Assembly (NCBI GenBank): GCA_029865605.1
Contig: JAOUGE010000005.1
Location: forward strand, 338 to 64,337
Reading direction: 5' to 3'
Origin: Candidatus Berkelbacteria bacterium
GTDB lineage: Bacteria; Patescibacteriota; UBA1384; DTJR01
Length of the DNA stretch: 64,000 nt
Shown: positions 1 through 64,000 of the stretch, piece by piece
Position numbering within the stretch: the stretch's first letter is position 1
Layout of the letters: every line of letters starts with the position of its first letter
The notes under the pieces: model-generated
Seen by the model: only the letters and a program-made list of their open reading frames with translations
The model's database searches: none
What the model was told of the DNA's origin: nothing
Position numbers and translations under genes: made by a program

Positions 1-1
1 C

Positions 2-1060
2 AAGCTAAATCTATCTTTTTTAAACAGGATTACAGTTAAAGACAAGGCCCTTTTCACTCGGTCTTTGTCGGCAATGATTGGTGCTGGTTTGCCGCTGGTT
101 AAAGCCTTAGGATTGCTAGCGGCACAGACGACCAATAAGCGCTTCGCGGCAGTAATTAAAAATGTAGTAACTAGGCTGGAGGAGGGAGAAAGCATTGCCG
201 ACGCTTTTTCTCACCAAGGCGGGGTTTTTGATCCGGTTTATATTGCTTCAATCCGTGCCGCCGAATCATCGGGCAAATTTGAGCAGATTCTTCAAGACCT
301 GTCAGAACAGCAGGAAAGGGAATATAAGCTTGCCTCCGGCATAAGAGCGGCAATTTCCTATCCTATTTTTATCGTTGCGGTAATGATAGTTGCCGCGGGG
401 GTTCTTCTGGTAACAGTTGTTCCAAAGCTCGAAGGTTTGTTTGTTGAAATGGAGATGCAACTGCCCCTCTCGACTCGAATGCTTATAGCGGTTTCCAATT
501 TTTTGATTAACTATTGGTATATTATAGTGCTTATTCTGGGTGGCGGCGCTTATGCTATAAGATACTACTTAAAAACCGAACAAGGAAAGTTTTTTTATTC
601 TAAGACAATAATTCGCACCCCGATCGTCAAAGAACTTTTTATTAGCGCCTATATGGCTAGATTTGCGAGGACTTTTGGTATTTTAGGGGGAGCGGGAGTT
701 CCTATAGTCCAGTCGGTGAGATTATTGGCAGGTGTGATGAATAACGTAATTTTTGAGAGAGCGCTTTTAGGGGCTGTTGAAAAAATTCAAAAGGGGGTTC
801 CGCTGTCGACTTCCTTAGTCGAAGAAAATTGTTTTCATCCTCTTGTTATTCAAATGATAGAAGTTGGGGAGCATACAGGCAAAATGGATGAGACAATGTT
901 TTCCTTGGCTCGATTTTTTGATGATGAGACCTCTAAAAAAATTACCAGTGCGATGAGCCTGCTTGAGCCCATTCTACTTATAATCATCGGCGCCGGAGTG
1001 GCTACTATCGTATTCTCGGTTATAATCCCAATTTATCAGTTGACTGGAGGGGTAGAGTAA
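2..1060 (+). CDS. pilC: Type IV pilus platform protein PilC/GspF family, 5' end cut by window edge
   Basis: Frame is open from nt 2, with no stop upstream of the listed M at 65. GspF-like motif ...KALFTRSLSAMIGAGLPLVKAL... and multiple TM segments. Pilin and prepilin peptidase genes follow. Confidence 0.85.
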   Translation, partial: KLNLSFLNRITVKDKALFTRSLSAMIGAGLPLVKALGLLAAQTTNKRFAAVIKNVVTRLEEGESIADAFSHQGGVFDPVYIASIRAAESSGKFEQILQDLSEQQEREYKLASGIRAAISYPIFIVAVMIVAAGVLLVTVVPKLEGLFVEMEMQLPLSTRMLIAVSNFLINYWYIIVLILGGGAYAIRYYLKTEQGKFFYSKTIIRTPIVKELFISAYMARFARTFGILGGAGVPIVQSVRLLAGVMNNVIFERALLGAVEKIQKGVPLSTSLVEENCFHPLVIQMIEVGEHTGKMDETMFSLARFFDDETSKKITSAMSLLEPILLIIIGAGVATIVFSVIIPIYQLTGGVE

Positions 1061-1140
1061 TTGTTAAGGAGGTGACAAGATATTGCATAACATTAAATTA
1101 GTGTTAAGATAAGTTATATAAGAGATAAAAGGAGGGAAAT

Positions 1141-1671
1141 ATGAAGAAGTTAAGGGCGTTTACGTTAGTTGAACTCTTAATTGTGGTGGTCATAATCGGT
1201 ATTTTGGCGACCTTTGTTGCTATCTCGCTTCTTTCGGCCCGAAGCAAGGCAGCTGATGCAAAGGCGAAAGATTCGGTATCTAAGGTAAGAGACGCGGTTG
1301 AACTTGTTGTCTCAGGCAGTGACAACGGGATAGCGGCACTGGTCAATGCAAATTGCGACATCACCAATGGCGTTGTGCCAAAGGGCGCTGCTATAACGGG
1401 CGGGGAGTCATCGGGGAGCTGTAACGCTAGGTTCTATGATGCCGGGGCGGCAGTCTTCAAGTCGGCTGCGCAGGATGCAAAGGGGGAAAACGCCAGAGTA
1501 TATTCTTCAGATACTGCTGCCGGGGTTTGGGTCATCGTGGGAAAGGCATCAAATTATGTTAATGGAACTGCTGTCGACGCTGAAAAGAGATGTTTCTACT
1601 ATAATTCTAACGGTGGTAATAATATGGGTGCCAGTAAAGCGGGGGATAATACCTGCCAAGGCGTCTATTAG
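1141..1671 (+). CDS. Type IV pilin-like protein (major-pilin candidate)
   Basis: N-terminus MKKLRAFTLVELLIVVVIIGILA is a prepilin class III signal with E+5, followed by a hydrophobic helix. AGGAGGG lies upstream of the ATG. Confidence 0.85.
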   Translation: MKKLRAFTLVELLIVVVIIGILATFVAISLLSARSKAADAKAKDSVSKVRDAVELVVSGSDNGIAALVNANCDITNGVVPKGAAITGGESSGSCNARFYDAGAAVFKSAAQDAKGENARVYSSDTAAGVWVIVGKASNYVNGTAVDAEKRCFYYNSNGGNNMGASKAGDNTCQGVY

Positions 1672-1687
1672 TAACTAACCAAGTGCT

Positions 1688-2452
1688 TTGTCCAGTTGGA
1701 TTATAGTTGTTATATTCGGTCTTGCTTGGGGCTCGTTTCTATCGGTTGTAAAGAACCGTCTCGATAATCTCGGGACGGTTCTTTATACCAGAAGCCATTG
1801 CCCAAAGTGTAAAAGACAGCTAGGAGCGGTTGATCTCATCCCGATTTTGAGTTTTATTCTCCTTCGCGGTCGCTGCCGCTATTGTAAAAAGAGGATAAGC
1901 TGGGAGTATCCGCTGTTTGAAATCTTAAGCCTCATCCTGGCTGTTTTTGTCTATTATAAGTTCGGCTTTAGTCTTGCTTCTGTTGTTTTATTTCTTTCCC
2001 TCTCGGCTTTGCTTGTTTGCTCATTCGTTGATATCCAGAGTCAGGAAGTTGATCTACCTCTCTTTATTTTTGGAATTTTAACAGCGCTTTTTTGGGCTCT
2101 TTTAAGAAACGGAGCTAGTCCTGATGCTTTTAAGGAGCTTTTTTGGGCTGTTGCCGTGGCGGTTGTTGTTCCCCTTGGGCTATATCTTATAAGTCGCGAA
2201 AAGTGGATGGGGTTAGGGGACAGTTTTTTTGCTCTTTGGGTAGGACTTTTATCGGGCTTCCCCCAGGCCGCCTTGGCTATCTTTTTAGCGTTCTTTTTGG
2301 GAGCTATTTTTGGTATAATTGCCTTGGTAATTAAAGGCAAGAGAAAAACATCGAGGGTCGCTTTTGGCCCGTTTATCGGGTTAGGGGGGATAATCGCCCT
2401 CGGTTGGGGCCAACAAATTATTGATTTTTATTTGAGTTTTATTGGTCTTTAA
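1688..2452 (+). CDS. pilD: Prepilin peptidase (A24 family, PilD-like)
   Basis: Polytopic membrane protein with CPKC...CRYC zinc-binding pairs typical of PilD. TTG start. Lies inside the pilin cluster. Confidence 0.8.
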   Translation: MSSWIIVVIFGLAWGSFLSVVKNRLDNLGTVLYTRSHCPKCKRQLGAVDLIPILSFILLRGRCRYCKKRISWEYPLFEILSLILAVFVYYKFGFSLASVVLFLSLSALLVCSFVDIQSQEVDLPLFIFGILTALFWALLRNGASPDAFKELFWAVAVAVVVPLGLYLISREKWMGLGDSFFALWVGLLSGFPQAALAIFLAFFLGAIFGIIALVIKGKRKTSRVAFGPFIGLGGIIALGWGQQIIDFYLSFIGL

Positions 2453-2644
2453 ATCTACCCCGTTAAATTAGTTCCAATTCACGGGCATTTAACGGGGCAA
2501 GAGGAGGCCAGGTAGTAGAAATTTGATAAATGCCAAACGCAGCATTTCGGTTCAAAATAAGAAATTTTATAGTCAATTTAATATGGATATGTGAAAGCAT
2601 TTTGCGAAGCAAAATAATCAAATTTTCACTACCCGGGAGGGAAT

Positions 2645-3217
2645 ATGGGAATCAAAAAAAGAAAAGTTAAATCGTTTACTCTAATTGAGCTGCTGATTGT
2701 AATAATTATCGTCGGTATTTTGGCAACTTTTGTCGCAATCAGCCTTGTTAGTTCGAGGGCAAAAGCTAGAGACGACAAAAGATTAGCTGATATTAACTCC
2801 ATTGCTAATGCGATCGATCAGTACTCGACCGAGCATTCAAGGAAATATCCGATCGTAACCGGTGGCGGGCAGGCTGATGAGGACGCCTATTATGTAGTCA
2901 GGGTTTCAAGAAGTACCTTTGTAGACCAGATCGATGACTATCTCAGGCCGGTTCCCGAAGACCCATCGGATAAGGCGGGCTCGGAGGAGTATAGATATAT
3001 TTATGTTGTGAAAGGCGATCGGCTGAAGGCGGCGCTGATAGTTGATAAGATGGAGAAAGGCAGGAGCAAGTGCAATATCCCCTCAAATAACACTTCTGGA
3101 GTGCCCGACACTGTTACGGCCTATATCGATAAAATTGGCGGAACCGTAAACGTTGTTTATGTCGGCTCTATAACACCACCGACAAATCCCAATCCTTGTT
3201 ATTACGTTGAAAGATGA
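2645..3217 (+). CDS. Type IV pilin-like protein
   Basis: N-terminus ...KSFTLIELLIVIIIVGILATFVAISL is a prepilin motif. GGGAGGG lies upstream. Confidence 0.8.
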   Translation: MGIKKRKVKSFTLIELLIVIIIVGILATFVAISLVSSRAKARDDKRLADINSIANAIDQYSTEHSRKYPIVTGGGQADEDAYYVVRVSRSTFVDQIDDYLRPVPEDPSDKAGSEEYRYIYVVKGDRLKAALIVDKMEKGRSKCNIPSNNTSGVPDTVTAYIDKIGGTVNVVYVGSITPPTNPNPCYYVER

Positions 3218-3693
3218 AGCCAAAATTAAAAGGCCTTACTTTAATTGAACTTTTGATTGCGATTACTGTTTCTTTGATTTTAGTCGTTGCCAGTATCCCG
3301 ATCATTGTTCGCTCAACAGGGAGAGAAGCGCTCCAGGACCAGGCGCGGATCGTAGCTTCTTTTGTCGAAAGGGCAAGAAATTATGCTCTTCATCCCGAAA
3401 ATGAGAATGCCCTAAATTACCGGGTTTATAGGATGAGTGACAATCAGCGGCTAGAAATTGAAAGATGGACTCCGGATGGAACGGGTTATGAGGGCTTTGG
3501 CGAGGAGCTTAAGCTGCCGGACGGTTTTGAGTTTAATGATACTTTCACGTCAATTGTTTTTTACGTGCCCCGTGGCAATTATAATGGGACAAGTGCTACT
3601 CAAGTTGAGATCGAAAAAACTGGCATTAACGGGGGCAAAATCCCGGTTATTATTGAGAGTCCAGGCACAATAAGTATTGGAGAGATCGAATAA
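3214..3693 (+). CDS. Minor pilin / pseudopilin (GspH/FimT-like)
   Basis: N-terminus MKPKLKGLTLIELLIAITVSL. Start overlaps the stop of the upstream pilin gene. Confidence 0.7.
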   Translation: MKPKLKGLTLIELLIAITVSLILVVASIPIIVRSTGREALQDQARIVASFVERARNYALHPENENALNYRVYRMSDNQRLEIERWTPDGTGYEGFGEELKLPDGFEFNDTFTSIVFYVPRGNYNGTSATQVEIEKTGINGGKIPVIIESPGTISIGEIE

Positions 3694-3703
3694 CAAGTTT
3701 TTT

Positions 3704-4300
3704 ATGAAAAAGTTGAGATCATTCGGCTTAATCGAGGCGGTAATTGCCTCTACGGTAATGGCCCTGATTTTAATTGGGTCAGCCGTTTTGTCTTCCTCAA
3801 CATTAAAGACATCCGTCGTTGAACAAAATTACCATGAGGCGGAGCATATTGCCGACGCGCTTTTGGAGAAAGTTAGATCAGCCAAGGAGAGTGGGCTTGT
3901 TGTTTTTACTAAAAATCAGGACGCGGACCTCGGTAGCAGCGAGCTTTTGTCGGTTGACTGTTTTGCTACCCCAAAGAGGGACGGTGCCAATTGCAAGACG
4001 GCTGGGGCTGGGGGGACCTATAAGGAACCGTTGCCCTATTATAATGGCATGGTGGAAGACGGCGACGGTTATATATTAGTTAAAAACAATTTAAAAATTC
4101 CTTTCAATAGTTCAAATTTTGCCAACGGTTTTTTTAGATGGAAGATGACCGTTACAAGGTCAACTTCTTGCCAAAGCATTGGTGGTGTATCAATTGATAG
4201 CTGGAAGTGCCGTCTTATCCAGGCTGAAATAAGATGGAATCAGCCAACGGGGGAAAAATCTTATCTTATCCGGCAATATTTTACCGATTGGAGCAGATGA
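3704..4300 (+). CDS. Minor pilin-like protein
   Basis: Start moved to ATG 3704 (MKKLRSFGLIEAVIASTVMALIL); the track start at 3677 is TTG inside the upstream gene. Has a prepilin-like hydrophobic N-terminus. Confidence 0.65.
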   Translation: MKKLRSFGLIEAVIASTVMALILIGSAVLSSSTLKTSVVEQNYHEAEHIADALLEKVRSAKESGLVVFTKNQDADLGSSELLSVDCFATPKRDGANCKTAGAGGTYKEPLPYYNGMVEDGDGYILVKNNLKIPFNSSNFANGFFRWKMTVTRSTSCQSIGGVSIDSWKCRLIQAEIRWNQPTGEKSYLIRQYFTDWSR

Positions 4301-5016
4301 TGAAACTTAGGAGTTTTACCCTAGTCGAAATATTAATCGCCTCGACAATATTTACGATTGTGATTATGACGGCTGTCTCCACCTTCGCCTTAATCAGACG
4401 TTCAAATTACAAATCAGCCGACAGCAAGGTGGCTGCCAGCTGCGCCAGGCAAATTGAGGATTTTATCAAAGCCGAAGTTACATCTTCCAATACCTCGCCG
4501 AGGATTGAGCTGATTAAGCAATCCCAGACTAACCGTAACCGTTATAGTATTTCTTCTGTGCCGGGTTTTGACCCGAGCAATTATCCTGTTTTAGGGCTGG
4601 CTCTCTTCCAGGGAGGGCGGGTTAAATTGATTTTCAAAGACCCTTCTCGCTCAGCTAACGGGGGTACTTATAGATATAAAAATGTGGTCTTAGCCTCCTA
4701 CACAAGCGACATTAAGCCAGGGGGAAATATTAATAATCTTTTGATTGCCGATTCATCTCCTCTTTTCTCTGATGAATGCCGAACTAGGGATGAAAATGAG
4801 ACTTTCCGCCTTAAATTTAGAGAAAAATACCCCGTGCAGACCACCACTCCGAGTACTGACGTTTCGGACGATATATACGAGGTGCAGATGGAAGATTCCG
4901 TTTTTCGCTATATTAAAGATGCAGGCAATTTAGATGACCAGTGGGCCCGGGCAGAAGATCAGGGAACGGTATCAAGGATAAATCTTGATGTAACAAATAG
5001 CGTAAGTCAAATATGA
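4297..5016 (+). CDS. Minor pilin-like protein (PilW-like position)
   Basis: ATGA start/stop overlap with the upstream gene. N-terminus MMKLRSFTLVEILIASTIFTIV. Confidence 0.65.
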   Translation: MMKLRSFTLVEILIASTIFTIVIMTAVSTFALIRRSNYKSADSKVAASCARQIEDFIKAEVTSSNTSPRIELIKQSQTNRNRYSISSVPGFDPSNYPVLGLALFQGGRVKLIFKDPSRSANGGTYRYKNVVLASYTSDIKPGGNINNLLIADSSPLFSDECRTRDENETFRLKFREKYPVQTTTPSTDVSDDIYEVQMEDSVFRYIKDAGNLDDQWARAEDQGTVSRINLDVTNSVSQI

Positions 5017-6002
5017 AAATAAAATCATCAGCTCTTCTTATAACTTTAGCCCTGGGAATAGTTTTGTCAGGGATTATTATCGGGGTGGCGGCAACCTATT
5101 CTCAATTTGTGAAATCCTCGGCCCAAGCCAGAGAGGGCAAGAAGTCTTATCGGGCCGCTTTGAGTGGAATAGAAGACGGCCTTTTGAGATATAAATATTA
5201 CCTTGCTGGCACTCAAAACCCCGCCGACCTTTATGATCTTCCTGACGATCCGATTAGTTTGAACGCTGACGTTTCTTATAGGCTTTCCTTTAAGATGGAT
5301 TCTATTACCTACGGTAACGCCGAGTTTCCTGCTGGTTTTAAAATCGGAACGACAAGTAGCACTGCTGATATAGCTTCACGCCAAGCGGCTATAAGGCAAA
5401 ATGTTGATGATGTAATTGATATTGATCTGTCCTATTTTACTTATTTGCCAGAAGAGGAACAGCCCGAGTCTCTAACGATTCATTTTACCCCCCCTTGCGA
5501 TCCGGCATACTGCACCGCAGCGACCTATAGGCCCTTAAGTGGATATTTTACGGCGATGAACTATCGCCTTGTCGATGTTAAGGCGACAAACGAAGACCAA
5601 ATGATTTATGAGGAGACCGTTAATAGCTCCTCGCTAACCAGTATAGCCGTTCATGTTAATAGTCTTGTCGTCGAGTGCCGAAAAACTTCTAGAAATTGTC
5701 ATTTGAGGATTACGCCCCGGGTGGCTAAAAATTCCTTGGTGGGAGCCGGGAGACTCGAGGGTATGGGCGTGGCCTCTCAGGGCAAACGGGTTTTTCTGGC
5801 AATAGAAGCTAGAACATCTGGCGACCAGAATCCTCTTATTCCATCTACCGGCAAAAGGCCGGGGACAATTACCATTACTTCTGTCGGGGTGGCCAGAGGC
5901 GCTGAGCGGAAACTTGAGGCAAGGGTAGACTCTTCTTCGGGAAGATATATCGGTCTTTTTGACTACGGAATTTATTGCGGAGCTGAATGTATAGGGATTT
6001 GA
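5013..6002 (+). CDS. Pilus-associated hypothetical protein (PilX-like position)
   Basis: Single N-terminal TM segment (LLITLALGIVLSGIIIGVAA). Translationally coupled as the last gene of the pilin operon. No recognisable catalytic motif. Confidence 0.5.
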   Translation: MKIKSSALLITLALGIVLSGIIIGVAATYSQFVKSSAQAREGKKSYRAALSGIEDGLLRYKYYLAGTQNPADLYDLPDDPISLNADVSYRLSFKMDSITYGNAEFPAGFKIGTTSSTADIASRQAAIRQNVDDVIDIDLSYFTYLPEEEQPESLTIHFTPPCDPAYCTAATYRPLSGYFTAMNYRLVDVKATNEDQMIYEETVNSSSLTSIAVHVNSLVVECRKTSRNCHLRITPRVAKNSLVGAGRLEGMGVASQGKRVFLAIEARTSGDQNPLIPSTGKRPGTITITSVGVARGAERKLEARVDSSSGRYIGLFDYGIYCGAECIGI

Positions 6003-6005
6003 TAA

Positions 6006-6413
6006 ATGGATAAAGTTCTCATCTTTTGCGATGGGGGGGCAAGAGGGAATCCGGGTCCGGCGGCAATTGGTGTTGTAATTAAATCACCCGATGGAAAGAC
6101 GGTCAAAGAAATCAGCCGCAAGATCGGCAGGGCTACTAATAATGTTGCCGAATACAAAGCGGTTTTAGCCGCTTTGGGATGGATTTTAGAGAATCAACCG
6201 GCTAATATAATTGAATTTTATTTGGATTCTGAACTTGTAACGCGGCAGCTAAACGGCCAGTACAAGGTCAAAGATACCGATTTGAAGCCGCTTTATTATA
6301 AAATTAGAGAATTGGTTTTTAGCTCGGGCAGGGCAGTGATCTTTAAGCATGTAAGGAGAGAAGAAAATTTGGAAGCAGATAGATTAGTAAATGAGGAACT
6401 CGATCGAGCTTAA
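6006..6413 (+). CDS. RNase H family protein
   Basis: VLIFCDGGARGNPGPAAIGVVI...NNVAEYKAVLAAL...EENLEADRL matches the RNase HI D-E-D-D core pattern. Confidence 0.75.
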   Translation: MDKVLIFCDGGARGNPGPAAIGVVIKSPDGKTVKEISRKIGRATNNVAEYKAVLAALGWILENQPANIIEFYLDSELVTRQLNGQYKVKDTDLKPLYYKIRELVFSSGRAVIFKHVRREENLEADRLVNEELDRA

Positions 6414-6416
6414 ATT

Positions 6417-6443
6417 AAAAAAGCAGCCTTCGAATCTGCTGCT
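6417..6443 (-). terminator. Intrinsic terminator downstream of element A (minus strand)
   Basis: Minus strand reads AGCAGC-AGATTCGAAG-GCTGCT followed by TTTTTT. Confidence 0.6.
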
Positions 6444-6466
6444 CTCAAACCCTAGTCTTGTTATCT

Positions 6467-6609
6467 TGGTAGCGGGGGTGGGATTTGGTCACAAGTCGGC
6501 GCGCATATTTTTCTTAAAGAGTGTGCCGCTCGCGACCCCGCCTCATCCCGCCGTGGCGGGACTCCGGCCTTCAAATCCCATCGCTCCCAATTCTCGGCTT
6601 ACGCCGATC
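6467..6609 (-). repeat. tRNA-3'-flank structured element, copy A (variant without the AGCA loop)
   Basis: Minus strand reads: after the tRNA-fMet CCA, hairpin TCGGC-GTAA-GCCGA; antisense TGGGAGCGA-TGGGATTTGAA; GGCCGGAG; hairpin TCCCGC-CACG-GCGGGA; GAGGCGGGGTCG; long imperfect hairpin; GTGAC. It ends in an exact 21-nt repeat of tRNA C56-CCA (6467-6487 = 6610-6630). Confidence 0.8.
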
Positions 6610-6686
<77 letters not shown>

Positions 6687-6812
6687 TTCTAGATGCTAGT
6701 ATAGCTTAATACTTAGTAACTTAAAAGTCAATCTCATAATCCTTTTATTTTAATTTGTGGCAAAGCCTTCATTCTGGTAATCTGGAATAAATTTGAGGTT
6801 AAAAGCCGATTA

Positions 6813-7412
6813 ATGTTTTTTATCCGCAATATTCAAAAAATAAGAAAATTCAGGCTAAATTCTAGGCTTAGTTTACTGCTTGGGTTCTTTTTGCTAGTAG
6901 TTTTAGCGAGCATCTTTTTTACCAAGGGCAAAACAGCTCCGGGCAGCTCTATGGCTTCTCCTACCCCAAGCGCTGAAGAATCAGTCCTCGACAAAAATTT
7001 TGCCCTAGAGGTTGAAAAGCTCTCAATCTCGGTACCAATAATTAAGGATGTCGACGGAAGCGATAAAGATAAGTACAACGAGGCTCTCAAAAAAGGATTG
7101 GCTCACTATAAAGGCACTGCCTTACCGGGCGAAAAAGGCAATATTTTCATTTTCGGTCACTCAAGCTCGGATGAGGTCGGGGATTACGGCAAGGTTTTTT
7201 CCCACCTTGATGATCTGGAAAAGGGCGACCTTATCAGGGTTTATTACAAGCTTGAACAGCACGATTATGAGGTTTTTGAAGAGAAGGTTGTTGAAGCAAC
7301 CGATTTGTACGTCCTTGACAGAGGAAATAAAGAAAAGCTGACTCTTATGACCTGTTGGCCGGTGGGAACGAAAGACAAAAGACTTGTCGTCATCGGCTAC
7401 CCTAAGAAATAA
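6813..7412 (+). CDS. Sortase family transpeptidase
   Basis: N-terminal TM anchor, conserved His (IFIFGHSS) and TLMTCWP catalytic Cys motif. Confidence 0.8.
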   Translation: MFFIRNIQKIRKFRLNSRLSLLLGFFLLVVLASIFFTKGKTAPGSSMASPTPSAEESVLDKNFALEVEKLSISVPIIKDVDGSDKDKYNEALKKGLAHYKGTALPGEKGNIFIFGHSSSDEVGDYGKVFSHLDDLEKGDLIRVYYKLEQHDYEVFEEKVVEATDLYVLDRGNKEKLTLMTCWPVGTKDKRLVVIGYPKK

Positions 7413-7464
7413 TTGGCTCATAGGATTGAAAAGATTTAAAAAAAGTGTAGAATATTTAGATGCT

Positions 7465-7541
7465 GGCAACGTAGCTCAGTTGGTTAGAGCGAGGGAATCA
7501 TAACCCCTAGGTCACAGGTTCGAATCCTGTCGTTGCCACCA
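7465..7541 (+). tRNA. tRNA with anticodon CAU (elongator Met or Ile2)
   Basis: GGCAACG/CGTTGCC acceptor stem, anticodon loop ATCATAA, T-arm ACAGG-TTCGAAT-CCTGT, encoded CCA. Confidence 0.85.
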
Positions 7542-7663
7542 GGTTGTTTTTTGGTGAAACGGCGGATTCGAAGGCCGCAGCGAGCGAAGGCGAGCGAGGC
7601 GGGGTCGATTGCCGCGCCAGCAGGTGCGGACAAGTGACCGAATCCTGTCGTTGCCACCAGGTT
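7542..7663 (+). repeat. tRNA-3'-flank structured element, copy B
   Basis: TGGTG-AAACGGC-GGATTCGAA is antisense of the CCA end and T-loop. This is followed by GGCCGCA, hairpin GCGAGC-GAAG-GCGAGC, GAGGCGGGGTCG, hairpin CCGCGCC-AGCA-GGTGCGG and GTGAC. It ends in a 25-nt exact repeat (7639-7663 = 7521-7545). Confidence 0.85.
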
Positions 7664-7727
7664 TTAAGTTAGGCCATGCCACCCCTTGCTTCGCAAGCCT
7701 ACTAGTTTTACGTTTTAAATTTTAAAT

Positions 7728-9515
7728 ATGCGTTCAGATCAAATCAAAGCCATAACCACAATTGTAATAGTCCTTCTTATTGCAGGGGCTTTATTTAACG
7801 TTTTCGGACCGCTTTATCAAAAATCAGCTGAAGAGGTTTCGTTGAGCGATATCTCACGCGAATTCACGTCCGGAACTATTGAAAAAATCACGGTTGATAA
7901 AAATGAGGTTACGGCCCAGCTCAAAGATGGTCGCAACTTTAAAACTTATAAGGAGCAGGATGTATCGCTGGTTGACTATGGGATAACACCGGATAAGGTT
8001 AAAATCGAGGTCAAAAACCCCGACAGCGGCTCATTTTGGCTCACATTCTTGTCGGTCATTTTACCCTTCTTGCTTTTGGGCGGTTTTATCTACTTTATGA
8101 TGCGCCAGGCTCAAGGGGCAAATATTAAGGCGATGAGCTTTGGCCGGTCATCGGCCCGGTTGGCAAATTTTAAAAACAGGATTACCTTTGATGATGTTGC
8201 CGGTCTTGAAGAGTCAAAAGACGAGCTTAAGGAGGTGGTTGAGTTTTTACGCACCCCCGGCAAGTTTAAAAATCTCGGTGCGGAGATCCCCAAGGGGGTC
8301 CTTCTGGTTGGGGCTCCGGGAGTGGGCAAGACTCTTCTGGCAAAAGCTGTAGCGGGTGAGGCCGGCGTGCCGTTTTTCTCGATTTCGGCATCGGAATTTG
8401 TTGAAATGTTTGTCGGGGTTGGCGCCTCCCGCGTACGCGATCTGTTTACCAAGGCTAAGCGCAATGCTCCCTGTGTTATATTCGTTGATGAGCTTGATGC
8501 GATTGGGCGCCAAAGGGGGGCGGGGCTGGGCGGTTCTCATGATGAGCGTGAGCAGACTCTAAATCAGATTTTGGTTGAGATGGACGGTTTTGACACTGAT
8601 GCCAGGGTGATTGTTCTGGCGGCAACTAACCGGCCAGACGTTTTGGATCCGGCCCTTCTGCGTCCGGGGCGCTTTGACCGCCGGGTGATGCTTAATCTGC
8701 CGGATAAGAGAGAACGTGAAGCAATTCTTAAAATCCACATTAAAAACAAACCGATCGAAAAAACTGTTGATTTATCAAGGATTGCCGCCAACACGGTCGG
8801 GATGAGTGGAGCTGACTTGCGCAATATAATGAACGAAGCAGCAATAATCGCCGCTCGGCTCAACCAAAAAACAATCACCGAAAGGGATATTTTCAGAGCA
8901 ATAGAAAAAGTTACTCTTGGGCCGGAGAAGAAATCAAAAGTGATGACCGAAAATGAAAGAGAGATTTCCGCCTATCATGAGGCAGGTCACGCGATCATCG
9001 GCAAGGCGTTGAAGCCGCACGAAGAGTTGCAAAAAATTTCGATTGTCTCTCGAGGGATGGCTCTGGGTTACACTTGGAGTGTGCCTAAAGAAGACTATTA
9101 TCTTAAGTCAAGAACTTCTTTTATGTCTGATATTTCGCAACTCTTGGCCGGCCGAGTGGCGGAAAAAATGATTTTTGATGAGCTGACAACCGGTGCGTCA
9201 AATGACTTAGAGCAGGCAACTAAAATCGCTCGTGATATGGTTCAAGTTTACGGGATGTCTGATGTGATTGGTCCGGTTGCCTTAGGCCAACGCGATGAAC
9301 TTGTCTTTTTAGGGCGGGAATTAGCCGAGCACAAAAATTATTCGGAAAAAATCGCTTCTCAAATTGACAGCGAGATCGAGCGCATAATCAGTGAAGGAGA
9401 GAAAAAAGCCAGAGAAGTTTTAACTAAGAACAAATCGAAGCTCAAAAAACTCGCTACGATTCTTCTCAAGAAGGAAACTCTCGAGAGGGAAGAGCTGGGA
9501 AAGGTTTTGACCTAG
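7728..9515 (+). CDS. ftsH: ATP-dependent zinc metalloprotease FtsH
   Basis: Walker [17 protein letters not shown]+ SRH region and HEAGHA zinc motif. Confidence 0.95.
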
Positions 9516-10777
9516 TAAGTGCTTCTGGCCTGATCCCAACAAGCGCGCCACAGCCTCGTAACTTCCGCCGTCTTATTGGGTGAATCTTGTTTGCCATCCC
9601 AAAAAGGACCGAGTGTCTTTAGAACCGGAGCATATTCGCAGTTGATTGCATTTTCTCCTAGCCTACATGTATTAGCACCGTCTGAGCCTGATTCTAAAAC
9701 ATAGTCGTATTGATCTCTAAGCCTTCCATTGTTCATCCAGGCAGCCATTTGGATTTTGATTTCTCTTCCACCTATGATTTCAGATTTAGTTATATCGATA
9801 TTAATGTCCTCGTACTTACCGCTTGACAATGTCTTTGTTTCTCCGGCAATTATATTATCGTTTTGAATAACCACAGCACAGACCCAGGCCCCGTGGTCTC
9901 TTTGGGTGTCAACTGTCTTGCCTCTATCTTTCGAATAAACAAGTCCACTTCTTCCTCTAGTCACGATTATTGAGCTGAGGAGGTTGGCAGGCAAGACTGT
10001 CACCGGCTCCGAAGAGTATCGAGGCTTGCCCTCTTCACCGGTAGCCGGTTCAGCTTCGGTGCTAGTTTGGCTTTTTGAGCCTGAAGTAACGGGTGCGCCA
10101 AGCTGACTGGAGCTTGGTGGACCGATTGCCGGTTGGGCGGCCGGAGCTGCTTGTTGGGCGGCGGCTTTGGCCTTTGCTTCTTCTTGCTCCTTTTTCCAGG
10201 TTTCGTAAGTCGTGTTTTTCTGGACTGGATTAATTGGTATGTCGTTAATGGCCAATACGTCATAATCAACGCTGTTGGGGCCAACGCAGGCCGGTTTCAG
10301 CGAAGATTGAATGACAGCGTATTTTTTTTGGTTGTCAGGCAAGGCATCAAAAGCCGCCTTGTCCTGAACGATTTGAATTTTCTGCCCGCCGGAGGTTGCT
10401 CTGGAAATGTAAGCATCTACTACCGTAGCGTTAGCAGCGCTGTTGCAGGGTTCATCTTCATTAATCTCCGGAACTTTGATTTGGGTGCATCTCCAATATT
10501 CTTCTCCCATCTTGTCATAATAAGCTTGATGGGCTCCTTTTTCGGTAATTCCTCCAGGGTAGTTATTGATTGCCACCTTGCCGCCGATGCATTTATCCAT
10601 ACTTAAACGGGTGGTTGAAGTGGCATTTTGCGAAGTGCTTGCCAGCAGGGGGTTTTGAGCATTCTGATAGGCCAAAAATCCCACCGTAAAAGCAAAGACC
10701 GTCGCACCGATCCCTGCCATTGCCCAGCTTGCCACACTAAAAAACCTTGGAGCTTCGCGTTTTTCGCCTTCCGCCAT
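9512..10777 (-). CDS. Hypothetical membrane-anchored protein with a low-complexity A/Q/P/S linker
   Basis: 421-aa ORF with an N-terminal TM segment (WAMAGIGATVFAFTVGFLAY). Its stop codon overlaps the ftsH stop (CTAG). Confidence 0.5.
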   Translation of the reverse strand: MAEGEKREAPRFFSVASWAMAGIGATVFAFTVGFLAYQNAQNPLLASTSQNATSTTRLSMDKCIGGKVAINNYPGGITEKGAHQAYYDKMGEEYWRCTQIKVPEINEDEPCNSAANATVVDAYISRATSGGQKIQIVQDKAAFDALPDNQKKYAVIQSSLKPACVGPNSVDYDVLAINDIPINPVQKNTTYETWKKEQEEAKAKAAAQQAAPAAQPAIGPPSSSQLGAPVTSGSKSQTSTEAEPATGEEGKPRYSSEPVTVLPANLLSSIIVTRGRSGLVYSKDRGKTVDTQRDHGAWVCAVVIQNDNIIAGETKTLSSGKYEDINIDITKSEIIGGREIKIQMAAWMNNGRLRDQYDYVLESGSDGANTCRLGENAINCEYAPVLKTLGPFWDGKQDSPNKTAEVTRLWRACWDQARSTY

Positions 10778-10933
10778 TTTTCCTCCTTTAAAGTCCTTGT
10801 TTCTTGCCTTAATGATAACAGACCAGACTAAGGTTTGTCAAAGTGGAATCTGCCAGCCACTATCGTGTATTATATGGTATGTTATGAGTTTTTCTATTCT
10901 ATATTCTTAATTCATGACCCTTAATTCACTCAC

Positions 10934-12802
10934 ATGGATATTCTAAAGGACTTAAACGACCGGCAAAAAAAAGCGGTTATTCAAACCGAGGGCCCTGTTT
11001 TGATATTAGCCGGAGCGGGATCGGGCAAAACCCGAGCTTTGACCCATCGGATCGCTTATTTAATTAAGGAAAAACATATACGAGCTGATAACATTTTAGC
11101 CGTTACCTTCACCAACAAAGCCGCCGGGGTGATGAAAGAACGTGTTGCCGCACTACTGGGGGCTAGAGACTGGAGGCTAAAGGCTGCTCTGCCCTGGCTT
11201 GGAACTTTCCACTCGATTTGTGTCAGGATTTTAAGGAGGGAAGGGAAGGCCCTTGGGATTTCAAATAAATTTATTATTTATGACGAGGATGACTCGATGC
11301 GGGCGATCAAGAGGGCGATGAGAGAACTTGAAATTGCGGAAAAAAAACACAATCCACGCGCAATTAAGGCCTATATTTCGGGTGCGAAAGGGGAGTTGAT
11401 CAAAGCCGAGGCCTACAGTGGCTATGCCAACGATTATTTTCAAAAAATCGTCGCCCGTGTTTATCTTAAATATGAAAAGATGTTGGAGGGCTCTGATGCG
11501 CTTGATTTTGACGATCTTATCTTAAAAACAGTTGAACTTTTTCAAAAATTCCCCGAAATTCTAGATAAATATCAAGACAGGTTTCGCTATATTTTGGTTG
11601 ACGAATATCAGGATACCAATCACGCTCAATATATTTTTCTCAAACTTCTTTCTCAAAAGTATCGCAATGTCTTTGTGATAGGGGACGACTGGCAGTCAAT
11701 TTACTCGTTTCGGGGCGCAAAATTCCAAAATATCCTTGATTTTAAGAAGGATTATCCGGAGGCCAAGGTCATTTTACTTGAAGAAAATTATCGCTCAACA
11801 GCGCCGATTTTGGGGGCAGCTCAAGAGGTGATAAGGCAAAACGAAATGCGTTCCGATAAAAACCTATTTACAAAAAAGGGTGGGGGAGCGCCGGTAGTGC
11901 TCGTTGTCTCTCGCGACAAATTTTTGGAAATTAGTTTTATTTTGGACGAAATTCTTTCTCTGACGGTAGGGGAGAGCAAAAAATTATCGGATTTTGTTAT
12001 TTTATTTCGGACTAATGCCCAGACGAGAACTTTTGAGGAGAAACTAATCGAGAGACGACTCCCCTATCGGATCGTCGGCGGAGTCCGCTTTTATGAAAGG
12101 CGCGAGGTGAAAGATATCCTCGCCTATCTTAAATTAATCCAAAATGAAAAAGATATAGTCTCCCTCTCTCGAGTTATTAATACCCCACCCCGCGGCATAG
12201 GAGCGAAGACACTTGAAAAGATAATTTCTCTTGGAGATGAAGCTGGGGAGCAGGTGCCAAAATTCTCCGAATTTAATAATTTAATTCAGGATTTAAGGAA
12301 AGATTCAGAGCGTCTTCCCCTTCCCGACCTGATTGACAAAATTATGACAAAAACCCGTTATCGAGAATATCTTTCTGATGGGACGGTCGAGTCGCAAGGT
12401 CGGCTGGAAAATATCGAAGAGCTTAAAGCAGCCGCTTCCTCACACGCTGACTTAGCGGCTTTCTTAGAGTCGGTCTCGCTGGTTGCCGATATAGATCTGT
12501 ATAATGAAAAGGAGGAGGCGCTGACTTTAATGACTGTTCATTCGGCCAAGGGGTTGGAGTTTCCGGTTGTTTTTATTTCTGGTCTTGAAGAAGGTCTTTT
12601 TCCCCACTCGCAGTCTCTTGATAATCAGTTTGATCTTGAAGAAGAAAGACGTTTATTCTATGTTGGAATGACAAGGGCAATGGAAAGATTGTATTTAAGC
12701 TATTCAAAAGCAAAATTTACTTATGGCTCGTTTCAGGTTTGCTTGCCATCGAGGTTTTTAGATGAGCTCTCTCAGGACAAAATGGATCTAGTTGAGATAT
12801 AA
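10934..12802 (+). CDS. pcrA: UvrD/PcrA-type superfamily 1 DNA helicase
   Basis: GAGSGKTRALTHRIAYLI (Walker A), DEYQDTN, and VHSAKGLEFPVVF motifs. Confidence 0.9.
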   Translation: MDILKDLNDRQKKAVIQTEGPVLILAGAGSGKTRALTHRIAYLIKEKHIRADNILAVTFTNKAAGVMKERVAALLGARDWRLKAALPWLGTFHSICVRILRREGKALGISNKFIIYDEDDSMRAIKRAMRELEIAEKKHNPRAIKAYISGAKGELIKAEAYSGYANDYFQKIVARVYLKYEKMLEGSDALDFDDLILKTVELFQKFPEILDKYQDRFRYILVDEYQDTNHAQYIFLKLLSQKYRNVFVIGDDWQSIYSFRGAKFQNILDFKKDYPEAKVILLEENYRSTAPILGAAQEVIRQNEMRSDKNLFTKKGGGAPVVLVVSRDKFLEISFILDEILSLTVGESKKLSDFVILFRTNAQTRTFEEKLIERRLPYRIVGGVRFYERREVKDILAYLKLIQNEKDIVSLSRVINTPPRGIGAKTLEKIISLGDEAGEQVPKFSEFNNLIQDLRKDSERLPLPDLIDKIMTKTRYREYLSDGTVESQGRLENIEELKAAASSHADLAAFLESVSLVADIDLYNEKEEALTLMTVHSAKGLEFPVVFISGLEEGLFPHSQSLDNQFDLEEERRLFYVGMTRAMERLYLSYSKAKFTYGSFQVCLPSRFLDELSQDKMDLVEI

Positions 12803-12804
12803 AG

Positions 12805-13782
12805 ATGGATAATCCCCTTTTTATTTTTAGGTTGACTTATATTACCCTCTTTTCTCTTCTTATAGTTTTCGCCGTCGTTTTTTGGCCGCAGCAGCACCGC
12901 CGCGCCCAAGTTTTAGGGGCATACGATGAGAATTATTTAGTTGGACGCGCGATTAGTTTAGCTGGCTTTGGGGCGGAGGATAGAGCGGTTGAGCCGGAGA
13001 TAAATTATCTTTTCCCAGGCGAAAAAATCGAATTAGATATTCTCGATCCATCTTTGAGGGTTGTTAATATTTTTGATTTAAACCTTGGTGTGGGTGCCAT
13101 TCAGGTCATTTTTCACGCCCCTGAATATAAAGTTACCGATGCTGGAAGGGCGACTTATGTCCGTAGTTTTAAGGCGAAAGTAGGGGGTGTAATCGCTGAC
13201 GGAGGAATTGTTTTGGCCAAAGAAGATATGGTCAAGCCGTCTCTTGACTCTCTTGCGCAGCGCGACATAGAGATAACGCGGGTCAGCATTGCAGAGATCG
13301 AGGAATTTGAAACTATCTCCTATCAGACGAAGGAGATTGAGGATTCAAATCTTGAGCGAGGCCTTAAAAGGGTTGAGAAAGCGGGTCGGACCGGAAAGAA
13401 AAAACATGTTTTTAAAGTTCGGCGCGAGAACGGCCTTGAAGTTGCTCGAGACTTGATTCGCTCGGAAGTGGTTGAAAAGCCAGAAGACAGGGTAATAAGA
13501 ATTGGCACTAAGGTTGTTGTTTTAAGTTCGGTTAGAGGTTACGCGACAGCAACAAATCTTTCTAATGCCGTTGTGAGCGCCAATTATCGGCGAGGGACTT
13601 TGATCAGAATAACTAATCTGGCAAATGGGGTATCAATTTTCAAGACCGTCAACTATACTTGGGGCATCGCCTCGCCGCCGGATGGCGTCGTTCTGGATTT
13701 ATCCTGGAACATTCTGGACGAACTGAAGTTTAGTGGTCAAGGTAAGGGCCCGATGGTTTTAGTTGAGGAAATTAAACAGTAA
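12805..13782 (+). CDS. G5 domain protein with C-terminal RlpA/3D-like domain (YabE/RpfB-like)
   Basis: N-terminal TM segment. G5-like stretch (ISYQTKEIEDSNLERGLKRVEKAGRTGKK...VIRIGTK). C-terminal double-psi beta-barrel-like region. Confidence 0.55.
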   Translation: MDNPLFIFRLTYITLFSLLIVFAVVFWPQQHRRAQVLGAYDENYLVGRAISLAGFGAEDRAVEPEINYLFPGEKIELDILDPSLRVVNIFDLNLGVGAIQVIFHAPEYKVTDAGRATYVRSFKAKVGGVIADGGIVLAKEDMVKPSLDSLAQRDIEITRVSIAEIEEFETISYQTKEIEDSNLERGLKRVEKAGRTGKKKHVFKVRRENGLEVARDLIRSEVVEKPEDRVIRIGTKVVVLSSVRGYATATNLSNAVVSANYRRGTLIRITNLANGVSIFKTVNYTWGIASPPDGVVLDLSWNILDELKFSGQGKGPMVLVEEIKQ

Positions 13783-13784
13783 AG

Positions 13785-14585
13785 ATGAAAGAAAAGGTTT
13801 TTGCTAAAAAGTCGCTTGGACAACACTTTCTTAAATCTGAAAGGGTCTTAGACGGTATTGTTAAGGCGGCGGAGATTAAAAAAGAGGACACGGTTTTTGA
13901 AATCGGGCCGGGAACGGGAAATCTCACTCAGAAATTGCTCGCCTCCCCCGCTAAAATGATTATTGCCTGTGAAAAGGATGATGAATTATACCGAAGTTTA
14001 TTGGAAAAGTTTAAAAGCAAAAGATTGAAATTAATTCATCAAGATGCACTTTTGCTGATACCTGGTTTACAAGCCGAGTCCCCCCTTAAAGTCGTGGCAA
14101 ATCTTCCTTATAATATTGCATCTCCGGCAATTATTTCTCTTTTGAGTGTTTGCCCGACTCTGCCGGAGCGCCTCGTCGTAATGGTTCAAAAAGAAGTCGC
14201 CGAGCGCTTAACTGCTAAGCCCGATGATTCAAATAGGGGACTTTTAACCGTTTTTCTTGAGCTTTTTGGAACGGTAAAAATTATCGAGAAGGTGTCGCGA
14301 AGCCAGTTCTATCCCCCGCCCCAGGTAGAGTCGGCGGTGATTTTGATCGGCGGTATAAAGAGGCCCGAATTTAAACCAAAAGATACCTTAAAAATCTTAA
14401 AGCTTGCCTTTGCCGGAAAACGCAAAAAAATAAAAAATTCGCTTTTTTCGAGTTTGCAGATCTCCTCTAGCAAATCAGAAGTGATAGCAACAGAATGTGG
14501 CATCTCCCTCGACCAAAGGCCGGAGGAGCTCGATAGAAATCAGTGGGCCAAATTAATAAATTCTCTAGTCAATAGTTTGGAATAA
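13785..14585 (+). CDS. rsmA: 16S rRNA (adenine1518/1519-N6)-dimethyltransferase RsmA/KsgA
   Basis: KSLGQHFL, EIGPGTGNLT SAM motif and NLPYNI. Confidence 0.9.
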   Translation: MKEKVFAKKSLGQHFLKSERVLDGIVKAAEIKKEDTVFEIGPGTGNLTQKLLASPAKMIIACEKDDELYRSLLEKFKSKRLKLIHQDALLLIPGLQAESPLKVVANLPYNIASPAIISLLSVCPTLPERLVVMVQKEVAERLTAKPDDSNRGLLTVFLELFGTVKIIEKVSRSQFYPPPQVESAVILIGGIKRPEFKPKDTLKILKLAFAGKRKKIKNSLFSSLQISSSKSEVIATECGISLDQRPEELDRNQWAKLINSLVNSLE

Positions 14586-14611
14586 GTTAGCACCTTCTTC
14601 TCGGGCTCTAC

Positions 14612-14815
14612 CTACTCATCTGCGGAGAGTGCCGGTTCGTCGGGAAGCGTTGAGCTGCAGCTGGCTTCGTTTTCAGCTTGGAGATTTCTCTGACTGGCGA
14701 TCCAGTATCCACCCATACCGAAAACAATTGCTGCGATTGCCACCAGACAGATTACCGACGTCAGGCTAAAGTTCGTTGCTTTTGGCTGTTCTTCCGCCAT
14801 CGCCCCCCTGCCCAT
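14612..14815 (-). CDS. Small hypothetical membrane protein
   Basis: 67-aa ORF with one TM helix. No homology is recognisable by eye. Confidence 0.35.
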   Translation of the reverse strand: MGRGAMAEEQPKATNFSLTSVICLVAIAAIVFGMGGYWIASQRNLQAENEASCSSTLPDEPALSADE

Positions 14816-14848
14816 AATTCTTAATTCTAAGTTCTTAATTCTGAGTTG

Positions 14849-15439
14849 CTAGTTGACCGCCATATTAATCGCCCAACCTAGTAGAAAATACTGCAAGCCT
14901 GAACTAACCCTGTCTTTGAGAGGAATTTCAACTGATAGATTAGCATTGTCCCCGATTCTGGTTTGAAAATAAAGGCTCTGGCCGAACATATTGCTCCATG
15001 GTACATTGTAGGGAAGCATACTGCCATATCTTGGAAAGGCTTGGCACTCGGGGCGGGGTAAAATCGAGCGCATTAGAACACAGTTAGTAAGCCAGTCCTG
15101 ATTGTTGTCGTATCCGCCAGGATAATTATCTCCCCATGGGTATTGGGACATTCTGTCCCAGTAAGGCATATTTTGTTCAAATCCGGCTCTATACCAAGGG
15201 TCATAATAGGGGTTGCCAATCCAGCTATTTGGGACTCCTAGCGCGCAGGTATTAAGCGGATCACCGGGCGGCGCCCAAGTGCCGTCTGGTAGCTGCTGCC
15301 ATTGACCCCCCTCGTGTTCGATACAAGTCCCCGGCGCGTATTTTGTCAGTGAACCCAAAGGATTTGCCTCTTGAGCAAAAGCAAAAATCGGCACTATTAT
15401 AACTGCTAAAAGAGATAAACAAAGCAGAAATTTTCTCAT
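14849..15439 (-). CDS. Secreted hypothetical protein rich in W/Y/P/N
   Basis: Start moved to MRKFLLCLSLLAVIIVPIFAFAQEA (signal peptide). This removes the overlap with miaA. Confidence 0.5.
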   Translation of the reverse strand: MRKFLLCLSLLAVIIVPIFAFAQEANPLGSLTKYAPGTCIEHEGGQWQQLPDGTWAPPGDPLNTCALGVPNSWIGNPYYDPWYRAGFEQNMPYWDRMSQYPWGDNYPGGYDNNQDWLTNCVLMRSILPRPECQAFPRYGSMLPYNVPWSNMFGQSLYFQTRIGDNANLSVEIPLKDRVSSGLQYFLLGWAINMAVN

Positions 15440-15473
15440 CAAGAACATTATATCACTTTTGTGAGAATATATA

Positions 15474-16364
15474 TCAAGTTGCATTCAAGAAGTGCTTTGC
15501 GATTTTTTCGGCTTCTTTATAGCTTGGTACCCACTTGACATTGCCATGATGGCGAAACCAGGTCAACTGGCGTCTTGCGTAAGCATGAATTTTGTATTTT
15601 AGCTCTTGCGACATCTGTTCAAAAGTTTGTTTATCTGGATTTAAAATGTGGTTTCCAATGATTTTATATTCTAGGCCGAGGTTCAATAGCCACTTTGGGT
15701 CAACGCCGCAGTTTAAAAGATCTCGCACTTCCTCTAACATGCCAAGTTTGAAACGCTCATTAACGCGCCGGTCAATCTTTTCGTAGAGTTTTTCTCGCGG
15801 TAAATTGATTCCAATCTGTAATGTTTGAAAATCAGGTTTTGTTTTGGTGGCACTTATTCCCTCTCCTGCCTTTTCAATTGCCCGAATCAGCCGGCGAGGG
15901 TTATTAATATCTAGCTTTTCTGTGTTGACTCGCAGTTTTTCGCATATTTTTATTAACTCTTTTGCTGTTTTCTTCTCCAACTCTTTTCTTTTATAATTTT
16001 TGCTCTTTGCTTTTGATTTTTTATTTAAATCGTAGCCCTCGCAGAGGGCTTCTACATACAGTCCTGTTCCTCCAACTACAATCGGTGATTTTCCTCGGCT
16101 AAAAATATTATCAATCGCAACCTTCGTGTTTTTAAGCCAATCAAAAACTGTGAATTTCTTCCCGGGATTACATATGTCAATCAAATGATATTTGATTTTT
16201 TCGTACTCGCCGAGATCTTTGCCGGTGCCGATATCTAATTTCTTGAAAACTTGTCTTGAGTCCGCTGAAATAATCTCACCGTTAAATTTTTCAGCGAGTT
16301 TAATCCCGACCGCTGTTTTCCCCGACGCTGTCGGCCCGACAATACAGGTTATTTTTTTGTTCAT
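15474..16364 (-). CDS. miaA: tRNA dimethylallyltransferase MiaA
   Basis: IVGPTASGKT P-loop and DSRQVFKKLDIGTGK motif. Confidence 0.9.
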   Translation of the reverse strand: MNKKITCIVGPTASGKTAVGIKLAEKFNGEIISADSRQVFKKLDIGTGKDLGEYEKIKYHLIDICNPGKKFTVFDWLKNTKVAIDNIFSRGKSPIVVGGTGLYVEALCEGYDLNKKSKAKSKNYKRKELEKKTAKELIKICEKLRVNTEKLDINNPRRLIRAIEKAGEGISATKTKPDFQTLQIGINLPREKLYEKIDRRVNERFKLGMLEEVRDLLNCGVDPKWLLNLGLEYKIIGNHILNPDKQTFEQMSQELKYKIHAYARRQLTWFRHHGNVKWVPSYKEAEKIAKHFLNAT

Positions 16365-16441
16365 AAATTTGTTTATAAGAAGGTCGAAGGCGGTCGGGGC
16401 TTGGGGCCGCCGACCGCCTGGTAGCTAGGGGGGAGCAGTTG

Positions 16442-16786
16442 TCAGAGGAGAGGGGATGGCATCCCGGCTGGAGCGGCTGAAGCGATTGCCCGGCTGATGG
16501 TCGCGGGAGTCCAGAGGGTTCCCTTGTCGAACCGTACTCTGCGGTCTCCGTGAACTGACCTGGTTGCGCGCAGCCAGGCGGATTCGACCTCGTTGGGTGG
16601 CGGCTCGTAGTGGAACAGTACTCTCACCACCCAAGCTGTCGCTGTCTGTGACCAGACATCAACGTCCGCTTCCAGTCTTCTCTCTTCTCGCCTCAGTGCA
16701 GCGATGAACTCAGCGAATACCTGTGTTACCGGCTCGGTTTGCACTTCCTCACTCCCCTTCCGTGAGTAGTACTCGCAATCTATCAA
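16442..16786 (-). CDS. GC-rich hypothetical protein (islet 1)
   Basis: 114-aa ORF whose composition is visibly much more GC-rich than its neighbours. The listed start is TTG and is uncertain. A GC hairpin AGGCGGTCGG...CCGACCGCCT lies just downstream (16388-16418). Confidence 0.45.
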   Translation of the reverse strand: MIDCEYYSRKGSEEVQTEPVTQVFAEFIAALRREERRLEADVDVWSQTATAWVVRVLFHYEPPPNEVESAWLRATRSVHGDRRVRFDKGTLWTPATISRAIASAAPAGMPSPLL

Positions 16787-16823
16787 AAATCAGGTTATAC
16801 TTCAAGCGGAAAGGGCTGGTTTT

Positions 16824-18335
16824 ATGGAGAAACTCTCAATTATTAAGTCGGTTGTTGCAGTCGGGCTCGAGCCACAGGTAGTTGATGTTGAAGTTGATGT
16901 TGGAGCGGGACTACCGGGGTTGACGATTGTCGGCCTTCCCGACAAAGCAGTTGAGGAATCGAAGGAACGAGTCCGCCTCGCTTTGAAAAATTCCGGTTTT
17001 GACTTCCCGCAAAAGAAAATTGTCGTCAACCTTGCTCCGGCTGATGTCAAAAAGGAAGGCCCGGCTTATGATTTGCCGATTGCCGTTGGAACTTTAATTG
17101 CCTCAGGCATCATCAAACCAAAAGAAATTAATAAAACCATCTTTATCGGCGAGCTCTCATTAAGCGGGAAACTGCGGGCAACGAAAGGGATAATTCAGGC
17201 CTCAATTCTAGCGAAAAAAAAGAACCTTTCCCTTGTCTGCCCGATTCAGAACCAAGCCGAAGCCAATTTGATCTCGGGTATAGAAATCCTAGCTGCCGAA
17301 GATCTTAAATCAATGGTTGCGGCATTGCTTGCTGATGATACCAGGATTTTTTCAAAAACCACCGGCGTTAAAGATGTCCCAGAGCCCGACTACGGCGATT
17401 ATGATTTTCAAAATGTTGTTGGCCAGTCTCAAGCCAAGAGAGCGCTTGAGATCGCCGCCGCCGGCGGCCACAACGTGCTTTTGTCCGGCCCGCCCGGCGG
17501 CGGCAAAACACTCTTGTCTCGCAGTATTATCTCGATCCTGCCCCCGCTTGAGGAAGAGGAGCTTTTAGAGGCAACTAAAATTTATTCCGTGGCTGGCCTT
17601 TTAACCGAAGACGAGCCGATTATTATTCGTCGTCCCTTCCGCTCCCCCCATCACACAACCTCCGCCGTGGCAATAATCGGCGGCGGGACATATCCCAAGC
17701 CCGGTGAAATATCATTGGCCAACAAAGGTGTTTTATTTTTAGATGAATTCCCCGAATTTCCCCGCTCGGTTTTGGAAGCCTTGCGCCAGCCGCTTGAAGA
17801 TAAAGTGGTTACTGTTAGCCGGGCCCAAGCCACCTATCGTTTTCCGGCTGACTTTATTTTGGTCGCGGCTAAAAATCCCTGCCCCTGCGGTTTTCTGGGA
17901 GACGAGCATCACGAGTGTAAGTGTCCGGCGACCCAAATTCTAAGCTACGATCGTCGCGTTTCCGGCCCGCTTCTAGACAGGATAGATCTTTATCTTAATG
18001 TCGGGAAAATCCCTCTCAAGAAAATCCAGTCCTCACAAAAAGAAGAAAAATCAAGTGAGGTAAAAAAGAGAGTTATCAAAGCGAGGAGACTGCAAATCTC
18101 AAGGCAGGGGAAGCTAAATAGCCAGCTTAGTAAAAAGGATCTTAATAGATTCGCCGCTCTCAACGAAGAACAGGAAGAATTTTTGGAGGGAGCGGCAGAG
18201 AAGCTTGGCCTTTCGATGCGCGGTTTTATCAAAGTTTTAAGAATTTCAAGGACTATTGCCGACCTTGCCCAAAGCAAAAATGTTTTAATGGAGCATTTGG
18301 CTGAAGCTCTCCAATATCGCCAGCGCGAGCAGTAA
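16824..18335 (+). CDS. comM: ComM/YifB Mg-chelatase-like AAA+ protein
   Basis: Lon-like N-terminal domain, GPPGGGKTLL Walker A, and the ChlI-type C-terminus. Confidence 0.85.
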   Translation: MEKLSIIKSVVAVGLEPQVVDVEVDVGAGLPGLTIVGLPDKAVEESKERVRLALKNSGFDFPQKKIVVNLAPADVKKEGPAYDLPIAVGTLIASGIIKPKEINKTIFIGELSLSGKLRATKGIIQASILAKKKNLSLVCPIQNQAEANLISGIEILAAEDLKSMVAALLADDTRIFSKTTGVKDVPEPDYGDYDFQNVVGQSQAKRALEIAAAGGHNVLLSGPPGGGKTLLSRSIISILPPLEEEELLEATKIYSVAGLLTEDEPIIIRRPFRSPHHTTSAVAIIGGGTYPKPGEISLANKGVLFLDEFPEFPRSVLEALRQPLEDKVVTVSRAQATYRFPADFILVAAKNPCPCGFLGDEHHECKCPATQILSYDRRVSGPLLDRIDLYLNVGKIPLKKIQSSQKEEKSSEVKKRVIKARRLQISRQGKLNSQLSKKDLNRFAALNEEQEEFLEGAAEKLGLSMRGFIKVLRISRTIADLAQSKNVLMEHLAEALQYRQREQ

Positions 18336-18337
18336 CT

Positions 18338-19021
18338 ATGGAATTTAAGCTACCCAAGAGTTTTGAGGGCGTGCGGATTTTTTCAAGCGAAATTACTGAC
18401 GGGCCGATGAATCGTCTTCTGGAGGAGGGCAGGAGAAACGCCCCAAAATTTCTAAGAAAAATCAGGGCAAGTAAGCCCTTCTCTTCAGCCGGCCAGCCTC
18501 ATAAGGACTTAATTAAAATTATTGAAAAAGACGGCTTTTACAAAAACGCCGATGGGCTGCTGACAAGAGGGGATTATGTCTTGGCGGTCAAGACGGCGGA
18601 CTGCATTCCCCTGCTTCTCTTTAGCCGTGAATCCTGTGTGATTGGGGCGGTTCATTTGAGCCGAAAGAACTTAATCTCGGGAATGGTTTCTAAATCCCTT
18701 AAAGAGAATCTTAAAAAATTAAAGGTCACTCCCCTATCACTCAAGATTTTTTTGGCGCCTCATATAAGATGGCCTCATTATGAAATTAAAAAGGATATTT
18801 ACGACCCCCTGCGCGGGACAAAGTGGGAGGGGTTTATTAAATCCAAAAATTCCAAAAATTATTTTGACCTAACTCAAGCGGCGGTTTGCGAGCTTGAAGG
18901 GATCGGAGTTTTAAAGGATAATATTTATGACAGCAAAGTAGACACTTATCTGTCAGATAAGTTTTATAGCGCGAGGAGGGGGCAGAACTTTGTTTTTCTA
19001 ACAGTGATTTTTAAAAAATGA
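18338..19021 (+). CDS. YfiH/PgeF (DUF152) family protein
   Basis: VKTADCIPLLLF...GAVHLSRKN pattern typical of the laccase-domain/PgeF family. Confidence 0.6.
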   Translation: MEFKLPKSFEGVRIFSSEITDGPMNRLLEEGRRNAPKFLRKIRASKPFSSAGQPHKDLIKIIEKDGFYKNADGLLTRGDYVLAVKTADCIPLLLFSRESCVIGAVHLSRKNLISGMVSKSLKENLKKLKVTPLSLKIFLAPHIRWPHYEIKKDIYDPLRGTKWEGFIKSKNSKNYFDLTQAAVCELEGIGVLKDNIYDSKVDTYLSDKFYSARRGQNFVFLTVIFKK

Positions 19022-20064
19022 GCCGACCTACAAAAAAGTTTATTTATAAGGGATTGTTTATTTTAGCTTCAATCGCTTTTATTTTTATCTTTTTTAAACA
19101 ATTCGGCTCAATCGCCAACGCGGTTGAAACTTTAGCCAAGGGCTCCTGGTATTTTATGATCGCGGTTTTTGCCCTCGTTGCCTTGGCGATTGTCAATCGG
19201 GGAGCTTTTTATCATTCACTTTACGATTTTTTCGGGGTTAATGACTCGTTAAAAAGACTGATTATCCTCTCTCTTGCTTCCAATTTTGTTAACTTAGCCG
19301 CCCCTACTGCTGGTCTTTCCGGTATGGCGATTTTTATTTCCGAGGCTGAAGATCAGGGCATGACCAAGAGCCGGGCGACTTTTGTCAATATCTTTGCCCA
19401 GTTTTTAATTTATGGAGTTTTTCTTGTCATTTTGCTTTTTGGTCTTTTTTACCTTTTGTTTAACCATCAGCTTCACAAGTATCAGGTTATAACGGCAGCG
19501 ATTTTATTTGGCATTATCTTTTTTGCCCTGGTAGTGATGTTTATTGCGCTTGAAAGCGCTGCCAGGTTAAAAAAGCTCTTTCGCTTTGTTCAAGCAATCG
19601 TTAATTTCGTGACTGGGCTATTGCAAAGAAGAGAGGTCATCAACGAAAGTCATGTCCATCTTATCAGTCAGGAAATAAGGCAGTGCCTTGGCTTGATAGA
19701 GAGAAATTGGAAGAAGCTCTGGCTTCCGGTGCTTCATGTTTTTCTAATGGAAGCGATCGAGATTTTGATTTTATATTATCTGTTTTTAGCTTTTAGATAT
19801 CCCATATACGCCGGAATTTTAATCACAGTTTACGCAATTGCCGTTCTTTTTTCTCTGATATCGATTACTCCAAGCGGCATTGGTATTGTTGAGGCAACGA
19901 TGATTTTGGTTTTAAGCAGCCTGGCTGTGCCGGTTGAAACTTCGACGATTGTCGTAGTTGGCTACAGAATTTTTACCTACTGGATTCCATTTGTTCTGGG
20001 TTATTTCGCCTTTAGGATCTTTCAAAAAACAAAGGTTGAAAGAGTGGAAAATGGCTCTCGTTGA
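19018..20064 (+). CDS. Polytopic membrane protein (UPF0104 / LPG-synthase TM-like)
   Basis: About 8 predicted TM helices. Family assignment is by general resemblance only. Confidence 0.45.
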   Translation: MSRPTKKFIYKGLFILASIAFIFIFFKQFGSIANAVETLAKGSWYFMIAVFALVALAIVNRGAFYHSLYDFFGVNDSLKRLIILSLASNFVNLAAPTAGLSGMAIFISEAEDQGMTKSRATFVNIFAQFLIYGVFLVILLFGLFYLLFNHQLHKYQVITAAILFGIIFFALVVMFIALESAARLKKLFRFVQAIVNFVTGLLQRREVINESHVHLISQEIRQCLGLIERNWKKLWLPVLHVFLMEAIEILILYYLFLAFRYPIYAGILITVYAIAVLFSLISITPSGIGIVEATMILVLSSLAVPVETSTIVVVGYRIFTYWIPFVLGYFAFRIFQKTKVERVENGSR

Positions 20065-20713
20065 TAGCGTGGGTTACGATTTGAATAAGTTAAGGGGCCC
20101 TAGAGAATATCGCCCCCCGCATTTTTTAGTTTCAACTTTTAGAAATCTCAGCCTGATCATATTTTTTTCTGCCCTCGTTTTTGTGAGCGTTAATCTGCCG
20201 GCTTACTGGATTATTGCCAAATATCGTTTTAGCCCACCCAGTGAAGAGACTATTTTGGCAAGGTCTAGTGAGCTTAAAGAAAACTTGGTCACTCAATATC
20301 CTAACAATACCCTTGTTATCCCCAAGATTAATCTTCAAGCTCCCGTCAATTGGGATACGTCAGAAGCGGAAGTGATGTCGGCTTTGGAAAGGGGCGTTGT
20401 TCACGTTAAGGGTTCGGGTCTGCCGGGGGAGAAAAAGAGCATATTTATTACTGGACACAGCTCTAATTATTGGTGGAAAAGTGGCGATTTTAACACGATT
20501 TTTGCTCTTCTGCCGGAGCTGGCGGTTGATGATGAGGCTTTCATTGTTAAGGACGGTAAAATTACTAGATATAAGGTGGTGGAAAGGGTTGAAGTTGGGA
20601 AGAAGGAGGTCGTCTCTTACGCCGAGCGAAAAGAAGAGGAACTAACTCTTATGACTTGTTATCCGGTAGGCACGAACCTGAAGCGTCTTTTGATTATTGC
20701 CCGGCCGATTTGA
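20051..20713 (+). CDS. Sortase family transpeptidase (second copy)
   Basis: Start set at ATG 20051 (MALVD...). TM anchor, FITGHSS His motif and LTLMTCYPVG Cys motif. Confidence 0.75.
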   Translation: MALVDSVGYDLNKLRGPREYRPPHFLVSTFRNLSLIIFFSALVFVSVNLPAYWIIAKYRFSPPSEETILARSSELKENLVTQYPNNTLVIPKINLQAPVNWDTSEAEVMSALERGVVHVKGSGLPGEKKSIFITGHSSNYWWKSGDFNTIFALLPELAVDDEAFIVKDGKITRYKVVERVEVGKKEVVSYAERKEEELTLMTCYPVGTNLKRLLIIARPI

Positions 20714-20746
20714 TTGTTATTGCAGAATTATTTACAATAGATATTA

Positions 20747-21055
20747 ATGAGGAAATTTTTAATTATATTTGCCGTTTTGGCTTTCAGTGCTCTTTCGGCA
20801 GTTATTGCTCGGGCTCAAACAGAGCCGCCAACCCCAAACCTCCCGATTGAGAGCGAGACGGCTACTTCAGCTTATGATGCGTATGAAGGTGACGATAGCT
20901 ATGCCTATTCCACCATAACTGTAACCTCACAAGAGGCAATAGATGATGCTGAAACAGGTTCAGAAATAGTTGTCCTTGGCGCCCTATCGCTTTTGGCAGG
21001 AATCGGACTTTTCTTAATCAAAAGATATTTTGACCTAAAGAAATACTCGATCTAG
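20747..21055 (+). CDS. Small secreted protein with a C-terminal sorting-signal-like tail
   Basis: Signal peptide MRKFLIIFAVLAFSALSAVIARA. The C-terminus is DAETG, then a hydrophobic stretch (SEIVVLGALSLLAGIGLFLI), then KRYFDLKK. Confidence 0.6.
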   Translation: MRKFLIIFAVLAFSALSAVIARAQTEPPTPNLPIESETATSAYDAYEGDDSYAYSTITVTSQEAIDDAETGSEIVVLGALSLLAGIGLFLIKRYFDLKKYSI

Positions 21056-21111
21056 GATATGGCTAACAGCTGCTAGCTGTAAGCTGATTTGATTATTGCT
21101 ATAATCAAGCT

Positions 21112-22578
21112 ATGGAAGATCCTTTTGGGTTGGCATCGCCCTCTAATTTTCGAAACCAAAAAGAAGGCAGAGCAAGCTCCCCCAAGAGATATTTTTGGGT
21201 TATGGGAGCTATGCTTGGTGTGATTACCCTTCTCTCTTTCGGGCTGTTTTTTGCGTTTAGGGGGAAGATTTCGGCTGATGTTAACGGGGCTAATTATCAA
21301 GCGAGTGTGGCTGTTTCCGGATTGCCCCAAGAGCTCACTTCGGGAGAGCAATTTCTTGCCTCTGTTTCTCTAAACAATAAGAAGGGTTCGACGATTCGCT
21401 CGGGCTTTATTTTAGTTCAGGGCTCTGGGGTGGACCTTAGCGAAACCCTATCGCTCTCGCAGAATCTGTCATCAAGCGAGGTCGGCTATGTTCGGCGCCT
21501 AAACTCCGAGGAGGAAGCTTTGTTTGAAGAAAAAGGGGAGAGCGGTTTTTATCTTTTCGTTGGGGATTTAGCCAAGGATCAAACCAAGTCAAATCAATTT
21601 AAAGGGACTGTTTCAGCGACCGGCAGCTCCCGGGTAAAGCTTGAGGTTAAATATTATGTTAAAAGCGATCTTCAGACGAACTGCGGTTTTCTAGGCCTTT
21701 CTAAGTGTTCACAGGAATCCAAATATACTCAAGTCGGTTACGCTGTCGCGACAGTTAGTCTGTCCGACCAGGGCAAAATTAAGCTAAGAGTGGGTTATAA
21801 TTTTATCACCTTGCCTTACGTTTTTACTCTGTCGGCCGCCCAGTCATTTTTGGGCAGTTTGGATAGCGGAAAATGGGCCTATTATTTTGACCCCACTTCG
21901 GGCGGTTACATCGATTTGAACTCGGGCAATAATGCCGAGAAGTTGAAGCCCGGCGTCGGCTTCTGGGTCAAAGTTGCCAAGGAGGGTGACTATGCTCTCC
22001 CCTCGCCTCGGGTGGACTCCAATATTTCCGAGAGCTATTCTGTGCCTTTAGCAATCGGCGAGAACCATATTGGCAACCCTTATCCGAAGCGGATAATCTG
22101 GTCGGGAACAGACATTTTAGTCCAAGAGCTGGATGACGCCGGCGAGGCAACCGGTATCAGCTATTCGCTCAAAACGGCAATCGATAATCAAATCATCGGC
22201 GGCGGTTATGTTATTAGCTATAAAAGTTTTACCGATTCTACTGGGACGACAAATGATCTCTCAAGCCTGATTGAGTATAAACCTTTGCCGCTCGGTTCGT
22301 ATTTGAATTCGACCATGGGACTGACTATTCAGAGTACAAAAATGGTCAACTTAGTTTTCCCCGGCCGCGCGGTTATCGCTCCGGGTGATCTTTTATCTGA
22401 CTCTGAAATGAGAAAAATTGAGGAGTGGATTATCAAGAACGGCCTTAATCAATTTGGTGATCCCTCCGGGACAGCTTATTCTTCAGGTACACCCCTGATT
22501 GACAGTGCTACCGGCTGGCCGATTGACCGCTATGATTATATTGTTTCAAAGCACTCCGATAGGCCGTGGAACCGTTGA
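21112..22578 (+). CDS. Hypothetical membrane-anchored extracellular protein
   Basis: 488-aa ORF with an N-terminal TM segment. TATAAT lies at about 21098. Confidence 0.5.
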   Translation: MEDPFGLASPSNFRNQKEGRASSPKRYFWVMGAMLGVITLLSFGLFFAFRGKISADVNGANYQASVAVSGLPQELTSGEQFLASVSLNNKKGSTIRSGFILVQGSGVDLSETLSLSQNLSSSEVGYVRRLNSEEEALFEEKGESGFYLFVGDLAKDQTKSNQFKGTVSATGSSRVKLEVKYYVKSDLQTNCGFLGLSKCSQESKYTQVGYAVATVSLSDQGKIKLRVGYNFITLPYVFTLSAAQSFLGSLDSGKWAYYFDPTSGGYIDLNSGNNAEKLKPGVGFWVKVAKEGDYALPSPRVDSNISESYSVPLAIGENHIGNPYPKRIIWSGTDILVQELDDAGEATGISYSLKTAIDNQIIGGGYVISYKSFTDSTGTTNDLSSLIEYKPLPLGSYLNSTMGLTIQSTKMVNLVFPGRAVIAPGDLLSDSEMRKIEEWIIKNGLNQFGDPSGTAYSSGTPLIDSATGWPIDRYDYIVSKHSDRPWNR

Positions 22579-22581
22579 GGC

Positions 22582-22878
22582 CTAAACATTAATGTTTAAA
22601 GCTTGCGAGATCCAAGCTCCTAACTTAAGGATGAAGTCTGTTTTGATGTTTACCAAATAAACAGCAATGATTATTATCACTAACAGACCGATCGTTAGAA
22701 GAATTTTTTTAATGTCTTTTTTGACTCGAGTCGCCTCTTCGCAGCGTTGCTCGAGTTCTCTTGGCTGCTCTTTATCTACAGCTTCGGCTCTTTCTTCAGC
22801 TCTAGCCATCTCTCTCTCTTGAGCGGCCGCTTGGGCCCTCAAGAGCTTTTTAATCTTATGCTTTTTCTTTTTACCCAT
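22582..22878 (-). CDS. Hypothetical protein with a charged N-terminus and a C-terminal TM segment
   Basis: 98-aa ORF that is K/R/E rich and then contains ILLTIGLLVIIIIAVYLV. Confidence 0.4.
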   Translation of the reverse strand: MGKKKKHKIKKLLRAQAAAQEREMARAEERAEAVDKEQPRELEQRCEEATRVKKDIKKILLTIGLLVIIIIAVYLVNIKTDFILKLGAWISQALNINV

Positions 22879-22880
22879 GA

Positions 22881-23129
22881 TTATTGAATACTATTTTTTA
22901 TTTGCTTTTTCAAATCTTCTTTTGGTTTATGTTCTTTGAGCTGTTTCTCTCTTTTGGCAGCGTCTTTTTTACTTAGGTAGCTTTCTAGGTAGACCAATTT
23001 GACAGGCAATTTAGATCTTGTTGATTTAACAAGTCCTTTTTTGTGTCTATTAATCCTGATTTTAACATCGGAGCATGAACCAATATACAGATCTCCGTTT
23101 GCGCATTTTAACGCATAAACTTGGTACAT
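22881..23129 (-). CDS. GIY-YIG nuclease domain protein
   Basis: Start moved to MYQVYALKCANGDLYIGSCSDVKIRINRH (GIY-YIG motifs). The longer track ORF would overlap tRNA-Cys. Confidence 0.7.
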   Translation of the reverse strand: MYQVYALKCANGDLYIGSCSDVKIRINRHKKGLVKSTRSKLPVKLVYLESYLSKKDAAKREKQLKEHKPKEDLKKQIKNSIQ

Positions 23130-23141
23130 AATTTTGGCTTT

Positions 23142-23215
23142 TGGAGGCATCGCCGGGATTTGCACCCGGGTAAACGGTTTTGCAGACCGTTGCCTGACTA
23201 CTCGGCCACGATGCC
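23142..23215 (-). tRNA. tRNA-Cys (GCA)
   Basis: Minus strand reads GGCATCG TG GCCGAGTAGTCAGGC A ACGGT CTGCAAA ACCGT TTAC CCGGG TGCAAAT CCCGG CGATGCC T CCA. Confidence 0.85.
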
Positions 23216-23244
23216 AAAATTATGTTTGTTATTTAAGCTATCAA

Positions 23245-23317
23245 GCGGTTTTGTCCTGCGGAGCAGGATCTAGCTTTGCTACGACAGACCGTTGTGTAAC
23301 CACTCCACCACCAGGCC
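23245..23317 (-). pseudogene. tRNA-Cys-like 5' half with a 31-nt insert in the anticodon loop; no T-arm or 3' acceptor strand
   Basis: Minus strand reads GGCCTGG TG GTGGAGTGGTTACAC A ACGGT CTG[31 nt]CAAA ACCGC. It shares CAACGGTCTG and CAAAACCG with the adjacent tRNA-Cys. Confidence 0.55.
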
Positions 23318-23391
23318 GACAGCCAAATCTTATCAGATTTAAGGCGAAAAAAAAGACCGCCTAAGCGGTATGGCGGCCCGGCTCGAGCCCC

Positions 23392-23619
23392 CTACGGGAA
23401 GTAGGGGAACTCGGCCGGGCCGTGGACGATCTTGACTTGGGCCAAGGCGCGGTTAATCACGCCGAAGGCCCAGTCGATCTGGGGCCAGATCACGAGCGTC
23501 AGGGACGCCCCGACTAAGGCCCAGACCCAGCACATGGGGCTGGGTGTTACGGGTTGGGCGGCTGCGAACGGCCACAGCGCCCACCACGCGAGAACGGCGA
23601 GAGCTGCCTTCCAGTTCAT
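23392..23619 (-). CDS. GC-rich small hydrophobic protein (islet 2)
   Basis: 75-aa ORF with AGGAG 7 nt upstream of the ATG and two TM-like segments. A GC hairpin GGCCCGGC...GCCGGGCC lies downstream. Confidence 0.5.
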   Translation of the reverse strand: MNWKAALAVLAWWALWPFAAAQPVTPSPMCWVWALVGASLTLVIWPQIDWAFGVINRALAQVKIVHGPAEFPYFP

Positions 23620-23825
23620 CAGTTGGCTCCTTCCGCTTCAGGGCGCGGCTACCCTAATGTCTTATCAAACATCGCGCCTTCGGAGTTCTACCCCCTCCAG
23701 CGTGACCATTATTTATACCATATTTCTTGATAAAAGTCAAGTCCTGACAGGTTAAAGTTATCGGATCAAAGTTTTTTACTGGGAATATTTACAAAAATGT
23801 ATTTTAAGATACAATTAGACCTGTT

Positions 23826-23900
23826 GCGGGTGTCGTATAGCGGTTATTACACGTGCTTGCCAAGCACGAGAGGGCGGTTCAATTCCGCTCACCCGCTCCA
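23826..23900 (+). tRNA. tRNA-Gly (GCC)
   Basis: GCGGGTG/CACCCGC acceptor stem, anticodon arm CGTGC-TTGCCAA-GCACG, T-arm GGCGG-TTCAATT-CCGCT, encoded CCA. Confidence 0.9.
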
Positions 23901-24039
23901 ACGAGATGGCCTTTAGGCCATTTTTCGTTGGAGCACCCTGCCGAGAATTGAAGGCCGGACCCCGCCACGGCGGGGGAGGCGGGGTCGCGAAATTTACCAG
24001 CAGGTAAATATTTGTGACCAATTCCGCTCACCCGCTCCA
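23901..24039 (+). repeat. tRNA-3'-flank structured element, copy C
   Basis: CGTTGGAGC is antisense of ...GCTCCAACG. It is followed by a linker, then GAATTGAA (antisense of the T-loop), GGCCGGA, hairpin CCCCGC-CACG-GCGGGG, GAGGCGGGGTCG, hairpin AAATTTACC-AGCA-GGTAAATATTT and GTGAC. It ends in a 21-nt exact repeat (24019-24039 = 23880-23900). Confidence 0.85.
23906..23925 (+). terminator. Terminator-like hairpin between tRNA-Gly and the antisense arm of element C
   Basis: ATGGCC-TTTA-GGCCAT followed by TTTTT. Confidence 0.6.
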
Positions 24040-24045
24040 GCCAGA

Positions 24046-24066
24046 ATCGCCGAAGGCGATTTTTTG
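24046..24066 (+). terminator. Intrinsic terminator after element C
   Basis: ATCGCC-GAA-GGCGAT followed by TTTTTT. Confidence 0.7.
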
Positions 24067-24156
24067 TTTGTTAATTCTTGACTTATTTTGAAATAAAAAG
24101 TACTATTTTCTCTTAACCCATGAAGTCCCCGAAGATGGGTTCTTTATGGGTGATAT

Positions 24157-25038
24157 TTGACATTACATTCCGCGCCGCCCGCAGGGCGGCGCACCAAGGA
24201 GGAACCGCTTTATGATTTACCCCGCCGAGGCGGACGGCCGCCGGTCAACGACGAGTGGCGAGTGGAGTACTGCGACGGCCTATGCTGCGGCGTCTCGGCG
24301 ACATACGAGTTGCACTGGGCACTGACCGGTAACTGCTTCGATATCGAAGCCGAGATCGTCCGCCACGTCGCTCTAGCAGACAAGAGCGACGAGGGGTGGG
24401 TAACCGTTCTGACTCGTACCGACGAGATCAGAGCATTGGCGGACAGCTCCGTCGCGCAGCTTGAACACATCAACCCGCTGGCGCCGGTCGGCTCGCGCGT
24501 CATCCTTCCGTGGCCGCGGGTTGACTGCGTCATCGACCGCGACGGAACGACGTCGCCTTACGCTAACCCCTTCGTCGAAGTCACGGGGGAAGCCCTGGCA
24601 GGCCGCAAGAAGGAGCACTGCTTCTTCACCCATATCCGGCCTGACGATGATGGCTGGGTGGCCGCGGCGCTTCAGGGTCCCAAGGGAACGGGGATCGGCG
24701 TGCGCTCCAAGTACGACAAGCGGTTGCCCTTCTTCTCTGTCTGGTTCTCCCGCACGGGCAAGAAGGGCGTGGCGGCAATCGGCCTTGAGCCGGGTCCACT
24801 GCCGCTCGGCGCGGCAGAGACAGATCGACTCGAGATGAGGGCTGTCCTCGAGGGGGGAGAGGAGATGACGCGCATGACTGAACTCTACTTCCTCGATACT
24901 TCCGAGAGGATGACAACCTTCCTCGAGAGCAACGGGATGAGCGCTGGCTCGCTTCCCAAGCAGTTCGAGAAGATCGGCACCGACAAGAAGGACTGGCCGA
25001 CGCTCTGCAGGGCGGCTGGTATCAACGGCAAGCGCTAG
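24157..25038 (+). CDS. GC-rich hypothetical protein (islet 3); 5' end probably frameshifted
   Basis: 293-codon ORF whose third positions are mostly G/C. No credible in-frame start: the listed TTG is itself the TTGACA box. AAGGAGG (24196-24202) plus ATG 24212 lie in another frame that stops at 24325. Confidence 0.5.
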   Translation: MTLHSAPPAGRRTKEEPLYDLPRRGGRPPVNDEWRVEYCDGLCCGVSATYELHWALTGNCFDIEAEIVRHVALADKSDEGWVTVLTRTDEIRALADSSVAQLEHINPLAPVGSRVILPWPRVDCVIDRDGTTSPYANPFVEVTGEALAGRKKEHCFFTHIRPDDDGWVAAALQGPKGTGIGVRSKYDKRLPFFSVWFSRTGKKGVAAIGLEPGPLPLGAAETDRLEMRAVLEGGEEMTRMTELYFLDTSERMTTFLESNGMSAGSLPKQFEKIGTDKKDWPTLCRAAGINGKR

Positions 25039-25090
25039 GGCGGCCGAAGGCCGCCCCGGATCTGATCACATCTGTGCGGGGGAACTCACT

Positions 25091-25246
25091 ATGCCGCGTA
25101 AGCCCCGCAAGGTTATCGAGGAAGAAAATGCGTGCGAGCGCCGCTCGCGCCCCAGGCGCTACGTCTCGGCCCGCTCTTATGTCCATCATAAGGATTGGGA
25201 AGACGGAGGCCGACGTAAGGCCAAAGGAAAGGAGCATTCCTGGTGA
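25091..25246 (+). CDS. Possible small Arg/Lys-rich protein (51 aa, GC-rich)
   Basis: ATG-to-TGA ORF MPRKPRKVIEEENACERRSRPRRY... with G/C-biased third positions. A strong terminator follows. It is below the ORF-track length cutoff. Confidence 0.35.
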   Translation: MPRKPRKVIEEENACERRSRPRRYVSARSYVHHKDWEDGGRRKAKGKEHSW

Positions 25247-25264
25247 GCACACGCTCACCCCCAC

Positions 25265-25300
25265 GGGCCCCGCCATTGGCGGGGCCCGAGTTGTTTTTGT
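25265..25300 (+). terminator. Intrinsic terminator closing islet 3
   Basis: GGGCCCCGCC-ATT-GGCGGGGCCC followed by a T-rich tract, GAGTTGTTTTTGTTT. Confidence 0.75.
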
Positions 25301-25433
25301 TTAATTTTTTGCTGGAGACTAGAGCCTAAAAGACTAGAGACTATTTTCCCCCCAAACAAACCCCGAAAATTAACCAAGAAAATGGGGTTTACCCCTTGAC
25401 AAGGTATTTTTTTTAAGTACACTAGTTGGCGTT

Positions 25434-25667
25434 ATGTTGAAAGCATTCTCCATCATAGAGTTGGTCACCGCGGTTTCGCTTATTGCAGCTGTGCTTTTGC
25501 AGCACCGCGGGACGGGACTCGGCGGGGCGTTTGCGTCGGAAGCGAACGCCTTCAGATCAAAAAGAGGGATTGAAAAATTTCTTTATAACTCGACGATCAC
25601 CATCGCCATTGTTTTGTGTGCGACCGTCCTAGCGCATCTTTTCTTGCGCCTCAAGCTTTCGGCCTAA
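25434..25667 (+). CDS. secG: Preprotein translocase subunit SecG
   Basis: 77 aa with two TM helices and LLQHRGTGLGGAFAS...FRSKRGIEKFL, typical of SecG. Confidence 0.75.
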   Translation: MLKAFSIIELVTAVSLIAAVLLQHRGTGLGGAFASEANAFRSKRGIEKFLYNSTITIAIVLCATVLAHLFLRLKLSA

Positions 25668-25675
25668 ATTTCCAA

Positions 25676-27019
25676 ATGGAAATACCACTGCGCGGCATCA
25701 GTCGCGTCAAACCTACATCGCTTATCTACATCTTAAAAAACTGGAAGAATTGCCTTAATTTTTTGGAGAAAGCGGTCATAATTCTTTTGGCTCTCTTTGT
25801 CGTTTTGACTTCCTGGCGCTGGGTTTTGGCGGCGGGAGAGTTTAAGGGGATTGTGCCGCGTCGCGGAGGTAGTTTTATTGAAGGGGTCGCAGGATTAAAT
25901 GTTGACGGTTTTGACCCAGGGCGTTTGACCAAGTCAGCCTTGGTAAAAATCGACCCAAGCGGTCAAGTAATGGCCGACGTTGCCCAGAGTTGGGAAGTAT
26001 CTGCCGATAAGCTCACTTACAAGTTTGTTATTAATCCAAAATATTCCGCTTATGAGTTAGCGGACATTTTGTCTAAAAACCCGACTTATCTTGGTGGAGC
26101 TATGCCTGAGGTTTTAGATAACAGTATTTTGGCTTTCAAACTTGATGAACCGGATAATGATTTTTTGCAGAACTTTTCAAAACCTATTTTTCCCTATGGT
26201 CCCTACAAAATTGATAAAAAAACAAAAAATGAGATTCGCTTGAAACCCAACAAGGATTATCATCTCCAGTCTCCATATATCGAAAAATTTGTTATTCGGG
26301 GCTATCAGGACCAAACCGCGCTTGAGAAGGCGGCAAAAAAGAACAAGATTACTGCCGCTATAGGCCTTGAGAGCTTGCCCAAGGATTGGCAGCAAGCAAA
26401 GACTATCTTAAGCAAAAAACACATTCTTTTTGTTAACAGTTCAAAATCATATCTCAAAAAAACTGCCATCAGAGAAAAAATTCTAAACGGTGAGAAACCG
26501 GAGACCATTCAGACTCTTGATCTTCTTGAGGTTAACGGGAACGGTCAGGATCAGGAATACGAGGCGCTTAAAGAAAAGCTCAAAGCTTCCGGCATTGATT
26601 TGAAGGTGAGACAGATAGGTCTGAAGGATGCGCTTTTGCAGGAATTGCCGAAAAGAAATTACGATCTTCTCTATATCTTGGTTGATGTGGGCGTGGCTTC
26701 TGATCCGCGTCAGCTCTGGAGTTCAACTCAGAGAAGCGGCGAGGGGCAAAATTTTGCCGAACTGGCCAATGCCGATATTGATGATTTGACTTATGAGTAC
26801 GCAAAGACCGATGATCCAACCAAAAAAGCAACGATTGCAGAAAAAATTAACGAGCTTATCGCCCGCGAAAAAGTTGCTGTTGAGTATAAGAATTTGGAAT
26901 TTAACTATGCTGTTTCTCCTAAGTTGAAAGGTTTTACTATTCCACAAGCGTCTTATTGCGAGTCTGGCCGGTTTGATTTTGCTTCTTCGTGGTATTTCTA
27001 CGAGAAGAAACAGCGATAG
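25676..27019 (+). CDS. Extracellular solute-binding protein (ABC family-5-like)
   Basis: Start set at ATG 25676. N-terminal TM/signal anchor. General resemblance to peptide/nickel-binding SBPs. Confidence 0.5.
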   Translation: MEIPLRGISRVKPTSLIYILKNWKNCLNFLEKAVIILLALFVVLTSWRWVLAAGEFKGIVPRRGGSFIEGVAGLNVDGFDPGRLTKSALVKIDPSGQVMADVAQSWEVSADKLTYKFVINPKYSAYELADILSKNPTYLGGAMPEVLDNSILAFKLDEPDNDFLQNFSKPIFPYGPYKIDKKTKNEIRLKPNKDYHLQSPYIEKFVIRGYQDQTALEKAAKKNKITAAIGLESLPKDWQQAKTILSKKHILFVNSSKSYLKKTAIREKILNGEKPETIQTLDLLEVNGNGQDQEYEALKEKLKASGIDLKVRQIGLKDALLQELPKRNYDLLYILVDVGVASDPRQLWSSTQRSGEGQNFAELANADIDDLTYEYAKTDDPTKKATIAEKINELIAREKVAVEYKNLEFNYAVSPKLKGFTIPQASYCESGRFDFASSWYFYEKKQR

Positions 27020-27072
27020 CCATAGGGCCTCGACAATCTGTTCTATATCTAGTAAAATTTTGCTAAAACAAA

Positions 27073-27319
27073 GGGCAAGTGGTGAAATGGTATACACGCT
27101 AGCTTCAGGAGCTAGTGACCGCAAGGCCGTGGCTTCGCGAGGGTGGAACTCGCGAAAATACCTTGTATTTGTGCCGAAGTGGTGGAATGGTAGACACGCA
27201 GCGTTCAGAGCGCTGTGAGCGCAAGCTCGTGAGAGTTCAAATCTCTCCTTCGGCACCATCTATAATTTCGAATCCGCAACATTAGTTTTTCGTTCCACCC
27301 GAAAAACGCTTGCCCACCA
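27073..27319 (+). pseudogene. Split outer tRNA-Leu(CAG) interrupted by a nested intact tRNA-Leu(CAG)
   Basis: The 5' part (27073-27132) has acceptor GGGCAAG, a D-arm, anticodon arm CTAGC-TTCAGGA-GCTAG and a variable arm. A T-loop remnant TTCGAATCCGCA lies at 27267-27278. A perfect 3' acceptor CTTGCCC-A-CCA lies at 27309-27319. Hairpins at 27134-27156 and 27285-27307 have complementary loops. Confidence 0.6.
27173..27258 (+). tRNA. tRNA-Leu (CAG), class II
   Basis: GCCGAAG/CTTCGGC acceptor stem, anticodon arm CAGCG-TTCAGAG-CGCTG, long variable arm, T-arm GAGAG-TTCAAAT-CTCTC, encoded CCA. Confidence 0.85.
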
Positions 27320-27341
27320 GAATTAAACTTTTAACTGATTT

Positions 27342-28178
27342 ATGGATCGAATTCCCTTTACCGTTACAATGCGCAAGGACCTTTTAAAAAGGGTCGATTC
27401 TTTAGTTGATGGCACGCAAATCAGAAATCGTTCCCACGCTCTTGAATCAATTGTTTCGAGCCATTTCAGGCCGAAGATTAAAAAAGCTCTTATCTTAGCC
27501 GGCGGCGAAGGGATTAAGATAAAGCCATTCACCTATGAGCTCCCCAAGACAATGCTGCCAGTTAAGGGACGGCCGATTTTTGAATACATCCTCGACCTGC
27601 TTCAGAAACAGGAGGTAAAAGAAATTTATGTAGCCATCGGCCATTTGGGCGGGAAAATCAAGGGGCAGTTTGGCGACGGGGCAAAGTACTCTGTGGATAT
27701 TACCTATCTTGAAGAAAAGGGTAGTCTCGGCACCGGCGGTGCCTTAAAGGCCGCTCTTCCCAAGATGGGCGACGACCCTTTCTTGATGATTTGGGGCGAT
27801 GAGTTGATTGATATTGATCTTGGGGACATGATTGATTTTCATATGACGCAAAAGCCGGTTATGACAATTGCCTTGACTTCTGTTTCTGACCCGACGGGCT
27901 ATGGGGCGGTCAAGCTAAGACGGGATATGGTTGTTGAACATATTGAGAAACCGGCAAAAACCAAGGATGTATCTCATCTTGTCAGTGCCGGCGTTCATGT
28001 TGTTGATCCGAGAATTGCCAGTTTTTTGCCTCGAAAGAAAACTTTTATGCTGGAAAGCGACATTATGTCTCAGCTGACTAAAAAAGGCCAGATCCGAGGT
28101 TATCTTTTTGAAGGACAGTGGTTTGATGTAGGAACTCCCGAAATTTACCAACGGGCAATAAGAGAGTGGAGAGGGTAA
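27342..28178 (+). CDS. Sugar-phosphate nucleotidyltransferase with an N-terminal ribbon-helix-helix-like domain
   Basis: N-terminus IPFTVTMRKDLLKRVDSLV...RSHALESIV looks CopG/NikR-like. It is followed by ALILAGGEGIKIKPFTYELPKTMLPV, an NTP-transferase G-rich loop. Confidence 0.65.
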   Translation: MDRIPFTVTMRKDLLKRVDSLVDGTQIRNRSHALESIVSSHFRPKIKKALILAGGEGIKIKPFTYELPKTMLPVKGRPIFEYILDLLQKQEVKEIYVAIGHLGGKIKGQFGDGAKYSVDITYLEEKGSLGTGGALKAALPKMGDDPFLMIWGDELIDIDLGDMIDFHMTQKPVMTIALTSVSDPTGYGAVKLRRDMVVEHIEKPAKTKDVSHLVSAGVHVVDPRIASFLPRKKTFMLESDIMSQLTKKGQIRGYLFEGQWFDVGTPEIYQRAIREWRG

Positions 28179-28282
28179 ATTCTGTATCTTGTATTTTGTA
28201 TCAGGTATCTAGTATTGAACGGTGAATACATGATACATGCTACTTGATACATGATACTTTTTCTTGTACAATCTAACCTGAT

Positions 28283-28368
28283 GCCGAGGTGGTGGAATTG
28301 GTATACACGATAGCTTGAGGAGCTATGCTCGCAAGAGCGTGCAGGTTCGAGTCCTGTCCTCGGCACCA
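28283..28368 (+). tRNA. tRNA-Leu (GAG), class II
   Basis: GCCGAGG/CCTCGGC acceptor stem, anticodon loop CTTGAGGAG, variable arm, T-arm GCAGG-TTCGAGT-CCTGT, encoded CCA. Confidence 0.9.
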
Positions 28369-28523
28369 AGCAGAACTGCCCTTGTGGCAGTTTTTTGCTT
28401 GGTGCCCCGTGGACTCGAAGGCCGGACCTCGCCACGGCGGGGGTTCGAGGGGTGGCACCTGAGAAGGGTCGCGAGGCCCGCCAGCAGGCGGGAACTTGTG
28501 ACCGAGTCCTGTCCTCGGCACCA
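28369..28523 (+). repeat. tRNA-3'-flank structured element, copy D
   Basis: TGCTTGGTGCC-CCGT-GGACTCGAA is antisense of the CCA end and T-loop. It is followed by GGCCGGA, hairpin CCTCGC-CACG-GCGGGG, an extra segment TTCGAGGGGTGGCACC, GAGAAGGGTCG, hairpin CCCGCC-AGCA-GGCGGG and GTGAC. It ends in a 21-nt exact repeat (28503-28523 = 28348-28368). Confidence 0.85.
28375..28396 (+). terminator. Terminator-like hairpin between tRNA-Leu(GAG) and the antisense arm of element D
   Basis: ACTGCC-CTTG-TGGCAGT followed by TTTTTT. Confidence 0.65.
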
Positions 28524-28530
28524 CAAAGAT

Positions 28531-28550
28531 CCCGCTTTAGCGGGGTTTTT
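28531..28550 (+). terminator. Intrinsic terminator after element D
   Basis: CCCGC-TTTA-GCGGG followed by GTTTTT. Confidence 0.7.
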
Positions 28551-28616
28551 CTATGTATTAGGGTTGAAAAATTTTGTGAAAAAAGCTAAAATTACTCCAG
28601 AAGGTCGATAACTTAA

Positions 28617-28868
28617 ATGGAGATGAATATGGCAGACACAAAAATTGGTGTGATAACACACTACTTTGACAAAATTGGGGTTGGGATCATCAAGCTTGAG
28701 GCGCCGCTAAAGAAAGGCGAAACAATTAAGATTGGCGAGGTGGAACAAGTAGTTGATTCAATGCAGGTTGACCATAAGGATATTGATGAAGGCCAACCGG
28801 GTCAGGAAGTCGGCGTCAAAGTCAGCGCCAAGGTTCGCGAAGGCGAGGAAGTTTATAAGGTAGAGTAG
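28617..28868 (+). CDS. Small beta-barrel protein resembling translation-factor domain II
   Basis: 83 aa: IGVITHYFDKIGVGIIKLEAPLKKGETIKIG...GQEVGVKV. Three in-frame ATGs at the start leave the start ambiguous. Confidence 0.5.
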   Translation: MEMNMADTKIGVITHYFDKIGVGIIKLEAPLKKGETIKIGEVEQVVDSMQVDHKDIDEGQPGQEVGVKVSAKVREGEEVYKVE

Positions 28869-28930
28869 GGGGCGGCTAGCTTGGGCTAGAAGCTCATCGG
28901 CCTTTGGCTGACAGCGGGATTTTTAGATGT

Positions 28931-29005
28931 GGGCGGTTAGCTCAACGGTAGAGCATTTGGTTTACATCCAAGGGGTTAAAGGTTCGAATCCTTTACCGCC
29001 CACCA
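28931..29005 (+). tRNA. tRNA-Val (UAC)
   Basis: GGGCGGT/ACCGCCC acceptor stem, anticodon loop TTTACAT, T-arm AAAGG-TTCGAAT-CCTTT, encoded CCA. No flank element; tRNA-Phe follows 25 nt later. Confidence 0.9.
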
Positions 29006-29030
29006 TCGGCTTGCATGAATGGTTTGAAAC

Positions 29031-29106
29031 GCCGGGGTAGCTCAGTGGTTAGAGCACTGGTCTGAAAAACCAGGTGTCGACAGTTCGATTCTGTCCCCCG
29101 GCACCA
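29031..29106 (+). tRNA. tRNA-Phe (GAA)
   Basis: GCCGGGG/CCCCGGC acceptor stem, anticodon arm CTGGT-CTGAAAA-ACCAG, T-arm GACAG-TTCGATT-CTGTC, encoded CCA. Confidence 0.9.
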
Positions 29107-29240
29107 GGCGGAATTGCGAAGCAATTATTTGACTGGTGCGGCGAACCGAGAATCGAAGGCCGGAGCGCGACGGCGCGAGGCGGGGTCGAGCGCAAAATCA
29201 GCAGATTTTGACGGGTGACCGATTCTGTCCCCCGGCACCA
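29107..29240 (+). repeat. tRNA-3'-flank structured element, copy E
   Basis: Hairpin AATTGC-GAA-GCAATT, then CTGGTGC-GGCGAACCG-AGAATCGAA (antisense), GGCCGGA, hairpin GCGC-GACG-GCGC, GAGGCGGGGTCG, hairpin CAAAATC-AGCA-GATTTTG and GTGAC. It ends in a 21-nt exact repeat (29220-29240 = 29086-29106). Confidence 0.85.
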
Positions 29241-29443
29241 TCGCGTATGTCCTCATCTGCCAGAAAAGGTAGATGTGGAGACGCGATTTGACGGGGGCGG
29301 CAGGTCGATAACCTGAGAACCTGCCGACAAGAATCGAAACGCGCAGGCTCGACGGAGCCGAGCGGGGGTCGCGAGGCCCGCCAGCAGGCGGGAACTTGTG
29401 ACCGATTTCCTGCCTGCCGGCAGGCAGGTGTCCCTCTGCACCA
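29241..29443 (+). repeat. tRNA-3'-flank structured element, copy F (tandem, diverged, with a palindrome insert)
   Basis: Second unit directly after copy E: AGAATCGAA, hairpin GGCTC-GACG-GAGCC and GAGCGGGGGTCG. Hairpin 2 is identical to that of copy D. After GTGAC comes a Phe-like 3' end, GATT[CCTGCCTGCCGGCAGGCAGG palindrome]TGTCCCTCTGCACCA. Confidence 0.75.
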
Positions 29444-29469
29444 CTTACCCCGCATGAGCGGGGTTCAAT

Positions 29470-29943
29470 GTGAAATTAAAAATGCAAAACGTCACGGCTT
29501 TTTTGGGTGAAATATTCAGCTTTTTCAAAGAAAAAGTTTTTGATTTTGAGAAGTTTTTTAGTTGGGGTTATCTTAATGCGTCAGCGTCCACAATTCTCCG
29601 GTATTGGATAGTTTACGTCGTGATTTTTGCTCTTTTAATAGTGGTCGGACTATTTATTCAGTTTTATTTTGGGCGCAAAACCCTGCCGAAATTCAGAAAA
29701 AAATTTTATAAGCGTTTGGGCGACTTTCTCGTTTACCCGCCGCTTGTTTATCTTTTTCTTATCACTGTAAGAAGGGCCGGGCTGGAAGGCTTGAATAAGA
29801 GGATTCTTCCAGTTTCTCTTGCGCTTATATGGTTGATTTGGCTGGGCTTTCTGGTATACTACAGAATAGCCGTTGTTTCAAAACTCCAAAAGATGTATTT
29901 GGAACAGCGGAGAAAGGAAAAATATATAAGAAATGGTAGTTAA
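29470..29943 (+). CDS. Hypothetical membrane protein
   Basis: 157-aa ORF with 3-4 TM helices. Confidence 0.45.
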   Translation: MKLKMQNVTAFLGEIFSFFKEKVFDFEKFFSWGYLNASASTILRYWIVYVVIFALLIVVGLFIQFYFGRKTLPKFRKKFYKRLGDFLVYPPLVYLFLITVRRAGLEGLNKRILPVSLALIWLIWLGFLVYYRIAVVSKLQKMYLEQRRKEKYIRNGS

Positions 29944-31018
29944 ATCGAAGGATGTTACGGAAGAGAAGGCAGGACCAATGGACGCTCTGATCGAGGAACA
30001 CGACGGGGATTTGGTCCCTTTTAATGCTGGAGACGTTGTTGACTGCAAGGTGATTCAAGTTTCTCGCTCCAGAGTCTTATGTGATGTGGGCGGTTTAACC
30101 TATGGCTTTGTACCGGAAAAAGAATTTTCCTTTGACACAAAGGATTTAAAGCCCGGCGATGTTATCTCGGCTAATGTGATGGCAATGGAAAACAAAGACG
30201 GCTATGTTGTTTTGAGCCTTCGGCGTGCCGATAGAAATCGTCTTTGGGGAGTCTTGACTGAGAAGAAGGACAAAGGCGTCTTGGTTGATGTCAAGGTTGT
30301 TGGTGCCAATCGCGGAGGACTGATGGTTGAAGCCGGCGGGATTCAGGGCTTTTTGCCGGTCTCCCAGCTTTCGGTTGAGCACTATCCTCGGGTTGAAGGC
30401 GGCGATCCCAACCAGATCTTACAGAGACTAAGGAAGCTGGTAGGCGAGGCTCTTCAAGTGAAGATAATCTCCGTAGATAAAAATGAGGAAAAGCTGATTT
30501 TTTCTGAAAAACAGGCGGTTAGCGAGTCGATCGGCGACCTTGGCGAGCAATTTAGCGTTGGTCAGGTGGTCGAAGGCACGATAACCGGCATCGCTCCGTT
30601 TGGCCTGTTTGTAAATCTCGGCGGCATCGAAGGTTTAATTCATATTTCGGAGGTTTCTTGGGATCATGTTGATGACTTGTCGGGGATGTACAAGGTAGGG
30701 CAGAAAGTCAAGGCGAAGGTAGCAAAGATTGAAAATGGGCGGATATCCCTCTCGCTTAAGAGACTCTTGCCTGATCCTTGGATTGAAGAGATGAAAAAGC
30801 TGAAAGTCGGTGAGAAAGTTGAGGGAGAGATAACCAGAGTTACTGCCTATGGCGCCTTCGTCAGGTTGAAGAATAATTTAGATGGTTTGGTCCATGCCTC
30901 TCAAGTTGGGGGAGATGTTGCTAAGATTAAGGCATTACAGGTTGGTGACAAGAGGCGATTTGAGGTTATCGAGTTGAAGCCGGAGTCCCGAAGAATAGGG
31001 TTGAGGCTTTTAGAATAA
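29933..31018 (+). CDS. rpsA: 30S ribosomal protein S1 (short, four S1 domains)
   Basis: Repeated S1 OB-fold motifs: GDVVDCKVIQV, GFLPVSQLS, GQVVEGTITGIAPFGLFVNL, GEKVEGEITRVTAYGAFVRL. Confidence 0.85.
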   Translation: MVVKSKDVTEEKAGPMDALIEEHDGDLVPFNAGDVVDCKVIQVSRSRVLCDVGGLTYGFVPEKEFSFDTKDLKPGDVISANVMAMENKDGYVVLSLRRADRNRLWGVLTEKKDKGVLVDVKVVGANRGGLMVEAGGIQGFLPVSQLSVEHYPRVEGGDPNQILQRLRKLVGEALQVKIISVDKNEEKLIFSEKQAVSESIGDLGEQFSVGQVVEGTITGIAPFGLFVNLGGIEGLIHISEVSWDHVDDLSGMYKVGQKVKAKVAKIENGRISLSLKRLLPDPWIEEMKKLKVGEKVEGEITRVTAYGAFVRLKNNLDGLVHASQVGGDVAKIKALQVGDKRRFEVIELKPESRRIGLRLLE

Positions 31019-31162
31019 TGCGGAGGGCTAAAATGCCCGGAAAGTTTGGAAAATAGCGCTTCTGTCCGCTTAAAGGGGTGGATAGGGCGCTGTTTTCAAA
31101 GGCAAGCAGCTTGACATTAAACCCGCTTCAGCGGGTCAAGTGCCTGTAAGGAGGCCGCTAAG

Positions 31163-33031
31163 ATGCGCCCGAAACTGGTAGTAGTTCTTACTGTCTTTGC
31201 GGCCGCGCTAGCGGCCGCCACGGTTAACGCAGACGTCGTCGTGGCCATTCATGGCCACTCGAACTTCTCGGATGGTATGAAGCCCCTGCGCGAGACGTAC
31301 GTCGAAATGTGCTCGGGCGGGGCCGAGGTGGCGATCGTAACCGACCATACCGAGGTGATCGATCTGCCGCAGATTCCCGCTTCTTTTCTCAAGATGGAGT
31401 TTGCCAGGTACAGCCATTGGGAAATGGCTTCTGGCGCACTCCTGAAGGAGGCGGGACTGGCCAACTGGAAGGCGGCCTACCGGAGTCTCCAGACCGAGAG
31501 GGTGGTAGTGATCCCGGCAATGGAGGTCGGGCTAGTAGCCCGAAAGACGGATGCGTTGTGGGATCGCCGCTGCCACTTCCTGTTCATCGGCGGGTCGGTC
31601 GAGGATAACACCTACGATCAAGTGATGCAGTGGGCATCGGCCTATACCACCGAGAAAGGGGCGGTGGAATGTCTCAAGAAACTCACCGCCCTGGCACAGG
31701 AGCGCGGTGCGTTGCTTGTTGCTGCTCATCCAACTAACTCAGGCTGGCTGATAGACTCTAGCCTTCTTGAGTTGGTGAACGGGATTGAGGCAATGAATCA
31801 CGATCTCCTCCCTGGCGCCAGCATAAGAGGAGATACTCCCGAGAACCTCCTCAAGACAATGCCGGCGGTTCCTTCTTCCCCTGTGGTAACGGCGGGGCTG
31901 GACTGGCACGGTGTCATCGGCCAGTCGGGATTCAGGGACATTTTCCGGCGCTTCACTGTCGTCCTGACAGACGAGAGGACACCAACGGGAATTGTGGGCG
32001 CTCTTCAAGCGCGGCGAAGTTATGCCGCTCTCGGCGACGCTCGGATCACCCGCGGCAAGGAGCTCATCGGCGGCGAGGTCGGCTTCGACCAGCCGTTTGA
32101 GATGGGCTTCGAGGGGGTAAGGGGCAACAAGGCCTGGCTCGTCTGCCGCTCGAGCGATAGTGCCTACCGCGAGTTCAAGCCAGTCTCGCTTAAGAGCGGC
32201 ACTCTCAACATCAAGAACCTCGGGAAGGCCCTGGGGCCAGCGATGACGTCCGGCGGCTGGATCGTCGTTGCTGCCCCTGCTGGCACGCCCCAGATCATCA
32301 CCTCCGGCATCAAGGTCAATCCGGCCGAAGCCGGCGGTGGCGAACCCTCCTTCGTCTTCTACGACAAGCCGCTCGGCCCTGGACAGCTGGCTAGGCCCAA
32401 GAAACCTGGCTTCTGGGATCAGGTCCGAGGGGGGCTGGGAGATATCGTTGCGGGAGCGCTCTCCGGTGGGATGGATCTACCTGGGATGCGCATCCGCATT
32501 ACTCCGGGCAGTAGCATGCCGGGCGAAGGCATACCGCAAGTGCCAGCCGGGGGCACAGTACCCCAGGGCGGGCAGGCCGGGCTCGGTGAGGATTTCAGCA
32601 ACTGGCCGATGGAGTATAGCGGGGTGCACCCCACCGCGCGGGGACAAACCCGCGATCAGGTTGTAGCGACCCTCTACGTGAACCCAGAGGCGCAGCAGGG
32701 GCTGCTTGCGTTCCAACTCAACGATCTGCAGCAGCAGATCCCAGTTACGCTGCCCGGCGTGTTCGGTAACGGAGGCTTCTGGCGATCCTCTTGGCAGTCG
32801 AAGCTCCCGTCTCGTCCGAGGTTTATGCATCCCCAACCCAGTTCACTCGGGGGGGGTCCGCGACCTGCCTGCCTTGAGGGTTGGCATCTCGGTCACAGTT
32901 ACAGGGATAAGAACGACCCCGCTACATACCACTTCGATCTGACTCTTAGAGCCCTTGCCGATGTACCTGAGCGTGTGCCTGTCGCGGTAGGGTACTGGGA
33001 GATGCGCATGGAGCTTCTCCGCGTCCGCTAG
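31163..33031 (+). CDS. GC-rich secreted PHP-domain protein with a G/P-rich C-terminal region (islet 4)
   Basis: AAGGAGG lies 7 nt upstream of the ATG. Signal peptide MRPKLVVVLTVFAAALAAATVNA. PHP-type metal motifs HGHSNFSDG and IVTDH. Composition is far more GC-rich than the flanks. Confidence 0.7.
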   Translation: MRPKLVVVLTVFAAALAAATVNADVVVAIHGHSNFSDGMKPLRETYVEMCSGGAEVAIVTDHTEVIDLPQIPASFLKMEFARYSHWEMASGALLKEAGLANWKAAYRSLQTERVVVIPAMEVGLVARKTDALWDRRCHFLFIGGSVEDNTYDQVMQWASAYTTEKGAVECLKKLTALAQERGALLVAAHPTNSGWLIDSSLLELVNGIEAMNHDLLPGASIRGDTPENLLKTMPAVPSSPVVTAGLDWHGVIGQSGFRDIFRRFTVVLTDERTPTGIVGALQARRSYAALGDARITRGKELIGGEVGFDQPFEMGFEGVRGNKAWLVCRSSDSAYREFKPVSLKSGTLNIKNLGKALGPAMTSGGWIVVAAPAGTPQIITSGIKVNPAEAGGGEPSFVFYDKPLGPGQLARPKKPGFWDQVRGGLGDIVAGALSGGMDLPGMRIRITPGSSMPGEGIPQVPAGGTVPQGGQAGLGEDFSNWPMEYSGVHPTARGQTRDQVVATLYVNPEAQQGLLAFQLNDLQQQIPVTLPGVFGNGGFWRSSWQSKLPSRPRFMHPQPSSLGGGPRPACLEGWHLGHSYRDKNDPATYHFDLTLRALADVPERVPVAVGYWEMRMELLRVR

Positions 33032-33058
33032 GCCAGCAGGCCGAGCGGACCTGAACTC

Positions 33059-33109
33059 AAGGGGGCCCTCACGGGCCCCCTTCGACGTTTGCGCCAAGGC
33101 GCTATTTTT
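33059..33109 (+). terminator. Tandem hairpins closing islet 4
   Basis: AAGGGGGCCC-TCAC-GGGCCCCCTT, then GCGCC-AA-GGCGC followed by TATTTTT. Confidence 0.7.
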
Positions 33110-33144
33110 GCTAGAATAAGACCTCAATCAAATTAAAAAAAGCG

Positions 33145-33624
33145 ATGCAAATTCAAAAGAACAAAGATGGGAATCTCGAGATAAAGTCTAAAAAAGCCAC
33201 CGTTGTGTTTGATGGAAAGGTTGTCGTAAATGATGTTGAGCTTGAAGGTGCGGGCGAATATGAAGTTGGAGAGATTGCAATCGAAGGGATTGACGACGAC
33301 ATTTATATTTTTCAAATCGAGGATGTTGTCTTGGGTTCGGTCAATTTCAAATCTAAGATTACTAAGGAAAATGTCGAAAGATTGGCCAACTGCGACGCGG
33401 TTTTAGTGCGGCTTGACGGCAAAGTTCATGAGGCGGTAGAGCAGGCCGGGCAAATTCAGCCGGACACCATAATTTATGCCGGGACTTCTCGATCGGCAAC
33501 AGAGCTTAAATCAAGCGGGGTTTCTTTTACAAAATCGGATTCGATTAAACTAAGCAAGGCGGATATTGGACAGGAAAAATCGTATTTCCTCGAACTAGCA
33601 GATGGTAATGGTCAAAACCTTTGA
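33145..33624 (+). CDS. Hypothetical protein
   Basis: 159-aa ORF with host-like composition. No motif recognised with confidence. Confidence 0.45.
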   Translation: MQIQKNKDGNLEIKSKKATVVFDGKVVVNDVELEGAGEYEVGEIAIEGIDDDIYIFQIEDVVLGSVNFKSKITKENVERLANCDAVLVRLDGKVHEAVEQAGQIQPDTIIYAGTSRSATELKSSGVSFTKSDSIKLSKADIGQEKSYFLELADGNGQNL

Positions 33625-34570
33625 GAAGATCCTAGCTGTTTTCGAAAAATCTGAGAGGGTTTTGATTCTGCTGCACCTTTATCCAGACGGAGATACTGTG
33701 GCGTCGTCCTTGGCTCTGGCGACTTTTCTGAAAAGGAGAGGCATACTTGCTGATTGCGCAGTTAGAGGGGAAATACCCAAGCCCTTTCATTTCTTGCCCG
33801 GCGTTGATTCTATCAGGCATGATTTTCTACTCGGCGATTATGATGTAGTCGTCGCTGTTGATTGTGGTGATGCCCAGCGCACCGGTTTTCCGGTCCGTCT
33901 TGAGCAGATTTGCAAATCAAGAACATTTATTAATATTGATCATCACAACAAAAATAACTTGCATAGAATTGCTAAGATAAATCTGGTTGACAAGGGGGCT
34001 TCTGCGGCAGCAGAAATTATCTGGGACTTTTTAAAATTTGCCGGAGCGGAAATTGACAGCAAGATGGCGACATATATTTTGTCGGGGATATATTTTGACA
34101 CGGGCGGATTTCAACACTCGAACGTTACGACAAGAACTCTTGAAGTGGCATCGGATTGCTTGCGCCTTGGGGCAAGAATTTCAGCGATAACGGCGAATAT
34201 AAATGGAACGAAAACTTCATCAGCATTGAAGCTTTGGGGAATGGCACTGAAGAGGATGAGAATAAGCAGAAGTGGTATAGCAAGTTCTATTTTAACCCAG
34301 GAGGACTTAAAGGTTTGCCGGGCGAAAGCTGAAGATGCTTCAGGAGTTGTTAATTTGATAAGCTCGGTGCCTCAAGCCAAGCTGGCAATCTTGTTCTTAG
34401 AGAATCCTGATGGTAAAATTAAAGCCAGCTTGCGGACTGATTCGGTCAAGGTTGATGTGGCTCAATTCGCTCGTCTTTTCGGCGGCGGAGGGCACAAAAA
34501 AGCAGCTGGGTTTACAATAGAAGGGAAGCTGGTTGAAAAAACCGGAAAGTGGGGGATAGCGGAGGGGTGA
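33602..34570 (+). CDS. nrnA: DHH/DHHA1 phosphoesterase (NrnA-like oligoribonuclease / pAp phosphatase)
   Basis: HLYPDGDTVASSLAL, NIDHHNKN, and GGGHKKAAGF motifs. Confidence 0.85.
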   Translation: MVMVKTFEKILAVFEKSERVLILLHLYPDGDTVASSLALATFLKRRGILADCAVRGEIPKPFHFLPGVDSIRHDFLLGDYDVVVAVDCGDAQRTGFPVRLEQICKSRTFINIDHHNKNNLHRIAKINLVDKGASAAAEIIWDFLKFAGAEIDSKMATYILSGIYFDTGGFQHSNVTTRTLEVASDCLRLGARISAITANINGTKTSSALKLWGMALKRMRISRSGIASSILTQEDLKVCRAKAEDASGVVNLISSVPQAKLAILFLENPDGKIKASLRTDSVKVDVAQFARLFGGGGHKKAAGFTIEGKLVEKTGKWGIAEG

Positions 34571-34577
34571 AGAATCT

Positions 34578-34663
34578 GGGCGAGTGGTGGAATGGTATAC
34601 ACGTTGGACTTAAAATCCAATGGTCGCAAGACCATGTGGGTTCGAATCCCACCTCGCCCACCA
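34578..34663 (+). tRNA. tRNA-Leu (UAA), class II
   Basis: GGGCGAG/CTCGCCC acceptor stem, anticodon loop CTTAAAA, variable arm, T-arm GTGGG-TTCGAAT-CCCAC, encoded CCA. Confidence 0.9.
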
Positions 34664-34790
34664 GGTTGTTTTTTGGTGAACAGGGGGGATTCGAAAGCCG
34701 GACCAGCCCAGGGCTGGGAGACGGGGTCGCACAAAAATTCAGCAGAATTTTATGAGTGACCGAATCCCACCTCGCCCACCAGGTTGTTTT
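34664..34790 (+). repeat. tRNA-3'-flank structured element, copy G
   Basis: TGGTG-AACAGGG-GGGATTCGAA (antisense), then AGCCGGA, hairpin CCAGCC-CAG-GGCTGG, GAGACGGGGTCG, hairpin AAAATTC-AGCA-GAATTTT and GTGAC. It ends in a 30-nt exact repeat (34761-34790 = 34643-34672). Confidence 0.85.
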
Positions 34791-34829
34791 CGGTAGCCTA
34801 TCGTTTAACATTAAATCTGAAGGAGGCAA

Positions 34830-35069
34830 ATGGCAGAAACTAGTGCAAGGAGTCTAACCAAGGCGATTAGCTGGCGTATTTTTGCCACCATTGCCACGGT
34901 GATTATAGTTTATGTTTTTACTGGGGAGTTAATTTTATCCTTGGGCGTTGGCTTGGCCGATATTCTTATAAAGCTGGTCCTTTATTATTTTCATGAGAGG
35001 ATTTGGAACTGCGTAAAATTTGGTAGAGTTGGCGAAAAGTCTGACGGACAAAAGAGAACACCCTACTAG
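34830..35069 (+). CDS. Small membrane protein (DUF2061-like)
   Basis: KAISWRIFATIATVIIVYVFTGE...LVLYYFHERIWN pattern. Confidence 0.55.
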   Translation: MAETSARSLTKAISWRIFATIATVIIVYVFTGELILSLGVGLADILIKLVLYYFHERIWNCVKFGRVGEKSDGQKRTPY

Positions 35070-35070
35070 T

Positions 35071-35601
35071 TTATTTAGGAATTTTCTCTAGTACTTCGTA
35101 CAAGATTATTCCTGTTGCGGTAGCGACATTTAGACTGTTTGCACGACCGTGCATTGGGAGCTCAACAGTTAGATCTGCCAGTTTAAGCACGTCATTTGTA
35201 ATTCCCCTCAATTCGTGTCCGACGACAACCGCCACCGGCGCTTCGTATTTAGCTTTTTTAAAATGAATCGAATTATCGGTCTGTTCAAGGCAGACAATCC
35301 GGACCCCCTTTTCTTTTAGTTCTCTCACTGCCTGGATGGCTTTTTTGCGATATTCCCAATCAACCCACTCAACCGCCCCAAGCGAGGTCTTAAATATTTT
35401 TTCTCTTGGCGGCTGGGCGGTGATACCGCAGAGATAAATTTTTTTTGCCCTTACCCCATCGGCCGTGCGAAACATTGCGCCCACATTGTACATTGAGCGG
35501 ATATTGTCTAATACCAAATAGATCTCGTTTCTTGGGGCGGATTTGAGTCGTCTTATTCCTCCCTTGAGCTTGATGTTTTGCTTCGCCGTTCGTTTTTTCA
35601 T
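35071..35601 (-). CDS. SpoU/TrmH family RNA 2'-O-methyltransferase
   Basis: NVGAMFRTADG and SLNVATATGIILYE SPOUT motifs. Confidence 0.8.
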   Translation of the reverse strand: MKKRTAKQNIKLKGGIRRLKSAPRNEIYLVLDNIRSMYNVGAMFRTADGVRAKKIYLCGITAQPPREKIFKTSLGAVEWVDWEYRKKAIQAVRELKEKGVRIVCLEQTDNSIHFKKAKYEAPVAVVVGHELRGITNDVLKLADLTVELPMHGRANSLNVATATGIILYEVLEKIPK

Positions 35602-35681
35602 ATTGGGTTAGAATACCATAAATTCCTATCCTGTTGAACCCCTTGTTGGTTTTTTTTCATAATTACGCTAAACTTATACTA

Positions 35682-36401
35682 ATGAGAAGAAGAGTAACCC
35701 AAATCATTATAGTGGTGCTGGTGTTGTCTGTTGTGGGATTTGGCGCCTATCGTTTTTTACCCCAGATTATTGCTGACGAGGCCTACCCACTCGAGTATAT
35801 TGGCGAAATAAACCAATGCGCTGACGCCTTCGGGCTCGATAAACCGCTTTTGGCCGCTTTAATCTTAAAAGAATCGGGCTATAACCCCAGAGCTCAATCG
35901 CACGCTGGGGCAATGGGTTTGACTCAAGTAATGCCGGCAACTTTTCGGGCCAATGTCGGCAAAATGGGCGAAATTCAAGGTATTATCGAAAATCAGGACC
36001 CCTGGGATCCCAAGACGAATATTTGTGTTGGTGCCGGAATCTTAGCCGGATTGATGGCAAAATACGGTGGCGACTGGACGGCGGCCCTGATTGCTTATAA
36101 TGGTGGTGACGGGGCGGCGAGGAGATATTTGGCAGCCAAGTCAACTGCCGTTTTGGTTACGGAAACCCGCCTTTATGCGCCGAAGATACTGGCCGCCCGA
36201 GATGTTTATGCCACGATGTACGCCGATAGGTTTACCGGCTCATATCCCCCGACTGGCGGTGGAATATTCCTCGGCGGCGGCACGGTCGGAGGGGGGGCAC
36301 CGAGCTTGATTTCTGTTCCGGTTTCAAAGCCATCGGAGAAAGCTAGAGAATTTTGGAAAGGGTTTGCTAAAGATGTCTTCGCCAGATTTTTCTCCACATA
36401 G
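35682..36401 (+). CDS. Lytic transglycosylase (SLT domain)
   Basis: Start set at ATG 35682. TM anchor. ESGYNPRAQSHAGAMGLTQVMP catalytic region. Confidence 0.75.
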   Translation: MRRRVTQIIIVVLVLSVVGFGAYRFLPQIIADEAYPLEYIGEINQCADAFGLDKPLLAALILKESGYNPRAQSHAGAMGLTQVMPATFRANVGKMGEIQGIIENQDPWDPKTNICVGAGILAGLMAKYGGDWTAALIAYNGGDGAARRYLAAKSTAVLVTETRLYAPKILAARDVYATMYADRFTGSYPPTGGGIFLGGGTVGGGAPSLISVPVSKPSEKAREFWKGFAKDVFARFFST

Positions 36402-38238
36402 TCTAAGAGAGAAGTTTTTAAAGTTCTTTGAGCAAAGGGGTCACAGGGTGATCCCGCCTTCGTCTTTAGTGCCGGAAAACGACCCAACTGTCCTATTTAC
36501 CACTGCGGGGATGCACCCTCTTATTCCCTACTTAATGGGCGAAAAGCACCCGGAAGGGAAGCGTCTGGTCAATATTCAACCCTGCTTGCGTACAGACGAC
36601 ATTGATGAGATAGGCGACACCTACCATCACACTTTTTTTGAAATGCCTGGTAATTGGTCGCTTGGTGATTATTGGAAAGAAGATGCAATCAAATGGAGCT
36701 GGGAATTTTTAACTGAAGAACTAAAAATCGATAAAAATAAAATTGCAATTAGCTGTTTTGCTGGAGATGGGAATGCGCCCCGCGATGATGAATCGGCGAA
36801 TGTATGGAAATCTCTGGGCGTTAGCAAAAAAAGAATTAAGTTTTTGGGCAAGAAGGACAACTGGTGGGGACCAGCCGGCCAGACCGGACCCTGCGGACCG
36901 GACACGGAAATGTTCGTTTGGGCTGGAGACGGCGAGCCGCCGGAAGAATTTGCCGGTCCGGAGGATATTCGGTGGGTTGAAGTCTGGAATGATGTTTTTA
37001 TGGAGCATGACAAGCAGGCAGACGGGACTTTTAAAGAACTGAATCAAAAAAATGTCGATACGGGAATGGGGTTTGAAAGGATGCTAGCTGTTCTAAACGG
37101 CGCAGACGATGATTATAAAACTGAATTATTTTGGCCAATAATCCAAAAGATAGAGGAAATTTCAGGCAAAAAATATGGGGAAAGGTCTGATCAAGAATAT
37201 ATTGATACTGGCGATCAATGCTGGGTTAACACGAGAAGGTCATTCAGGATTATTGCTGACCATATCAAAGCAGCGGTTTTTATTCTAACCGAAGGAATTA
37301 CCCCTTCAAATAAACTGCAGGGTTATGTCTTGCGCCGGCTAATAAGACGAGCGGTTGTTAAAGGACAAAACTTAGGGATGAAAGATGATTTTACCTCAAA
37401 GTTAGCTAGCGCAGTTATCGAAATATACAAGGATAGGTTTCCTCGTCTTAAAAAAGCGCAGATGGTAATTGGGGCGGGATTGGAAGAGGAAGAAGTAAAA
37501 TTTAGAAAAACGCTGGATGAGGGGCTGAAACAGTTTGAGAAGAAACTGGGCGGCTTTGGTTCAGCAGCATTTGGGCGGGCTGCATTTGGGGCTGGTGGGG
37601 TAAAGAAGACAATTGATGGGCAGAAGCTATTCGATCTTTACCAAACTTATGGCTTTCCCCTTGAGTTATCGCTAGAATTAGCAAAAGAGAAGGGTACTCC
37701 CTTGTCGGAAAAATATCAGGACGAATTTAATAAGGAATTTGAGAAACATCAAGAAATATCTCGCGCGGGAATAGGTGCTTTCAGGGGCGGACTGGCCGAC
37801 GCAAAAGAGGAAACAACTAAGCTTCATACTGCTGCCCATCTTTTGCACTCAGCGTTACGAAAAGTTCTGGGGGAGCATGTTTTGCAAAAGGGCTCAAATA
37901 TTACAGCCGAGCGATTGCGTTTTGATTTTTCGCACCCCGATAAATCGACCGAAGAACAGATTAAAAAAGTCGAGGATTTGGTCAACGAGCAAATCCAAAA
38001 AAATCTTCCGGTTGAAATGGAAGAAATGTCAGTTGACGAAGCTAAAAAATCCGGTGCGCTCGGCGTTTTCGACGAGCGCTACGGCAACAAGGTCAAAGTA
38101 TACACAATAGGCAACTTTTCAAAAGAAATCTGCGGCGGCCCGCACGCCAAATCAACCGGCGAGTTAGGAACTTTTAAGATTACCAATGAAATGTCCTCTT
38201 CGGCAGGAATTAGAAGAATTAAAGCGGTTTTAGAGTAA
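36373..38238 (+). CDS. alaS: Alanine--tRNA ligase (short form)
   Basis: LREKFLKFFEQRGH, FTTAGM, the editing-domain HTAAHLL and CGGPH. The ATG at 36373 is preferred over the TTG at 36364. Confidence 0.9.
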   Translation: MSSPDFSPHSLREKFLKFFEQRGHRVIPPSSLVPENDPTVLFTTAGMHPLIPYLMGEKHPEGKRLVNIQPCLRTDDIDEIGDTYHHTFFEMPGNWSLGDYWKEDAIKWSWEFLTEELKIDKNKIAISCFAGDGNAPRDDESANVWKSLGVSKKRIKFLGKKDNWWGPAGQTGPCGPDTEMFVWAGDGEPPEEFAGPEDIRWVEVWNDVFMEHDKQADGTFKELNQKNVDTGMGFERMLAVLNGADDDYKTELFWPIIQKIEEISGKKYGERSDQEYIDTGDQCWVNTRRSFRIIADHIKAAVFILTEGITPSNKLQGYVLRRLIRRAVVKGQNLGMKDDFTSKLASAVIEIYKDRFPRLKKAQMVIGAGLEEEEVKFRKTLDEGLKQFEKKLGGFGSAAFGRAAFGAGGVKKTIDGQKLFDLYQTYGFPLELSLELAKEKGTPLSEKYQDEFNKEFEKHQEISRAGIGAFRGGLADAKEETTKLHTAAHLLHSALRKVLGEHVLQKGSNITAERLRFDFSHPDKSTEEQIKKVEDLVNEQIQKNLPVEMEEMSVDEAKKSGALGVFDERYGNKVKVYTIGNFSKEICGGPHAKSTGELGTFKITNEMSSSAGIRRIKAVLE

Positions 38239-38245
38239 AGCGACA

Positions 38246-38268
38246 GGGCGCCAGCGGCGCTGGCGCCC
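38246..38268. terminator. GC hairpin between convergent alaS and the islet-5 ORF
   Basis: GGGCGCCAGC-GGC-GCTGGCGCCC perfect 10-bp stem with no clear T-run. Confidence 0.45.
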
Positions 38269-38293
38269 GTGGGGAGACAACGCAAGAATGGCT

Positions 38294-38503
38294 TCAGGCG
38301 GGGATAGGGCCTCGGTAGCCGGGGAAGATGCATCGAGAAGGCGGCCCGCCAAGAGCCCGAAGGGCCTCGTCATAGCGCTCAAGGTAACGCTCGTCTGCTC
38401 TTCGGAGCATTCTCTCGATCAGTGCTGGGTCATTACGGCGGCGCCTTCGGCGGCTGGTAGGCCCCTTCGTGGTCGTTGCCATTCCCATCACCTCCGAGAA
38501 CAT
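38294..38503 (-). CDS. GC-rich small Arg-rich hypothetical protein (islet 5)
   Basis: 69-aa ORF. GGAGGTGA precedes the internal ATGs, so the true start may be M6 or M8. Contains an RRRRRR tract and then a helical ALIERMLRRADERYLERYDEALRAL. Confidence 0.4.
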   Translation of the reverse strand: MFSEVMGMATTTKGPTSRRRRRRNDPALIERMLRRADERYLERYDEALRALGGPPSRCIFPGYRGPIPA

Positions 38504-38524
38504 TATATCAGATGATGAGAGTGC

Positions 38525-39304
38525 TTAGGCAAAGTATTTTTCAACAAATAAACGGGCTTTTTTGAGGTTTGAGACTACCCTCTCGTCGCTTTGACCGGCA
38601 TCAACCGATTCGGGTACCAGTTCGATCACTATATAGCCCTGATATTTGAGCTCTTTTAGCTTTTTCAAAAATTCTTTAAGCGGCAGTTTGCCCTTGCCTG
38701 GCATGAGGTGGCAATCAGCAATCAGCTTCGGGTTGTCTGGGCGGCGTCTAAAATCGCTGTCGGACAGGTGAACGTGAATTAGTTTGCCGATAATTTTATC
38801 TAGCGCCCCGAGCAAATCACCCTTTGTTGTTCCGAAATGGCTGGTGTCAAAAACGAGACTCGGGAACTGATTAAAAGACCTGACAGTGTGGTTAGGCCTC
38901 CTCGAAGTACTATTTTCAAAGGCAACTCTAAGCGGTTTGGCCATTTTTATAATCGAATTTTTATTTTTTTTAACCCAAGCGAAAAAGCTCTCGTCCAAGT
39001 AATCGTGGGGATGAAAAACAATAATTTCCGCTTTGATTTCTTTGGCAATTTTGATGCTCTCTTCAAGCCTTTTTTTGGGATCGCCTCCCCAGCAGCCGGC
39101 GAATTCCATAGCCGAGTGGACCGACGGGATTTTCAATTTAAATTCTCTCATCAGCTGTTTAATGTAGGCTGGCTGCCTTTTATCCCAGCAATCATCAATT
39201 ACCAACTCAACGCCGGAATAGCCGGCTTTTTTTGCCAGCTCAAAAGTCCGGTTTAAGCCGTAATTGTATAGTGTGCCTGTGCCTAAAAGAATTCGGTTTT
39301 TCAT
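38525..39304 (-). CDS. Xylose-isomerase-like TIM-barrel protein (sugar phosphate isomerase/epimerase family)
   Basis: 259-aa ORF with general family resemblance (…HPHD…, …HVHLSD…, …IELV…). Confidence 0.6.
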   Translation of the reverse strand: MKNRILLGTGTLYNYGLNRTFELAKKAGYSGVELVIDDCWDKRQPAYIKQLMREFKLKIPSVHSAMEFAGCWGGDPKKRLEESIKIAKEIKAEIIVFHPHDYLDESFFAWVKKNKNSIIKMAKPLRVAFENSTSRRPNHTVRSFNQFPSLVFDTSHFGTTKGDLLGALDKIIGKLIHVHLSDSDFRRRPDNPKLIADCHLMPGKGKLPLKEFLKKLKELKYQGYIVIELVPESVDAGQSDERVVSNLKKARLFVEKYFA

Positions 39305-39370
39305 TTCTTAAACATTATAATGTTTTTTCAAAATCTGGAAAGTGGTAGAATAATTAAAGGAGGATGACCT

Positions 39371-40627
39371 TTGAGTATTTTTAATCTTTTCAAAGGTAAA
39401 GTTAACTTTGATGAGTACGCAATAGCTCTTGATATTGGAACCGAGTTTGTCAAAACTCTGATTTTTAAGATTGAGAAAGATAAAGCCAGAGTGATCGGGG
39501 TTGGCCGCCAACGCGAGCGACTCGCCGACATCCAGGGCGGCGTGGTAACTGATATTTATGGCGTAATCCGAAACTGCGAAGTGGCCCTTGAGCAGGCGGC
39601 CACCCAAGCTCGGATTATGCCCGAGCAGGTTGTAATCGGTATTGCTGGTGAGCTGGTTAAGGGGATAACTTGTGAAGTTAAGTATATCCGACCGGATCAA
39701 AACGCCAAAATTACTCATAACGAACTTGAAGAGATCGTTGAAAAAATTCAAAAACAGACTTACGAAAGGGCGCGCCGGGTTTTGGCTTTTGAGACCGGTC
39801 ACAAAGAGATAAATGTAAAGCTTGTCAACGCCGCCGTAGTTGATGTTAAAATCGACGGTTATCACGTTACCAACCCACTCGGTTTTCAGGGTAAAGAACT
39901 CGAGGTAAGCATCTTCAATGCTTTCGCGCCCAATGTCCACCTTGGAGCTCTTCAGACAATCGCTGAAAGCTTGGACCTTGATCTTTTATCAATCGCTGCC
40001 GAGCCCTTTGCCGTAGCCCGCTGTCAGGGCTCGGATCAAGGCACCGACTTTTCGGCCATTTTCATTGACATTGGCGGCGGTACGACCGATATTGCCATCG
40101 TCAGCCAAGGCGGGCTGGTCGGCACAAGAATGTTCGCCTTGGGCGGCCGGGCTTTTACTAAAAGAATCGCTGCTGTGTTGGGCGAGTCCTTTCTCGAAGC
40201 CGAAGCCGATAAGCTTTCTTATTCGGCGGGTAAAGTTTCAGATGAGAAGAAAGGCAAGATTGCTAAAGCAATTCAGGACGACACTGAAGTCTGGCTTTCC
40301 GGCGTTCAGTTAACGCTTGAAGAATTTTCGGAAAAGGGCATTCTCCCCTCTAGAATCATGCTTTGCGGCGGAGGCAGCAATTTGCCGGACGTCGGTAAAA
40401 TTATGGCTGATGCCAAATGGGGCAGAAATGTCGCTTTTGCCAAGCGCCCGACGATTGGCTATTTGAAGCCAAAGAATGTAACATCAGTAATTGATGATAC
40501 CGGAGAGCTCAAAGGAGTTGAGGATGTGACGCCGATGGCCTTGGCCAATTTGGCAATTGATATGGTCGGTGAAGAAAAGCTGGTTGACGGGATTTTATCA
40601 AGAGTAATTGGAGGCTTGAGGAGTTAA
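39371..40627 (+). CDS. ftsA: Cell division protein FtsA (actin-like ATPase)
   Basis: IALDIGTEFVKTLIF and IFIDIGGGTTDIAIV phosphate-binding motifs. Confidence 0.8.
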   Translation: MSIFNLFKGKVNFDEYAIALDIGTEFVKTLIFKIEKDKARVIGVGRQRERLADIQGGVVTDIYGVIRNCEVALEQAATQARIMPEQVVIGIAGELVKGITCEVKYIRPDQNAKITHNELEEIVEKIQKQTYERARRVLAFETGHKEINVKLVNAAVVDVKIDGYHVTNPLGFQGKELEVSIFNAFAPNVHLGALQTIAESLDLDLLSIAAEPFAVARCQGSDQGTDFSAIFIDIGGGTTDIAIVSQGGLVGTRMFALGGRAFTKRIAAVLGESFLEAEADKLSYSAGKVSDEKKGKIAKAIQDDTEVWLSGVQLTLEEFSEKGILPSRIMLCGGGSNLPDVGKIMADAKWGRNVAFAKRPTIGYLKPKNVTSVIDDTGELKGVEDVTPMALANLAIDMVGEEKLVDGILSRVIGGLRS

Positions 40628-42394
40628 ATGGATGAGGTTTTATATTTAGAGGCAGATGAGGAGATAACCTCGGTAGTCGACAAGCTTAAGGGGCTTGAGG
40701 CCCAGTCAATCGGGCTGGTCGCGCCGAAAGGTTCGGCTATCGTTCAGTCTTTAGTCAGTCTTCGATTGCTGCGCAAAGAAGCCGAAAAATTAAGGAAAGA
40801 TATCTCGATTATTACTTCCGATGAGGTGGGCAGAAATCTGGCTTCTCAGGCTGGTCTGCCGATTTTTGCCGACATTAAATCCCGCGTTCCACTTTCCGTC
40901 AACGAAATTAAAGAACCTCTCAATGAGCCGATTGAAATTGATATGACTGGCCGGGCAAAACCTTCGGCTGAAAAACTCAATCAGCTTAAAAAAGCGGAGG
41001 GGCCTCAAGCTGAAGAGGCCCTTAGCGAGAACGTCGGAGATTTTAAGGTCCACCGTTATGACGAGGGTGAGTTGGGAGAACAAGCGGAGGAAAAGGCGGA
41101 AGAGCTGGCGCCAAAAGTAAAGAAGGAAGAAAAGGAAGAAGGATTTGTTTCGAGAGAAATTGACGATGCCCCTAAGGAGATGCGCTCGGTTCATGAGATC
41201 GAGGCGGAACGGCCAATTCGCGAGCCCCAGCCGTCAAAACCGGTGCCTAGGAAGCTAAAGTACAAACGTCTTTTGATTATTGGCTCTCTAGCCTTCCTCT
41301 TTCTACTAATAGTGGTTATGGCCGATCTTGTTTTTGCGAGAGTAACTGTAAAGCTTGGTATGCCGGCTGAGGAAGTTCAAAAAGATGTTGAAGTTACGGT
41401 GGAAAAAGACAGACAGGTGATTGACTTTGAGAAAAATATTATCGGTGGCGTGCAGTCGGTCAAGGAAAAATCGGTTGAGAAGGTTTTTAAATCTACTGGA
41501 GAAAAGGATGCCGGCGAGGCGGCGAAAGGGACATTAAATTTTAGAAATGAAGCCGGAGTGGATGAAGCAATCGCTGCCGGCACGACCGTAACTAGCACTA
41601 CCAATATTGGGTTTACGCTTGATTCCGCCATAACCGTGCCCAAGGCGGTTTTAGACAGCAACGGCGACAAAGTTCTTGGCCAGACGACGGGTGCGGTAAC
41701 GGCTAAAAATCCCGGCTCCGGTGGCAATATGCCTTCTTCTATGGCTTATATTGCCTCGGGCAAGCCCAAGATTTCCGCTTCCGGCGCAACTAGCGGCGGC
41801 GTGACCAGGAAGCTTAAAGTTGTTTCAAAATCGGATATTGACAAGGCAAAATCAGAGCTTAAAAGCCAGGGCGAGGTTGAATTGACCGCCCTGCTTGCAG
41901 AAAATAAAGCAGAGACTTATGTTGAAGGATCGGGCTTAGTTGAAATTGATAAATTTGAGTCAAGCAAGAATGCTGGCGATGAAGCGGAAGAATTTTCTGC
42001 TAAGGCAACAGTTAGGATGACGGTAATTACTTTTAAAGCCGATGATTTGCGCCAAGTCGTGGTCAAATCAGTTGAAAAAACGCTTGAGGGGCAGGATAAA
42101 AGTCTTCTCTCAAGCGACACCGATACTCTTGCCACAACCCTGAAAGAGGGCGGAATCAATGTTGGCAAAATGGTTTTGAATGTTAATCTCAAAAGCCATG
42201 TTGGCAGGCGCACCGACCTTGCTGCTTTAAGTCGCTCGTTGCGGTTTAAGAGAATAAAAACAGTTAGGCAAAAGGTCTCCGAAGTTGAAGGGGCAACGCT
42301 TGAGTCGGTTGATCTTGTGCCTTCATTCGCCCTGCCAGTATCACCGGTTGTCTCGCGCAATATAAAGATAAATATTGAATACAGCCAAGAATGA
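40628..42394 (+). CDS. Hypothetical membrane protein downstream of ftsA
   Basis: 588-aa ORF abutting ftsA, with an acidic/K-rich linker and one TM segment (LLIIGSLAFLFLLIVVMADLVF). Confidence 0.5.
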   Translation: MDEVLYLEADEEITSVVDKLKGLEAQSIGLVAPKGSAIVQSLVSLRLLRKEAEKLRKDISIITSDEVGRNLASQAGLPIFADIKSRVPLSVNEIKEPLNEPIEIDMTGRAKPSAEKLNQLKKAEGPQAEEALSENVGDFKVHRYDEGELGEQAEEKAEELAPKVKKEEKEEGFVSREIDDAPKEMRSVHEIEAERPIREPQPSKPVPRKLKYKRLLIIGSLAFLFLLIVVMADLVFARVTVKLGMPAEEVQKDVEVTVEKDRQVIDFEKNIIGGVQSVKEKSVEKVFKSTGEKDAGEAAKGTLNFRNEAGVDEAIAAGTTVTSTTNIGFTLDSAITVPKAVLDSNGDKVLGQTTGAVTAKNPGSGGNMPSSMAYIASGKPKISASGATSGGVTRKLKVVSKSDIDKAKSELKSQGEVELTALLAENKAETYVEGSGLVEIDKFESSKNAGDEAEEFSAKATVRMTVITFKADDLRQVVVKSVEKTLEGQDKSLLSSDTDTLATTLKEGGINVGKMVLNVNLKSHVGRRTDLAALSRSLRFKRIKTVRQKVSEVEGATLESVDLVPSFALPVSPVVSRNIKINIEYSQE

Positions 42395-42816
42395 TATTAG
42401 AGGGAAGAACAGTCCTTGCTCTTGATGTTGGAGAAAAAAGAATCGGAGTTGCGCTCTCGCACGGGGTAGTTGCCGAGGGGTTTGGCGTTTTGGATTTTAG
42501 AAAAGACAAACCCGAAGAAACGATCGCCAAAATCAAAAATATAATCTCCGAGCAGAAGGTTGATAAGATTGTCATCGGCTTGCCTCTCGGGCGCGATGGC
42601 AAAGAGACTGCCCAGAGCCAAAAAATTAGAGCTTTCACCGCTAACCTTGAAGGGGCACTGGGGCTCGAGTGTGATTTTGTTGAGGAGTCTTATTCCACCG
42701 TCGAAGTTGAAAGGGAGCAGGAGAACCTTAAAGAAAAAGGCAAGCTTAAGTCGCTCGATGTAGATGCCGAAGCGGCAAGAGTTATTTTGGAGCAATATTT
42801 ACAAGAGAATGAATGA
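42391..42816 (+). CDS. ruvX: Putative pre-16S rRNA nuclease / Holliday junction resolvase-like YqgF (RuvX)
   Basis: VLALDVGEKRIGVALS...KIVIGLPL pattern. Confidence 0.8.
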   Translation: MILEGRTVLALDVGEKRIGVALSHGVVAEGFGVLDFRKDKPEETIAKIKNIISEQKVDKIVIGLPLGRDGKETAQSQKIRAFTANLEGALGLECDFVEESYSTVEVEREQENLKEKGKLKSLDVDAEAARVILEQYLQENE

Positions 42817-43894
42817 GTTTGATATTGAAAGATACGATAAAAAGCAAGAGAGCCATAAGAGCGCTCGGGAATTGGAGATTAAGACAGGTAAAGATGGCCA
42901 CCCCAGAAAACGCAGCCGAATCAATCTTGTCATTGGTCTTTTGATCGGCCTTTTAGTGGTAGGGTTTTTAATTGTTTTTTCGGTTGTGGACTTTGCTAGA
43001 AGGCCTGTTCTTGCTGATACTTCGGTTGATTTTCAGTATTTTGAAGTTGAAAAAGGCCGTTCGATCCGCTCTGTTGGCGCCGATCTCGGAGAGTCGGGTT
43101 TGATAAGGTCTAGTTTTGCCTTTTATTGGGTGGCTAAATTGGAGGGGGTTTCAATTCAGGCCGGTCACTATAAGCTTTCCCCCTCAATGTCAACCGACGA
43201 GATATTGCAGAAAATGGCTAGCGGGGAGATTGACGCTTTCCGTATCACAATCCCAGAGGGTTATCGAGCACTTCAGATCGCTAAGCTCCTGGAGGAAAAA
43301 AGCGACATAAATCAGCTTAAATTCGTTGATGCCGCCTCCGGAACTGAAGGAACTCTCTTTCCTGATACTTATGTAATTCCGACAAACACCGAGGTGACGA
43401 AAATCGTCCGGCAGATGAAGGAAAATTTTGAGAAGCGAACTGAAAAGCTAAGGCCTTCTTATGAGCAGCTGATTTTGGCTTCGATTATTGAGAGAGAAGC
43501 TAAAGATGATGATGAGAGGACAAAAATTGCCGCAGTTTATAAAAATAGAGCCGACAATAATATGCTTCTCCAGGCCGATCCGACTGTGAGATATGCGCTC
43601 GACAGCCAAGCGTATCTGAAGAGCCACCAGCTAAACTTTGATTTTTGGCAGCCGATTACCAAACCCGATTATCAAAACCTGAGTTCTTCTTTTAATACTT
43701 ATAAGCAAAAAGGATATCCGCCGGCTCCGATTTGCAATCCCGGCCTGAAGAGTATCGAAGCGGCAGTCAATCCGGCTAAAGATTTTGGAGATTATTTTTA
43801 CTTTTTCCACGACAAAGACGGCAATATTCATTTTTCCAAAACTCTCGACGAGCACCAAAAAGCTATTCAGGAATTTGGGGTCTCGGGGCGATAA
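42809..43894 (+). CDS. mltG: Endolytic murein transglycosylase MltG (YceG-like)
   Basis: Start set at ATG 42809. TM anchor. IASIIEREA and GYPPAPICNPG motifs. Confidence 0.8.
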   Translation: MNEFDIERYDKKQESHKSARELEIKTGKDGHPRKRSRINLVIGLLIGLLVVGFLIVFSVVDFARRPVLADTSVDFQYFEVEKGRSIRSVGADLGESGLIRSSFAFYWVAKLEGVSIQAGHYKLSPSMSTDEILQKMASGEIDAFRITIPEGYRALQIAKLLEEKSDINQLKFVDAASGTEGTLFPDTYVIPTNTEVTKIVRQMKENFEKRTEKLRPSYEQLILASIIEREAKDDDERTKIAAVYKNRADNNMLLQADPTVRYALDSQAYLKSHQLNFDFWQPITKPDYQNLSSSFNTYKQKGYPPAPICNPGLKSIEAAVNPAKDFGDYFYFFHDKDGNIHFSKTLDEHQKAIQEFGVSGR

Positions 43895-44013
43895 GTGGTG
43901 GGAATTTACAATAACTTTACCCTTTACCCTTTTAACTTTTAACTGCATGCAGAGTGATTTGACAAATGAGCTCTAGTCGTTAGAATTCAATTTGCTAACC
44001 ATATTTTTAAATT

Positions 44014-45057
44014 ATGTTTGGAAGAGTTTTTAGTATTTTATCTTCTGATATTGGCATTGACCTTGGGACTGCCAATACTTTGGTTTACGTTCGCGGTCGA
44101 GGTGTTGTTTCAAACGAGCCCTCTGTTGTTGCCATTAATCAAAAGACAAAGCAGGTTCTAGCAATCGGCGACGAGGCGAAAAAAATGGTCGGCCGAACTC
44201 CCGCTCATATCGTTGCTGTTAGGCCTCTCTCCGATGGGGTAATCTCGGATTTTGAGGTTACCGAACAGATGCTCAAGTATTTTATCCAAAAGACCAATAG
44301 CGGCCGCTGGAGCCTCTCGCCGCGGCCGCGGGTAATAATCGGCGTCCCTTATGGCGTAACGGAGGTTGAAAGAAGAGCGGTCGAGGAAGCGGTCAAAAAC
44401 GCCGGTGCCCGGGAAGTTTATCTTATAGAGGAACCAATCGCCGCGGCAATTGGGGCAAGAATTCCTATTCAGGAAGCAAGCGGAAATATGATTGTCGATA
44501 TCGGCGGCGGCACTTGCGAGGTGGCGATGATTTCTTTGGGTGGGGTAGTGGCCTCGAGATCTTTGAGAATTGCCGGAGATGAAATGAACGACGATATCGT
44601 TAATTTCGCTCGCGATAAATTTAATATGGACCTGGGCCTTAAAACTGCCGAGGAAATAAAAATTGCTATCGGTTCGGCAACCGAACTTCAGGAGGTTTTG
44701 ACTTATCCGATGCGCGGCAGGGATTTGGTCAGCGGTCTGCCTAAAGAAATCGTGATTGATGATGCGGTGGTTAGGGCGGCCATTGCCAGGTCGGTCAAGT
44801 CAATCGTTGATGCGGTTAAGACAACTATCGAAGAGGCTCCTCCCGAGCTGGTAGCTGATATTTTGGAGAGAGGCATATTTTTAGCCGGCGGCGGCGCCCT
44901 TCTTCGTGGTTTAGACTTGGCCATTAATCACGCTACCCAGACTAAGGTTATCATCGCGGACGATCCTCTGACCTGTGTTGTTAGAGGCACCGGAGTCGTC
45001 ATCGAAGACATAGATAATCTCCGGGAAGTTCTTTTATCTTCAGCTTTGTCGGGATAG
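44014..45057 (+). CDS. mreB: Rod shape-determining protein MreB
   Basis: DIGIDLGTANTLVY and MIVDIGGGTCEVA motifs. Confidence 0.95.
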   Translation: MFGRVFSILSSDIGIDLGTANTLVYVRGRGVVSNEPSVVAINQKTKQVLAIGDEAKKMVGRTPAHIVAVRPLSDGVISDFEVTEQMLKYFIQKTNSGRWSLSPRPRVIIGVPYGVTEVERRAVEEAVKNAGAREVYLIEEPIAAAIGARIPIQEASGNMIVDIGGGTCEVAMISLGGVVASRSLRIAGDEMNDDIVNFARDKFNMDLGLKTAEEIKIAIGSATELQEVLTYPMRGRDLVSGLPKEIVIDDAVVRAAIARSVKSIVDAVKTTIEEAPPELVADILERGIFLAGGGALLRGLDLAINHATQTKVIIADDPLTCVVRGTGVVIEDIDNLREVLLSSALSG

Positions 45058-45066
45058 CACCAGACT

Positions 45067-45837
45067 ATGAAGTATAAATTCTTTCTTTATTTCGCTCTAG
45101 CGGCAACTTTACTGGTAATCTTATATTTTCTTTGGCCGCTTCCTTTTTGGTATCTTTCCTCCCGTATCGTTCTGCCGGCGGTTGAAAAGACGACTGATGC
45201 CGCGCAGGCCATTGCTTCTCCTGTTTCCATTTTGTTTCGCATCGATGATTTAGCTAAAGAAAATAAAAGGCTTGAGGAGGAGAACGCGGTTCTCAAGTCG
45301 GGATTGATCAAAGCAACGGAGCAAACGAGTATCTGCACTCTTTACAGCAAAGAGTTTGCCAGCGCGAATCAGAGCGAGGTAGCGGCTATTGCCCGGGTTA
45401 CTGGCAGAACTCCGAGGGGGCAAAGCCAAACCTTGGTGGTCGACAAAGGGGGTCAAGACGGGGTGAGGGAGGGGGCGGCGGTAATGACCTCGGGTTATCT
45501 TGTCGGTCGGGTCAAGAGGGTTGATTCAAGCTCGAGCGAGGTGCTTTTGATTTCAAGTTATTTAAGTATGGTTCCGGCGATCACCGGCACCGGCCGGCAA
45601 ACCGGCTTGGTCAGGGGTGGCCTTGAGGGGCTGTTTCTTATTGAGTTACCGATAAATGCCAAAATTGGCGAAAGCGAAGCGGTTCTAACCAGCGGCTTGG
45701 GCGGTGATTTTCCGCCCGGGCTATCTATCGGCGCTCTGGCTCAATCTCCCGGGATAAAGAAGGGTCCCTTTCGGTCTTTGAAGATTATCTCCCCCATTAA
45801 TTTTTCCTCAATCGAGTTTATAAGTATTTTAAAATGA
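45067..45837 (+). CDS. mreC: Rod shape-determining protein MreC
   Basis: Position after mreB, TM segment plus coiled coil (ENKRLEEENAVLK), and a beta-barrel region. Confidence 0.75.
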   Translation: MKYKFFLYFALAATLLVILYFLWPLPFWYLSSRIVLPAVEKTTDAAQAIASPVSILFRIDDLAKENKRLEEENAVLKSGLIKATEQTSICTLYSKEFASANQSEVAAIARVTGRTPRGQSQTLVVDKGGQDGVREGAAVMTSGYLVGRVKRVDSSSSEVLLISSYLSMVPAITGTGRQTGLVRGGLEGLFLIELPINAKIGESEAVLTSGLGGDFPPGLSIGALAQSPGIKKGPFRSLKIISPINFSSIEFISILK

Positions 45838-46307
45838 GAAATATTTATTTGGCTGTTGGCTTGGTCGTCGTATTTTTTCTTTTAGAGGTCGGTATTGCCG
45901 CTCGCTATCTCGGTGAGTTTAGTCCGGTTTTGGTCGTGCCGCTTTTATATCTTATCTCGCGCCAACTGAGCCTCAAGCAGATGCTGGTTTTAAGTCTGGT
46001 CTTCGGCTTACTCTTTGATTTGAGCCTGCTTGACCACGTCCCTTTTGTAACTTTATTTTTCATTGCCCAAACTCTCATTCTCAATTATTTGAGCCAGAAG
46101 ATCCTTGATTTTAGTGCCCCTTTTGTTTTGGTCAGCGCCGGAGTGGTTTTGGCGCTGGTTTTTTCTCTTTTGAAGCTTTTAGTTTTGTCGGAATTTGTCT
46201 TGGGGGTGGGGCTCGGGAAAATCCTGCTTTTTAATTTGGTTTTGTCAGCTTTGATTTGTTCAGCCTGGGTAATTATTTCAAGACGCTATGGCCAAGCCTC
46301 GATTTAG
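45834..46307 (+). CDS. mreD: Rod shape-determining protein MreD (putative)
   Basis: Small polytopic membrane protein between mreC and mrdA. Confidence 0.6.
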   Translation: MRNIYLAVGLVVVFFLLEVGIAARYLGEFSPVLVVPLLYLISRQLSLKQMLVLSLVFGLLFDLSLLDHVPFVTLFFIAQTLILNYLSQKILDFSAPFVLVSAGVVLALVFSLLKLLVLSEFVLGVGLGKILLFNLVLSALICSAWVIISRRYGQASI

Positions 46308-48147
46308 TATCAAAGATTATTTGGGCGAGCACGTCTTTTTTGATGATCATGTTGATGGCTCGGAGGTTTTTACCAGAAGCCGTGGGCGGTCCGCCGTTTG
46401 GGGCGTGCTTTTTGCCTTCGTTTTTTTTGTTGCCATCGCCGTAGCGCTGTTTCGCCTTCAGGTGCAGGAGGGCTTCGTTAATTTGAGCTTGGCCGAGGGC
46501 AACCGGCTTAAAAATGTTCCCTTGGCCGCGCCGCGGGGCGTAATTTATGATGATCAAGGCGAGCCGCTCGTAACAAATGAGCCGATTTATCAGCTGGTAG
46601 TTCAGGCCAGCCGGGTTAAGGATATTGAGAAAATAGATCCTAAGGCCTTTGAGCTTACCCAAGTAACAAAAGAAGGGGTGATTGATAAAGTCAGGGACGA
46701 CCGCCAGCGGGTGGGTTTGGTCGTGCTTCGAGATAAAATTGCAAGAGATGATGCCCTGCTTTTAAAGTCCCGCCTTGTGTCCTATAGCCAGTTTGAAGTA
46801 GTCGAGAGCTATGTCCGCCATTACACCGATCCTGCTTTAAGCCATATTTTAGGCTATATTGGCAAACTCTCTCAAGACGAGGCGACTGGCAATCCGACCG
46901 CCGTGGTCAACCGCTTTATTGGCAAGTCGGGCCTTGAAAAAAAGTATGATGAGTATTTACAGGGAATGCCGGGGACAAGAAAGGCGGAAGTTGACGCATC
47001 GGGGCGGGTGATGAGATTGCTGTCCACCACCGAGCCGCAAAAAGGCGATGATCTTTACACCTCTATTGATAGTGAACTGCAGATTTATCTGACCTCTATT
47101 TTAAAATCCAAGGCGGAAGGGCTTCAAACCAAAGCGGCGGCGGTAGTGATGGACCCACGCGACGGCTCGGTCAAGGCCCTTGCCAGTATTCCCTATTATG
47201 ATAATTCCAAAATGTCCTTTGGCTTAACGCAGGAGGAATACGATAAAATCGCCAAGGATGAAAATCTACCCCTTTTTGATCGGGCAATTGCCGGCACCTA
47301 TCCGCCCGGTTCCTCAATCAAGCCTTTTATCGCCTCAGCCGGCTTGACCGAGGGGGTAGTTAACGACTCAATTGCTTTTGACACGCCAAGCGAGATTGTC
47401 ATCGGCGATTGGCACTTTCCTGACTGGAAAGATCACGGCACAACCGACATCAAGCGGGCTATCGCTGAATCAAATAATATCTTTTTCTTTGCTGTCGGTG
47501 GGGGCTGGGGGCCGATTAAACAAGGGTTGGGAGTGGAGCGGATAAAAACCGGCCTTGAAAAGTTTTCGTATGGGTCGAAAACCGGCATTGATTTGCCCGG
47601 CGAGGCGGAGGGATTTATCCCGACGCCGGAGTGGAAAAAGAAAAAGAAGAAAGAAAGCTGGTATATCGGCGATACCTATAATCTTTCAATTGGCCAAGGC
47701 GATCTTTCGGTCACGCCGCTTCAGCTTGCCAACGCTACTGCCACCATTGCTAACGGAGGCAAGCTGTTTAAGCCCCATTTTGCTAAAAAAATTATTGAGG
47801 ATAATAAAGAAGTTAAGGAGTTTACTGATACGGATTATCTTGTGGCAAAAGATGTTTTTCCGGCCGGTCATCTTAAGACGGTCAGAGAGGGGATGAGGAT
47901 GACTATCACCCAAGGATCGGCCTATAGTGTTTTTGGTGATGGGTTTCCGATCAAAATTGCCGGAAAAACCGGAACCGCTCAGTTCGGTAATAAAGAAAAG
48001 ACCCACGCTTGGTTCACCTCGTTCGCGCCCTATGACGACCCGCAAATTGTGGTTACGATTTTGATTGAGGGGGGCGGCGAGGGCTACCAAACTGCCGCCC
48101 CCCTCGCCAAACAGGTCTACCAGTGGTGGGCAGGACACAGGACGTGA
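46288..48147 (+). CDS. mrdA: Penicillin-binding protein 2 (transpeptidase)
   Basis: PGSSIKP (SxxK), SNN, and KTGTAQ motifs. Confidence 0.9.
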   Translation: MAKPRFSIKDYLGEHVFFDDHVDGSEVFTRSRGRSAVWGVLFAFVFFVAIAVALFRLQVQEGFVNLSLAEGNRLKNVPLAAPRGVIYDDQGEPLVTNEPIYQLVVQASRVKDIEKIDPKAFELTQVTKEGVIDKVRDDRQRVGLVVLRDKIARDDALLLKSRLVSYSQFEVVESYVRHYTDPALSHILGYIGKLSQDEATGNPTAVVNRFIGKSGLEKKYDEYLQGMPGTRKAEVDASGRVMRLLSTTEPQKGDDLYTSIDSELQIYLTSILKSKAEGLQTKAAAVVMDPRDGSVKALASIPYYDNSKMSFGLTQEEYDKIAKDENLPLFDRAIAGTYPPGSSIKPFIASAGLTEGVVNDSIAFDTPSEIVIGDWHFPDWKDHGTTDIKRAIAESNNIFFFAVGGGWGPIKQGLGVERIKTGLEKFSYGSKTGIDLPGEAEGFIPTPEWKKKKKKESWYIGDTYNLSIGQGDLSVTPLQLANATATIANGGKLFKPHFAKKIIEDNKEVKEFTDTDYLVAKDVFPAGHLKTVREGMRMTITQGSAYSVFGDGFPIKIAGKTGTAQFGNKEKTHAWFTSFAPYDDPQIVVTILIEGGGEGYQTAAPLAKQVYQWWAGHRT

Positions 48148-48335
48148 GCGGGTCCTGTCGGGCACCGTTTTCTCTCGGCCCGCGTCGGAATTCCCAGCGA
48201 GAATTCCGCGCTTAGCCTCGCCCTCACTCTTCCGCCTTCGGCGTAAACCATGCCCGTTCGGCACGCCTGCCGGAGGCAGGGCTCCGGATGACCTCGATAA
48301 AAGGTGCCCGCCACCCGCTGTTCGACAGGAAGGTT
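48148..48335 (+). other. GC-rich structured intergenic region R1 (candidate ncRNA or remnant; strand unknown)
   Basis: Long-range helix CCTGTCG-GGCACC (48154-48166) pairs with GGTGCC...CGACAGG (48303-48329), enclosing several hairpins. One is CGGAATTC-CCAGCGA-GAATTCCG; another is CCTGCC-GGA-GGCAGG. Shares collinear 8-9-mers with R2. Confidence 0.4.
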
Positions 48336-48475
48336 ACAGTGAAATCTGGGAAATAAAAAATTGAATTTTCCGATAAATTTCTCTTATTTCGTGTTATCGC
48401 TTTTTATTTTTAGATAAAGAATATGTATAATTTGTCTAGCCGTCATCACCGGCGCTTGAAAGGAGGGAGCAGCTC

Positions 48476-49099
48476 GTGACAGATGAGATCGAGCGACAGT
48501 CTGCCGGCTTAAGAACGGCGCTGGCAGCACTTGTCTTCGTTGATCCGTCAGAGCTTGCGCCTGGGGGGCTGCACCCCGGGCTTGAGTTCCTCACCTGGAC
48601 CTCCGGCACGCCGGGCGAGGTTCTCCGGCAGATGATCAACGAAGGTGATGTTGACGACAAGACGGCCAAGCTTTTCCTCGACCTGATGATCTCGGTCTGG
48701 TCTGCCGGCTACAGCTCTTCCCCCGGGCTTGTTGTGAGAGGGGGGAATATTGTACCGGCAGAGTTGAGAGAGGGCGTTGCGAGTTACTGTGTGGATCACT
48801 TCAGCACTCTCCTCTCCCAGCTCATCGAGGACTTGCCGGAGCGTGTGGATGCGGCGACGAAGAGACGCGCTCGCACTCGTTCCCTCTCATTGCTTGCAGG
48901 TGAAGCGCCCCCCACGACTGACTGGCGGATGACAAAGGCTGGGAGTGCGAAGTGTCTCTTGATCTTGGGCCGGGTGGCTCGCCTCCGGCGCCATGCCGGG
49001 GTTTGGTTCGAGATCGAGTTAACAGGTCTGGGGGAACTTCTGGGTGTAGCCCAGCAGTCTCTCCCAGAGCGTTCCGTGGCCAGCCCGCCTGACGAATGA
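48476..49099 (+). CDS. GC-rich hypothetical protein (islet 6)
   Basis: 207-codon ORF with a GTG start 7 nt after AAAGGAGGGAG. It is preceded by an AT-rich, host-like region containing TATAAT (48426-48431). Confidence 0.55.
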   Translation: MTDEIERQSAGLRTALAALVFVDPSELAPGGLHPGLEFLTWTSGTPGEVLRQMINEGDVDDKTAKLFLDLMISVWSAGYSSSPGLVVRGGNIVPAELREGVASYCVDHFSTLLSQLIEDLPERVDAATKRRARTRSLSLLAGEAPPTTDWRMTKAGSAKCLLILGRVARLRRHAGVWFEIELTGLGELLGVAQQSLPERSVASPPDE

Positions 49100-49435
49100 C
49101 GGGCTGGCCACCACTTTTTAAAAGTATGGGGGCTCTTAAAAGCATCGCCAAAGTCAGCTCCTTCCCCAAGAGTCAACCTTGCGCTTCGAAAGAAGCTGGA
49201 TTGAATATCTGCTTTATTTATAAACAGGATGAATGTTCAGAGTGTCTTTCAGAAAGCAAGGTTGAACTTTTGAGCGAGCTAGGGGGTTGGTTGTTAGGAT
49301 AGGGGGAACGCTTCGCAAGTAGGTCCCCTTATCCTAACGTGGGTCGGCAGGCTTTAGCCTGCCCTAATTTATGGATTTTTTAAAAATCGGTCCCGTGCGT
49401 TTGCTCGGATTAGGGAAACGGGTTAAGCTATAAGT

Positions 49436-50338
49436 ATGAGTCCTAATATTTCGTCAAAGAAAGTAATCTCTACTTCTTTGCTGGTTGATATTCTTGATGT
49501 TTTACTAAACGGCATTGTCGCCCTTATTACGGGAAGCTCGGTTATGCTGGCTGAAGCCCTGCAGGGGGTGGCAGACTTGCTGACAGTGATTTTTTTGTAT
49601 ATCGGAGTCAAGCGATCGGCCAGAAGGCCGAATAAATATTATAATTTTGGATATGGCCGGGAGCTATATTTTTGGGTAATGTGCGCGGCTGTAGCGATGT
49701 TTTCAATAACGGCGACTCTATCTGTCTATTCGGGCATTCATAAAATCCTCAATCCCGCAGCTTTGGAGAACACTTTTTGGGCGTACCTTGTGCTTACTAT
49801 CGGCGTCGCGTCAAATGCCTATGCTCTCTCCTTGAGTGTGCGGAAAATTCGTCAGACGCCGATTAAAGCGAGCGTCTTAAAAAGTTTTATCAGTTCAAAC
49901 TTAATTGAAGTAAAGACGGCTTCGCTGACGGATATGATGGGTACGACCGCGGCGGTTTTCGGAATCATATCGCTTATAGTTTACGCGATAACAGGCGATC
50001 CTTTTTTTGATGGGCTCGGCGCTGTCATTATCGGCATAACCATCGCAACCTTTGCTATCTTTTTGATAATTGATGTGAAGGATTTAATCATTGGCAAGAG
50101 CGCTTCGCCAGATAAGATTGAATTGATTAGAAAAACCGCCCACGAAAACCCCTCCGTCGAGCGGGTTTCAAAAATTATGAGCATGCATTTTGGCTCGGAG
50201 GACATTTACGTTAATTTAAACCTTGAGCTTGATGACAAGCTTAAAACCCCGGAAATCGAAAAACTTAACGAAAAAATAGAAAGAGATATCAAGCAAGCCG
50301 TTCCCGAGGTTGACCTAGTCCACATCGAGCTTGGGTGA
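49436..50338 (+). CDS. Cation diffusion facilitator family transporter
   Basis: Six TM helices plus a C-terminal cytoplasmic domain, the typical CDF layout. Confidence 0.7.
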   Translation: MSPNISSKKVISTSLLVDILDVLLNGIVALITGSSVMLAEALQGVADLLTVIFLYIGVKRSARRPNKYYNFGYGRELYFWVMCAAVAMFSITATLSVYSGIHKILNPAALENTFWAYLVLTIGVASNAYALSLSVRKIRQTPIKASVLKSFISSNLIEVKTASLTDMMGTTAAVFGIISLIVYAITGDPFFDGLGAVIIGITIATFAIFLIIDVKDLIIGKSASPDKIELIRKTAHENPSVERVSKIMSMHFGSEDIYVNLNLELDDKLKTPEIEKLNEKIERDIKQAVPEVDLVHIELG

Positions 50339-50466
50339 TTTTATGCTCTTAGGAAAACGAGCTAAGCGGGCCAAACTATTGATCTTTCCTCCCCTTTTTG
50401 CTACTCTTGACATTACCCCCAAAAGACGATTAGATATCTAAAGTAAAAAATAAGGGGGGATTTATT

Positions 50467-50931
50467 ATGGCCGTAAAATCGATCAATTTAACCAAGGCAG
50501 GTAAGGAGAAACTCGAATCAGAACTTGAAGAGCTAAAGAAAATCAAACGTCCCCAAGTGATTGAAAGAATCAAACGGGCTAAGGATTTCGGCGATTTGAG
50601 TGAAAATGCCGAGTACGAAGACGCTCGCAACGAGCAGTCTTTTATTGAAGGAAGAATTCAAGAAATTGAATATATTTTGAAGTATGCCCAAATTGTTGAA
50701 AACGGCAAGAGTAGGGGTGTGGTTGCTCTCGGTTCAAAGGTTACGGTGAGCTTGGGTGGTGACAAAGTGGGATATGAGCTTGTTGGCTCAACCGAAGCCG
50801 ACCCCTCCTCGGGTAAAATTTCAAGCGAATCGCCTATTGGCTCGGCGATTTTGGGGAAGAAGGTAGGGGAAATGGTTGTCGCCAAAACCCCCAGCGGCTC
50901 CCTTAAAGTCAAAGTCCTGAAGATTCAGTAA
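50467..50931 (+). CDS. greA: Transcription elongation factor GreA
   Basis: LTKAGKEKLESELEELK...RAKDFGDLSENAEYEDAR is the canonical GreA N-terminus. Confidence 0.9.
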   Translation: MAVKSINLTKAGKEKLESELEELKKIKRPQVIERIKRAKDFGDLSENAEYEDARNEQSFIEGRIQEIEYILKYAQIVENGKSRGVVALGSKVTVSLGGDKVGYELVGSTEADPSSGKISSESPIGSAILGKKVGEMVVAKTPSGSLKVKVLKIQ

Positions 50932-51150
50932 TTAGTTCTCGCCGAGAGCTAGCCTCTTCTCTCGGGAACGGCTTGCCCGCTCCAGCGGCGGTCTACGCCT
51001 CTGGGGAGAATTCTCGCGTTCCACCCGCTCGAAGCACTGAAATTTTCCCCAAATATGGGGAAACCGAGCAATTTCAGCTCCGGATGTTCCTCAAGAAGGA
51101 CTATCTCTCGGCTAAGACAGCCCGGCAGAAGGTGCCAGCTACCCGCCCTT
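50932..51150 (+). other. GC-elevated structured intergenic region R2 between greA and serS (candidate ncRNA or leader; strand unknown)
   Basis: GCCGAGAG (50941) can pair with either CTCTCGG (50960) or CTCTCGGC (51105). Nested hairpin CTGAAATT[TTCCCC-AAATAT-GGGGAA]...AATTTCAG. A hairpin loop TTCCACC lies at 51019-51025. Confidence 0.4.
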
Positions 51151-51238
51151 ACCCTTTACCCCCTTCACTTTTAACTGAATTCCTTGTAATCGAGGAATTT
51201 TAAGGGTATATTTGAGCTGAAATCAAGGAAGGAGATAA

Positions 51239-52540
51239 ATGTTGGATTTGGAGTTTATTAGAACGAACATTAAGCAGGTAAAAGGCGCGATTGAGAAAAA
51301 GGATCTCAAGGTTGATTTGGATGAATTTTTGGCTTTGGACGACAAAAGGCGGGGGTTGATTCAGGAAATCGACAGCCTGCGCGAAAGGCAGAATGCTTTC
51401 AACAAGAAGGTAGTCGGCTTGTCCAAAGAAGAAAAAGATAAGTCGATGGCGGATATGAAAGTGCTCTCGAATGATTTGAGTAGCTTGGAAACAGAACTTT
51501 CTAAAATTGAGCAAAAGTGGAACGATCTCTATCTTCTAATTCCCAATATTCCCTCTGACGACACGCCGGTTGGGGGCGAAAACGCCAATCTTGAAATTGA
51601 AAAATGGGAAACGCCGAAAAGGTTTGGTTTTTCCCCCAAGAGCCATATTGAGCTTGGGCGCGATTTGGATCTGATTGATATCGAAAAGGGCGTACGAACT
51701 TCGGGCTTTCGGGGGTATTATTTGAAGAACGAGGCAGCCCAGCTTCATTTGGCTGTTTTGCAGTATGCTTTTAGCAAGATTATCTCCAAGGGTTTTAAAC
51801 CGATGATAACGCCGGCGATTGTCCGAGAATTTGTTTTGATTGGCAGCGGCCATTTTCCTTTCGGCAAAGATGACGTCTATGAGCTAGCTAATACCGGCAA
51901 GAATGAAAGGGGGGAGAAGATCGGCGAGTCGCTTTATCTTGCTGGCACCTCTGAGCCGGCACTTTTGGCTTATTTTGCCGACTCGGTTTTGGAGGAAAGT
52001 GAATTGCCGGTTAAAGTCTGCGCCCTCTCGCCTTGCTATCGTAATGAAGTCGGCTCTTATGGCAAGGATACCAAGGGCCTTTACCGTATCCATGAGTTTA
52101 TGAAAGTAGAGCAGGCGGTTTTGTGCAAGGATGATGTGGGTGAATCTGACCGGTGGCTTAATGAGATGAGGCATTACTCGCAGGAGATCCTCAGAGATCT
52201 AGAGCTGCCCCATCGGGTTGTTCAGATTGCAACTGAGGATATGGGCGCCGGTAAGCGGAAGATGTATGATATTGAAACCTGGATGCCTTCGCGCGAAGCC
52301 TACGGCGAGACCCACTCTGACTCCGACTTGACTGACTGGCAGCCAAGGCGCTTGAACATTAAATACAAAACCAAGGGCGGCGAGAAAAACTATGTGTACG
52401 CTCTTAACAACACGGTTATCGCCAGCCCGAGAATTTTAATTGCCATTTTGGAGAATTATCAGAACGAAGATGGCTCTGTCAGCGTGCCTAAGGTCCTAGT
52501 GCCACTTTGCGGTTTTGACAAGATTGAGGCTAAAAGATGA
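51239..52540 (+). CDS. serS: Serine--tRNA ligase
   Basis: N-terminal coiled-coil arm and class II motifs (FRGYYLKNE..., GTSE, YRIHEF). Confidence 0.95.
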   Translation: MLDLEFIRTNIKQVKGAIEKKDLKVDLDEFLALDDKRRGLIQEIDSLRERQNAFNKKVVGLSKEEKDKSMADMKVLSNDLSSLETELSKIEQKWNDLYLLIPNIPSDDTPVGGENANLEIEKWETPKRFGFSPKSHIELGRDLDLIDIEKGVRTSGFRGYYLKNEAAQLHLAVLQYAFSKIISKGFKPMITPAIVREFVLIGSGHFPFGKDDVYELANTGKNERGEKIGESLYLAGTSEPALLAYFADSVLEESELPVKVCALSPCYRNEVGSYGKDTKGLYRIHEFMKVEQAVLCKDDVGESDRWLNEMRHYSQEILRDLELPHRVVQIATEDMGAGKRKMYDIETWMPSREAYGETHSDSDLTDWQPRRLNIKYKTKGGEKNYVYALNNTVIASPRILIAILENYQNEDGSVSVPKVLVPLCGFDKIEAKR

Positions 52541-52905
52541 ACCTGCAGATTAAATCCCTCTCCGGTGAGCTGACCGAAGAAGAAAAAAGGTTATTGAGGA
52601 AAAAGCTCCTCCGACTTGAAGAATATATTCCCAATAGTTCCGTTTTAACCGTTGGGTTGAAACAGCATATCACCAAGAAATCAAACCAAGCTTATGAGAT
52701 AATTATTCATCTTATTATTCCTTCAGTTAAGAGAAGTGTTTATGTCAAGGTTTTTAAAAATAGTTTTACCGAGGCGGTAGATGTGGCAAAAGATAAAGTC
52801 GAGGATATCGTCATAAAAAGAAAGAACAAAAAACTCTCATTGAGGTTTAAAGTTCCCAAATTCAGCCTCGGTTTTTTGAGGAAGAAGAATGAGGAATCTG
52901 CTTAG
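52537..52905 (+). CDS. hpf: Ribosome hibernation factor family protein (HPF/RaiA-like)
   Basis: Size, position and the [19 protein letters not shown]...[13 protein letters not shown] pattern. Confidence 0.6.
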
Positions 52906-55588
52906 AACTATCTTTGGCGGTGGTAACCAGCGCGAACTTAATCGACTTGACCCGCAGGTCAAAAAGATTAATGAACTTGAAAGTGAATTTGAGGCTTTGA
53001 CCGATGCGCAACTCAAGGCAAAAACCGGTGAATTTAGGGAACGGGTAGAAGGGGGAGAAGCGCTGGATGATCTTATACCCGAAGCTTTTGCTACTGTCCG
53101 GGAAGCGGCCAAAAGGGAAATTAAACAGCGTCATTTTGATGTTCAGCTTATCGGCGGACTTGTTCTTCATCATGGTAAGATTGCTGAAATGAAAACGGGT
53201 GAAGGAAAAACTTTGGTTGCCACCCTACCTCTTTACCTTAACGCTTTGGCGGGCAAGGGAGCTCATTTGGTAACAGTCAATGACTATCTAGCCAAGTTTC
53301 AGGGGGAGTGGATGGGCAGAATTTATGATCGCCTCGGAATGACCACCGGAATTATTCAGAACCAAGGTATAAGCTTTGTTTTTGACGAGGATTGGGGGAA
53401 GAAGAGCAAAAAGGAAACCGAAGGTGAGAATATCACCGATGTCCAATATGATAATTTACGACCGTGCATGAGGGGGGAAGCATATGAAGCAGACATTACT
53501 TATGGGACAAATAATGAGTTTGGGTTTGACTATCTTAGGGACAATATGGCTCAGCATAAAGACCAGTCGGTCCAAAGAGGGCTTTTTTATGCCATAGTCG
53601 ACGAAGTTGATTCAATCTTAATTGACGAAGCTAGAACGCCTCTTATTATTTCTGCACCAGCCGAGGAATCGGCCGATCTTTACGCTCGTTTTGCCATGAT
53701 CGTCCCGCGCCTTACCGAGAAAAAGCATTATGAGGTTGACGAAAAAGCTAGGGCGGTCTCTCTTACTGACGAAGGGATTCAATACGTGGAGAAAGAACTT
53801 GGCGTGACTAATATTTATGACCCGGATATGATTGCTCAGGTTCATCACCTTGAGGAAGCGCTAAAAGCCCAGATTCTTTTCAAAAAAGATCGGGACTATG
53901 TAGTTAGAGACGGCGAAGTAATAATCGTTGATGAGTTTACCGGCCGAATGATGCCCGGCCGGCGTTTTTCTGAGGGTTTGCATCAGGCGATTGAAGCCAA
54001 AGAGGGTGTTGAGATTAAAAGAGAATCGGAGACGCTAGCGACGATTTCTTTTCAGAATTTGTTTCGCCTTTATGATAAGTTGGCTGGTATGACCGGCACG
54101 GCAGCGACCGAGGCCGAGGAATTTCACAAGATTTATAAGCTAGATGTGGTTGAGGTTCCGACCAATAAACCGATGATTAGAGCTGATTGCCAAGACCAAA
54201 TTTATAAAACCGAAGAAAGTAAATTCCGGGCGATCGTTGAGAAAATAAAGTCATTAAACGAGAACGGCCAGCCGGTTTTGGTTGGCACTATCTCGATTGA
54301 GAAATCGGAGCGACTCTCAAAGATGCTGAAGCGCTCCGGTATTCCCCATGAGGTATTAAACGCCAAGCACCACGAAAAAGAAGCAAAGATTATTGCTCAG
54401 GCCGGCAGATTTAAGGCGGTCACCGTGGCTACTAATATGGCTGGTCGGGGAGTCGATATTATCTTGGGTGGCAACCCACCGGTTTCTGGCGAGGCCCAAA
54501 AAGTGATTGACGCCGGTGGTCTGTTTGTTTTGGGCACAGAAAGACACGAGTCAAGAAGGATTGACAATCAGTTGCGAGGCCGCTCCGGTCGCCAGGGAGA
54601 TCCGGGCGATAGTCAGTTTTATATTTCGATGGAAGATGATTTGATGAGAATTTTCGGTGGCGAGAGATTGAGAAGTCTTATGGATCGCTTAGGGCTGCCT
54701 GACGATCAGCCGATTGAACATTCTGTTGTTTCAAAATCAATTGAGAATGCTCAGCGCCGTGTTGAGGGTCATAATTTTGATATCAGAAAGCATCTCGTTG
54801 AATATGACGATGTGATGAACAGACAGAGAGAAATCTTGTATAAGCGCCGCCACTCTATTCTTCTTTTAGACCCGAATAAAGATAGCTTCTTGCACGATCA
54901 GGTATTGGTTAAGATGTCTGAAGAAGAGAGGTCGCAATACAAAGCCAGTTCAGCTAAAGTCCCCCTTCCTATAGTTTTTGATTTAGAGAGAAGGATTTAT
55001 CTCTCAGTCATAGATCAGCTTTGGGTCGAACATTTAAATACGATGGACTCGCTGAGAGACTCAATCGGGCTTCGCGGCTATGGCCAAGTTGATCCCCTCG
55101 TCGTTTACAAGCAGGAATCATACACTCTTTTTGAAGGCTTGATTAAAACAATTGACGATGAAGCAATCGGGATAATTTTAAAAATTGATTTTTCGCAGAT
55201 TCAGGCTTTGCCCGCGAGAAAGGAAGAAGCCCAGCCTCTTGAGTATCACGGGGCGGATACCGCCGCCGGAGAAGAGGTGATTGAAAAGGCCGCTGCCGAA
55301 GAAGAGACCGATGTTATTGCCCAAGAACCGAGCCTGCCTGCTCGCCTCGATTCGGCGAAGCGGGCCAAAAGCCACGGTCTGCCCGAAAAGCCCGCCCAAG
55401 AGATTGTACCAAAGGAAGAGGCTCGGACCAAAGGTGATGTGGTAACCCTTGTCCGCTCTGTTGGAGATAAAATGAATCAAACAGTTGAGTCAAGCCGGGG
55501 CGCATCGCAAGCAGTGCCGAAAGTCGGCCGCAATGAGCCCTGTCCGTGCAGGTCGGGAAAGAAATATAAAAAATGCCATGGCAGATAA
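52889..55588 (+). CDS. secA: Preprotein translocase ATPase SecA
   Basis: [32 protein letters not shown], and the C-terminal zinc finger [14 protein letters not shown]. Confidence 0.95.
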
Positions 55589-56885
55589 GACCACCCTAGT
55601 CATTTTAGCGGCGGGATTCGCAGCACGACTTGAACCCCGGACTCTTAATTTTCCCAAACACCTCCTTTCTCTGGGTAAGGAAGTCCTAATGGACCTTCTG
55701 CTTGATTCTCTCAAAGGGGTTAGAAAAGAATTTGGCCGGACGGTTTTGATAACTAACGAAAAGTATTATCCTCATTTTAGAAAATGGGCTGCGACCTCCC
55801 CTTGGGATATCGAAGTTTATTCTGACGGTGTTCGCCGAAAAGAGGACAAGCTCGGTGCGGTTGGCGATTTAATTTACGTTTTGGATCGAGCCAAAATTAA
55901 GACCGACTTTTTTGCTTGCACCCCAGATTATGTTATGGAAAATTTTGATTTTAAAAACTTTATTCGGTTTGCCAAGGTATCTTCTTGTTCGGCTACGATT
56001 GCCAAAGTCGAGCCGGACAAAGGGCTCATTAAGGCTGGTTCTTGTCTTAAATTCGATAAATGTTCGAAAGTGACCCATTTTGAGGAAAAGCCGAAACAGC
56101 CGTTTTCTCAATATTACGGTATACCTTACTATTTTATTAAAAGGAAAGATTTAGAAACAATCAGAGAGCTACCCGAAAAGCTTAGAGATAATTCTGGTCA
56201 GTTGGTGAAGATTCTTGTTGAGAAATCGCAGGTAGCCTGCCGGGTTTATGAAGGATTAAGCATCCACTTAACAACGGAAAGGGATTATCAGGTTTTAGTC
56301 AGAAGATTTTCCGCGCCGCTTATCGTGCTTGATTTTGACGGGACGATTTATGATGTTGAGAAGCTTAAGCATGATTTCCGTGCGGTTTCTGCCAAATATG
56401 ATCTTGAGTTTGATTCGGTTTATCGCCGACTTTCAAAACATAAGCCATTTAGTCTTGATCTTGTTGAGAAATACCTGAAAATTCCCCAAAAAGATAAAAT
56501 AAGTCTTATAAAAAAATATAGAGGATTGATTTCGCAAGGCAAAAAATATCTTTATCCTGATGTGGTAGGGCTAATTAATAAATTTCCCGGCCGGGTGGCA
56601 ATTTTGACTTACGGTGATACCAGTTTCCAGGTTGAAAAATTAATCGGCACGGGTATTTCTCATCTTTTTGATAAGGTTTGTATTACTCAAAAAGAAAAGC
56701 ACCTGTGTTCTGATTTTCTTGCGAAGGCAAAAATTATTGTTGACGACAGTCCGGTCAACCTGTTCAACATTAAAAAGCGGCGTTGCAAGGCAAAGCTTTA
56801 TTTTCTAGCGAGAAACAAGCAAAAACTTGTTCCAAGCGGTATAAAAGTAATTCACACATTAAAGGAGATTAAAAATGTCTCTTGA
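55578..56885 (+). CDS. Nucleotidyltransferase-like N-domain fused to a HAD-like C-domain
   Basis: Start set at ATG 55578 ([20 protein letters not shown]), overlapping the secA stop. The C-terminal half has [11 protein letters not shown], a HAD motif I. Confidence 0.55.
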
Positions 56886-57192
56886 AGAAATAAAAAAGAG
56901 GAGCAGAAGTCTGTTTGAAAGGTTTGAGAAAATAGAGCCTAGGCGCTGGACAGTGGAGGGCTCGGTGATGGAACTTGCTACCGAAGTCGGGGATTTGACA
57001 GAAGTGGTTTTACGTAAAGAATACTACAAGCAGAATATTTACGAAGATCTTGACTATCAAATCCGCGATGAGGTTGCTGACGTTTTATTTGTTTTGATGA
57101 GGATTGCTGACTATTATGGAATAAATCTGGATGAAGCTTACGAAGAAATGGAAAAACTGGTAAGTGACAGGCTGAAAAGCAGAGGGGTTTAA
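56875..57192 (+). CDS. MazG-like nucleotide pyrophosphohydrolase
   Basis: ELATEVGDLTE...EVADVLFVLMRIADYYGINLDEA matches the EExxE/D pattern. Confidence 0.7.
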   Translation: MSLEEIKKRSRSLFERFEKIEPRRWTVEGSVMELATEVGDLTEVVLRKEYYKQNIYEDLDYQIRDEVADVLFVLMRIADYYGINLDEAYEEMEKLVSDRLKSRGV

Positions 57193-58908
57193 ATGGTTTC
57201 GAATTCGGAGTTCGCTAAAATTTTTGAGGAGTTTTCCGAAATTTTGGAGCTGAAGGACGCAAATCGTTTTAGAATTGCCGCTTACCAGAAGGCCTCGCAG
57301 ACAGCTAAATCATTAGGAGAGCCGATTGAGCAAATTTACGAACGCGGAGGAGCTAAAGAACTTGATAATATTCCCGGGATTGGCAAAGGGATAGCTCAAA
57401 AGATTGAGGAGTATATTAAAACCGGGCGGGTAAAGGAGCTCGAAGGTCTCAGAAAATCTCTACCCAGACAAGAGGTTGAATATATGAGGGTACCCGGGAT
57501 CGGGCCAAAGACAGCAACGAAACTACACAAGGAATTTAGGGCGAAAGATTTAGCTGATCTCAAATCTAGGCTGGAAAAAAGCGGCTCGAAATATTTTAAA
57601 GAAAAAACATTGGCTAATATCCTGCGCGGGATTGAGGTGTACAAAGGAATGGGCGGAAGGATGCTTTTGGTTGAAGCCCGGGAAATAGCCCGCGAGGCAG
57701 TTGAATATCTTGAAAAGTCTCGGCTGGCCTCTAAAGTAACGCCCGTGGGGAGCCTCCGACGTTTTAAGGAAACGGTTGGCGACATAGATATTGTAGCTAT
57801 TGCTCCGGATCCTAAAAAAGCGATCGAGTATTTCTCAAAATTTCCGGGTGCGAAGGAAGTAATTTCGAAAGGCGAGGCGAAGGGAACGATTATTCATCGG
57901 CTTGGAGCCCAGGTGGATTTTGAGATAATGCCCGAGGAGTCGTTTGGCTCGCTTTTGCAGCATTTTACGGGGTCAAAAGAGCACAATATTCACCTGCGTA
58001 CATATGCCCAGGAGCACGGCATGAGCGTTTCTGAACATGGCATTAAAAAAGGCAAAAAGCTTATTAGATGTAGGACAGAGGAGGAGGTTTATGGAACCCT
58101 GGGGATGAAATATATCGAGCCGGAGCTTAGGGAAGACAGGGGAGAGATTGAAGCCGCCTTAAACGATAAGCTTCCGGAACTTATTGAGATGAAGGACATC
58201 AAGGGCGACTTTCATGTTCACTCAAACTGGTCTGACGGCAATGCTAAAATTGAGGATTTAGCCAGAAAAGCAGTTGAACTCGGCCATAAGTTTCTTGCGA
58301 TTTCAGACCATACCGTAACGCTTGGCATTGCCCGCGGACTCGATTCGAAAAGGTTTAACCAGCGAAGGCGAGAAATAGAATCTGTCCGTAAAAAATACCG
58401 CGGCCTCAATCTTTTTGACTCATGCGAAGTGAATATTGGCTCAGACGGTAGTCTTGATCTGCCTGATGAGGCAATGAAATATTTTGATGTTGTAACAGCC
58501 TCGATTCACTCTGGTTTCAATCAGTCCAAAGAGCAGATAACAAAGAGAATGATCCGGGCAATGGAGAACGCTTATGTTGATGTAATTGGCCACCCGACCG
58601 GGCGGCTTATTAACCGCCGTGAGGGATATTCGGCCGATTGGGAGCAGGTTTTTAAAACGGCAGCTCAAGAAAATGTGGCTTTAGAGATTAATGCTTCGCC
58701 AGATCGGCTTGATCTGCCGGACGGACTGGTTTTAAAAGCTAAAAAAATGGGGGTCAGGTTTGCGATATCAACCGACTCTCACTCACTTGAGCAGCTTAGT
58801 TTTCTTCCCTTTGGTATTTCTGTTGCCCGGCGCGGATGGTGCGAGAAAAAAGACATTGTTAATGCCTTGGAATTAGAGGAACTAATTAAGTGGCTAAGGG
58901 GCGGCTAG
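57193..58908 (+). CDS. polX: Family X DNA polymerase with C-terminal PHP domain
   Basis: HhH motifs (IPGIGKGIAQKI, VPGIGPKTA), the GSLRRFKETVGDIDIV nucleotidyltransferase motif, and the HVHSNWSDG PHP motif. Confidence 0.9.
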   Translation: MVSNSEFAKIFEEFSEILELKDANRFRIAAYQKASQTAKSLGEPIEQIYERGGAKELDNIPGIGKGIAQKIEEYIKTGRVKELEGLRKSLPRQEVEYMRVPGIGPKTATKLHKEFRAKDLADLKSRLEKSGSKYFKEKTLANILRGIEVYKGMGGRMLLVEAREIAREAVEYLEKSRLASKVTPVGSLRRFKETVGDIDIVAIAPDPKKAIEYFSKFPGAKEVISKGEAKGTIIHRLGAQVDFEIMPEESFGSLLQHFTGSKEHNIHLRTYAQEHGMSVSEHGIKKGKKLIRCRTEEEVYGTLGMKYIEPELREDRGEIEAALNDKLPELIEMKDIKGDFHVHSNWSDGNAKIEDLARKAVELGHKFLAISDHTVTLGIARGLDSKRFNQRRREIESVRKKYRGLNLFDSCEVNIGSDGSLDLPDEAMKYFDVVTASIHSGFNQSKEQITKRMIRAMENAYVDVIGHPTGRLINRREGYSADWEQVFKTAAQENVALEINASPDRLDLPDGLVLKAKKMGVRFAISTDSHSLEQLSFLPFGISVARRGWCEKKDIVNALELEELIKWLRGG

Positions 58909-59819
58909 ATTTTCACGTTCTTTCTGATTGAGAGCCAGCTTGAGCCGATGCCGATCACAGTACCGACGACGGCCTGAAGCAGGGTGATAAACCAAAAATC
59001 CTGATAATAAATCGGTACCATTCTGGCGACAAAGCGGGCAAAAATCGTGCTAGATGAAAGAGAAGCAGCGACATTTATCACCACGAAGATAACCAGGGTG
59101 GAGATAACCAGCCCAAACAAACCGTATAAGAACCCCTCAATTAAAAAGGGGATTCGGACAAATGAGTCGGAGGCGCCGACTAAGCGCATAATCTCGATTT
59201 CTTTTGATTTATAGGTAACGGCCATCTTAACGGTGTTAAAGACGACTAAAATCGCCACTGCCGTAAAGAAAATTGATAGGACAATACCGAAGCGCTCGAT
59301 AAACTTGGTCGCATTGTCAATATTCTCGATAATCAGCTTGTTGTCCTCGTAGCTAGAGGAATCAATATAGGGCGAGTAGACAGGGTCTTTGGTGAGAGCC
59401 GAAACATATTCGTACTCGTTGAAATCAACCGACTGGACTTGCAGCCCTCTCGGTAGCGGGTTGTCTTGAGGAGAAACTAGTTCTCTTACCTCGCGCTTGA
59501 CTGTCGTCCTGGCCTTGAATTCGCGCAAAGCATCTTCCTTGGAAATATAACGAACGGATTGGATATTGGGTTTAGCCAGAAGTTCGCTTTTAAATTCCCC
59601 GATCAGAGCATCGGTGGCCTCGTCCTTGAAGTTCACAACGATATCAACCTTTCCCTTTAGCTCGGCAACAATTTTGTTGGTCGATAAGGTTATGATAAAA
59701 AATGAGCCAATGGCGAGAAGAGCCAATGTCATAATCAGGGTGGCCGATACGCTTAACCAGCCGTTTCTAAAAAAGTTGATGAAGGCGGTCTTTAATATCC
59801 TCTCGATTCGAATTAGCAT
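58905..59819 (-). CDS. ftsX: Cell division ABC transporter permease FtsX
   Basis: Four-TM FtsX topology immediately downstream of ftsE. Confidence 0.8.
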   Translation of the reverse strand: MLIRIERILKTAFINFFRNGWLSVSATLIMTLALLAIGSFFIITLSTNKIVAELKGKVDIVVNFKDEATDALIGEFKSELLAKPNIQSVRYISKEDALREFKARTTVKREVRELVSPQDNPLPRGLQVQSVDFNEYEYVSALTKDPVYSPYIDSSSYEDNKLIIENIDNATKFIERFGIVLSIFFTAVAILVVFNTVKMAVTYKSKEIEIMRLVGASDSFVRIPFLIEGFLYGLFGLVISTLVIFVVINVAASLSSSTIFARFVARMVPIYYQDFWFITLLQAVVGTVIGIGSSWLSIRKNVKI

Positions 59820-59862
59820 TTTCTCCTAGCTTTTAACTTTTCACTTTCATCTTTTAACTTAC

Positions 59863-60558
59863 CTAGCACGTATACCTCCCTTGATTTTGATCGGAAACAA
59901 TCCTGCCCTGCTTCATCACCACGACCCTTTTTCTCATTCGGTCAACCAAGTCCTTATTGTGGGTAGCCAAAAGCACTGTCGTGCCTTGGCAGTTTATCTT
60001 CTCTAGTATGTCGGCAACCTCGCGGCTGGCCTGCGGATCGAGATTGCCAGTTGGCTCATCGGCAATTAAAATCTTAGGCAAATTAACTAAAGCCCGGGCA
60101 ATCGAGACCCTCTGGGCTTCTCCCCCCGAAAGCTGGTCGGGATAGGCCTTTTCTTTGCCGGACAAGTTGACTGCCGACAGGACTCTCGGGATTCTCCGCT
60201 GGATATCTTCGTCGCTTACATCCGAGACCTCGAGGGCATAGGCTATGTTTTCCCAAACCGAGCGGGTCGGGAGGAGCTTATAATCTTGAAAGACTATGCC
60301 GATATTTCTTCTATAATAAGGTAACTCCCGCGGGGCAAGGCGAGTGATGTCCCGTCCGGCAACTCTAATCTTGCCCGAATCGGGTTTTTCTTCTCTGATT
60401 ATTAGGCGCACTAAAGTTGATTTACCAGCGCCGGACGGTCCAACTAAAATTACAAACTCTCCCGGATAGATATCGAGCTTTACTCCATCCAAGGCCTTGT
60501 TCTTTCCATAAACCTTGGCAACATCGCGAACCTCAATTATAGGTTTTTTTTCTTCCAA
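59863..60558 (-). CDS. ftsE: Cell division ATP-binding protein FtsE
   Basis: GPSGAGKST, LSGGEAQRV, and ILIADEPTGNLD motifs. Confidence 0.9.
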   Translation of the reverse strand: MEEKKPIIEVRDVAKVYGKNKALDGVKLDIYPGEFVILVGPSGAGKSTLVRLIIREEKPDSGKIRVAGRDITRLAPRELPYYRRNIGIVFQDYKLLPTRSVWENIAYALEVSDVSDEDIQRRIPRVLSAVNLSGKEKAYPDQLSGGEAQRVSIARALVNLPKILIADEPTGNLDPQASREVADILEKINCQGTTVLLATHNKDLVDRMRKRVVVMKQGRIVSDQNQGRYTC

Positions 60559-60665
60559 AACTTGCCTCCTTAAAACCTTTCCTTCCTTATTTTAACAAAA
60601 AGACTGCGAATACCAAATTTGGCCGAGGGATTTGCAAATTCTAGAATTGTTGCTATAGTTAAGAC

Positions 60666-61844
60666 ATGAAAAAAATGAGGGGAATAAAGGGTCTCATGCT
60701 TTTGTCTTCCGCAATGCTTCTGGCGGGACTGACTTTTTATCCTGCTTTAGCCTCTACTTTGGATGATCTTTATAAACAAAAAGAGGAGCTTCAGCAGGAG
60801 CAACAGAAATATCAAAGTGCAGCGGGGAATAAGGAAAAAGAAGCTAAAACAATTGCTGCCCAAATTGCCCAGATTGAATCAGATATTAAAAAGACTGAAG
60901 CGGAGATCCAAAATACCTCTAGTCAAATTACTGATGTGACAGCTCGGCTTGATCAGCTTAATAAGGATATTGAGGTCAAAAACGCTGAACTTGTTGTTTT
61001 AAAACAAAAGCTGAATAGTGCCATAGTTGAGATTTACCGTTCCTCGTCAAGATCCGACTGGGAGCTTTTGTTCGGCTTTAATTCCCTTTCCGATGCGGTT
61101 AATCAAACGAAATACGTTGAGTCAGTCGAGTCTCAAGCTAAGTCCTACCATGATCAAACCCAGAAAGTTAAAAGCGAGCTTGATGCCCAGAAATCCGAAG
61201 CCGAGAAGAAGAAAGCAGAACTGGATTCTCTTAAAAGCCAGCAAGAGGCTTATAAGAGAAGCAGTGAATCCCAAGTTGCTTATAAAGATCGCCTGCTTGG
61301 TTTGACTAAGGATCAGGAACAAGATTATCTTGATAAGGCTGATGCCGCAAGAAAAGAAGCCGCCTCGGTTGAGAACCAGATCAGAAGAATTCTTTCTTCC
61401 CGAAGCAGAAGGGCGGATGGCACTTTCGGTGATGGGCCCGGTGTTGGCAGCCGCGTTAGCCGAGGGGAGTATGTTGGAACGCAGGGCTCGACCGGGGCTT
61501 CAAGCGGTGATCACGTTCATTTTGAGGTAGATTTGACTGCTCCGGCGCGGGGGTGGACTAGCCCTTGGCCGTATATCAATAGTGGAATGTTAAGCTGGCC
61601 GCTTAGAAATTTTGTTATTACACAAGACTATGGTTGTACTGAATTTGCTGATTGCGGTAATCCCAGAGGACCATATGGCGGTGGTCCCCATATGGGAATT
61701 GATATCGCCGGCCCGATCGGCTCTCCCGTTCTCGCTCCGGCTGATGGCCTCGTTGTTTTAAATGAATACTTCGGTGGTTATGGTAATGCCTGGGCAATGA
61801 AAGTTGACAACGGTCCTTATGTCCTCCTCGGCCACTTGCGGTAA
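60666..61844 (+). CDS. M23 peptidase with N-terminal coiled coil (EnvC-like)
   Basis: Signal peptide, long coiled coil, and HVHFEV / HMGIDIAGPIGSPV LytM motifs. Divergent from ftsEX. Confidence 0.8.
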   Translation: MKKMRGIKGLMLLSSAMLLAGLTFYPALASTLDDLYKQKEELQQEQQKYQSAAGNKEKEAKTIAAQIAQIESDIKKTEAEIQNTSSQITDVTARLDQLNKDIEVKNAELVVLKQKLNSAIVEIYRSSSRSDWELLFGFNSLSDAVNQTKYVESVESQAKSYHDQTQKVKSELDAQKSEAEKKKAELDSLKSQQEAYKRSSESQVAYKDRLLGLTKDQEQDYLDKADAARKEAASVENQIRRILSSRSRRADGTFGDGPGVGSRVSRGEYVGTQGSTGASSGDHVHFEVDLTAPARGWTSPWPYINSGMLSWPLRNFVITQDYGCTEFADCGNPRGPYGGGPHMGIDIAGPIGSPVLAPADGLVVLNEYFGGYGNAWAMKVDNGPYVLLGHLR

Positions 61845-61871
61845 TCTTTATCTATCCTGTATTATTGAGAT

Positions 61872-64000
61872 ATGAAGCGAAAGCTCACCATAATTTTTTC
61901 GGTGCTGGCTCTTGTTCTAGTTGCTTCTGTCGCTTTTGGCGTAAGGGGAGGGGGGTTCTCCAGGATTTTAGCTGATGTTTTGAACGATGTCCCCGGCAAG
62001 GTTGACATTTTCGCCAAAGATAATCAAAACCACCCCCTGGGTGGCGTTAGTGTTAACACGAGCCTAGATAACGACAGCTACTTTTATGTCGGGATGACCG
62101 ATGACACCGGCCATTTGATTTTTAATGAGCCGGATTTTACTAGCCGCACCCGCTATTTCAAGGTGGATTTTCCAATGTATTCCTCGTCGCCGGAGGTTGT
62201 CCAAGTTAACACAGCTAAAAATACGACGAGGAATGCGAATTTTGTTCTAACTCCAATTTCGGGCACGGGGTCAGTCAGCGGTAAAATCACGATCTATAAT
62301 CCGGGTGGGGCTGACAACGGCAACCCTCTCTCTTCGGCAACGGTAAGAATTATAAATAGCACTGGCTCGGAAAAGGGGAGAACAACCTCGGCGGCCGACG
62401 GGCGCTACCAAATTAACAATATTCCCGAGGGGACGGGTTATGCTGTTTATGCTTCCAAATCAGGTTATGAGCAAAATTCTCGTCAGGGTATTAATATTGT
62501 CGCGAATCAAACGCTTCAAGATCAAAACCTTGGCCTTGTTCCTTCTGCTCGGCCCTCGCCGAGCCCCAGGGCTTCGCCGTCCGCCTCGGCCTCGGCTTCT
62601 TCAATCCCGCAGACCGCTCGAGTGGACTTGAATGTGAGAGTGTTTGATGCGTCTACTAATAAAAATATTTCTGGTCTTCCGGTTATTTTAGATAGTGCTC
62701 TTACAAGTAGCGTCGAGAAAATCACTAATTTGAATCAATACAATGCTGTCTTTGCCGATGTGCAGGCAGGACGTCACACCTTATCTGTTAACCCTCCTTC
62801 TCATCCAAATTATAATTCTAAATATGAGTACAAGTTTGTTGCCGCCCTCGAGGTTAAAAATGAAGTAGCTGGTATTCCGGCTGGTCAGGACGGTAGGCAA
62901 TATCTCGAGGTTGGCTTGAGCCAGAGAAGCGCTTACGAGATTCTGACGGTGATTGGGAAGATTACAGACGAAAGCAGCAATCCGATTTCTGGGGCTAGGG
63001 TTAAGGTTTTCTGCAGCGGTGACGATCTTTGCGGCCTCGTTCCGCAGGAGGGGATCTCGTCTAGCAGTTTCAACCGCATTGATAGAAAACCCGAGTATGA
63101 ATATAATTACCTGATTCGTAACGTCTATAACGCCCCGCGGATGATTAATCGTTCCCTTAGAGTTGTTGTGGAAAAGGACGGTTATATTTTGGATACTAAC
63201 AATAATAACCGCGACGATTTTGAAGAAGGGTTCCAGTTTAACATTAATCCCGGGGAAAGCTCGGTTTATGTCGCTAGTCTTAACTCCTGCATTGCGGTTG
63301 AATCTTTTACGATGAAGGAAATACCGGGTTATAAATTCTCTATTGCTGGAAAGGTTACGAATGTAAAAAATGGTCAGCTAGTGGGCGGCATTACAGTCGC
63401 GGTGAGGTTTGGCTCCGATGTTTCAAAGGATAATCTTCTATCTATGAAGATCGGTGGCAATAAATTCGCTAATTACTTCATCAAAGACGTTAAAAACGAG
63501 AGTGGTACTTCAAGCGTTTGGATCTCTGCTGTCAGCCCTGAAGGATGCAAGCTTAATTATAAGCCCGGGGATGAACTCCGGGGTGAATTGGAAATTGGGA
63601 AAGATATTGTCTTTAATCAGGAGCTTGAGATATGGCTCGGGATTGTAGATATCGAGATGGATTGCGGCGACAAATATATCTGGAGTGTCAAAGAAAATAA
63701 TTCCGGCAAATCTATTCCCGGAGCGAAGATAGAGCTAGGCGACCCAGGAGTAAGTTTTAGCCTCACGGCAACAACAGGTGCGGACGGGCTTGCGGTAATT
63801 GATCCGGGACGCATTGTCTCGTATTGCTCAAAGAGAGCCGGCGATTCTCTGTATCGGCTTATAGTCAAAATCAGCGCAAGCGGCCATATATCGAAAGTTG
63901 TTGTAGCCGATTTATCTTTCTGCGGTTCGGCGAAGGAGCCAAAAACTTTCTTTCTTGATAAAGCTGTCTCCTCAGTTGCCGAAGCCGTTCTTCTCGGTAG
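61872..64000 (+). CDS. Large surface protein with carboxypeptidase-regulatory-like (Ig/beta-sandwich) repeats, 3' end cut by window edge
   Basis: The frame from ATG 61872 is open to the end of the window; it is not in the ORF track because no stop is reached. N-terminal TM/signal segment. Repeated motif ...G.V......A.V......G.....T.ADG.Y.I..IP.G.Y... A P/S/A linker lies at about 62540-62600. Confidence 0.7.
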   Translation, partial: MKRKLTIIFSVLALVLVASVAFGVRGGGFSRILADVLNDVPGKVDIFAKDNQNHPLGGVSVNTSLDNDSYFYVGMTDDTGHLIFNEPDFTSRTRYFKVDFPMYSSSPEVVQVNTAKNTTRNANFVLTPISGTGSVSGKITIYNPGGADNGNPLSSATVRIINSTGSEKGRTTSAADGRYQINNIPEGTGYAVYASKSGYEQNSRQGINIVANQTLQDQNLGLVPSARPSPSPRASPSASASASSIPQTARVDLNVRVFDASTNKNISGLPVILDSALTSSVEKITNLNQYNAVFADVQAGRHTLSVNPPSHPNYNSKYEYKFVAALEVKNEVAGIPAGQDGRQYLEVGLSQRSAYEILTVIGKITDESSNPISGARVKVFCSGDDLCGLVPQEGISSSSFNRIDRKPEYEYNYLIRNVYNAPRMINRSLRVVVEKDGYILDTNNNNRDDFEEGFQFNINPGESSVYVASLNSCIAVESFTMKEIPGYKFSIAGKVTNVKNGQLVGGITVAVRFGSDVSKDNLLSMKIGGNKFANYFIKDVKNESGTSSVWISAVSPEGCKLNYKPGDELRGELEIGKDIVFNQELEIWLGIVDIEMDCGDKYIWSVKENNSGKSIPGAKIELGDPGVSFSLTATTGADGLAVIDPGRIVSYCSKRAGDSLYRLIVKISASGHISKVVVADLSFCGSAKEPKTFFLDKAVSSVAEAVLLG

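Follow-up and report, generated by a model that had tools for sequence, protein, structure and literature searches.

GC-rich genes in intergenic slots of a Candidatus Berkelbacteria genome and its sister loci

Six GC-rich islets and their genes

The window, a stretch of 64,000 nt, belongs to a Candidatus Berkelbacteria MAG and has a GC content of 0.466 overall and 0.451 outside six short segments, which we refer to as islets (Table 1). An earlier note on this DNA had described sharp compositional islets in a low-GC genome. The islets are borne out, all six (GC 0.58 to 0.65) lying above every equal-length background window (background, 0.45); the genome itself, at 0.45, is mid-GC. The islets also proved to be self-contained units of one or two genes in a few conserved gaps between housekeeping or tRNA genes and, as that note had it, none of the ORFs that were scanned looked like a recombinase.

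Table 1. Features of the window. The z-scores compare the GC content of each islet with that of equal-length background windows of the 64,000-nt window.
Feature	Position	Strand	GC	z	Content
Islet 1	16380-16795	-	0.60	3.9	GC-rich segment between miaA (15474-16364, -) and comM (16824-18335, +); ORF 16442-16786; perfect 10-bp hairpin 16388-16419
Islet 2	23340-23700	-	0.65	4.7	75-aa small membrane protein ORF 23392-23619, between tRNA-Cys (23142-23215) and tRNA-Gly (23826-23900); Shine-Dalgarno GGAAGGAG; intrinsic terminator 23356-23369
tRNA-trailer element (element C)	23926-24041	+			Behind tRNA-Gly; CM match 118 bits; covariation
Islet 3, whole			0.63	7.3	Preceded by AT-rich promoter-like site TTGACT-17-TACTAT, 24078-24106
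Islet 3, gene 1	24157-25038	+			293-aa DUF4432/aldose-1-epimerase-like protein; hairpin 25038-25056 at gene end
Islet 3, gene 2	25091-25288	+			51-aa Arg-rich ORF 25091-25246, then perfect 12-bp hairpin terminator 25264-25288
tRNA-trailer element	28397-28525	+			Behind tRNA-Leu(GAG); covariation
Two tRNA-trailer elements	29131-29425	+			Behind tRNA-Phe: 29131-29242 and diverged copy 29318-29425; covariation
Islet 4	31111-33082	+	0.62	8.8	622-aa secreted PHP-domain metallophosphoesterase 31163-33031 with variable C-terminal region; TTGACA at 31111; Shine-Dalgarno TAAGGAGG at 31147-31154; 10-bp hairpin 33059-33082
tRNA-trailer element	34671-34783	+			Behind tRNA-Leu(TAA); covariation
Islet 5	38240-38515	-	0.63	3.9	Arg-rich ORF 38294-38503, 62-69 aa, between alaS and AP-endonuclease-2-family gene; perfect 11-bp hairpin 38246-38268, common to end of alaS
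Islet 6, whole			0.58	4.8	
Islet 6, part 1 (R1)	48148-48335				GC-rich, non-coding-looking, directly after PBP gene stop
Islet 6, part 2	48426-49099	+			Promoter-like TATAAT 48426-48431; Shine-Dalgarno AAGGAGG 48460-48466; 207-aa ORF 48476-49099, GTG start

The median GC3 over the ORFs of the window is 0.47. The expectation that G or C would fill most third codon positions was correct for islets 2, 3, 4, and 6, whose ORFs carry a clear coding signal with GC3 (0.67 to 0.87) well above GC2: GC3 is 0.87 in islet 2 (GC2, 0.51), 0.78 in the first gene of islet 3, 0.71 in islet 4, and 0.67 in islet 6 (GC2, 0.50). GC1, GC2, and GC3 are nearly flat in R1, in the 51-aa ORF of islet 3, and in the islet 1 and islet 5 ORFs, so that it is uncertain whether these are coding. 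The islet 1 ORF (GC1/2/3 of 0.62/0.52/0.63, a weak coding signal) is 114 aa long counted from a TTG and 100 aa in the public gene call; family searches returned no match for it, and its RNA fold z is -1.8. R1 is predicted to fold into a closed multi-hairpin structure (fold z of -2.15 on the plus strand and -2.75 on the minus strand) and has no match in Rfam. The 207-aa protein of islet 6 had no match among protein families, phage sets, or defence sets, and its AlphaFold model (pLDDT of 39) is uninformative.

The signals around the genes largely agree with what had been described. Strong Shine-Dalgarno sequences were found for islets 2, 4, and 6. Perfect GC hairpins of 8 to 12 bp accompany islets 1, 3, 4, and 5 and none was found after the islet 6 ORF; islet 2 has an intrinsic terminator, so that the 3' ends of islets 2 to 4 are each marked by a terminator or GC hairpin. 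The DNA upstream is AT-rich, as had been proposed for the ORF at 48476: at positions -150 to -31 the GC content is 0.41 in islet 2, 0.37 in islet 3, and 0.28 in islet 6. Both this upstream DNA and the ribosome-binding sites resemble those of the surrounding genes. From these signals, islets 2, 3, 4, and 6 are probably independent transcription units, with AT-rich upstream DNA and, in islets 2, 4, and 6, strong ribosome-binding sites.

The first ORF of islet 3 is indeed a GC-rich coding ORF of 293 codons; however, it is truncated, lacking approximately 60 to 90 N-terminal residues present in its homologues (355 to 385 aa). Its protein has a sub-threshold match to Pfam DUF4432 (7e-7), and the family profile matches PDB 3ty1 at 3e-5. 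Of 1.84 billion representative proteins searched exhaustively with phmmer, 14 matched. The 622-aa protein of islet 4, which NCBI lists under Candidatus Berkelbacteria, on its own also falls below the Pfam and NCBIfam cut-offs; 12 of the 17 sequences in its family alignment (A2) match Pfam PHP, the family profile finds the PHP proteins 2anu and 3e0f in the PDB at approximately 1e-10, and members score 175 to 321 bits in leave-one-out HMM searches. The residues H-x-H, D, H, E, H, and D-x-H are invariant across eight homologues and may be read as the PHP metal ligands.

A covariation-supported structured element was also found behind tRNA genes. Its copies account for GC-rich spots outside the list of islets (28397-28525, 29131-29425, and 34671-34783), the pair behind tRNA-Phe explaining a spot of GC 0.62 at 29107-29455; at its end, element C repeats the final 20 nt of tRNA-Gly in direct orientation.

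The same slots in sister loci

The evidence from sister genomes covers approximately 10 kb on either side of the S1 gene, together with five other contigs. Gene GC in these loci is bimodal, with 41 of 277 ORFs at +0.09 to +0.20 GC and a gap near +0.06. A homologue in another locus was found for 61% of the GC-rich ORFs versus 93% of the background ORFs, and the median identity to such homologues is 27% and 59%, respectively. Signal-like N-termini are present in 22 of 43 GC-rich ORFs versus 29 of 233 background ORFs, and the proteins of the GC-rich genes contain more Gly, Ala, Pro, and Arg and less Lys and Ile.

In 19 distinct sister loci, a PHP homologue directly follows the S1 gene; the complete copies are all GC-rich (0.51 to 0.61, against backgrounds of 0.37 to 0.45), with a GC3 offset of +0.24 ± 0.05. 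This slot holds a PHP gene in most loci, a C39-like peptidase gene in L013 and L015, and nothing in L020. Non-homologous GC-rich occupants were also found between tRNA-Gly and secG, between tRNA-Cys and tRNA-Gly (unrelated genes for 269 aa in L020 and a 148-aa cupin in L015; L028 has a low-GC gene there), and between alaS and the AP-endonuclease-2 gene, where L006, L024, and L027 carry a GC-rich family of secreted proteins of approximately 205 aa that is not homologous to the islet 5 ORF. The comparative support for islets 2 and 5 is therefore at the level of the slot, with non-homologous occupants. The GC-rich occupant of a given gap thus varies from one sister genome to the next, and cassette-like turnover is real. 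A family of selfish cassettes finds no support: no sequence, end, or motif common to the islets was found.

The PHP alleles are mosaic, with sharp breakpoints. At the gene borders, close to them, or within the gene, identity falls from approximately 0.8 to 0.9 to the level of alignment noise. Between L007 and L027, codons 1 to 420 behave like the flanks and have an amino acid identity of 0.87 to 0.97 and a 4-fold-site identity of 0.68 to 0.86 (0.69 to 0.73 in the flanks), whereas the codons beyond 420 have an identity of merely 0.29. PHP identity does not follow flank identity: L024 and L037 share 96% in S1 and 24% in PHP, and L006 and L024 share 83% and 45%.

For islet 3, four of the five homologue contexts examined were readable, and these are Berkelbacteria or CPR-like, an NCBI Berkelbacteria MAG among them. 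The homologue has a GC content of 0.58 to 0.64 in all five, with neighbors at 0.30 to 0.47 in four and a mixed 0.42 to 0.63 in L046. In the closest relative, L045, it occupies the same position upstream of secG with approximately 50% identity and a GC content of 0.64, followed by a homologue of the 51-aa ORF (L045 3322-3504; 63% identity; E value of 5e-10). GC has stayed high in the L045-window pair despite synonymous saturation, and the comparison shows inheritance of islet 3 in place.

The sharpness of the composition boundaries might raise the suspicion of a chimeric assembly, or of contaminating high-GC reads joined to a low-GC contig, and a Logan contig from the same run does begin approximately 210 nt downstream of islet 6, while some sister contigs stop inside or beside GC-rich slots. 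The chance of such an artefact is negligible, since islets 4 and 5 and their junctions are identical, in the same context, in a second public assembly, other samples have yielded over 20 assemblies with GC-rich homologues at the same position, and the boundaries interrupt no reading frame, ribosome-binding site, or terminator. For islets 2 to 5, the second assembly (islets 4 and 5) and the GC-rich genes of sister genomes in the same gaps (islets 2 to 5) exclude it.

Origin and maintenance of the high GC content

The earlier note had favored the repeated uptake of single genes from donors of high GC content, with the host lineage of an episymbiont as one candidate, and recent independent transfers not yet ameliorated would explain a composition that is atypical at all codon positions, like that of genes from a genome of approximately 60% GC, and the placement of islets in intergenic gaps. 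A distant PHP homologue does occur on a 71%-GC contig, and islets 1 and 6, which are without traceable homologues, might individually be recent imports. For islets 3 and 4, the two that can be traced, this account fails: the homologues recovered for islet 4 are in sister Berkelbacteria loci and the closest ones of islet 3 in low-GC Berkelbacteria or CPR-like contexts; they are equally GC-rich, and those of islet 4 and the nearest of islet 3 are in the same syntenic slot. The only PHP homologues found outside this lineage are three distant relatives (36 to 60 bits), the one on the 71%-GC contig among them. At 20 to 50% amino acid identity the homologues still have a GC3 of 0.53 to 0.80 (flanks, 0.3 to 0.5), which argues that the signal in islets 3 and 4 is old and maintained rather than the waning mark of a transfer. 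Neither the exhaustive search of 1.84 billion proteins nor that of 5.8 billion word-indexed ones revealed a close donor, although the latter is insensitive for these proteins and may have missed a closer outside donor of PHP. The upstream regions and ribosome-binding sites look like those of local genes. Taken together, a recent origin in a high-GC host is highly improbable.

We are confident of the descriptive core, a lineage-intrinsic class of GC-rich genes in conserved slots that does not stem from recent host-derived transfer; such a "flexible" gene class is best read as a standing property of Berkelbacteria genomes. Our full proposal, to which we assign a probability of about 0.5, is that the islets are recombinase-free cassette slots of these genes, whose GC content is kept high by a recombination-linked bias. 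It can be envisioned that, after natural transformation, which is assumed here, homologous recombination exchanges the genes in the gaps, or parts of them, with the conserved flanks serving as anchors. The occupants would be distant homologues of the same gene (PHP after S1; the DUF4432-like gene before secG in L045) or unrelated GC-rich genes. Such replacement would require no recombinase in cis and would leave sharp breakpoints and mosaic alleles behind. A GC-biased process acting on these hot-spot genes may then maintain their composition, and movement of the genes within a pool specific to Berkelbacteria might strengthen its effect.

As the cause of the GC offset, recombination is a tentative choice. 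Recombination rate and GC content are reported to be positively correlated in 82% of 146 bacterial species (PMC11879095). An unrelated whole-gene swap forms heteroduplex in the flanks alone, yet the flanks are not GC-rich; the AT-rich upstream regions would need opposing selection under a composition-blind process; and the PHP genes show the same GC3 in their conserved N-terminal part (0.66) as in their swappable C-terminal part (0.65). To our knowledge, the recombination-linked GC effects described in bacteria are also much smaller than +0.24 GC3.

Several of the same observations could reflect selection on the coding sequence, through translation-tuning codon usage, stable mRNAs, or cheap Gly/Ala/Pro-rich exported proteins with GC3 following. 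The enrichment ends at the ORF and terminator and leaves the upstream DNA AT-rich, PHP GC3 is uniform whatever the variability of the domain, and both the signal-like N-termini and the amino acid bias of the GC-rich genes would fit. However, the shift affects all codon positions in the order GC3 > GC1 > GC2, the pattern expected from directional pressure at the DNA level; non-secreted proteins, such as the DUF4432-like protein, are just as GC-rich; and so are pieces counted here as non-coding, among them R1 and the ORFs with flat GC in islets 1 and 5. We know of no precedent for selection maintaining a +0.24 GC3 offset in a subset of weakly conserved genes, and we regard this explanation as improbable.

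Alternatively, the slots might be filled repeatedly from an unsampled, lineage-specific GC-rich reservoir of phages, plasmids, or higher-GC Berkelbacteria relatives, always at approximately 55 to 63% GC and with no raising of GC in situ. The unrelated occupants of the same slots and the wholesale replacement of PHP alleles between close relatives, with similarities that do not track the flanks, are compatible with it; some GC-rich genes of sister loci resemble ordinary metabolic imports (a nagB-like gene and those for an S51 peptidase and an archaeal-type AdoMet synthetase), the relatives behind L045 and L046 have a larger GC-rich share, and PHP GC3 is only weakly correlated with host background GC3 (r of 0.32). 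On the other hand, tblastn against 50,697 phage records gave no match, nor did PHROGs or a pattern scan of IMG/VR for the 207-aa protein; all five DUF4432-like contexts look chromosomal, with lower-GC neighbors; islet 3 was inherited in place, with its GC retained, in the L045-window pair; and the upstream regions and ribosome-binding sites look locally typical. A reservoir of this kind is unlikely.

Relation to known systems

The islet 4 family resembles PHP metallophosphoesterases (Pfam PF02811; CehA/McbA type, NF038032; PDB 2anu and 3e0f) in its conserved His, Asp, and Glu residues and in its profile match, and differs from them by having, in addition, a signal peptide, a linker rich in Pro and Gly, and a C-terminal domain that is swappable.

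Like classical genomic islands and islets, the segments have atypical GC content and codon usage, tRNA or core-gene neighbors, and variable presence. Unlike them, they have no integrase among the ORFs scanned and no att duplication assignable to them, the tRNA 3'-end repeats belonging to the trailer element. Their traced homologues are confined to the same lineage, some of them syntenic, and their composition is un-ameliorated despite saturating divergence. Acquired DNA is usually AT-richer, not GC-richer, than its host.

High GC3 at recombining loci, seen here in mosaic PHP alleles whose similarities do not track their flanks, is a likeness to GC-biased gene conversion (PMC11879095). The offset of +0.24 GC3 and the discrete second mode set the islets apart from that process as described. 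Both, as far as we know, are far above described gene-to-gene effects.

The closest parallel in the behavior of the slots is with the minimal mobile elements (MMEs) of Neisseria (Snyder et al. 2007), by the definition given in PMC3082526: no mobility genes, with replacement by homologous recombination within the flanking DNA, which would also apply here. The gaps that would fit this definition, in the window and in the sister loci, are those between tRNA-Cys and tRNA-Gly, tRNA-Gly and secG, S1 and the next gene, and alaS and the AP-endonuclease gene. Strain-specific accessory genes in the meningococcal study were marked by low GC (PMC3082526); the islet cassettes, unlike MMEs, lie systematically 10 to 20 GC points above their genome. 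The pattern also spans a phylum-level lineage rather than one genus, with transformation assumed, and in the PHP slot mosaicism within the gene occurs besides whole-gene swaps.

Composition and genomic setting of the islets

In this analysis, we have confirmed by computed GC and GC3 values that the six segments described as GC-rich islets in the earlier note differ from the surrounding DNA, and their composition is atypical for the recipient genome. The islets have GC contents of 0.58 to 0.65 (z = 3.9 to 8.8), above those of all equal-length windows from the remaining sequence; the GC content of the window is 0.466, or 0.451 with the islets left out. The median GC3 of a greedy ORF set from the window is 0.47, and the outlier ORFs of islets 2, 3, 4, and 6 show the order GC3 > GC1 > GC2, as would be expected for genuine genes of a genome with approximately 60% GC. 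Flat GC1, GC2, and GC3 values were obtained for the R1 segment of islet 6 and for three putative ORFs, those of islets 1 and 5 and the 51-aa ORF of islet 3. The strong Shine-Dalgarno sequences and the perfect 8- to 12-bp GC hairpins (none after islet 6) were as originally described. Since the DNA upstream of the islet ORFs is AT-rich (GC as low as 0.28), the GC enrichment begins at or near the start codon.

The islets lie in intergenic gaps between ordinary housekeeping genes (miaA, comM, alaS, and genes for an S1-domain protein, a PBP, and a cation-efflux protein), which supports their cassette-like arrangement, and no recombinase was found among the ORFs scanned around them. The 622-aa protein of islet 4, listed by NCBI as hypothetical and assigned to a Candidatus Berkelbacteria MAG, is encoded on two contigs, one of 68 kb from ENA and the other a Logan contig from a separate assembly; the latter carries the same genes on either side of islet 4 and an identical islet 5. 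Chimeric assembly, which the earlier note had raised as a concern, is excluded for islets 2 to 5, because the second assembly agrees and sister loci hold GC-rich genes in place. Several assemblies stop near such genes: those of L012 and L030 (sister loci) end inside the PHP gene, the contigs of L004 and L005 start just before secG, and L051, a Logan contig, begins at window position 49311. That independent assemblies break in or beside GC-rich slots would fit either heterogeneity between strains at these sites or a loss of coverage over GC-rich sequence.

There were no Rfam matches inside the islets, either at gathering thresholds or at E <= 1, and RNA folding z scores were weak: islet 1 gave -1.8, islet 5 gave -1.35, and R1 gave -2.2 and -2.8. 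None of the islet proteins matched PHROGs or PADLOC, and an AlphaFold model of the 207-aa islet 6 protein, made from single-sequence input, was unusable (pLDDT, 39). R1, which is directly 3' of the PBP stop codon, has a closed multi-hairpin fold on the two strands (the two z scores just given), lacks coding periodicity, and has no Rfam match; it may represent a structured RNA, the remnant of a decayed gene, or a complex terminator.

Coordinates of islets, ORFs, and structured elements in the window and in comparison loci (L handles)
Feature	Locus	Position	Strand	Remark
Islet 1	window	16380-16795		putative 114-aa ORF
Islet 2	window	23340-23700		
75-aa membrane ORF (islet 2)	window	23392-23619	-	GC3 0.87
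Islet 3	window	24157-25288		
293-aa ORF (islet 3)	window	24157-25038		GC3 0.78
Islet 4	window	31111-33082		
622-aa PHP ORF (islet 4)	window	31163-33031		GC3 0.71
Islet 5	window	38240-38515		putative 62- to 69-aa ORF
Islet 6	window	48148-49099		
R1 (islet 6)	window	48148-48335		GC-rich
207-aa ORF (islet 6)	window	48476-49099		GC3 0.67
Second PHP-profile match	window	57193-58905		571 aa, GC 0.46
Trailer element	window	6465-6592	-	
Trailer element	window	7549-7661	+	
Trailer element	window	23926-24041	+	"element C"
Trailer element	window	28397-28525	+	
Trailer element	window	29131-29242	+	
Trailer element	window	29318-29425	+	
Trailer element	window	34671-34783	+	
Trailer element	L003, L004, L008, L009, L016, L018, L021, L024, L027, L028, L031, L040, L045			sister loci
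tRNA-Leu(CAG)-like 5' two-thirds	window	27073-27135		Rfam tRNA, 24.9 bits (weak)
Intact tRNA-Leu(CAG)	window	27173-27258		
Matching T-loop and acceptor 3' end	window	about 27269-27320		by eye
~205-aa secreted family	L006	19195-19812	-	
~205-aa secreted family	L024	18077-18703	-	
~205-aa secreted family	L027	13256-13870	-	
Three-gene block	L013	153-3246		GC 0.53, background 0.41
Large GC-rich blocks	L045	345-5349; 8484-10958		GC 0.59-0.66

Homologues of islets 3 and 4 and the donor question

The neighboring S1 protein was used to scan GTDB genomes and JGI metagenomes for sister loci, which gave 42 related loci. In 19 distinct Berkelbacteria loci, the ORF directly 3' of the S1 gene was matched by an HMM of the islet 4 PHP family, and every complete copy measured had a GC content of 0.51 to 0.61, compared with a local background of 0.37 to 0.45 (GC3 offset, +0.24 +/- 0.05). 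The GC3 of the PHP gene was not significantly correlated with that of the host (r = 0.32). Islet 4 is thus an old, syntenic, GC-rich gene. Another ORF in the window that matches the PHP profile has a normal GC content; therefore, PHP domains per se are not GC-rich in this genome.

The family members share a signal peptide, and residues H30, H32, D37, H62, E121, H189, D247, and H249 are invariant in eight homologues and invariant or at least 90% conserved in 17; we read these positions, which follow the pattern H-x-H, D, H, E, H, and D-x-H, as the metal ligands of the PHP domain. The window protein alone fell below the cutoff for Pfam PHP (PF02811; E = 0.051), 12 of the 17 sequences of PHP alignment A2 matched this model (best, 4e-8), and the family profile matched the solved PHP phosphoesterases 2anu (7e-11) and 3e0f (1e-10) in the PDB. 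NCBIfam returned a weak CehA/McbA match alone. Against leave-one-out models, the relatives found outside the family scored 36 to 60 bits, one of them on a contig of 71% GC, and each Berkelbacteria member scored 175 to 321 bits. A word-indexed search with the PHP alignment gave three weak outside matches and missed known sister proteins, and with the 622-aa and 293-aa proteins it returned the queries alone; this type of search was therefore judged too insensitive for these families.

For the 293-aa protein of islet 3, phmmer run exhaustively against 1.84 billion representatives yielded 14 proteins, the best with 52% identity. The window protein scored 28.7 bits against the DUF4432 model (cutoff, 32.5), over profile positions 172 to 283 only, and it lacks the conserved N-terminal 60 to 90 residues; the profile of this DUF4432-like family matched PDB entry 3ty1 at 3e-5 across most of its length. 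We inspected the contigs of five of the 14 homologues. The homologue in L045, where further GC-rich genes are present, has a GC content of 0.64 among neighbors of 0.46 to 0.50 (secG, SBP5, and NTP-transferase genes), and the corresponding values are 0.61 and about 0.37 to 0.46 in L047, 0.58 and 0.36 to 0.43 in L048, 0.63 and a mixed 0.42 to 0.63 in L046, and 0.62 and 0.30 to 0.45 in L054, an NCBI Berkelbacteria MAG. L045 is the closest relative among the loci compared, with flanking proteins 64 to 81% identical to those of the window; it carries the islet 3 homologue at the same place upstream of secG (approximately 50% identity), together with a homologue of the 51-aa ORF (63% identity). Because both copies of the islet 3 gene have a GC3 of 0.78 to 0.80 despite synonymous saturation, it is concluded that the high GC content is maintained and is not the decaying signal of a transfer.

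Judged by the refutation that the earlier note itself had set out, these findings do not support its suggestion that the genes came from high-GC donors such as the host lineage. The closest homologues of islets 3 and 4 are on Berkelbacteria or CPR-like contigs, that is, in relatives of the recipient and not in a donor lineage; nor are the two genes absent from the same sites in sister genomes, as the L045 and PHP loci attest. No homologues of islets 1, 2, 5, and 6 were found, large protein databases having been searched for islets 3 and 4 alone. Neither a mobility gene, among the ORFs scanned, nor an att duplication was found beside the islets. The tRNA-Gly 3'-end repeats at 23881 and 24020 were considered as an att site for islet 3 and rejected: they are arms of the tRNA-trailing element described below, which also occurs without islets. 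As an alternative, it had been proposed that the islets form a family of selfish cassettes, for which no support was found. Apart from short hairpin fragments, the islets have no 9-mer in common, and the idea of a shared uptake-sequence-like or cassette-end motif was rejected. The idea of silent paralogous cassettes as donors for gene conversion was likewise rejected, since islet DNA is not repeated anywhere in the window.

A GC-rich gene class and a tRNA-trailing element

We compared the GC content of 277 ORFs (120 aa or longer) from nonredundant Berkelbacteria loci with the median of each locus, and the distribution was bimodal, with a main mode at about 0, a second at +0.08 to +0.20, and a near-empty bin at +0.06. 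Homologues in another locus were found for 61% of 41 GC-rich ORFs and 93% of background ORFs, with median identities of 27% and 59%, respectively; beyond the PHP family, the GC-rich ORFs are mostly singletons. By a crude heuristic, signal-like N termini were present in 22 of 43 GC-rich and 29 of 233 background ORFs. No GC-rich slot genes were seen in the distant S1 loci L036, L038, L041, and L042 (27 to 45% identity). The data cover about 10 kb on either side of a single marker gene, together with five further contigs, and we infer from them that the class is genome-wide in Berkelbacteria. Literature searches turned up no earlier account of such a gene class in Berkelbacteria or CPR.

The secreted family of approximately 205 aa in the alaS|AP-endonuclease gap is, after PHP, a second syntenic, fast-evolving, GC-rich secreted family (32 to 35% mutual identity; GC, 0.52 to 0.53 versus about 0.40), without matches in Pfam, PHROGs, or PADLOC. 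The islet 5 ORF was considered as a remnant of this family and shows no similarity to it. The three-gene block of L013 encodes an archaeal-type S-adenosylmethionine synthetase (PF01941), a weak class II tRNA-synthetase-like ORF, and an S51 peptidase; it looks like an ordinary metabolic import, unlike the orphan genes. The GC-rich blocks of L045 are much larger than the islets; five genes precede secG there, including an AP-endonuclease-2-family gene that belongs to the low-GC core elsewhere.

A structured element of 110 to 130 nt (GC, about 0.6), of which we found seven copies in the window and 16 in sister loci, accounts for "element C" and the remaining GC-rich spots of this region. In all copies with enough upstream sequence to judge, a tRNA gene (Gly, Phe, Leu, Val, or Met) of the same strand precedes the element by 10 to 90 nt. 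The last 20 nt or so of the tRNA, including CCA, recur in both arms, as an imperfect inverted copy in the 5' arm and as a direct copy in the 3' arm; the conserved core reads GAAGGCCGGA-hairpin-AGGCGG-GGTCGC-(variable stem, AGCA loop)-GTGACC. Over the 23 copies, 92% of cells were paired, compared with 32 to 42% in slid controls, and 24 of 35 base pairs showed compensatory changes. The element is present behind a given tRNA in some genomes and absent in others; it has no Rfam match and is apparently undescribed. A role as a phage attP was rejected, the sole IMG/VR pattern match being a chance one with neither a CM match nor a nearby tRNA.

Two observations concern tRNA-Leu genes. In L045, an NlpC/P60 and amidase_3 gene pair directly follows tRNA-Leu(GAG) and its trailer element, a site that is empty in the window. 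As judged by eye, upstream of the intact tRNA-Leu(CAG) gene of the window lies the 5' two-thirds of a similar gene, with the matching T-loop and acceptor 3' end (..TTCGAATCCGC...CTTGCCCACCA) downstream, and it looks as if an old tRNA-Leu(CAG) copy was split by an insertion bearing the intact gene. As integration sites for the islets, tRNA genes were rejected: 15 of 32 GC-rich ORFs and 97 of 232 background ORFs lie within 300 nt of one.

Slot turnover and the origin of the high GC content

The same conserved flanking gene pairs recur across genomes with different whole-gene cassettes between them. The tRNA-Cys|tRNA-Gly slot holds the 75-aa membrane ORF in the window, a 269-aa ORF in L020, a cupin gene in L015, or a low-GC gene; the tRNA-Gly|secG slot has unrelated GC-rich occupants; the alaS|AP-endonuclease slot holds the 62- to 69-aa ORF in the window or the 205-aa family in L006, L024, and L027; and the slot after the S1 gene carries PHP, a different GC-rich gene for a C39-like peptidase (L013 and L015), or nothing (L020). 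Divergence of the PHP protein is decoupled from that of its flanks: S1, DHH, and PHP identities were 96, 85, and 24% for L024/L037, 96, 89, and 34% for L005/L022, 83, 70, and 45% for L006/L024, and 98, 93, and 88% (over 473 aligning aa) for L007/L027. DNA identity falls from 0.8 to 0.9 to alignment noise at or near the PHP borders in L024/L037 and in midgene in L005/L022 and L007/L027. In the last pair, amino acid and 4-fold-site identities are flank-like over PHP codons 1 to 420, and past codon 420 amino acid identity is 0.29. These breakpoints and flank-like codons argue that PHP genes change by segmental replacement through recombination rather than by uniformly fast point mutation. Sharp breakpoints at or near gene borders and within the gene, with vertically inherited flanks, fit incorporation through flank homology; gene replacement would proceed by homologous recombination through the flanks after DNA uptake.

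A shift of all codon positions in the order GC3 > GC1 > GC2 points to directional pressure at the DNA level. Three causes were considered, and with modest confidence we rank a recombination-linked GC bias, which would hold the islet genes GC-rich, as the most likely. PHP-type loci are demonstrable recombination hotspots, and recombination and GC content are positively correlated in 82% of 146 bacterial species (PMC11879095); several points count against such a bias, namely, the size of the effect, the AT-rich DNA upstream of the genes, and the fact that heterologous swaps form no heteroduplex. Ranked below it are a lineage-specific GC-rich gene pool that feeds the slots, of which nothing was seen in phage records (tblastn with three islet-family proteins), IMG/VR (scanned with the 207-aa protein), or PHROGs, and selection on the coding sequence or mRNA.

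The most far-reaching reading is tentative, with a probability of roughly 0.3. Berkelbacteria may have two GC compartments: a mid- to low-GC core and a discrete class of single, fast-turnover, often secreted genes that exceeds the core by 10 to 20 GC points (about +0.24 in GC3) throughout the lineage as sampled and is kept so by a locus-specific, recombination-tied, GC-biased process at cassette slots, in addition to the undescribed tRNA-trailing element. Bacterial mutation is AT-biased, and accessory and fast-evolving genes are normally AT-richer than the core. If this reading is true, these genomes would reverse the usual AT-rich accessory genome and provide a bacterial analogue of recombination-driven isochores, and a discrete, long-kept GC-rich flexible class would be a strong natural test of what sets bacterial GC content, be it biased gene conversion, selection, or gene-pool origin; metagenomic reads for such a test are already available. 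Composition-based detectors of horizontal transfer, binning, and decontamination tools will mislabel such genes as foreign or contaminant, and assemblies are prone to breaking at these slots. The secreted PHP proteins with their swappable C-terminal domains, together with the other secreted orphans, are plausible factors for host or environment interaction in this uncultivated CPR lineage.

The islets are reminiscent of the minimal mobile elements of Neisseria, which by definition (PMC3082526) are alternative whole-gene cassettes that lie between conserved flanks and enter by homologous recombination; the islets match them in flanks and cassettes. Integron cassettes are arrayed beside intI and attI, and each ends in attC; the islets are single units scattered over 33 kb, with no common terminal motif, with hairpins that differ in sequence, and with no integrase seen among the ORFs scanned.

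Follow-up and report, generated by a model that had tools for sequence, protein, structure and literature searches.

What has left a truncated copy of tRNA-Cys immediately upstream of an intact tRNA-Cys gene, and does the GIY-YIG gene that follows the intact copy have a part in it? For the window, as we call the whole 64-kb stretch of DNA analysed here, the first-pass annotation reported a tRNA fragment, the intact tRNA-Cys and a GIY-YIG open reading frame in this order on the minus strand (23317–22881), took the fragment for a diverged paralog, and called a nuclease-driven rearrangement conceivable and the link weak. The order was borne out by ARAGORN, Rfam and Pfam (Table 1). Comparison with related loci makes it probable that the fragment is the left remnant of an older, canonical tRNA-Cys that was split at G34/C35 by a small, selfish, homing-endonuclease-like cassette bringing its own tRNA.

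The tRNA-Cys fragment and its surroundings

The intrinsic terminator is the upstream limit of the tRNA-Cys/GIY-YIG transcription unit. Next to it lies the extended –10-like element TGaTAAGAT, which a simple sigma-70 scan did not call. The 38-nt block around this element is 97% identical in the related locus L002, against 77–79% regionally, and a similar cTGgTAAGAT precedes the uninvaded tRNA-Cys of a Berkelbacteria relative, L212. The element is probably the old tRNA-Cys promoter, which would now drive the fragment, the new tRNA and the nuclease gene as one unit. The fragment adjoins a GC-rich patch (23320–23650 and 24150–25300) that is absent from the more distant relative L210. An assembly chimera at the patch was ruled out by the presence of the 75-aa ORF and the terminator in independent assemblies.

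Table 1 Features of the tRNA-Cys/GIY-YIG locus and of the Leu(CAG) locus in the window
Feature	Position	Strand	Details
Intrinsic terminator	23346..23369	-	ACCGCTTAGGCGGT followed by a T run; ends the upstream 75-aa GC-rich ORF; conserved in L002
Extended –10-like promoter element (candidate)	23327..23335	-	TGaTAAGAT; ~10 nt upstream of the fragment
Putative tRNA-Cys 5' remnant (allele Z)	23285..23317	-	GGCCTGGTGGTGGAGTGGTTACACAACGGTCTG; acceptor 5' strand, D arm, anticodon-stem 5' strand, C-U-G34
Double-hairpin unit, 31 nt	23254..23284	-	TCGTAGCAAAGCTAGATCCTGCTCCGCAGGA; inserted between G34 and C35
Stub (putative end of the old gene)	23245..23253	-	CAAAACCGC; anticodon-loop 3' half C35–A38 and anticodon-stem 3' strand ACCGC
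AT-rich spacer, 29 nt	23216..23244	-	last ~12 nt: aaacataatttt
Intact tRNA-Cys(GCA) (allele X)	23142..23215	-	ARAGORN; Rfam tRNA 61.7 bits; encoded CCA
GIY-YIG gene, 82 aa	22881..23129	-	Pfam PF01541, E 2.4e-14
Truncated tRNA-Leu(CAG) copy	27073–27135		Rfam tRNA 24.9 bits, below threshold

The fragment is built as first described. An acceptor 5' strand (GGCCTGG), a D arm (GTGG-AGTGGTT-ACAC) with canonical G18G19, the anticodon-stem strand ACGGT and C32, U33 and G34 are followed, beyond a 31-nt insert, by the remainder of the anticodon arm; neither a T arm nor a 3' acceptor strand was found after it. Over 33 nt the fragment is 76% identical to the intact tRNA-Cys of the window, and in the D stem the two differ by compensatory changes (GTG/CAC vs GCC/GGC). 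Fragment B of L002 is identical to it at 32 of 33 positions, in surroundings that are only 77–79% identical. A search of the 64 kb for the missing 3' half, expected to read CCAGGCC-N-CCA and sought with one mismatch allowed, gave chance-level matches, none with a T arm. The prediction itself held in L002, where a matching 3' part with the acceptor CCAGGCC-T-CCA sits directly after the GIY-YIG gene, and loci L002–L005 keep a 3' remnant after this gene in the arrangement GGCAACGGTCTG[unit]CAAAACCGCGTACGCCGGTT[unit]CAATTCCGGCCCAGGCCTCCA. Because the GIY-YIG stop codon abuts the next gene in the window and the 64 kb hold no 3' half, the right-hand remnant appears to have been lost here, and would have been deleted after the invasion. 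As judged from these sequences, the fragment is not simply a diverged paralog, as had been proposed, and represents what is left, on the 5' side, of another tRNA-Cys allele that once functioned and has its 3' partner in L002.

The relatives reveal a turnover of tRNA-Cys alleles at this locus. Allele X, intact in the window, recurs in L210 as the unit-bearing 5' fragment (32/33 identical). Intact copies of allele Y are present in L002 and L210, and L002 has a fragment of it as well. Of allele Z, the window and L002 each have a fragment. The synteny comparison proposed by the first-pass annotation found the fragment, insert, tRNA and GIY-YIG layout again in L210, which is without the GC-rich genes, and the fragment and GIY-YIG gene in L002; several remnants are visibly damaged by extra inserts or truncations. 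The position of the GIY-YIG gene is stable across Berkelbacteria relatives whose synonymous divergence is saturated. At the corresponding locus of L212, a lone canonical tRNA-Cys stands with no GIY-YIG ORF, unit or fragment; this relative is distant (47% identity in the neighbouring protein), and its tRNA is inverted with respect to the neighbouring gene.

In the intact tRNA-Cys of the window, the T loop, UGCAAAU (G55), is unusual, and the D loop is without GG; G55 and the lack of G18G19 are common to the cassette tRNAs of this lineage. Since aaacataatttt also lies directly upstream of the intact tRNA-Cys in L002 and L210, the incoming cassette probably begins, on its left, at the 3' end of the spacer. 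The gap between tRNA-Cys and the GIY-YIG gene is 12 nt, the ATG beginning at the 13th base past the tRNA. This gene is absent from the annotation of the ENA copy of the contig. Equivalents of the stub, consisting of a unit and CAAAAC, are present in other GIY-YIG loci.

Fragments and hairpin modules also accompany the Gly, Leu-GAG, Phe, Met and Leu-CAG tRNAs of the window, with no GIY-YIG gene; the truncated Leu(CAG) copy had correctly been pointed out as a second case of the kind. At the tRNA-Cys fragment, neither a group I intron nor a ribozyme nor any other family emerged from a permissive Rfam scan of 21000–29500, whose sole find was a sub-threshold pseudo-tRNA-Leu. In predicted folding, the fragment transcript does not exceed shuffled sequences in stability (z = -0.69), which lends no support to any special structure of the RNA as a whole apart from the two hairpins of the insert.

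A double-hairpin unit and a minimal GIY-YIG gene at tRNA loci

The 31-nt insert, rightly described as hairpin-forming, consists of two hairpins, TAGC-AAA-GCTA and TCCTGC-TCC-GCAGGA (in full, TC(G)TAGC-AAA-GCTAGA followed by TCCTGC-TCC-GCAGGA). It belongs to a family of tandem pairs of 15-nt hairpins, 30 or 31 nt long, with the form TC-NN-GC-RRR-GC-NN-GA followed by TC-NN-GC-YYY-GC-NN-GA; the reverse complement has the same form, and 0.03 chance occurrences of the insert pattern are expected per window. Among 119 genome matches to the pattern, ~60%, with neither a TC/GA frame nor an AT-rich CPR context, were discarded as chance in high-GC genomes. The unit is present in ~45 CPR/Patescibacteria loci, eight contigs of a single assembled genome among them. 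In 58–61 of 63 distinct units its four free base pairs can form, against 26–48 expected from shuffling, and the unit is under structural constraint. The stems do not favour G-U pairs, which points to a constraint at the DNA level. Units sit in tRNA genes at positions 34/35 and 55/56 and in the D loop, and the duplications flanking them vary from 7–16 nt up to most of a tRNA. The majority of units are solitary, and GIY-YIG is the only recurrent gene seen next to them. As a short structured repeat with many copies within and across genomes, the family is REP/MITE-like; to judge by its pattern, the insert is a member of this widespread CPR repeat and not a private insertion.

The GIY-YIG protein, of 82 aa, has one Pfam domain over residues 1–69 (PF01541, 53.8 bits vs a cutoff of 22.6). 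Y5, Y15, H29, E49 and E61 are invariant among 14 homologues, and R25 is nearly so; these catalytic motif residues assign the protein to the GIY-YIG superfamily. Among solved structures, the profile matched BH0048 (1zg2; E 2.4e-11) and EF2693 (1ywl; E 1.8e-8), with weaker matches to I-TevI (7e-4) and SLX1 (9e-3), and the NCBIfam group I intron endonuclease model scored 22.6 bits vs a cutoff of 56. The single domain, the length and the UPF0213 similarity are those of the UPF0213/YhbQ-type minimal GIY-YIG proteins of the Slx1 cluster, and no DNA-binding domain is joined to the nuclease domain as in Seg-like proteins. With dN ~0.08 and saturated synonymous sites between relatives, the substitution pattern indicates that the ORF is functional and under strong purifying selection. 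The UPF0213-type family has been described as a minimal GIY-YIG variant without auxiliary domains, and a fusion with a tRNA methyltransferase homologue is on record for one prokaryotic Slx1-like GIY-YIG protein (PMC1564403). In the UPF0213/YhbQ literature we found neither a function nor a mobile-element context for the family, and in viral contigs neither the unit pattern nor the protein family.

With the protein alone, 80 metagenome loci were retrieved, which contain 84 GIY-YIG genes. A tRNA lies within 100 nt of 46 of the 84 genes and on the same strand in every case (24 Cys, 10 Ser, 5 Leu, 2 Ile, 2 Met, 2 Tyr and 1 Lys), against a chance expectation of 2–3% that is a rough estimate and not a computed value; ~38 homologues have no tRNA within this distance. 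The unit was found within 300 nt in 31 of the 84, typically at a distance of 6–40 nt before the ATG and precisely at the junction of ...GGTCTG and CAAAAC..., and the insertion site of the window unit (34/35) recurs in at least 13 distinct GIY-YIG loci. The recurrent layout is old tRNA nt 1–34, unit, short stub, GIY-YIG gene and intact tRNA, stub, unit, old tRNA nt 35–74. Partial copies of the adjacent tRNA are 5' parts upstream (order GIY-YIG, tRNA) and 3' parts downstream. Of 43 distinct loci, 9 have unit-bearing fragments on both flanks, 12 have them only upstream and 3 only downstream, and the inserted DNA measures ~350–450 bp in dozens of unrelated loci. A scan with the unit pattern, independent of the protein, led to three loci (L034, L124 and L125) with close GIY-YIG homologues at most 124 nt from the unit. 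In L124, the acceptor strand of the 5' fragment, GGCGCGG, pairs with CCGCGCC of the 3' fragment and not with the intact tRNA (GGCGCAG/CTGCGCC).

On this comparative evidence, the link between the GIY-YIG gene and tRNA genes appears strong; the initial suspicion of a nuclease was reasonable, and the judgement that the link was weak does not hold. Two signs that had been named as speaking jointly against it came apart: the protein does cluster with the UPF0213/YhbQ type, but the fragment is conserved in relatives, and the homologues are found at tRNA genes with fragments and not at unrelated loci. In the literature on GIY-YIG proteins with tRNA or in CPR, on UPF0213/YhbQ and on miniature repeats in CPR, we found no description of the arrangement.

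A proposed tRNA-carrying cassette and competing explanations

In the explanation that we favour, the cassette would comprise the replacement tRNA-Cys and the stand-alone GIY-YIG gene, bracketed by double-hairpin units. We propose that its invasion of the cell's tRNA-Cys is harmless because it brings an intact tRNA-Cys, and that it cannot be lost afterwards because the sole working copy of the tRNA then sits in the cassette. By analogy with homing endonucleases, we infer the activity and specificity of the nuclease, the mobilizer of the unit and the route of recombination as follows. The minimal Slx1/UPF0213-like nuclease, probably oligomeric, would cut structured DNA at the hairpin loop of a tRNA gene or at the unit, and the break would be repaired from a cassette-bearing copy, or a circular copy would recombine at the unit. 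The product would read old 5' part, unit, stub, cassette, stub, unit, old 3' part, and repeated invasions would stack older 5' fragments upstream.

Several observations tell against the cassette. The closest solved relatives of the protein are UPF0213 proteins and not characterized homing endonucleases, and it has no DNA-binding domain. Its long retention at one locus under purifying selection is more like that of a resident gene and would be unexpected for short-lived homing genes. The tRNA of the cassette keeps the same anticodon-loop site, which leaves self-immunity without explanation. The solitary units, the other tRNA loci of the window with fragments and no nuclease gene, the homologues with no tRNA nearby, the inverted orientation of the empty site in L212 and the absence of any vector sign in viral contigs have to be counted on the same side.

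Some of these observations would be expected if the GIY-YIG gene were a resident, host-useful gene co-transcribed with tRNA-Cys, for example one for a structure-specific nuclease in DNA or RNA housekeeping. The hairpin repeats alone would then have made the fragments by inserting into the loops of tRNA genes and provoking local partial duplications, with the nuclease a bystander or at most acting in trans. The UPF0213 type of the protein, the strong purifying selection at a stable position, the invariable co-orientation with the tRNA, which fits an operon, and the units and fragments that occur with no GIY-YIG gene are all consistent with a resident gene. We nevertheless consider it unlikely, given that in many unrelated lineages, and for several tRNA types, the ORF lies inside a split tRNA with matching 5' and 3' remnants on its two sides, that the unit keeps a fixed short distance upstream of the ATG, that the uninvaded relative is without gene, unit and fragments all together, and that tRNA alleles have been exchanged at the locus. 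A functional role of the fragment, as an exon of a split or intron-containing tRNA-Cys with the unit as a new small tRNA intron or a trans-splicing handle, would account for the precise placement of units in tRNA loops, for the conservation of the fragment, which resembles that of a working tRNA, and for the acceptor strands of the old 5' and 3' parts, still complementary in L002 and L124; the methyltransferase fusion of a Slx1-like protein (PMC1564403) would suit a GIY-YIG protein acting as the processing nuclease. Such a role is very improbable, since excision of the unit in silico never restores a complete tRNA gene at ~55 loci, an intact tRNA with the same anticodon is always adjacent, the window is without the 3' half, several remnants are damaged, the stems point to a constraint on DNA, and no group I intron was matched. 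A small tRNA intron was rejected after ARAGORN, re-run on sequences with the units excised, rebuilt no tRNA; its single match was an artefact of a unit abutting nt 1–2 of an intact tRNA. The group I ribozyme fold takes a few hundred nucleotides and interrupts an otherwise complete tRNA gene; a group I intron was rejected here, as the insert has 31 nt, the gene is without a T arm and a 3' acceptor strand, and no family matched at E<=10 in 21000–29500.

Transfer RNA genes are classical integration sites, and the fragment stands at the edge of the GC-rich patch that L210 lacks, as it would if it were the attachment-site scar of an integrase-driven island in tRNA-Cys and the GC-rich DNA were that island. 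We regard this as extremely improbable: domains of integrases or recombinases are absent from the flanking ORFs scanned, what remains is a unit-bearing 5' part and not a 3' direct repeat, and the same layout occurs in L210 and at dozens of unrelated loci, where the cassette measures ~0.4 kb. Tandem tRNA duplicates and pseudogenes are common as well, and the fragment and the intact tRNA have the anticodon arm in common; yet we see next to no chance that an ordinary local duplication placed two tRNA-Cys copies in tandem and that decay and insertion at random came after it, with the GIY-YIG gene adjacent by coincidence. The insert belongs to a conserved, covarying repeat family, the architecture recurs in at least 40 distinct loci with statistics that contradict coincidence, and the fragment, conserved to 97% in a relative, is an allele of its own whose stem differs by compensatory changes.

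Beyond the origin of this fragment, we tentatively suggest that the GIY-YIG protein of 82–86 aa and the 30-nt unit may form a previously unrecognized, extremely small autonomous mobile element of CPR bacteria. Its nuclease would recognize hairpin or cruciform DNA rather than a long sequence, and the element would invade the loop apices of tRNA genes, perhaps also rRNA genes. The replacement tRNA would make invasion harmless and loss lethal, a tRNA-based addiction, and solitary units would be non-autonomous derivatives. If so, this would be the first biological role for the UPF0213/prokaryotic Slx1-like family, a role that can be tested with the unit as a candidate structured DNA substrate. Truncated same-anticodon tRNA copies beside intact tRNAs in CPR, hitherto an annotation oddity, would be the footprints of one recurring element with an unusual selfish strategy, in which an essential single-copy tRNA gene is broken and a substitute delivered. 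Essential RNA genes in tiny genomes could then tolerate and record repeated invasions, the stacked fragments being a fossil series. Finders of tRNA genes and pseudogene filters should expect unit-bearing fragments, and possible differences between cassette tRNAs and the ancestral allele have to be considered in tRNA-based phylogeny and in inferring how CPR bacteria decode.

Relation to known systems

The host, the GIY-YIG ORFs and the insertion of non-intron DNA into a structured RNA gene recall the insertions in CPR rRNA genes. These are neither group I nor group II introns, encode GIY-YIG ORFs and are found mostly at the tops or bases of stem-loops, and GIY-YIG was judged sparse in them and outside a homing context (PMC11270868). 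The available passages of that source deal with rRNA genes, leave tRNA unmentioned and describe neither a replacement gene copy nor a double-hairpin unit (PMC11270868). Tyrosine-integrase islands and prophages likewise insert into tRNA genes, preserve tRNA function by the tRNA sequence that they supply and are flanked by a partial tRNA copy. The element described here is without an integrase and has only ~0.35–0.45 kb; islands supply the 3' end of the tRNA, whereas the cassette supplies a whole tRNA or a 5' part, and its insertions, with a hairpin unit at each, are at loop apices (D loop, 34/35, 55/56). In the fractured genes of Dassa et al. 2009, function is reportedly restored at the protein level by split inteins, whereas here a duplicate intact tRNA restores function and the old pieces appear dead. 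Common to both is a host gene in two pieces, reported there as broken by the insertion of a free-standing endonuclease gene (PMC2677866).

UPF0213/YhbQ-type proteins of the Slx1 cluster (Dunin-Horkawicz et al. 2006) share the single GIY-YIG domain of ~80–100 aa, and the subfamily found here differs in being tied to split tRNA genes and a hairpin repeat. REP/RAYT systems and IS200/IS605 elements with their miniature derivatives also comprise structured, palindromic short repeats that occur many times per genome, a few beside a small nuclease gene and many solitary, in which hairpin structure outweighs sequence. Here the enzyme is a GIY-YIG protein and not an HUH/Y1 transposase, the unit is a pair of 15-nt hairpins, and the flanking duplications are variable. 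SegB, a free-standing GIY-YIG homing endonuclease encoded in the tRNA gene cluster of T4-like phages, is copied by break repair together with the tRNA DNA beside it. Segmental amplification of tRNA loci has been attributed to SegB (PMC13096335; review PMC2988022), and both SegB and the present protein are encoded by GIY-YIG genes that lie outside introns, among tRNA genes. Seg proteins have ~200 aa or more with DNA-binding domains, compared with a bare 82-aa catalytic domain here, and SegB belongs to phages, whereas the present element is chromosomal in CPR bacteria, no viral copies having been found. SegB lies between genes; the cassette described here would split a tRNA loop, leaving 5' and 3' remnants, and would carry a replacement tRNA, bracketed by the double-hairpin repeat.

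The tRNA-Cys locus in the window and its relatives

On the minus strand, positions 23317–22881 read as the first-pass annotation had laid them out: a tRNA-Cys fragment with a 31-nt insert, an intact tRNA-Cys and a GIY-YIG gene (see table). The fragment comprises the acceptor 5′ strand, the D arm with the canonical G18G19, the 5′ strand of the anticodon stem and C32-U33-G34. The pattern of the insert is expected by chance 0.03 times per window. Neither a T arm nor a 3′ acceptor strand follows the fragment (3′ of 23245, minus strand), and a search of the 64-kb window found no 3′ half. Fragment and intact tRNA-Cys are 76% identical over 33 nt, and the D-stem differences between them are compensatory; hence, the fragment derives from a distinct, once-functional tRNA-Cys. 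The gene content of the window is typical of a CPR/Patescibacteria genome, and a Candidatus Berkelbacteria assembled genome encodes a protein 100% identical to the window GIY-YIG.

In a relative (L002–L005), the GIY-YIG is 84% identical to that of the window and gene order is the same, with a richer locus. A terminator and a promoter-like block come first. They are followed by fragment A, a 5′ part of tRNA-Cys whose D stem is interrupted by 38 nt and which has a further 31 nt inserted between positions 34 and 35 (34/35), and by fragment B, identical to the window fragment at 32 of 33 positions and with its own 31-nt insert at 34/35. Then come the intact tRNA-Cys, the GIY-YIG gene and, immediately 3′ of its stop codon, GGCAACGGTCTG[31-nt insert]CAAAACCGCGTACGCCGGTT[31-nt insert]CAATTCCGGCCCAGGCCTCCA. 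This last piece is the 3′ part missing from the window. Its acceptor strand, CCAGGCC-T-CCA, fits the first-pass prediction for the missing half (CCAGGCC-N-CCA), and like inserts occupy its anticodon loop, at 34/35, as well as its T loop, at 55/56. The window has lost this piece: 2 nt separate the GIY-YIG stop codon from the ATG of the next gene.

More distant Berkelbacteria were located via the neighbouring 488-aa protein. The L210/L211 locus (53% identity in this protein) starts with a promoter-like block, a tRNA-Cys fragment with another insert and the fragment GGCGTCGTGGCCGAGTAGTCAGGCAACGGTCTG with a double-hairpin unit (see below); the intact tRNA-Cys comes next, then the GIY-YIG gene and finally a unit-bearing 3′ remnant. 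The second L210 fragment matches the 5′ half of the window's intact tRNA-Cys at 32 of 33 positions. Three tRNA-Cys alleles thus exchange intact and fragment roles among relatives: the window has X in intact form, whereas L210 has it as a fragment; Y occurs intact in both L002 and L210, and also as a fragment in L002; and Z is a fragment in both the window and L002. The fragments are as conserved (32/33) as working tRNAs (72/74 for allele Y of L002 and L210), whereas the DNA around them is only 77–79% identical. Between the two Z fragments, the units show 7 differences over 31 positions, counted by hand. On the simplest reading, a different cassette of tRNA-Cys and GIY-YIG gene would have entered Z in each of the two lineages, inactivating the allele recently and in separate events; alternatively, selection on the Z fragment may account for its conservation.

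The L212 locus (47% identity in the neighbouring protein) holds a lone tRNA-Cys with canonical D and T loops and a TGnTAAGAT element similar to that of the window. It has neither unit nor fragment, and a search for a GIY-YIG ORF there found none even at E<=1. This tRNA, inverted relative to the neighbouring gene, has the appearance of an uninvaded site. In the window, L002 and L210, the T loop of the intact cassette tRNA-Cys is UGCAAAU (G55) and its D loop has AG, not G18G19, whereas the old fragments and the L212 tRNA are canonical, with GG and UUCAAAU or UUCAAUU. Both partners of the G18:U55 tertiary contact would have changed as a pair, which could be linked to immunity of the cassette tRNA.

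Coordinates of features in the window and in related loci
Feature	Source	Position	Strand	Detail
tRNA-Cys fragment, 5′ part	Window	23317-23285	minus	GGCCTGG-TG-GTGG-AGTGGTT-ACAC-A-ACGGT-CUG
31-nt insert	Window	23284-23254	minus	TCGTAGCAAAGCTAGATCCTGCTCCGCAGGA; two hairpins formed
Remaining Cys anticodon loop and stem 3′ strand	Window	23253-23245	minus	CAAAACCGC
Spacer, fragment end to intact tRNA-Cys	Window		minus	29 nt
Intact tRNA-Cys(GCA)	Window	23215-23142	minus	ARAGORN; Rfam 61.7 bits
GIY-YIG ORF, 82 aa	Window	23129-22881	minus	Starts after 12-nt gap from tRNA-Cys; Pfam GIY-YIG, E 2.4e-14
Intact tRNA-Cys	L002	684-757
Intact tRNA-Cys	L210	6252-6325
Intact tRNA-Cys	L212	6145-6218
Regions of 3′-end duplicates	Window	23826-24039, 28283-28523, 29031-29240
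tRNA-Met	Window	6610-6686
Partial ~95-nt module beside tRNA-Met	Window	6530-6574
Pseudo-tRNA-Leu	Window	27073-27172		Upstream of Leu(CAG)
Truncated Leu(CAG) copy	Window	27073-27135		Rfam tRNA 24.9 bits
tRNA-Gly hairpin and tRNA-Leu fragment	L210	6706-6735 and 8591-8700
Extra 40-nt module end	Window	29366-29405		Identical to 28466-28505
Repeat CCTGCCTNCCGGCAGGCAGG	Window	29366-29445
Repeat CCTGCCTNCCGGCAGGCAGG	L002	649-668
Repeat CCTGCCTNCCGGCAGGCAGG	L035	~1770-1790
Repeat CCTGCCTNCCGGCAGGCAGG	L190	1694-1718, 2700-2724
GC-rich patches	Window	23320-23650, 24150-25300, ~31000-33000, ~48000-49000		58-68% GC; genome ~45%
Tandem ~100-nt repeats	L009	1-250		Upstream of GIY-YIG gene
Second, more distant GIY-YIG gene	L006	4224-4600		88 aa; 56 bits to subfamily profile

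The double-hairpin unit and the GIY-YIG gene across loci

The 31-nt insert of the window is one copy of a widespread double-hairpin unit. The unit has the form TC-NN-GC-RRR-GC-NN-GA then TC-NN-GC-YYY-GC-NN-GA, and its reverse complement has the identical form. A pattern scan of one genome per species returned 119 loci, ~45 of which are genuine and belong to AT-rich genomes of CPR bacteria (Roizman-, Gottesman-, Levy-, Uhr- and Saccharibacteria and unclassified Patescibacteria); a single assembled genome carries copies on 8 contigs. The other loci were rejected as chance matches in high-GC genomes. Among 63 distinct units chosen by constant positions only, the four free base pairs are paired in 58–61 (expected, 26–48; maximum in 2000 shuffles, 40–54), each with three or four Watson-Crick types. 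The hairpins are therefore under selection, which probably acts at the DNA level; G-T pairs in the stems are no more frequent than mismatches.

Units in tRNA-like sequence always lie within a fragment adjoining an intact tRNA of the same type. Solitary units often lie between 7–16-nt direct repeats or within heptamer-repeat arrays. Loci with such intergenic units include L033, L043, L046, L047, L052, L055, L060, L067, L068, L087 and L105; in the arrays (agattta, gaaatta, aaagatc) the units sit exactly at repeat boundaries, and others have direct repeats at their flanks, as in tgaatta|unit|tgaatta or the 16-nt repeat with one mismatch in L060. These repeats may have arisen as target duplications of variable length or be traces left by insertion at the same place more than once. 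L043, L087 and L105 also encode GIY-YIG proteins of other subfamilies ('GYVYILTN...' type), not adjoining units.

Three loci retrieved by the unit pattern alone (L034, L124 and L125) contain close GIY-YIG homologues within 124 nt of the unit. Conversely, a metagenome search with the protein alignment alone yielded 80 loci with 84 GIY-YIG genes, 46 of them within 100 nt of a tRNA, always on the same strand (24 Cys, 10 Ser, 5 Leu, 2 Ile, 2 Met, 2 Tyr and 1 Lys), and 31 within 300 nt of a unit. By our rough estimate, for a ~1-Mb genome with ~45 tRNAs, ~2–3% of random genes would lie that near a tRNA. The canonical layout starts with nt 1–34 of an old tRNA-Cys (...GGTCTG), the unit and CAAAAC plus a few nt; a 5–25-nt spacer, the GIY-YIG ORF, a 0–25-nt spacer and the intact tRNA-Cys follow and, after ~10–60 nt, ...GTCTG, the unit, CAAAAC..., the T arm and the acceptor 3′ strand. 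Of 43 distinct loci, 9 carry unit-bearing remnants on either side, 12 have them only upstream and 3 only downstream. At tRNA-Leu and tRNA-Ile loci the unit is in the D loop (12/13), and at the tRNA-Met locus L163 another hairpin repeat takes its role. In L124, the two remnants (GGCGCGG on the 5′ side, CCGCGCC on the 3′ side) pair with each other and not with the intact tRNA between them (GGCGCAG/CTGCGCC). The layout, its variants and this pairing thus place the nuclease gene and the intact tRNA inside a split older tRNA gene. The tRNA precedes the GIY-YIG gene in the Berkelbacteria lineage and follows it in most others.

Two further loci differ in arrangement. Each ~100-nt repeat of L009 consists of a variant hairpin insert and a tRNA-Cys 3′ half (CAAAACCTCTATGCGCGGGTTCGATTCCCGCTTGCGCCTCA), the last copy directly abutting the GIY-YIG ATG; ARAGORN found no intact tRNA in the contig part examined. 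The second GIY-YIG gene of L006 lies 34 nt from tRNA-Arg/tRNA-Lys, on the opposite strand and without a unit.

The GIY-YIG protein is a single domain of 82–86 aa with conserved Y5, Y15, R25, H29, E49 and E61. Among solved structures it is nearest to BH0048 (E 2.4e-11) and EF2693 (E 1.8e-8), both of them UPF0213 proteins, with distant matches to I-TevI (7e-4) and SLX1 (9e-3); its sole NCBIfam match, group I intron endonuclease, is sub-threshold. Phylogenomics assigned stand-alone minimal GIY-YIG domains to the Slx1 cluster (PMC1564403). Since dN is ~0.08 and synonymous sites are saturated among the window, L002 and L210, the gene is functional and has been under long-term purifying selection.

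Other elements near tRNA genes

The last 21 nt of tRNA-Gly, tRNA-Leu(GAG) and tRNA-Phe (C56 of the T loop to CCA) are duplicated 134–155 nt downstream. The intervening DNA contains a terminator-like hairpin together with its inverted complement, and also a conserved ~95-nt module (GAATCGAAGGCCGG..., hairpin, GGGTCGCG, hairpin with AGCA loop, ...GTGAC) abutting C56; part of the module also lies alongside tRNA-Met. These modules look like a second, ORF-less element family inserted at 55/56 and supplying a new tRNA 3′ end. The tRNA-Gly of L210 is followed by the same ...CTTGTGACC|3′-end duplicate. A second small palindromic repeat, CCTGCCTNCCGGCAGGCAGG, occurs within tRNA remnants; its window copy is part of a degenerate 3′-end duplicate, which is preceded by an exact extra copy of the 40-nt module end.

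The companion case noted in the first pass, a truncated copy at Leu(CAG), is confirmed. This pseudo-tRNA-Leu keeps the acceptor 5′ strand and the D, anticodon and variable arms, with the hairpin TTCGCGAG-GGTGGAA-CTCGCGAA in place of the T arm; the same hairpin follows tRNA-Gly in L210. A tRNA-Leu 5′ fragment with a different D-arm insert (CCCCAG...CGGGG) lies upstream of Leu(CAG) in L210. No GIY-YIG gene is present at the window pseudo-tRNA-Leu or at these L210 tRNA-Gly and tRNA-Leu loci.

The first two GC-rich patches contain two ORFs, one of 75 aa and one of 293 aa, the latter matching DUF4432 weakly. The ENA copy of the contig has both ORFs, and L002 shares the 75-aa one; L210 is without these patches, and its tRNA-Cys, tRNA-Gly and SecG are adjacent. 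The GC-rich patches are probably acquired DNA inserted among tRNA genes.

Proposed mechanism and relation to known systems

In the best-supported account of the window fragment, allele Z would have been split at 34/35 by a cassette with the allele X tRNA-Cys and the GIY-YIG gene. The fragment would be the left remnant of Z and the unit a junction mark; the right remnant would have been deleted later. The stubs inside the two units are compatible with either of two routes: a circular or ectopic copy of the cassette could have recombined with the target at the unit, or a cassette-bearing allele could have served as the template for break repair. We favour a homing-like route driven by the putative nuclease, whose substrate would be the unit or structured DNA at loop apices, because the insertion points are loop apices without sequence consensus, the conserved property of the unit is structure and Slx1-type enzymes are structure-specific. 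The tRNA carried by the cassette would make invasion viable and loss lethal.

The absence of a DNA-binding domain from the GIY-YIG protein, the long retention of its gene at one locus and the many units and tRNA fragments with no nuclease gene nearby are problems for the homing-like route, which would also require the cassette's own tRNA to escape cutting. The main rival explanation makes the GIY-YIG gene a resident that shares an operon with the tRNA and attributes the fragments to the hairpin repeats alone. An intron or split tRNA is disfavoured, as in silico deletion of units rebuilt a tRNA in no case and the 64-kb window holds no 3′ half. Chance tandem duplication is disfavoured by the recurrent layout, the tRNA adjacency and the unit covariation. 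Integrase islands regenerate the tRNA they enter and are a close analogue of the cassette; an island of this kind is likewise disfavoured as the source of the fragment.

Full-text literature searches found no description of the cassette arrangement. A recent survey of tRNA introns in Patescibacteria deals with those of group I, and a term search of it returned no mention of GIY-YIG, tRNA-Cys or T loop. Besides integrase islands, close analogues are T4 SegB, whose GIY-YIG gene stands free among tRNA genes; fractured genes with a free-standing endonuclease gene; the hairpin elements REP/RAYT and IS200/IS605; and insertions other than introns that encode GIY-YIG proteins and lie at the tips of stem-loops in CPR rRNA genes (PMC11270868). 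None of these unites all four features of the cassette: an 82-aa GIY-YIG domain on its own, bracketing double hairpins, insertion at loop apices of tRNA genes and a replacement tRNA carried along. We classify this arrangement as a putative homing-endonuclease-like selfish cassette aimed at tRNA genes.

Follow-up and report, generated by a model that had tools for sequence, protein, structure and literature searches.

A tRNA gene that lies inside the remains of another raises the question of what the outer one still does. In the stretch of Candidatus Berkelbacteria DNA analyzed here (64,000 nucleotides, called the window), an intact tRNA-Leu(CAG) is flanked on both sides by pieces of a second tRNA-Leu(CAG), and each outer half is accompanied by a hairpin whose 7-nt loop is the exact reverse complement of the loop on the other side. 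A sequence-only reading of this DNA had offered three accounts of the outer pieces: a decaying pseudogene, the insertion site of a tRNA-carrying element, or a two-piece tRNA released when RNase P and RNase Z excise the inner tRNA. Our analysis suggests, with a probability of about 0.7, that the locus is the relic of a tRNA gene replacement and that the outer pieces are leftovers rather than a two-piece tRNA. A split tRNA, if true, would be the first for bacteria, and the evidence does not support it.

The six parts that had been described at the locus were all recovered when the sequence was reread. The only promoter-like site in 26950-27400 is a sigma-70-like promoter on the forward strand at 27030..27058 (TCGACA, a 17-nt spacer and TAAAAT), which probably drives the whole nested locus; the outer pieces and the inner tRNA would then be cotranscribed from this single promoter. 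The 5′ relic of the older tRNA-Leu(CAG), at 27073..27131 on the forward strand, comprises the acceptor strand GGGCAAG, the D-arm, the anticodon arm (CAG) and the variable arm; it ends before the T-stem and, at 24.9 bits against the Rfam tRNA family, is below the gathering score of 29. Hairpin a (27134..27156, forward strand; TTCGCGAG-GGTGGAA-CTCGCGAA) forms the left edge of the inserted DNA and is separated from the inner tRNA by a 16-nt spacer (27157..27172, forward strand; AATACCTTGTATTTGT), the last 10-14 nt of which are common to the window and L001, a contig of the closest relatives. The inner tRNA-Leu(CAG) (27173..27258, forward strand) is intact, is called by ARAGORN, scores 55.2 bits against Rfam tRNA and is presumably functional. 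On its 3′ side lie the T-loop and T-stem 3′ strand of the outer gene (27267..27278, forward strand; TTCGAATCCGCA), then a 30-nt insertion at 27279..27308 that carries hairpin b (27285-27307), which reads on the minus strand as GTTTTTCG-GGTGGAA-CGAAAAAC followed by TAAT, and last the outer acceptor 3′ strand with its discriminator and CCA (27309..27319, forward strand; CTTGCCC-A-CCA).

Several features that had been noted in the sequence stand. The outer acceptor strands, GGGCAAG at 27073-27079 and CTTGCCC, are complementary at 7/7 positions; both hairpins have perfect 8-bp stems; their loops, GGTGGAA and TTCCACC, are exact reverse complements; and GGTGGAA is present in the D-arms of all three Leu tRNAs, at positions 9-15. 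The break itself is near the T-arm, as had been described, but it does not fall at the T-stem/T-loop boundary: the 5′ piece stops after the variable arm (..CCGTG, 27131). Likewise, the 3′ parts are where they had been placed, but TTCGAATCCGCA and CTTGCCC are 30 nt apart (27279-27308), whereas they abut in intact genes. TTCG occurs in both 27134-27137 and 27268-27271 and is the most that is duplicated at the insert. At the gathering score, Rfam returned nine tRNAs only for the whole 64-kb window, and in an E-value scan (E up to 10) of 26950-27450 no intron, tmRNA or ribozyme family matched. Immediately downstream of the locus lies a gene that is 100% identical to a Candidatus Berkelbacteria NDP-sugar synthase.

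Where, then, did the outer gene come from? An uninterrupted version in related genomes, which the sequence-only reading had proposed to look for, was found in both L228 and L231. The intact tRNA-Leu(CAG) of L228 (6518-6604, minus strand) matches the outer 5′ piece at ~90% identity, the differences in 59 nt being five substitutions and one indel; it has a normal T-arm and the 3′ end CATGCCCACCA, and its acceptor strands, GGGCATG/CATGCCC, differ from GGGCAAG/CTTGCCC by a compensatory change. In L231, an intact tRNA-Leu(CAG) (7877-7963) occupies the orthologous site downstream of the same SBP_bac_5 gene; its acceptor is exactly GGGCAAG...CTTGCCCACCA, and the 3′ relic at 27309..27319 is identical to its 3′ end. 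Moreover, the sequence around the promoter aligns with the region upstream of tRNA-Leu(CAG) in L079, L012, L077 and L005, and the outer 5′ piece begins where the tRNA-Leu(CAG) gene starts in these relatives, directly behind the conserved promoter. Because intact genes of the outer type exist in relatives and the 5′ piece lies behind the conserved promoter, we infer that the outer gene was there first and that the inner tRNA arrived later. These observations support the view of the outer gene as a decaying pseudogene.

The damage to the outer gene is structural. Homology with the L228 gene places the end of the 5′ piece such that a proper T-stem 5′ strand is absent, the variable stem contains one A·C mismatch, and a 30-nt gap separates the T-stem 3′ strand from the acceptor 3′ strand. 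Among tRNA-Leu genes of this acceptor type, the T-stem abuts the acceptor strand in 23/23 viral and 26/26 complete genomic examples. The genomic set comes from a GTDB scan with the outer 5′ sequence, which gave 28 matching tRNA-Leu genes, all in other phyla and none in the present genome; two were left out, one because its 3′ strand differs and one because the contig ends within it, and the 26 complete genes with this 3′ strand are intact. Deletion in silico of 27134-27266 together with 27279-27308 yields a tRNA-Leu(CAG) that ARAGORN accepts; both deletions are needed, and the T-stem then borrows CGTGG from the variable arm. The outer pieces therefore carry the marks of a tRNA relic, namely an intact source type elsewhere, structural defects and pieces that have been lost independently in relatives.

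The independent loss is seen at the same locus in other genomes, gathered through the neighboring NTP-transferase gene. In L005, L077 and L012, which are more distant (63-74% protein identity), a single plain tRNA-Leu(CAG) lies between the SBP_bac_5 and NTP-transferase genes. The tRNA-Leu(CAG) alleles are highly variable among the relatives. The closest relative, at 85% identity, is the L001 group, which is represented by six contig records (L001-L004, L007 and L008; one contig appears twice, as L001 and L008) that come from five or more samples. Its inner tRNA is identical to that of the window at 86/86 positions, and its 3′ relic, TTTCGAATCCGCGGCATTAG-GTTTTTCG-TTCCGCC-CGAAAAAC-G-CTTGCCCACCA, is identical at 51/54; the group's version of the 27267..27278 relic, TTCGAATCCGCG, is conserved. 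The outer acceptor, D and anticodon arms are missing from the group, which retains only the variable-arm trace AGCAAGGCCG, and hairpin a is absent from its locus. The 5′ piece and hairpin a are known from one metagenome-assembled contig only.

This comparison bears directly on the kissing loops. It had been asked whether loops a and b covary in relatives; in L001, loop b has changed to TTCCGCC, and its would-be partner GGCGGAA occurs nowhere in the L001 locus. The proposal of a two-piece tRNA joined through its loops is not supported on this point, given that the group has neither the 5′ piece nor hairpin a and leaves loop b unpartnered. As for the test that had been named as decisive against a two-piece tRNA, its sequence-level half came out that way, with the outer halves apparently decaying independently and the loop complementarity not kept; its other half concerned RNA from the outer halves. 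The 3′ piece is a different matter. It is 51/54 identical beside flanking genes whose third codon positions are only 52-58% identical between the window and L001, and the tRNA-Leu(GAG) genes of the two show roughly 15-20 differences (counted by eye), while the 5′ piece is not conserved. At 94% identity, the 3′ relic appears too well conserved for neutral junk; it must be either under constraint or part of a block, together with the inner tRNA, that was recently exchanged.

If the two loops were not selected to pair, their complementarity needs another source. The window contains about 17 distinct perfect hairpins of at least 8 bp (26 raw entries), compared with about 6 entries in mononucleotide shuffles, and hairpins a and b are the only pair among them that shares a loop. 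For any two given hairpins, the loops would agree at 7/7 positions by chance with a probability of about 6e-5, so the match is not accidental. The stems of the two hairpins had been thought unrelated, but both fit one hairpin family, defined by an 8-9-bp variable stem, a closing G-C pair and a 7-nt loop GGYGGAW. Eight instances were found in roughly 290 kb of (redundant) Berkelbacteria-related DNA. Those in L077 (2516-2538; TTTGCGAG-GGTGGAA-CTCGCAAA) and L011 (3711-3731; TTTCGAG-GGTGGAA-CTCGAAA) are near-identical to hairpin a, whereas two in L228 (3810-3832, GTTTTGCG-GGTGGAA-CGCAAAAC; and 10973-10997, GGTTTTCG-GGTGGAA-CGAAAACC) have stems that resemble hairpin b; a third L228 member, at 19240-19266, has one mismatch. 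When the eight members were aligned, with hairpin b taken as its reverse complement, compensatory changes were evident at 7/9 stem pairs, and the closing G-C pair and most loop positions were invariant. The loop is GGTGGAA in six of the eight, with GGCGGAA and GGTGGAT in the others. In this alignment 91.7% of cells are paired, compared with 65% in shuffles, and 0/500 shuffles scored as high.

These data define a lineage-specific family that combines a variable stem with a conserved loop, of which hairpins a and b are two copies on opposite strands; their loops are complementary because the same motif lies on both strands, and they were probably not selected to pair. Across the collected loci that were scanned, all other members are single and have no partner in opposite orientation. 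Members also occur at tRNA-Gly, tRNA-Val and glmS loci, and the idea that the loops extend a sense, antisense and decoy logic to the Leu D-arm is not supported; for both reasons, neither a kissing pair nor a Leu D-arm decoy is a general property of the motif. The 7-mer GGTGGAA itself occurs 16 times in the window where about 8 are expected. This enrichment is only about twofold, and the idea that the apex GGGTGGAAC is a DNA-uptake sequence was rejected on that ground. No transposase or integrase tied to the GGTGGAA hairpin was identified.

What the hairpin family does mark is the junction between a gene stump and an intact gene. In L077, a 5′ stump of an older tRNA-Leu(GAG), interrupted within its anticodon loop, stands before the hairpin, and a second tRNA-Leu(GAG), intact and of different sequence, starts 18 nt beyond it. 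In L228, the opening 30 nt of glmS, which have a ribosome-binding site of their own, precede the hairpin, and the real glmS start comes 36 nt later. The stump and the gene differ at five positions, and because all five differences are at synonymous third positions, the stump is the remnant of a once-functional allele. At these two loci and at the window tRNA-Leu(CAG), the hairpin is the left edge of the inserted DNA. The order of stump, GGTGGAA hairpin, spacer and intact gene is thus repeated at other loci, which supports the interpretation of the nested locus as an insertion site of tRNA-carrying DNA. Stumps that have no hairpin also occur, upstream of an intact tRNA in L079 and at the tRNA-Cys of the window (23285-23317, minus strand). 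The window tRNA-Leu(CAG) locus fits this series and is special only in that a 3′ scar of the same old gene survives. In L232, a large serine recombinase adjoins tRNA-Leu(TAA); no 3′-end repeat was found within 20 kb of this island, and we draw no link from it.

A second structured element accompanies the tRNA genes of this lineage. In the window, six of nine tRNA genes are followed by such elements, seven in all. The elements are roughly 115 nt long and contain, in order, a T-rich spacer, an antisense segment, a conserved core and a copy of a tRNA 3′ end. The antisense segment is imperfectly complementary to the acceptor 3′ strand, T-stem 3′ strand and T-loop of the tRNA; the core consists of TCGAAGGCCGGA, a hairpin, GAGGCGGGGTCG, a hairpin with the loop CAGCAG, and GTGACC; and the 3′-end copy spans T-loop to CCA. 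Ten of these elements share one consensus fold, with compensatory changes at 19/30 pairs and one invariant G·U pair, and a covariance model (R1) built from them detects further elements in relatives. No Rfam family matches the element, either in the whole window at the gathering score or in E-value scans of two elements. A scan of IMG/VR for the core gave 120 matches; those inspected were all without the full element signature, and the matches look like chance hits in GC-rich phages. A search of the literature turned up no description of the hairpin family or of the flank element.

The two families meet at several points. The GGTGGAA hairpin is an optional module inside the flank element in L011 and L228. 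The flank unit behind the inner tRNA is polymorphic, with none in the window, one in L001 and at least two in tandem in L002. The 3′-end copy may match an allele other than the adjacent tRNA, as at Leu(TAA) of L228 and Val of L011, and 3′-end copies that contain hairpin insertions occur in L231 and at 29409-29428 of the window. In view of the latter, the 3′ relic of the nested locus might itself be the 3′-end copy of an old flank element and not the old gene's own end. The relic was also considered as a degenerate flank element and rejected, as model R1 gives no match on 27259-27319; on the inner tRNA itself, R1 gives a weak tRNA-like match of 12.8 bits (E = 0.11).

Collectively, the genomic comparisons suggest the following order of events for a replacement of the tRNA gene. 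An older tRNA-Leu(CAG) with the acceptor GGGCAAG/CTTGCCC would have stood right after the conserved promoter. Its T-arm, or the site just before it, would then have received a short DNA segment that starts with a GGTGGAA hairpin and carries a complete second tRNA-Leu(CAG). A second hairpin module of 30 nt, inverted, would have come to lie between the old T-stem 3′ and acceptor 3′ strands. The inner tRNA would now be the working gene, and the outer pieces are probably only transcribed, as a roughly 100-nt 5′ leader and a 3′ trailer of the inner tRNA that ordinary RNase P and 3′-end processing would remove, with no reassembly into a tRNA. The hairpin-bearing DNA may have entered as a small mobile module, by recombination at the hairpin, or by homology-facilitated illegitimate recombination after DNA uptake.

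More tentatively, the GGTGGAA hairpin and the ~115-nt flank element could be parts of one previously undescribed system that repeatedly replaces tRNA genes, and the 5′ end of at least one protein gene, with foreign alleles, leaving 5′ stumps and 3′-end copies behind. We regard this extension as possible but doubtful. If it is true, the nested locus would be the sole place that keeps both scars of a single event, and the block of inner tRNA, 3′ relic and hairpin b would be the moving or functional unit, not junk.

An alternative to stepwise replacement is that 27134-27307 is a single mobile cassette, bounded by the inverted GGTGGAA hairpins and carrying the inner tRNA as cargo, that moved into the old gene. 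In its favor, the hairpin modules lie in inverted orientation and have a common 9-nt apex (GGGTGGAAC / GTTCCACCC), the hairpin bounds inserted DNA on the left at three loci, and two lineages that have otherwise diverged carry almost the same block of inner tRNA plus relic, as expected if it moves. However, a cassette with these ends would include TTCGAATCCGCA, which belongs to the target gene and is not cargo; L001 has hairpin b but not hairpin a; no inverted copy is present on the right in L077 or L228; and the block is absent from the IMG/VR scans, with no transposase identified. We therefore consider a cassette of this kind unlikely. A phage or mobile-element origin was examined separately and set aside, as neither the 3′ relic nor the inner tRNA had a match in scans of IMG/VR.

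A further alternative assigns the outer pieces a function in the primary transcript, where a leader-trailer helix and a loop-loop kiss would bracket the inner pre-tRNA and guide or regulate its processing and, at the extreme, would form a two-piece tRNA-Leu. The 7/7 match of the acceptor strands, within a helix (GGGCAAGUG / CGCUUGCCC) that can be extended to 9 bp, and the 7/7 complementarity of the loops are what such a function would use, and the minimum-free-energy fold does pair both ends (z = -4.1, although this fold includes the real tRNA). The 94% conservation of the 3′ piece relative to L001 points in the same direction, as does the plus strand of hairpin b, which presents a T-arm-like loop (TTCCACC with a closing G-C pair). 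Yet L001 has the same inner tRNA while lacking the 5′ strand, hairpin a and any GGCGGAA. The resemblance of hairpin b to an outer T-arm was followed up and discarded: ARAGORN at its default setting refuses the full 8-bp stem, accepting only a construct trimmed to 5 bp, and in L001 the hairpin has G for the A equivalent to T-loop position 58. In addition, an intact isoacceptor lies inside, making a second one unnecessary, and the other members of the hairpin family are single. We know of no bacterial pathway that joins split tRNAs. A functional role for the outer pieces is thus highly improbable. Least credible of all is an assembly artefact, in which a metagenome assembler would have joined sequence from two strains that differ at the tRNA-Leu(CAG) locus. 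It is true that the 5′ piece and hairpin a come from a single metagenome-assembled contig and that alleles of this tRNA vary widely among relatives, but an assembler would not make up the unique sequence at the junctions (hairpin a and the spacer), at least five different samples yielded contigs with the 3′ relic and hairpin b, and the layout of stump, hairpin and gene recurs in unrelated contigs.

The nested tRNA-Leu(CAG) locus can be compared with several known types of interrupted or fragmented tRNA gene. Classical attL/attR duplications occur at tRNA 3′ ends. When the nested locus was examined as an integrase-type island, no direct repeat of the tRNA 3′ part was found at the insert ends, only TTCG, and no integrase or recombinase gene was found inside the ~130-nt insert, which the hairpin and the tRNA fill. 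Partial tRNA genes produced by insertions are a known and common by-product in prokaryotes (van der Gulik et al. 2023, PMC9897764), and the present locus is like them in having an interrupted gene with old fragments beside a working copy, a breakpoint near the T-loop, and incoming DNA that supplies the working function. Unlike them and unlike att islands, the insert here is only about 130 nt long and has no integrase or other gene, it brings a whole tRNA and not merely a matching 3′ end, and both 5′ and 3′ old fragments survive. The junction, in contrast to that of att islands, is marked by a small hairpin and not by an att repeat.

REP/REPIN elements and MITE-like palindromes are short intergenic hairpins found in either orientation, and in REPs it is the sequence itself that is conserved. 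The GGTGGAA family shares with REP/REPIN elements the character of scattered short hairpin modules, inverted copies of which give complementary loops. It differs from REPs in that its loop and closing pair are conserved and its stem is variable, with compensatory changes, and from REP/REPIN elements in its low copy number and its location at gene-stump junctions and inside the tRNA-flank element.

The split tRNA genes of Nanoarchaeum equitans and Caldivirga maquilingensis and the permuted tRNA genes (Chan et al. 2011, PMC3218864) belong to archaea or algae. In the split ones, complementary flanks form a bulge-helix-bulge that the splicing endonuclease cuts before ligation; no other copy of the tRNA is present, and the split gene is conserved. 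The outer gene is like these in consisting of two pieces with matching acceptor strands and an extra complementary sequence on each. It is unlike them in its bacterial host, the intact isoacceptor inside it, the missing T-stem strand and the loss of one piece in the closest relative. In the locus sequence and its fold, no helix-forming flanks lie next to the break, the sole extra complementarity being that of the 7-nt loops of two closed hairpins. Joining the halves did not give a complete cloverleaf, as the T-stem 5′ strand present in L228 is absent, and the outer gene does not appear as a needed and conserved source of this tRNA, with an intact copy inside it and a relative group that has no 5′ piece.

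Group I introns offer a further comparison, and the tRNA-Leu(UAA) of cyanobacteria carries one. Those in tRNA genes of Patescibacteria are reported in the anticodon loop at positions 33-37 (PMC13011429), and such introns possess a group I catalytic core. The present locus resembles these in being an interrupted tRNA gene in the same superphylum; it is unlike them in that the inserted DNA lies at the T-arm, is for the most part a tRNA gene and has no Rfam group I match (E up to 10).

On this reading, the nested tRNA-Leu(CAG) locus is a clean and datable example, from a member of the Candidate Phyla Radiation, of one tRNA allele replacing another. More interesting as leads than the locus itself are the two uncharacterized families to which it points, a hairpin of conserved loop at the junctions of stumps and genes and a covarying element behind most tRNA genes. 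Taken together, the two suggest a specific route of tRNA gene turnover in this lineage. This is relevant to tRNA annotation, in which stumps can be mistaken for genes, and to gene exchange in these reduced and probably DNA-scavenging bacteria.

Six of the nine tRNA genes in the window are followed on their 3' side by a structured flank element of ~115–135 nt, and tRNA-Phe has two copies behind it. The elements lie at 6466–6598 on the minus strand and, on the plus strand, at 7543–7660, 23924–24040, 28391–28524, 29129–29241, 29310–29423, and 34667–34782. Each combines a segment imperfectly antisense to the 3' end of its tRNA with a conserved core (GAAGGCCGGA ... GAGGCGGGGTCG ... CAGCAG loop ... 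GTGACC) and with a duplicate of a tRNA 3' end running from the T-loop to the CCA. In the consensus structure, 19 of the 30 pairs show compensatory changes, and one G·U pair is invariant. No matching Rfam family was found, either in a scan of the window or in E-value scans of two of the elements.

The number of flank units behind tRNA-Leu(CAG) varies among close relatives. The window has no copy of the 113-nt unit at this site (27258/27259), the closest relative, L001, has one (2814–2927), and L002, a locus of the same group, carries at least two tandem copies (1–241). Comparison of the three places every unit boundary exactly at the 20-nt repeat AAATCTCTCCTTCGGCACCA. The region upstream of the gene also differs: a module of repeated TGTATC and ATGATAC motifs with a terminal TAACCTGA precedes tRNA-Leu(GAG) in the window (28180–28282) and tRNA-Leu(CAG) in L001 (2604–2700), where it stands in place of the outer 5' piece, the relic of an older tRNA-Leu(CAG).

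Insertions also accompany these genes. An identical 20-nt palindrome, CCTGCCTGCCGGCAGGCAGG, occurs at 29409–29428 in the window and at 8091–8110 in the relative L231, and it interrupts the tRNA 3'-end copy of two distinct flank elements, that of Phe in the former and that of Leu(CAG) in the latter; it looks like a second family of small hairpin insertions. Some relatives have inserted ORFs adjoining the tRNA cluster, two of which have homing-endonuclease Pfam matches: GIY-YIG in L077 (3417–3680) and, faintly, LAGLIDADG_3 in L078 (2417–3076). L001 carries a 640-nt insertion (3837–4476) with an NTP-transferase gene on one side and tRNA-Leu(GAG) on the other.

Stumps, short 5' gene fragments, stand upstream of intact genes at several loci, including one that encodes a protein. 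On the minus strand of the window, a 33-nt tRNA-Cys stump (23285–23317), which is broken in the anticodon loop and differs in allele from the intact gene, lies 69 nt upstream of that gene (23142–23215), with a small hairpin and CTTGATA in the spacer. In L077 (2385–2560), a GGTGGAA hairpin, a member of the family with variable stems and a conserved 7-nt loop, separates the upstream stump of an older tRNA-Leu(GAG) from a different, intact tRNA-Leu(GAG); two mutually complementary insertions flank the D-loop of this stump. The same order recurs at glmS in L228 (10945–11035): first comes a stump comprising 30 nt of the gene's 5' end and equipped with a ribosome-binding site of its own, next a GGTGGAA hairpin, and finally the true start of glmS. 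Stump and gene differ at five sites, all of them synonymous third positions.

The tRNA alleles themselves appear to be mosaics. Between the two closest lineages, tRNA-Leu(GAG) (window 28283–28368; L001 4477–4563) is identical in its acceptor and T-arm, whereas the D, anticodon, and variable arms differ at ~15–20 positions, as counted by eye. The 3'-end copy that closes a flank element can differ in allele from the neighboring tRNA, as in L228 (18237–18374), where tRNA-Leu(TAA) ends in CCCACCCTGGGCACCA and the copy reads GAGTCTCTCCTTGCCCACCA, and in L011 (3643–3798). This mismatch between the copy and the adjacent tRNA suggests that entire tRNA genes have been replaced.
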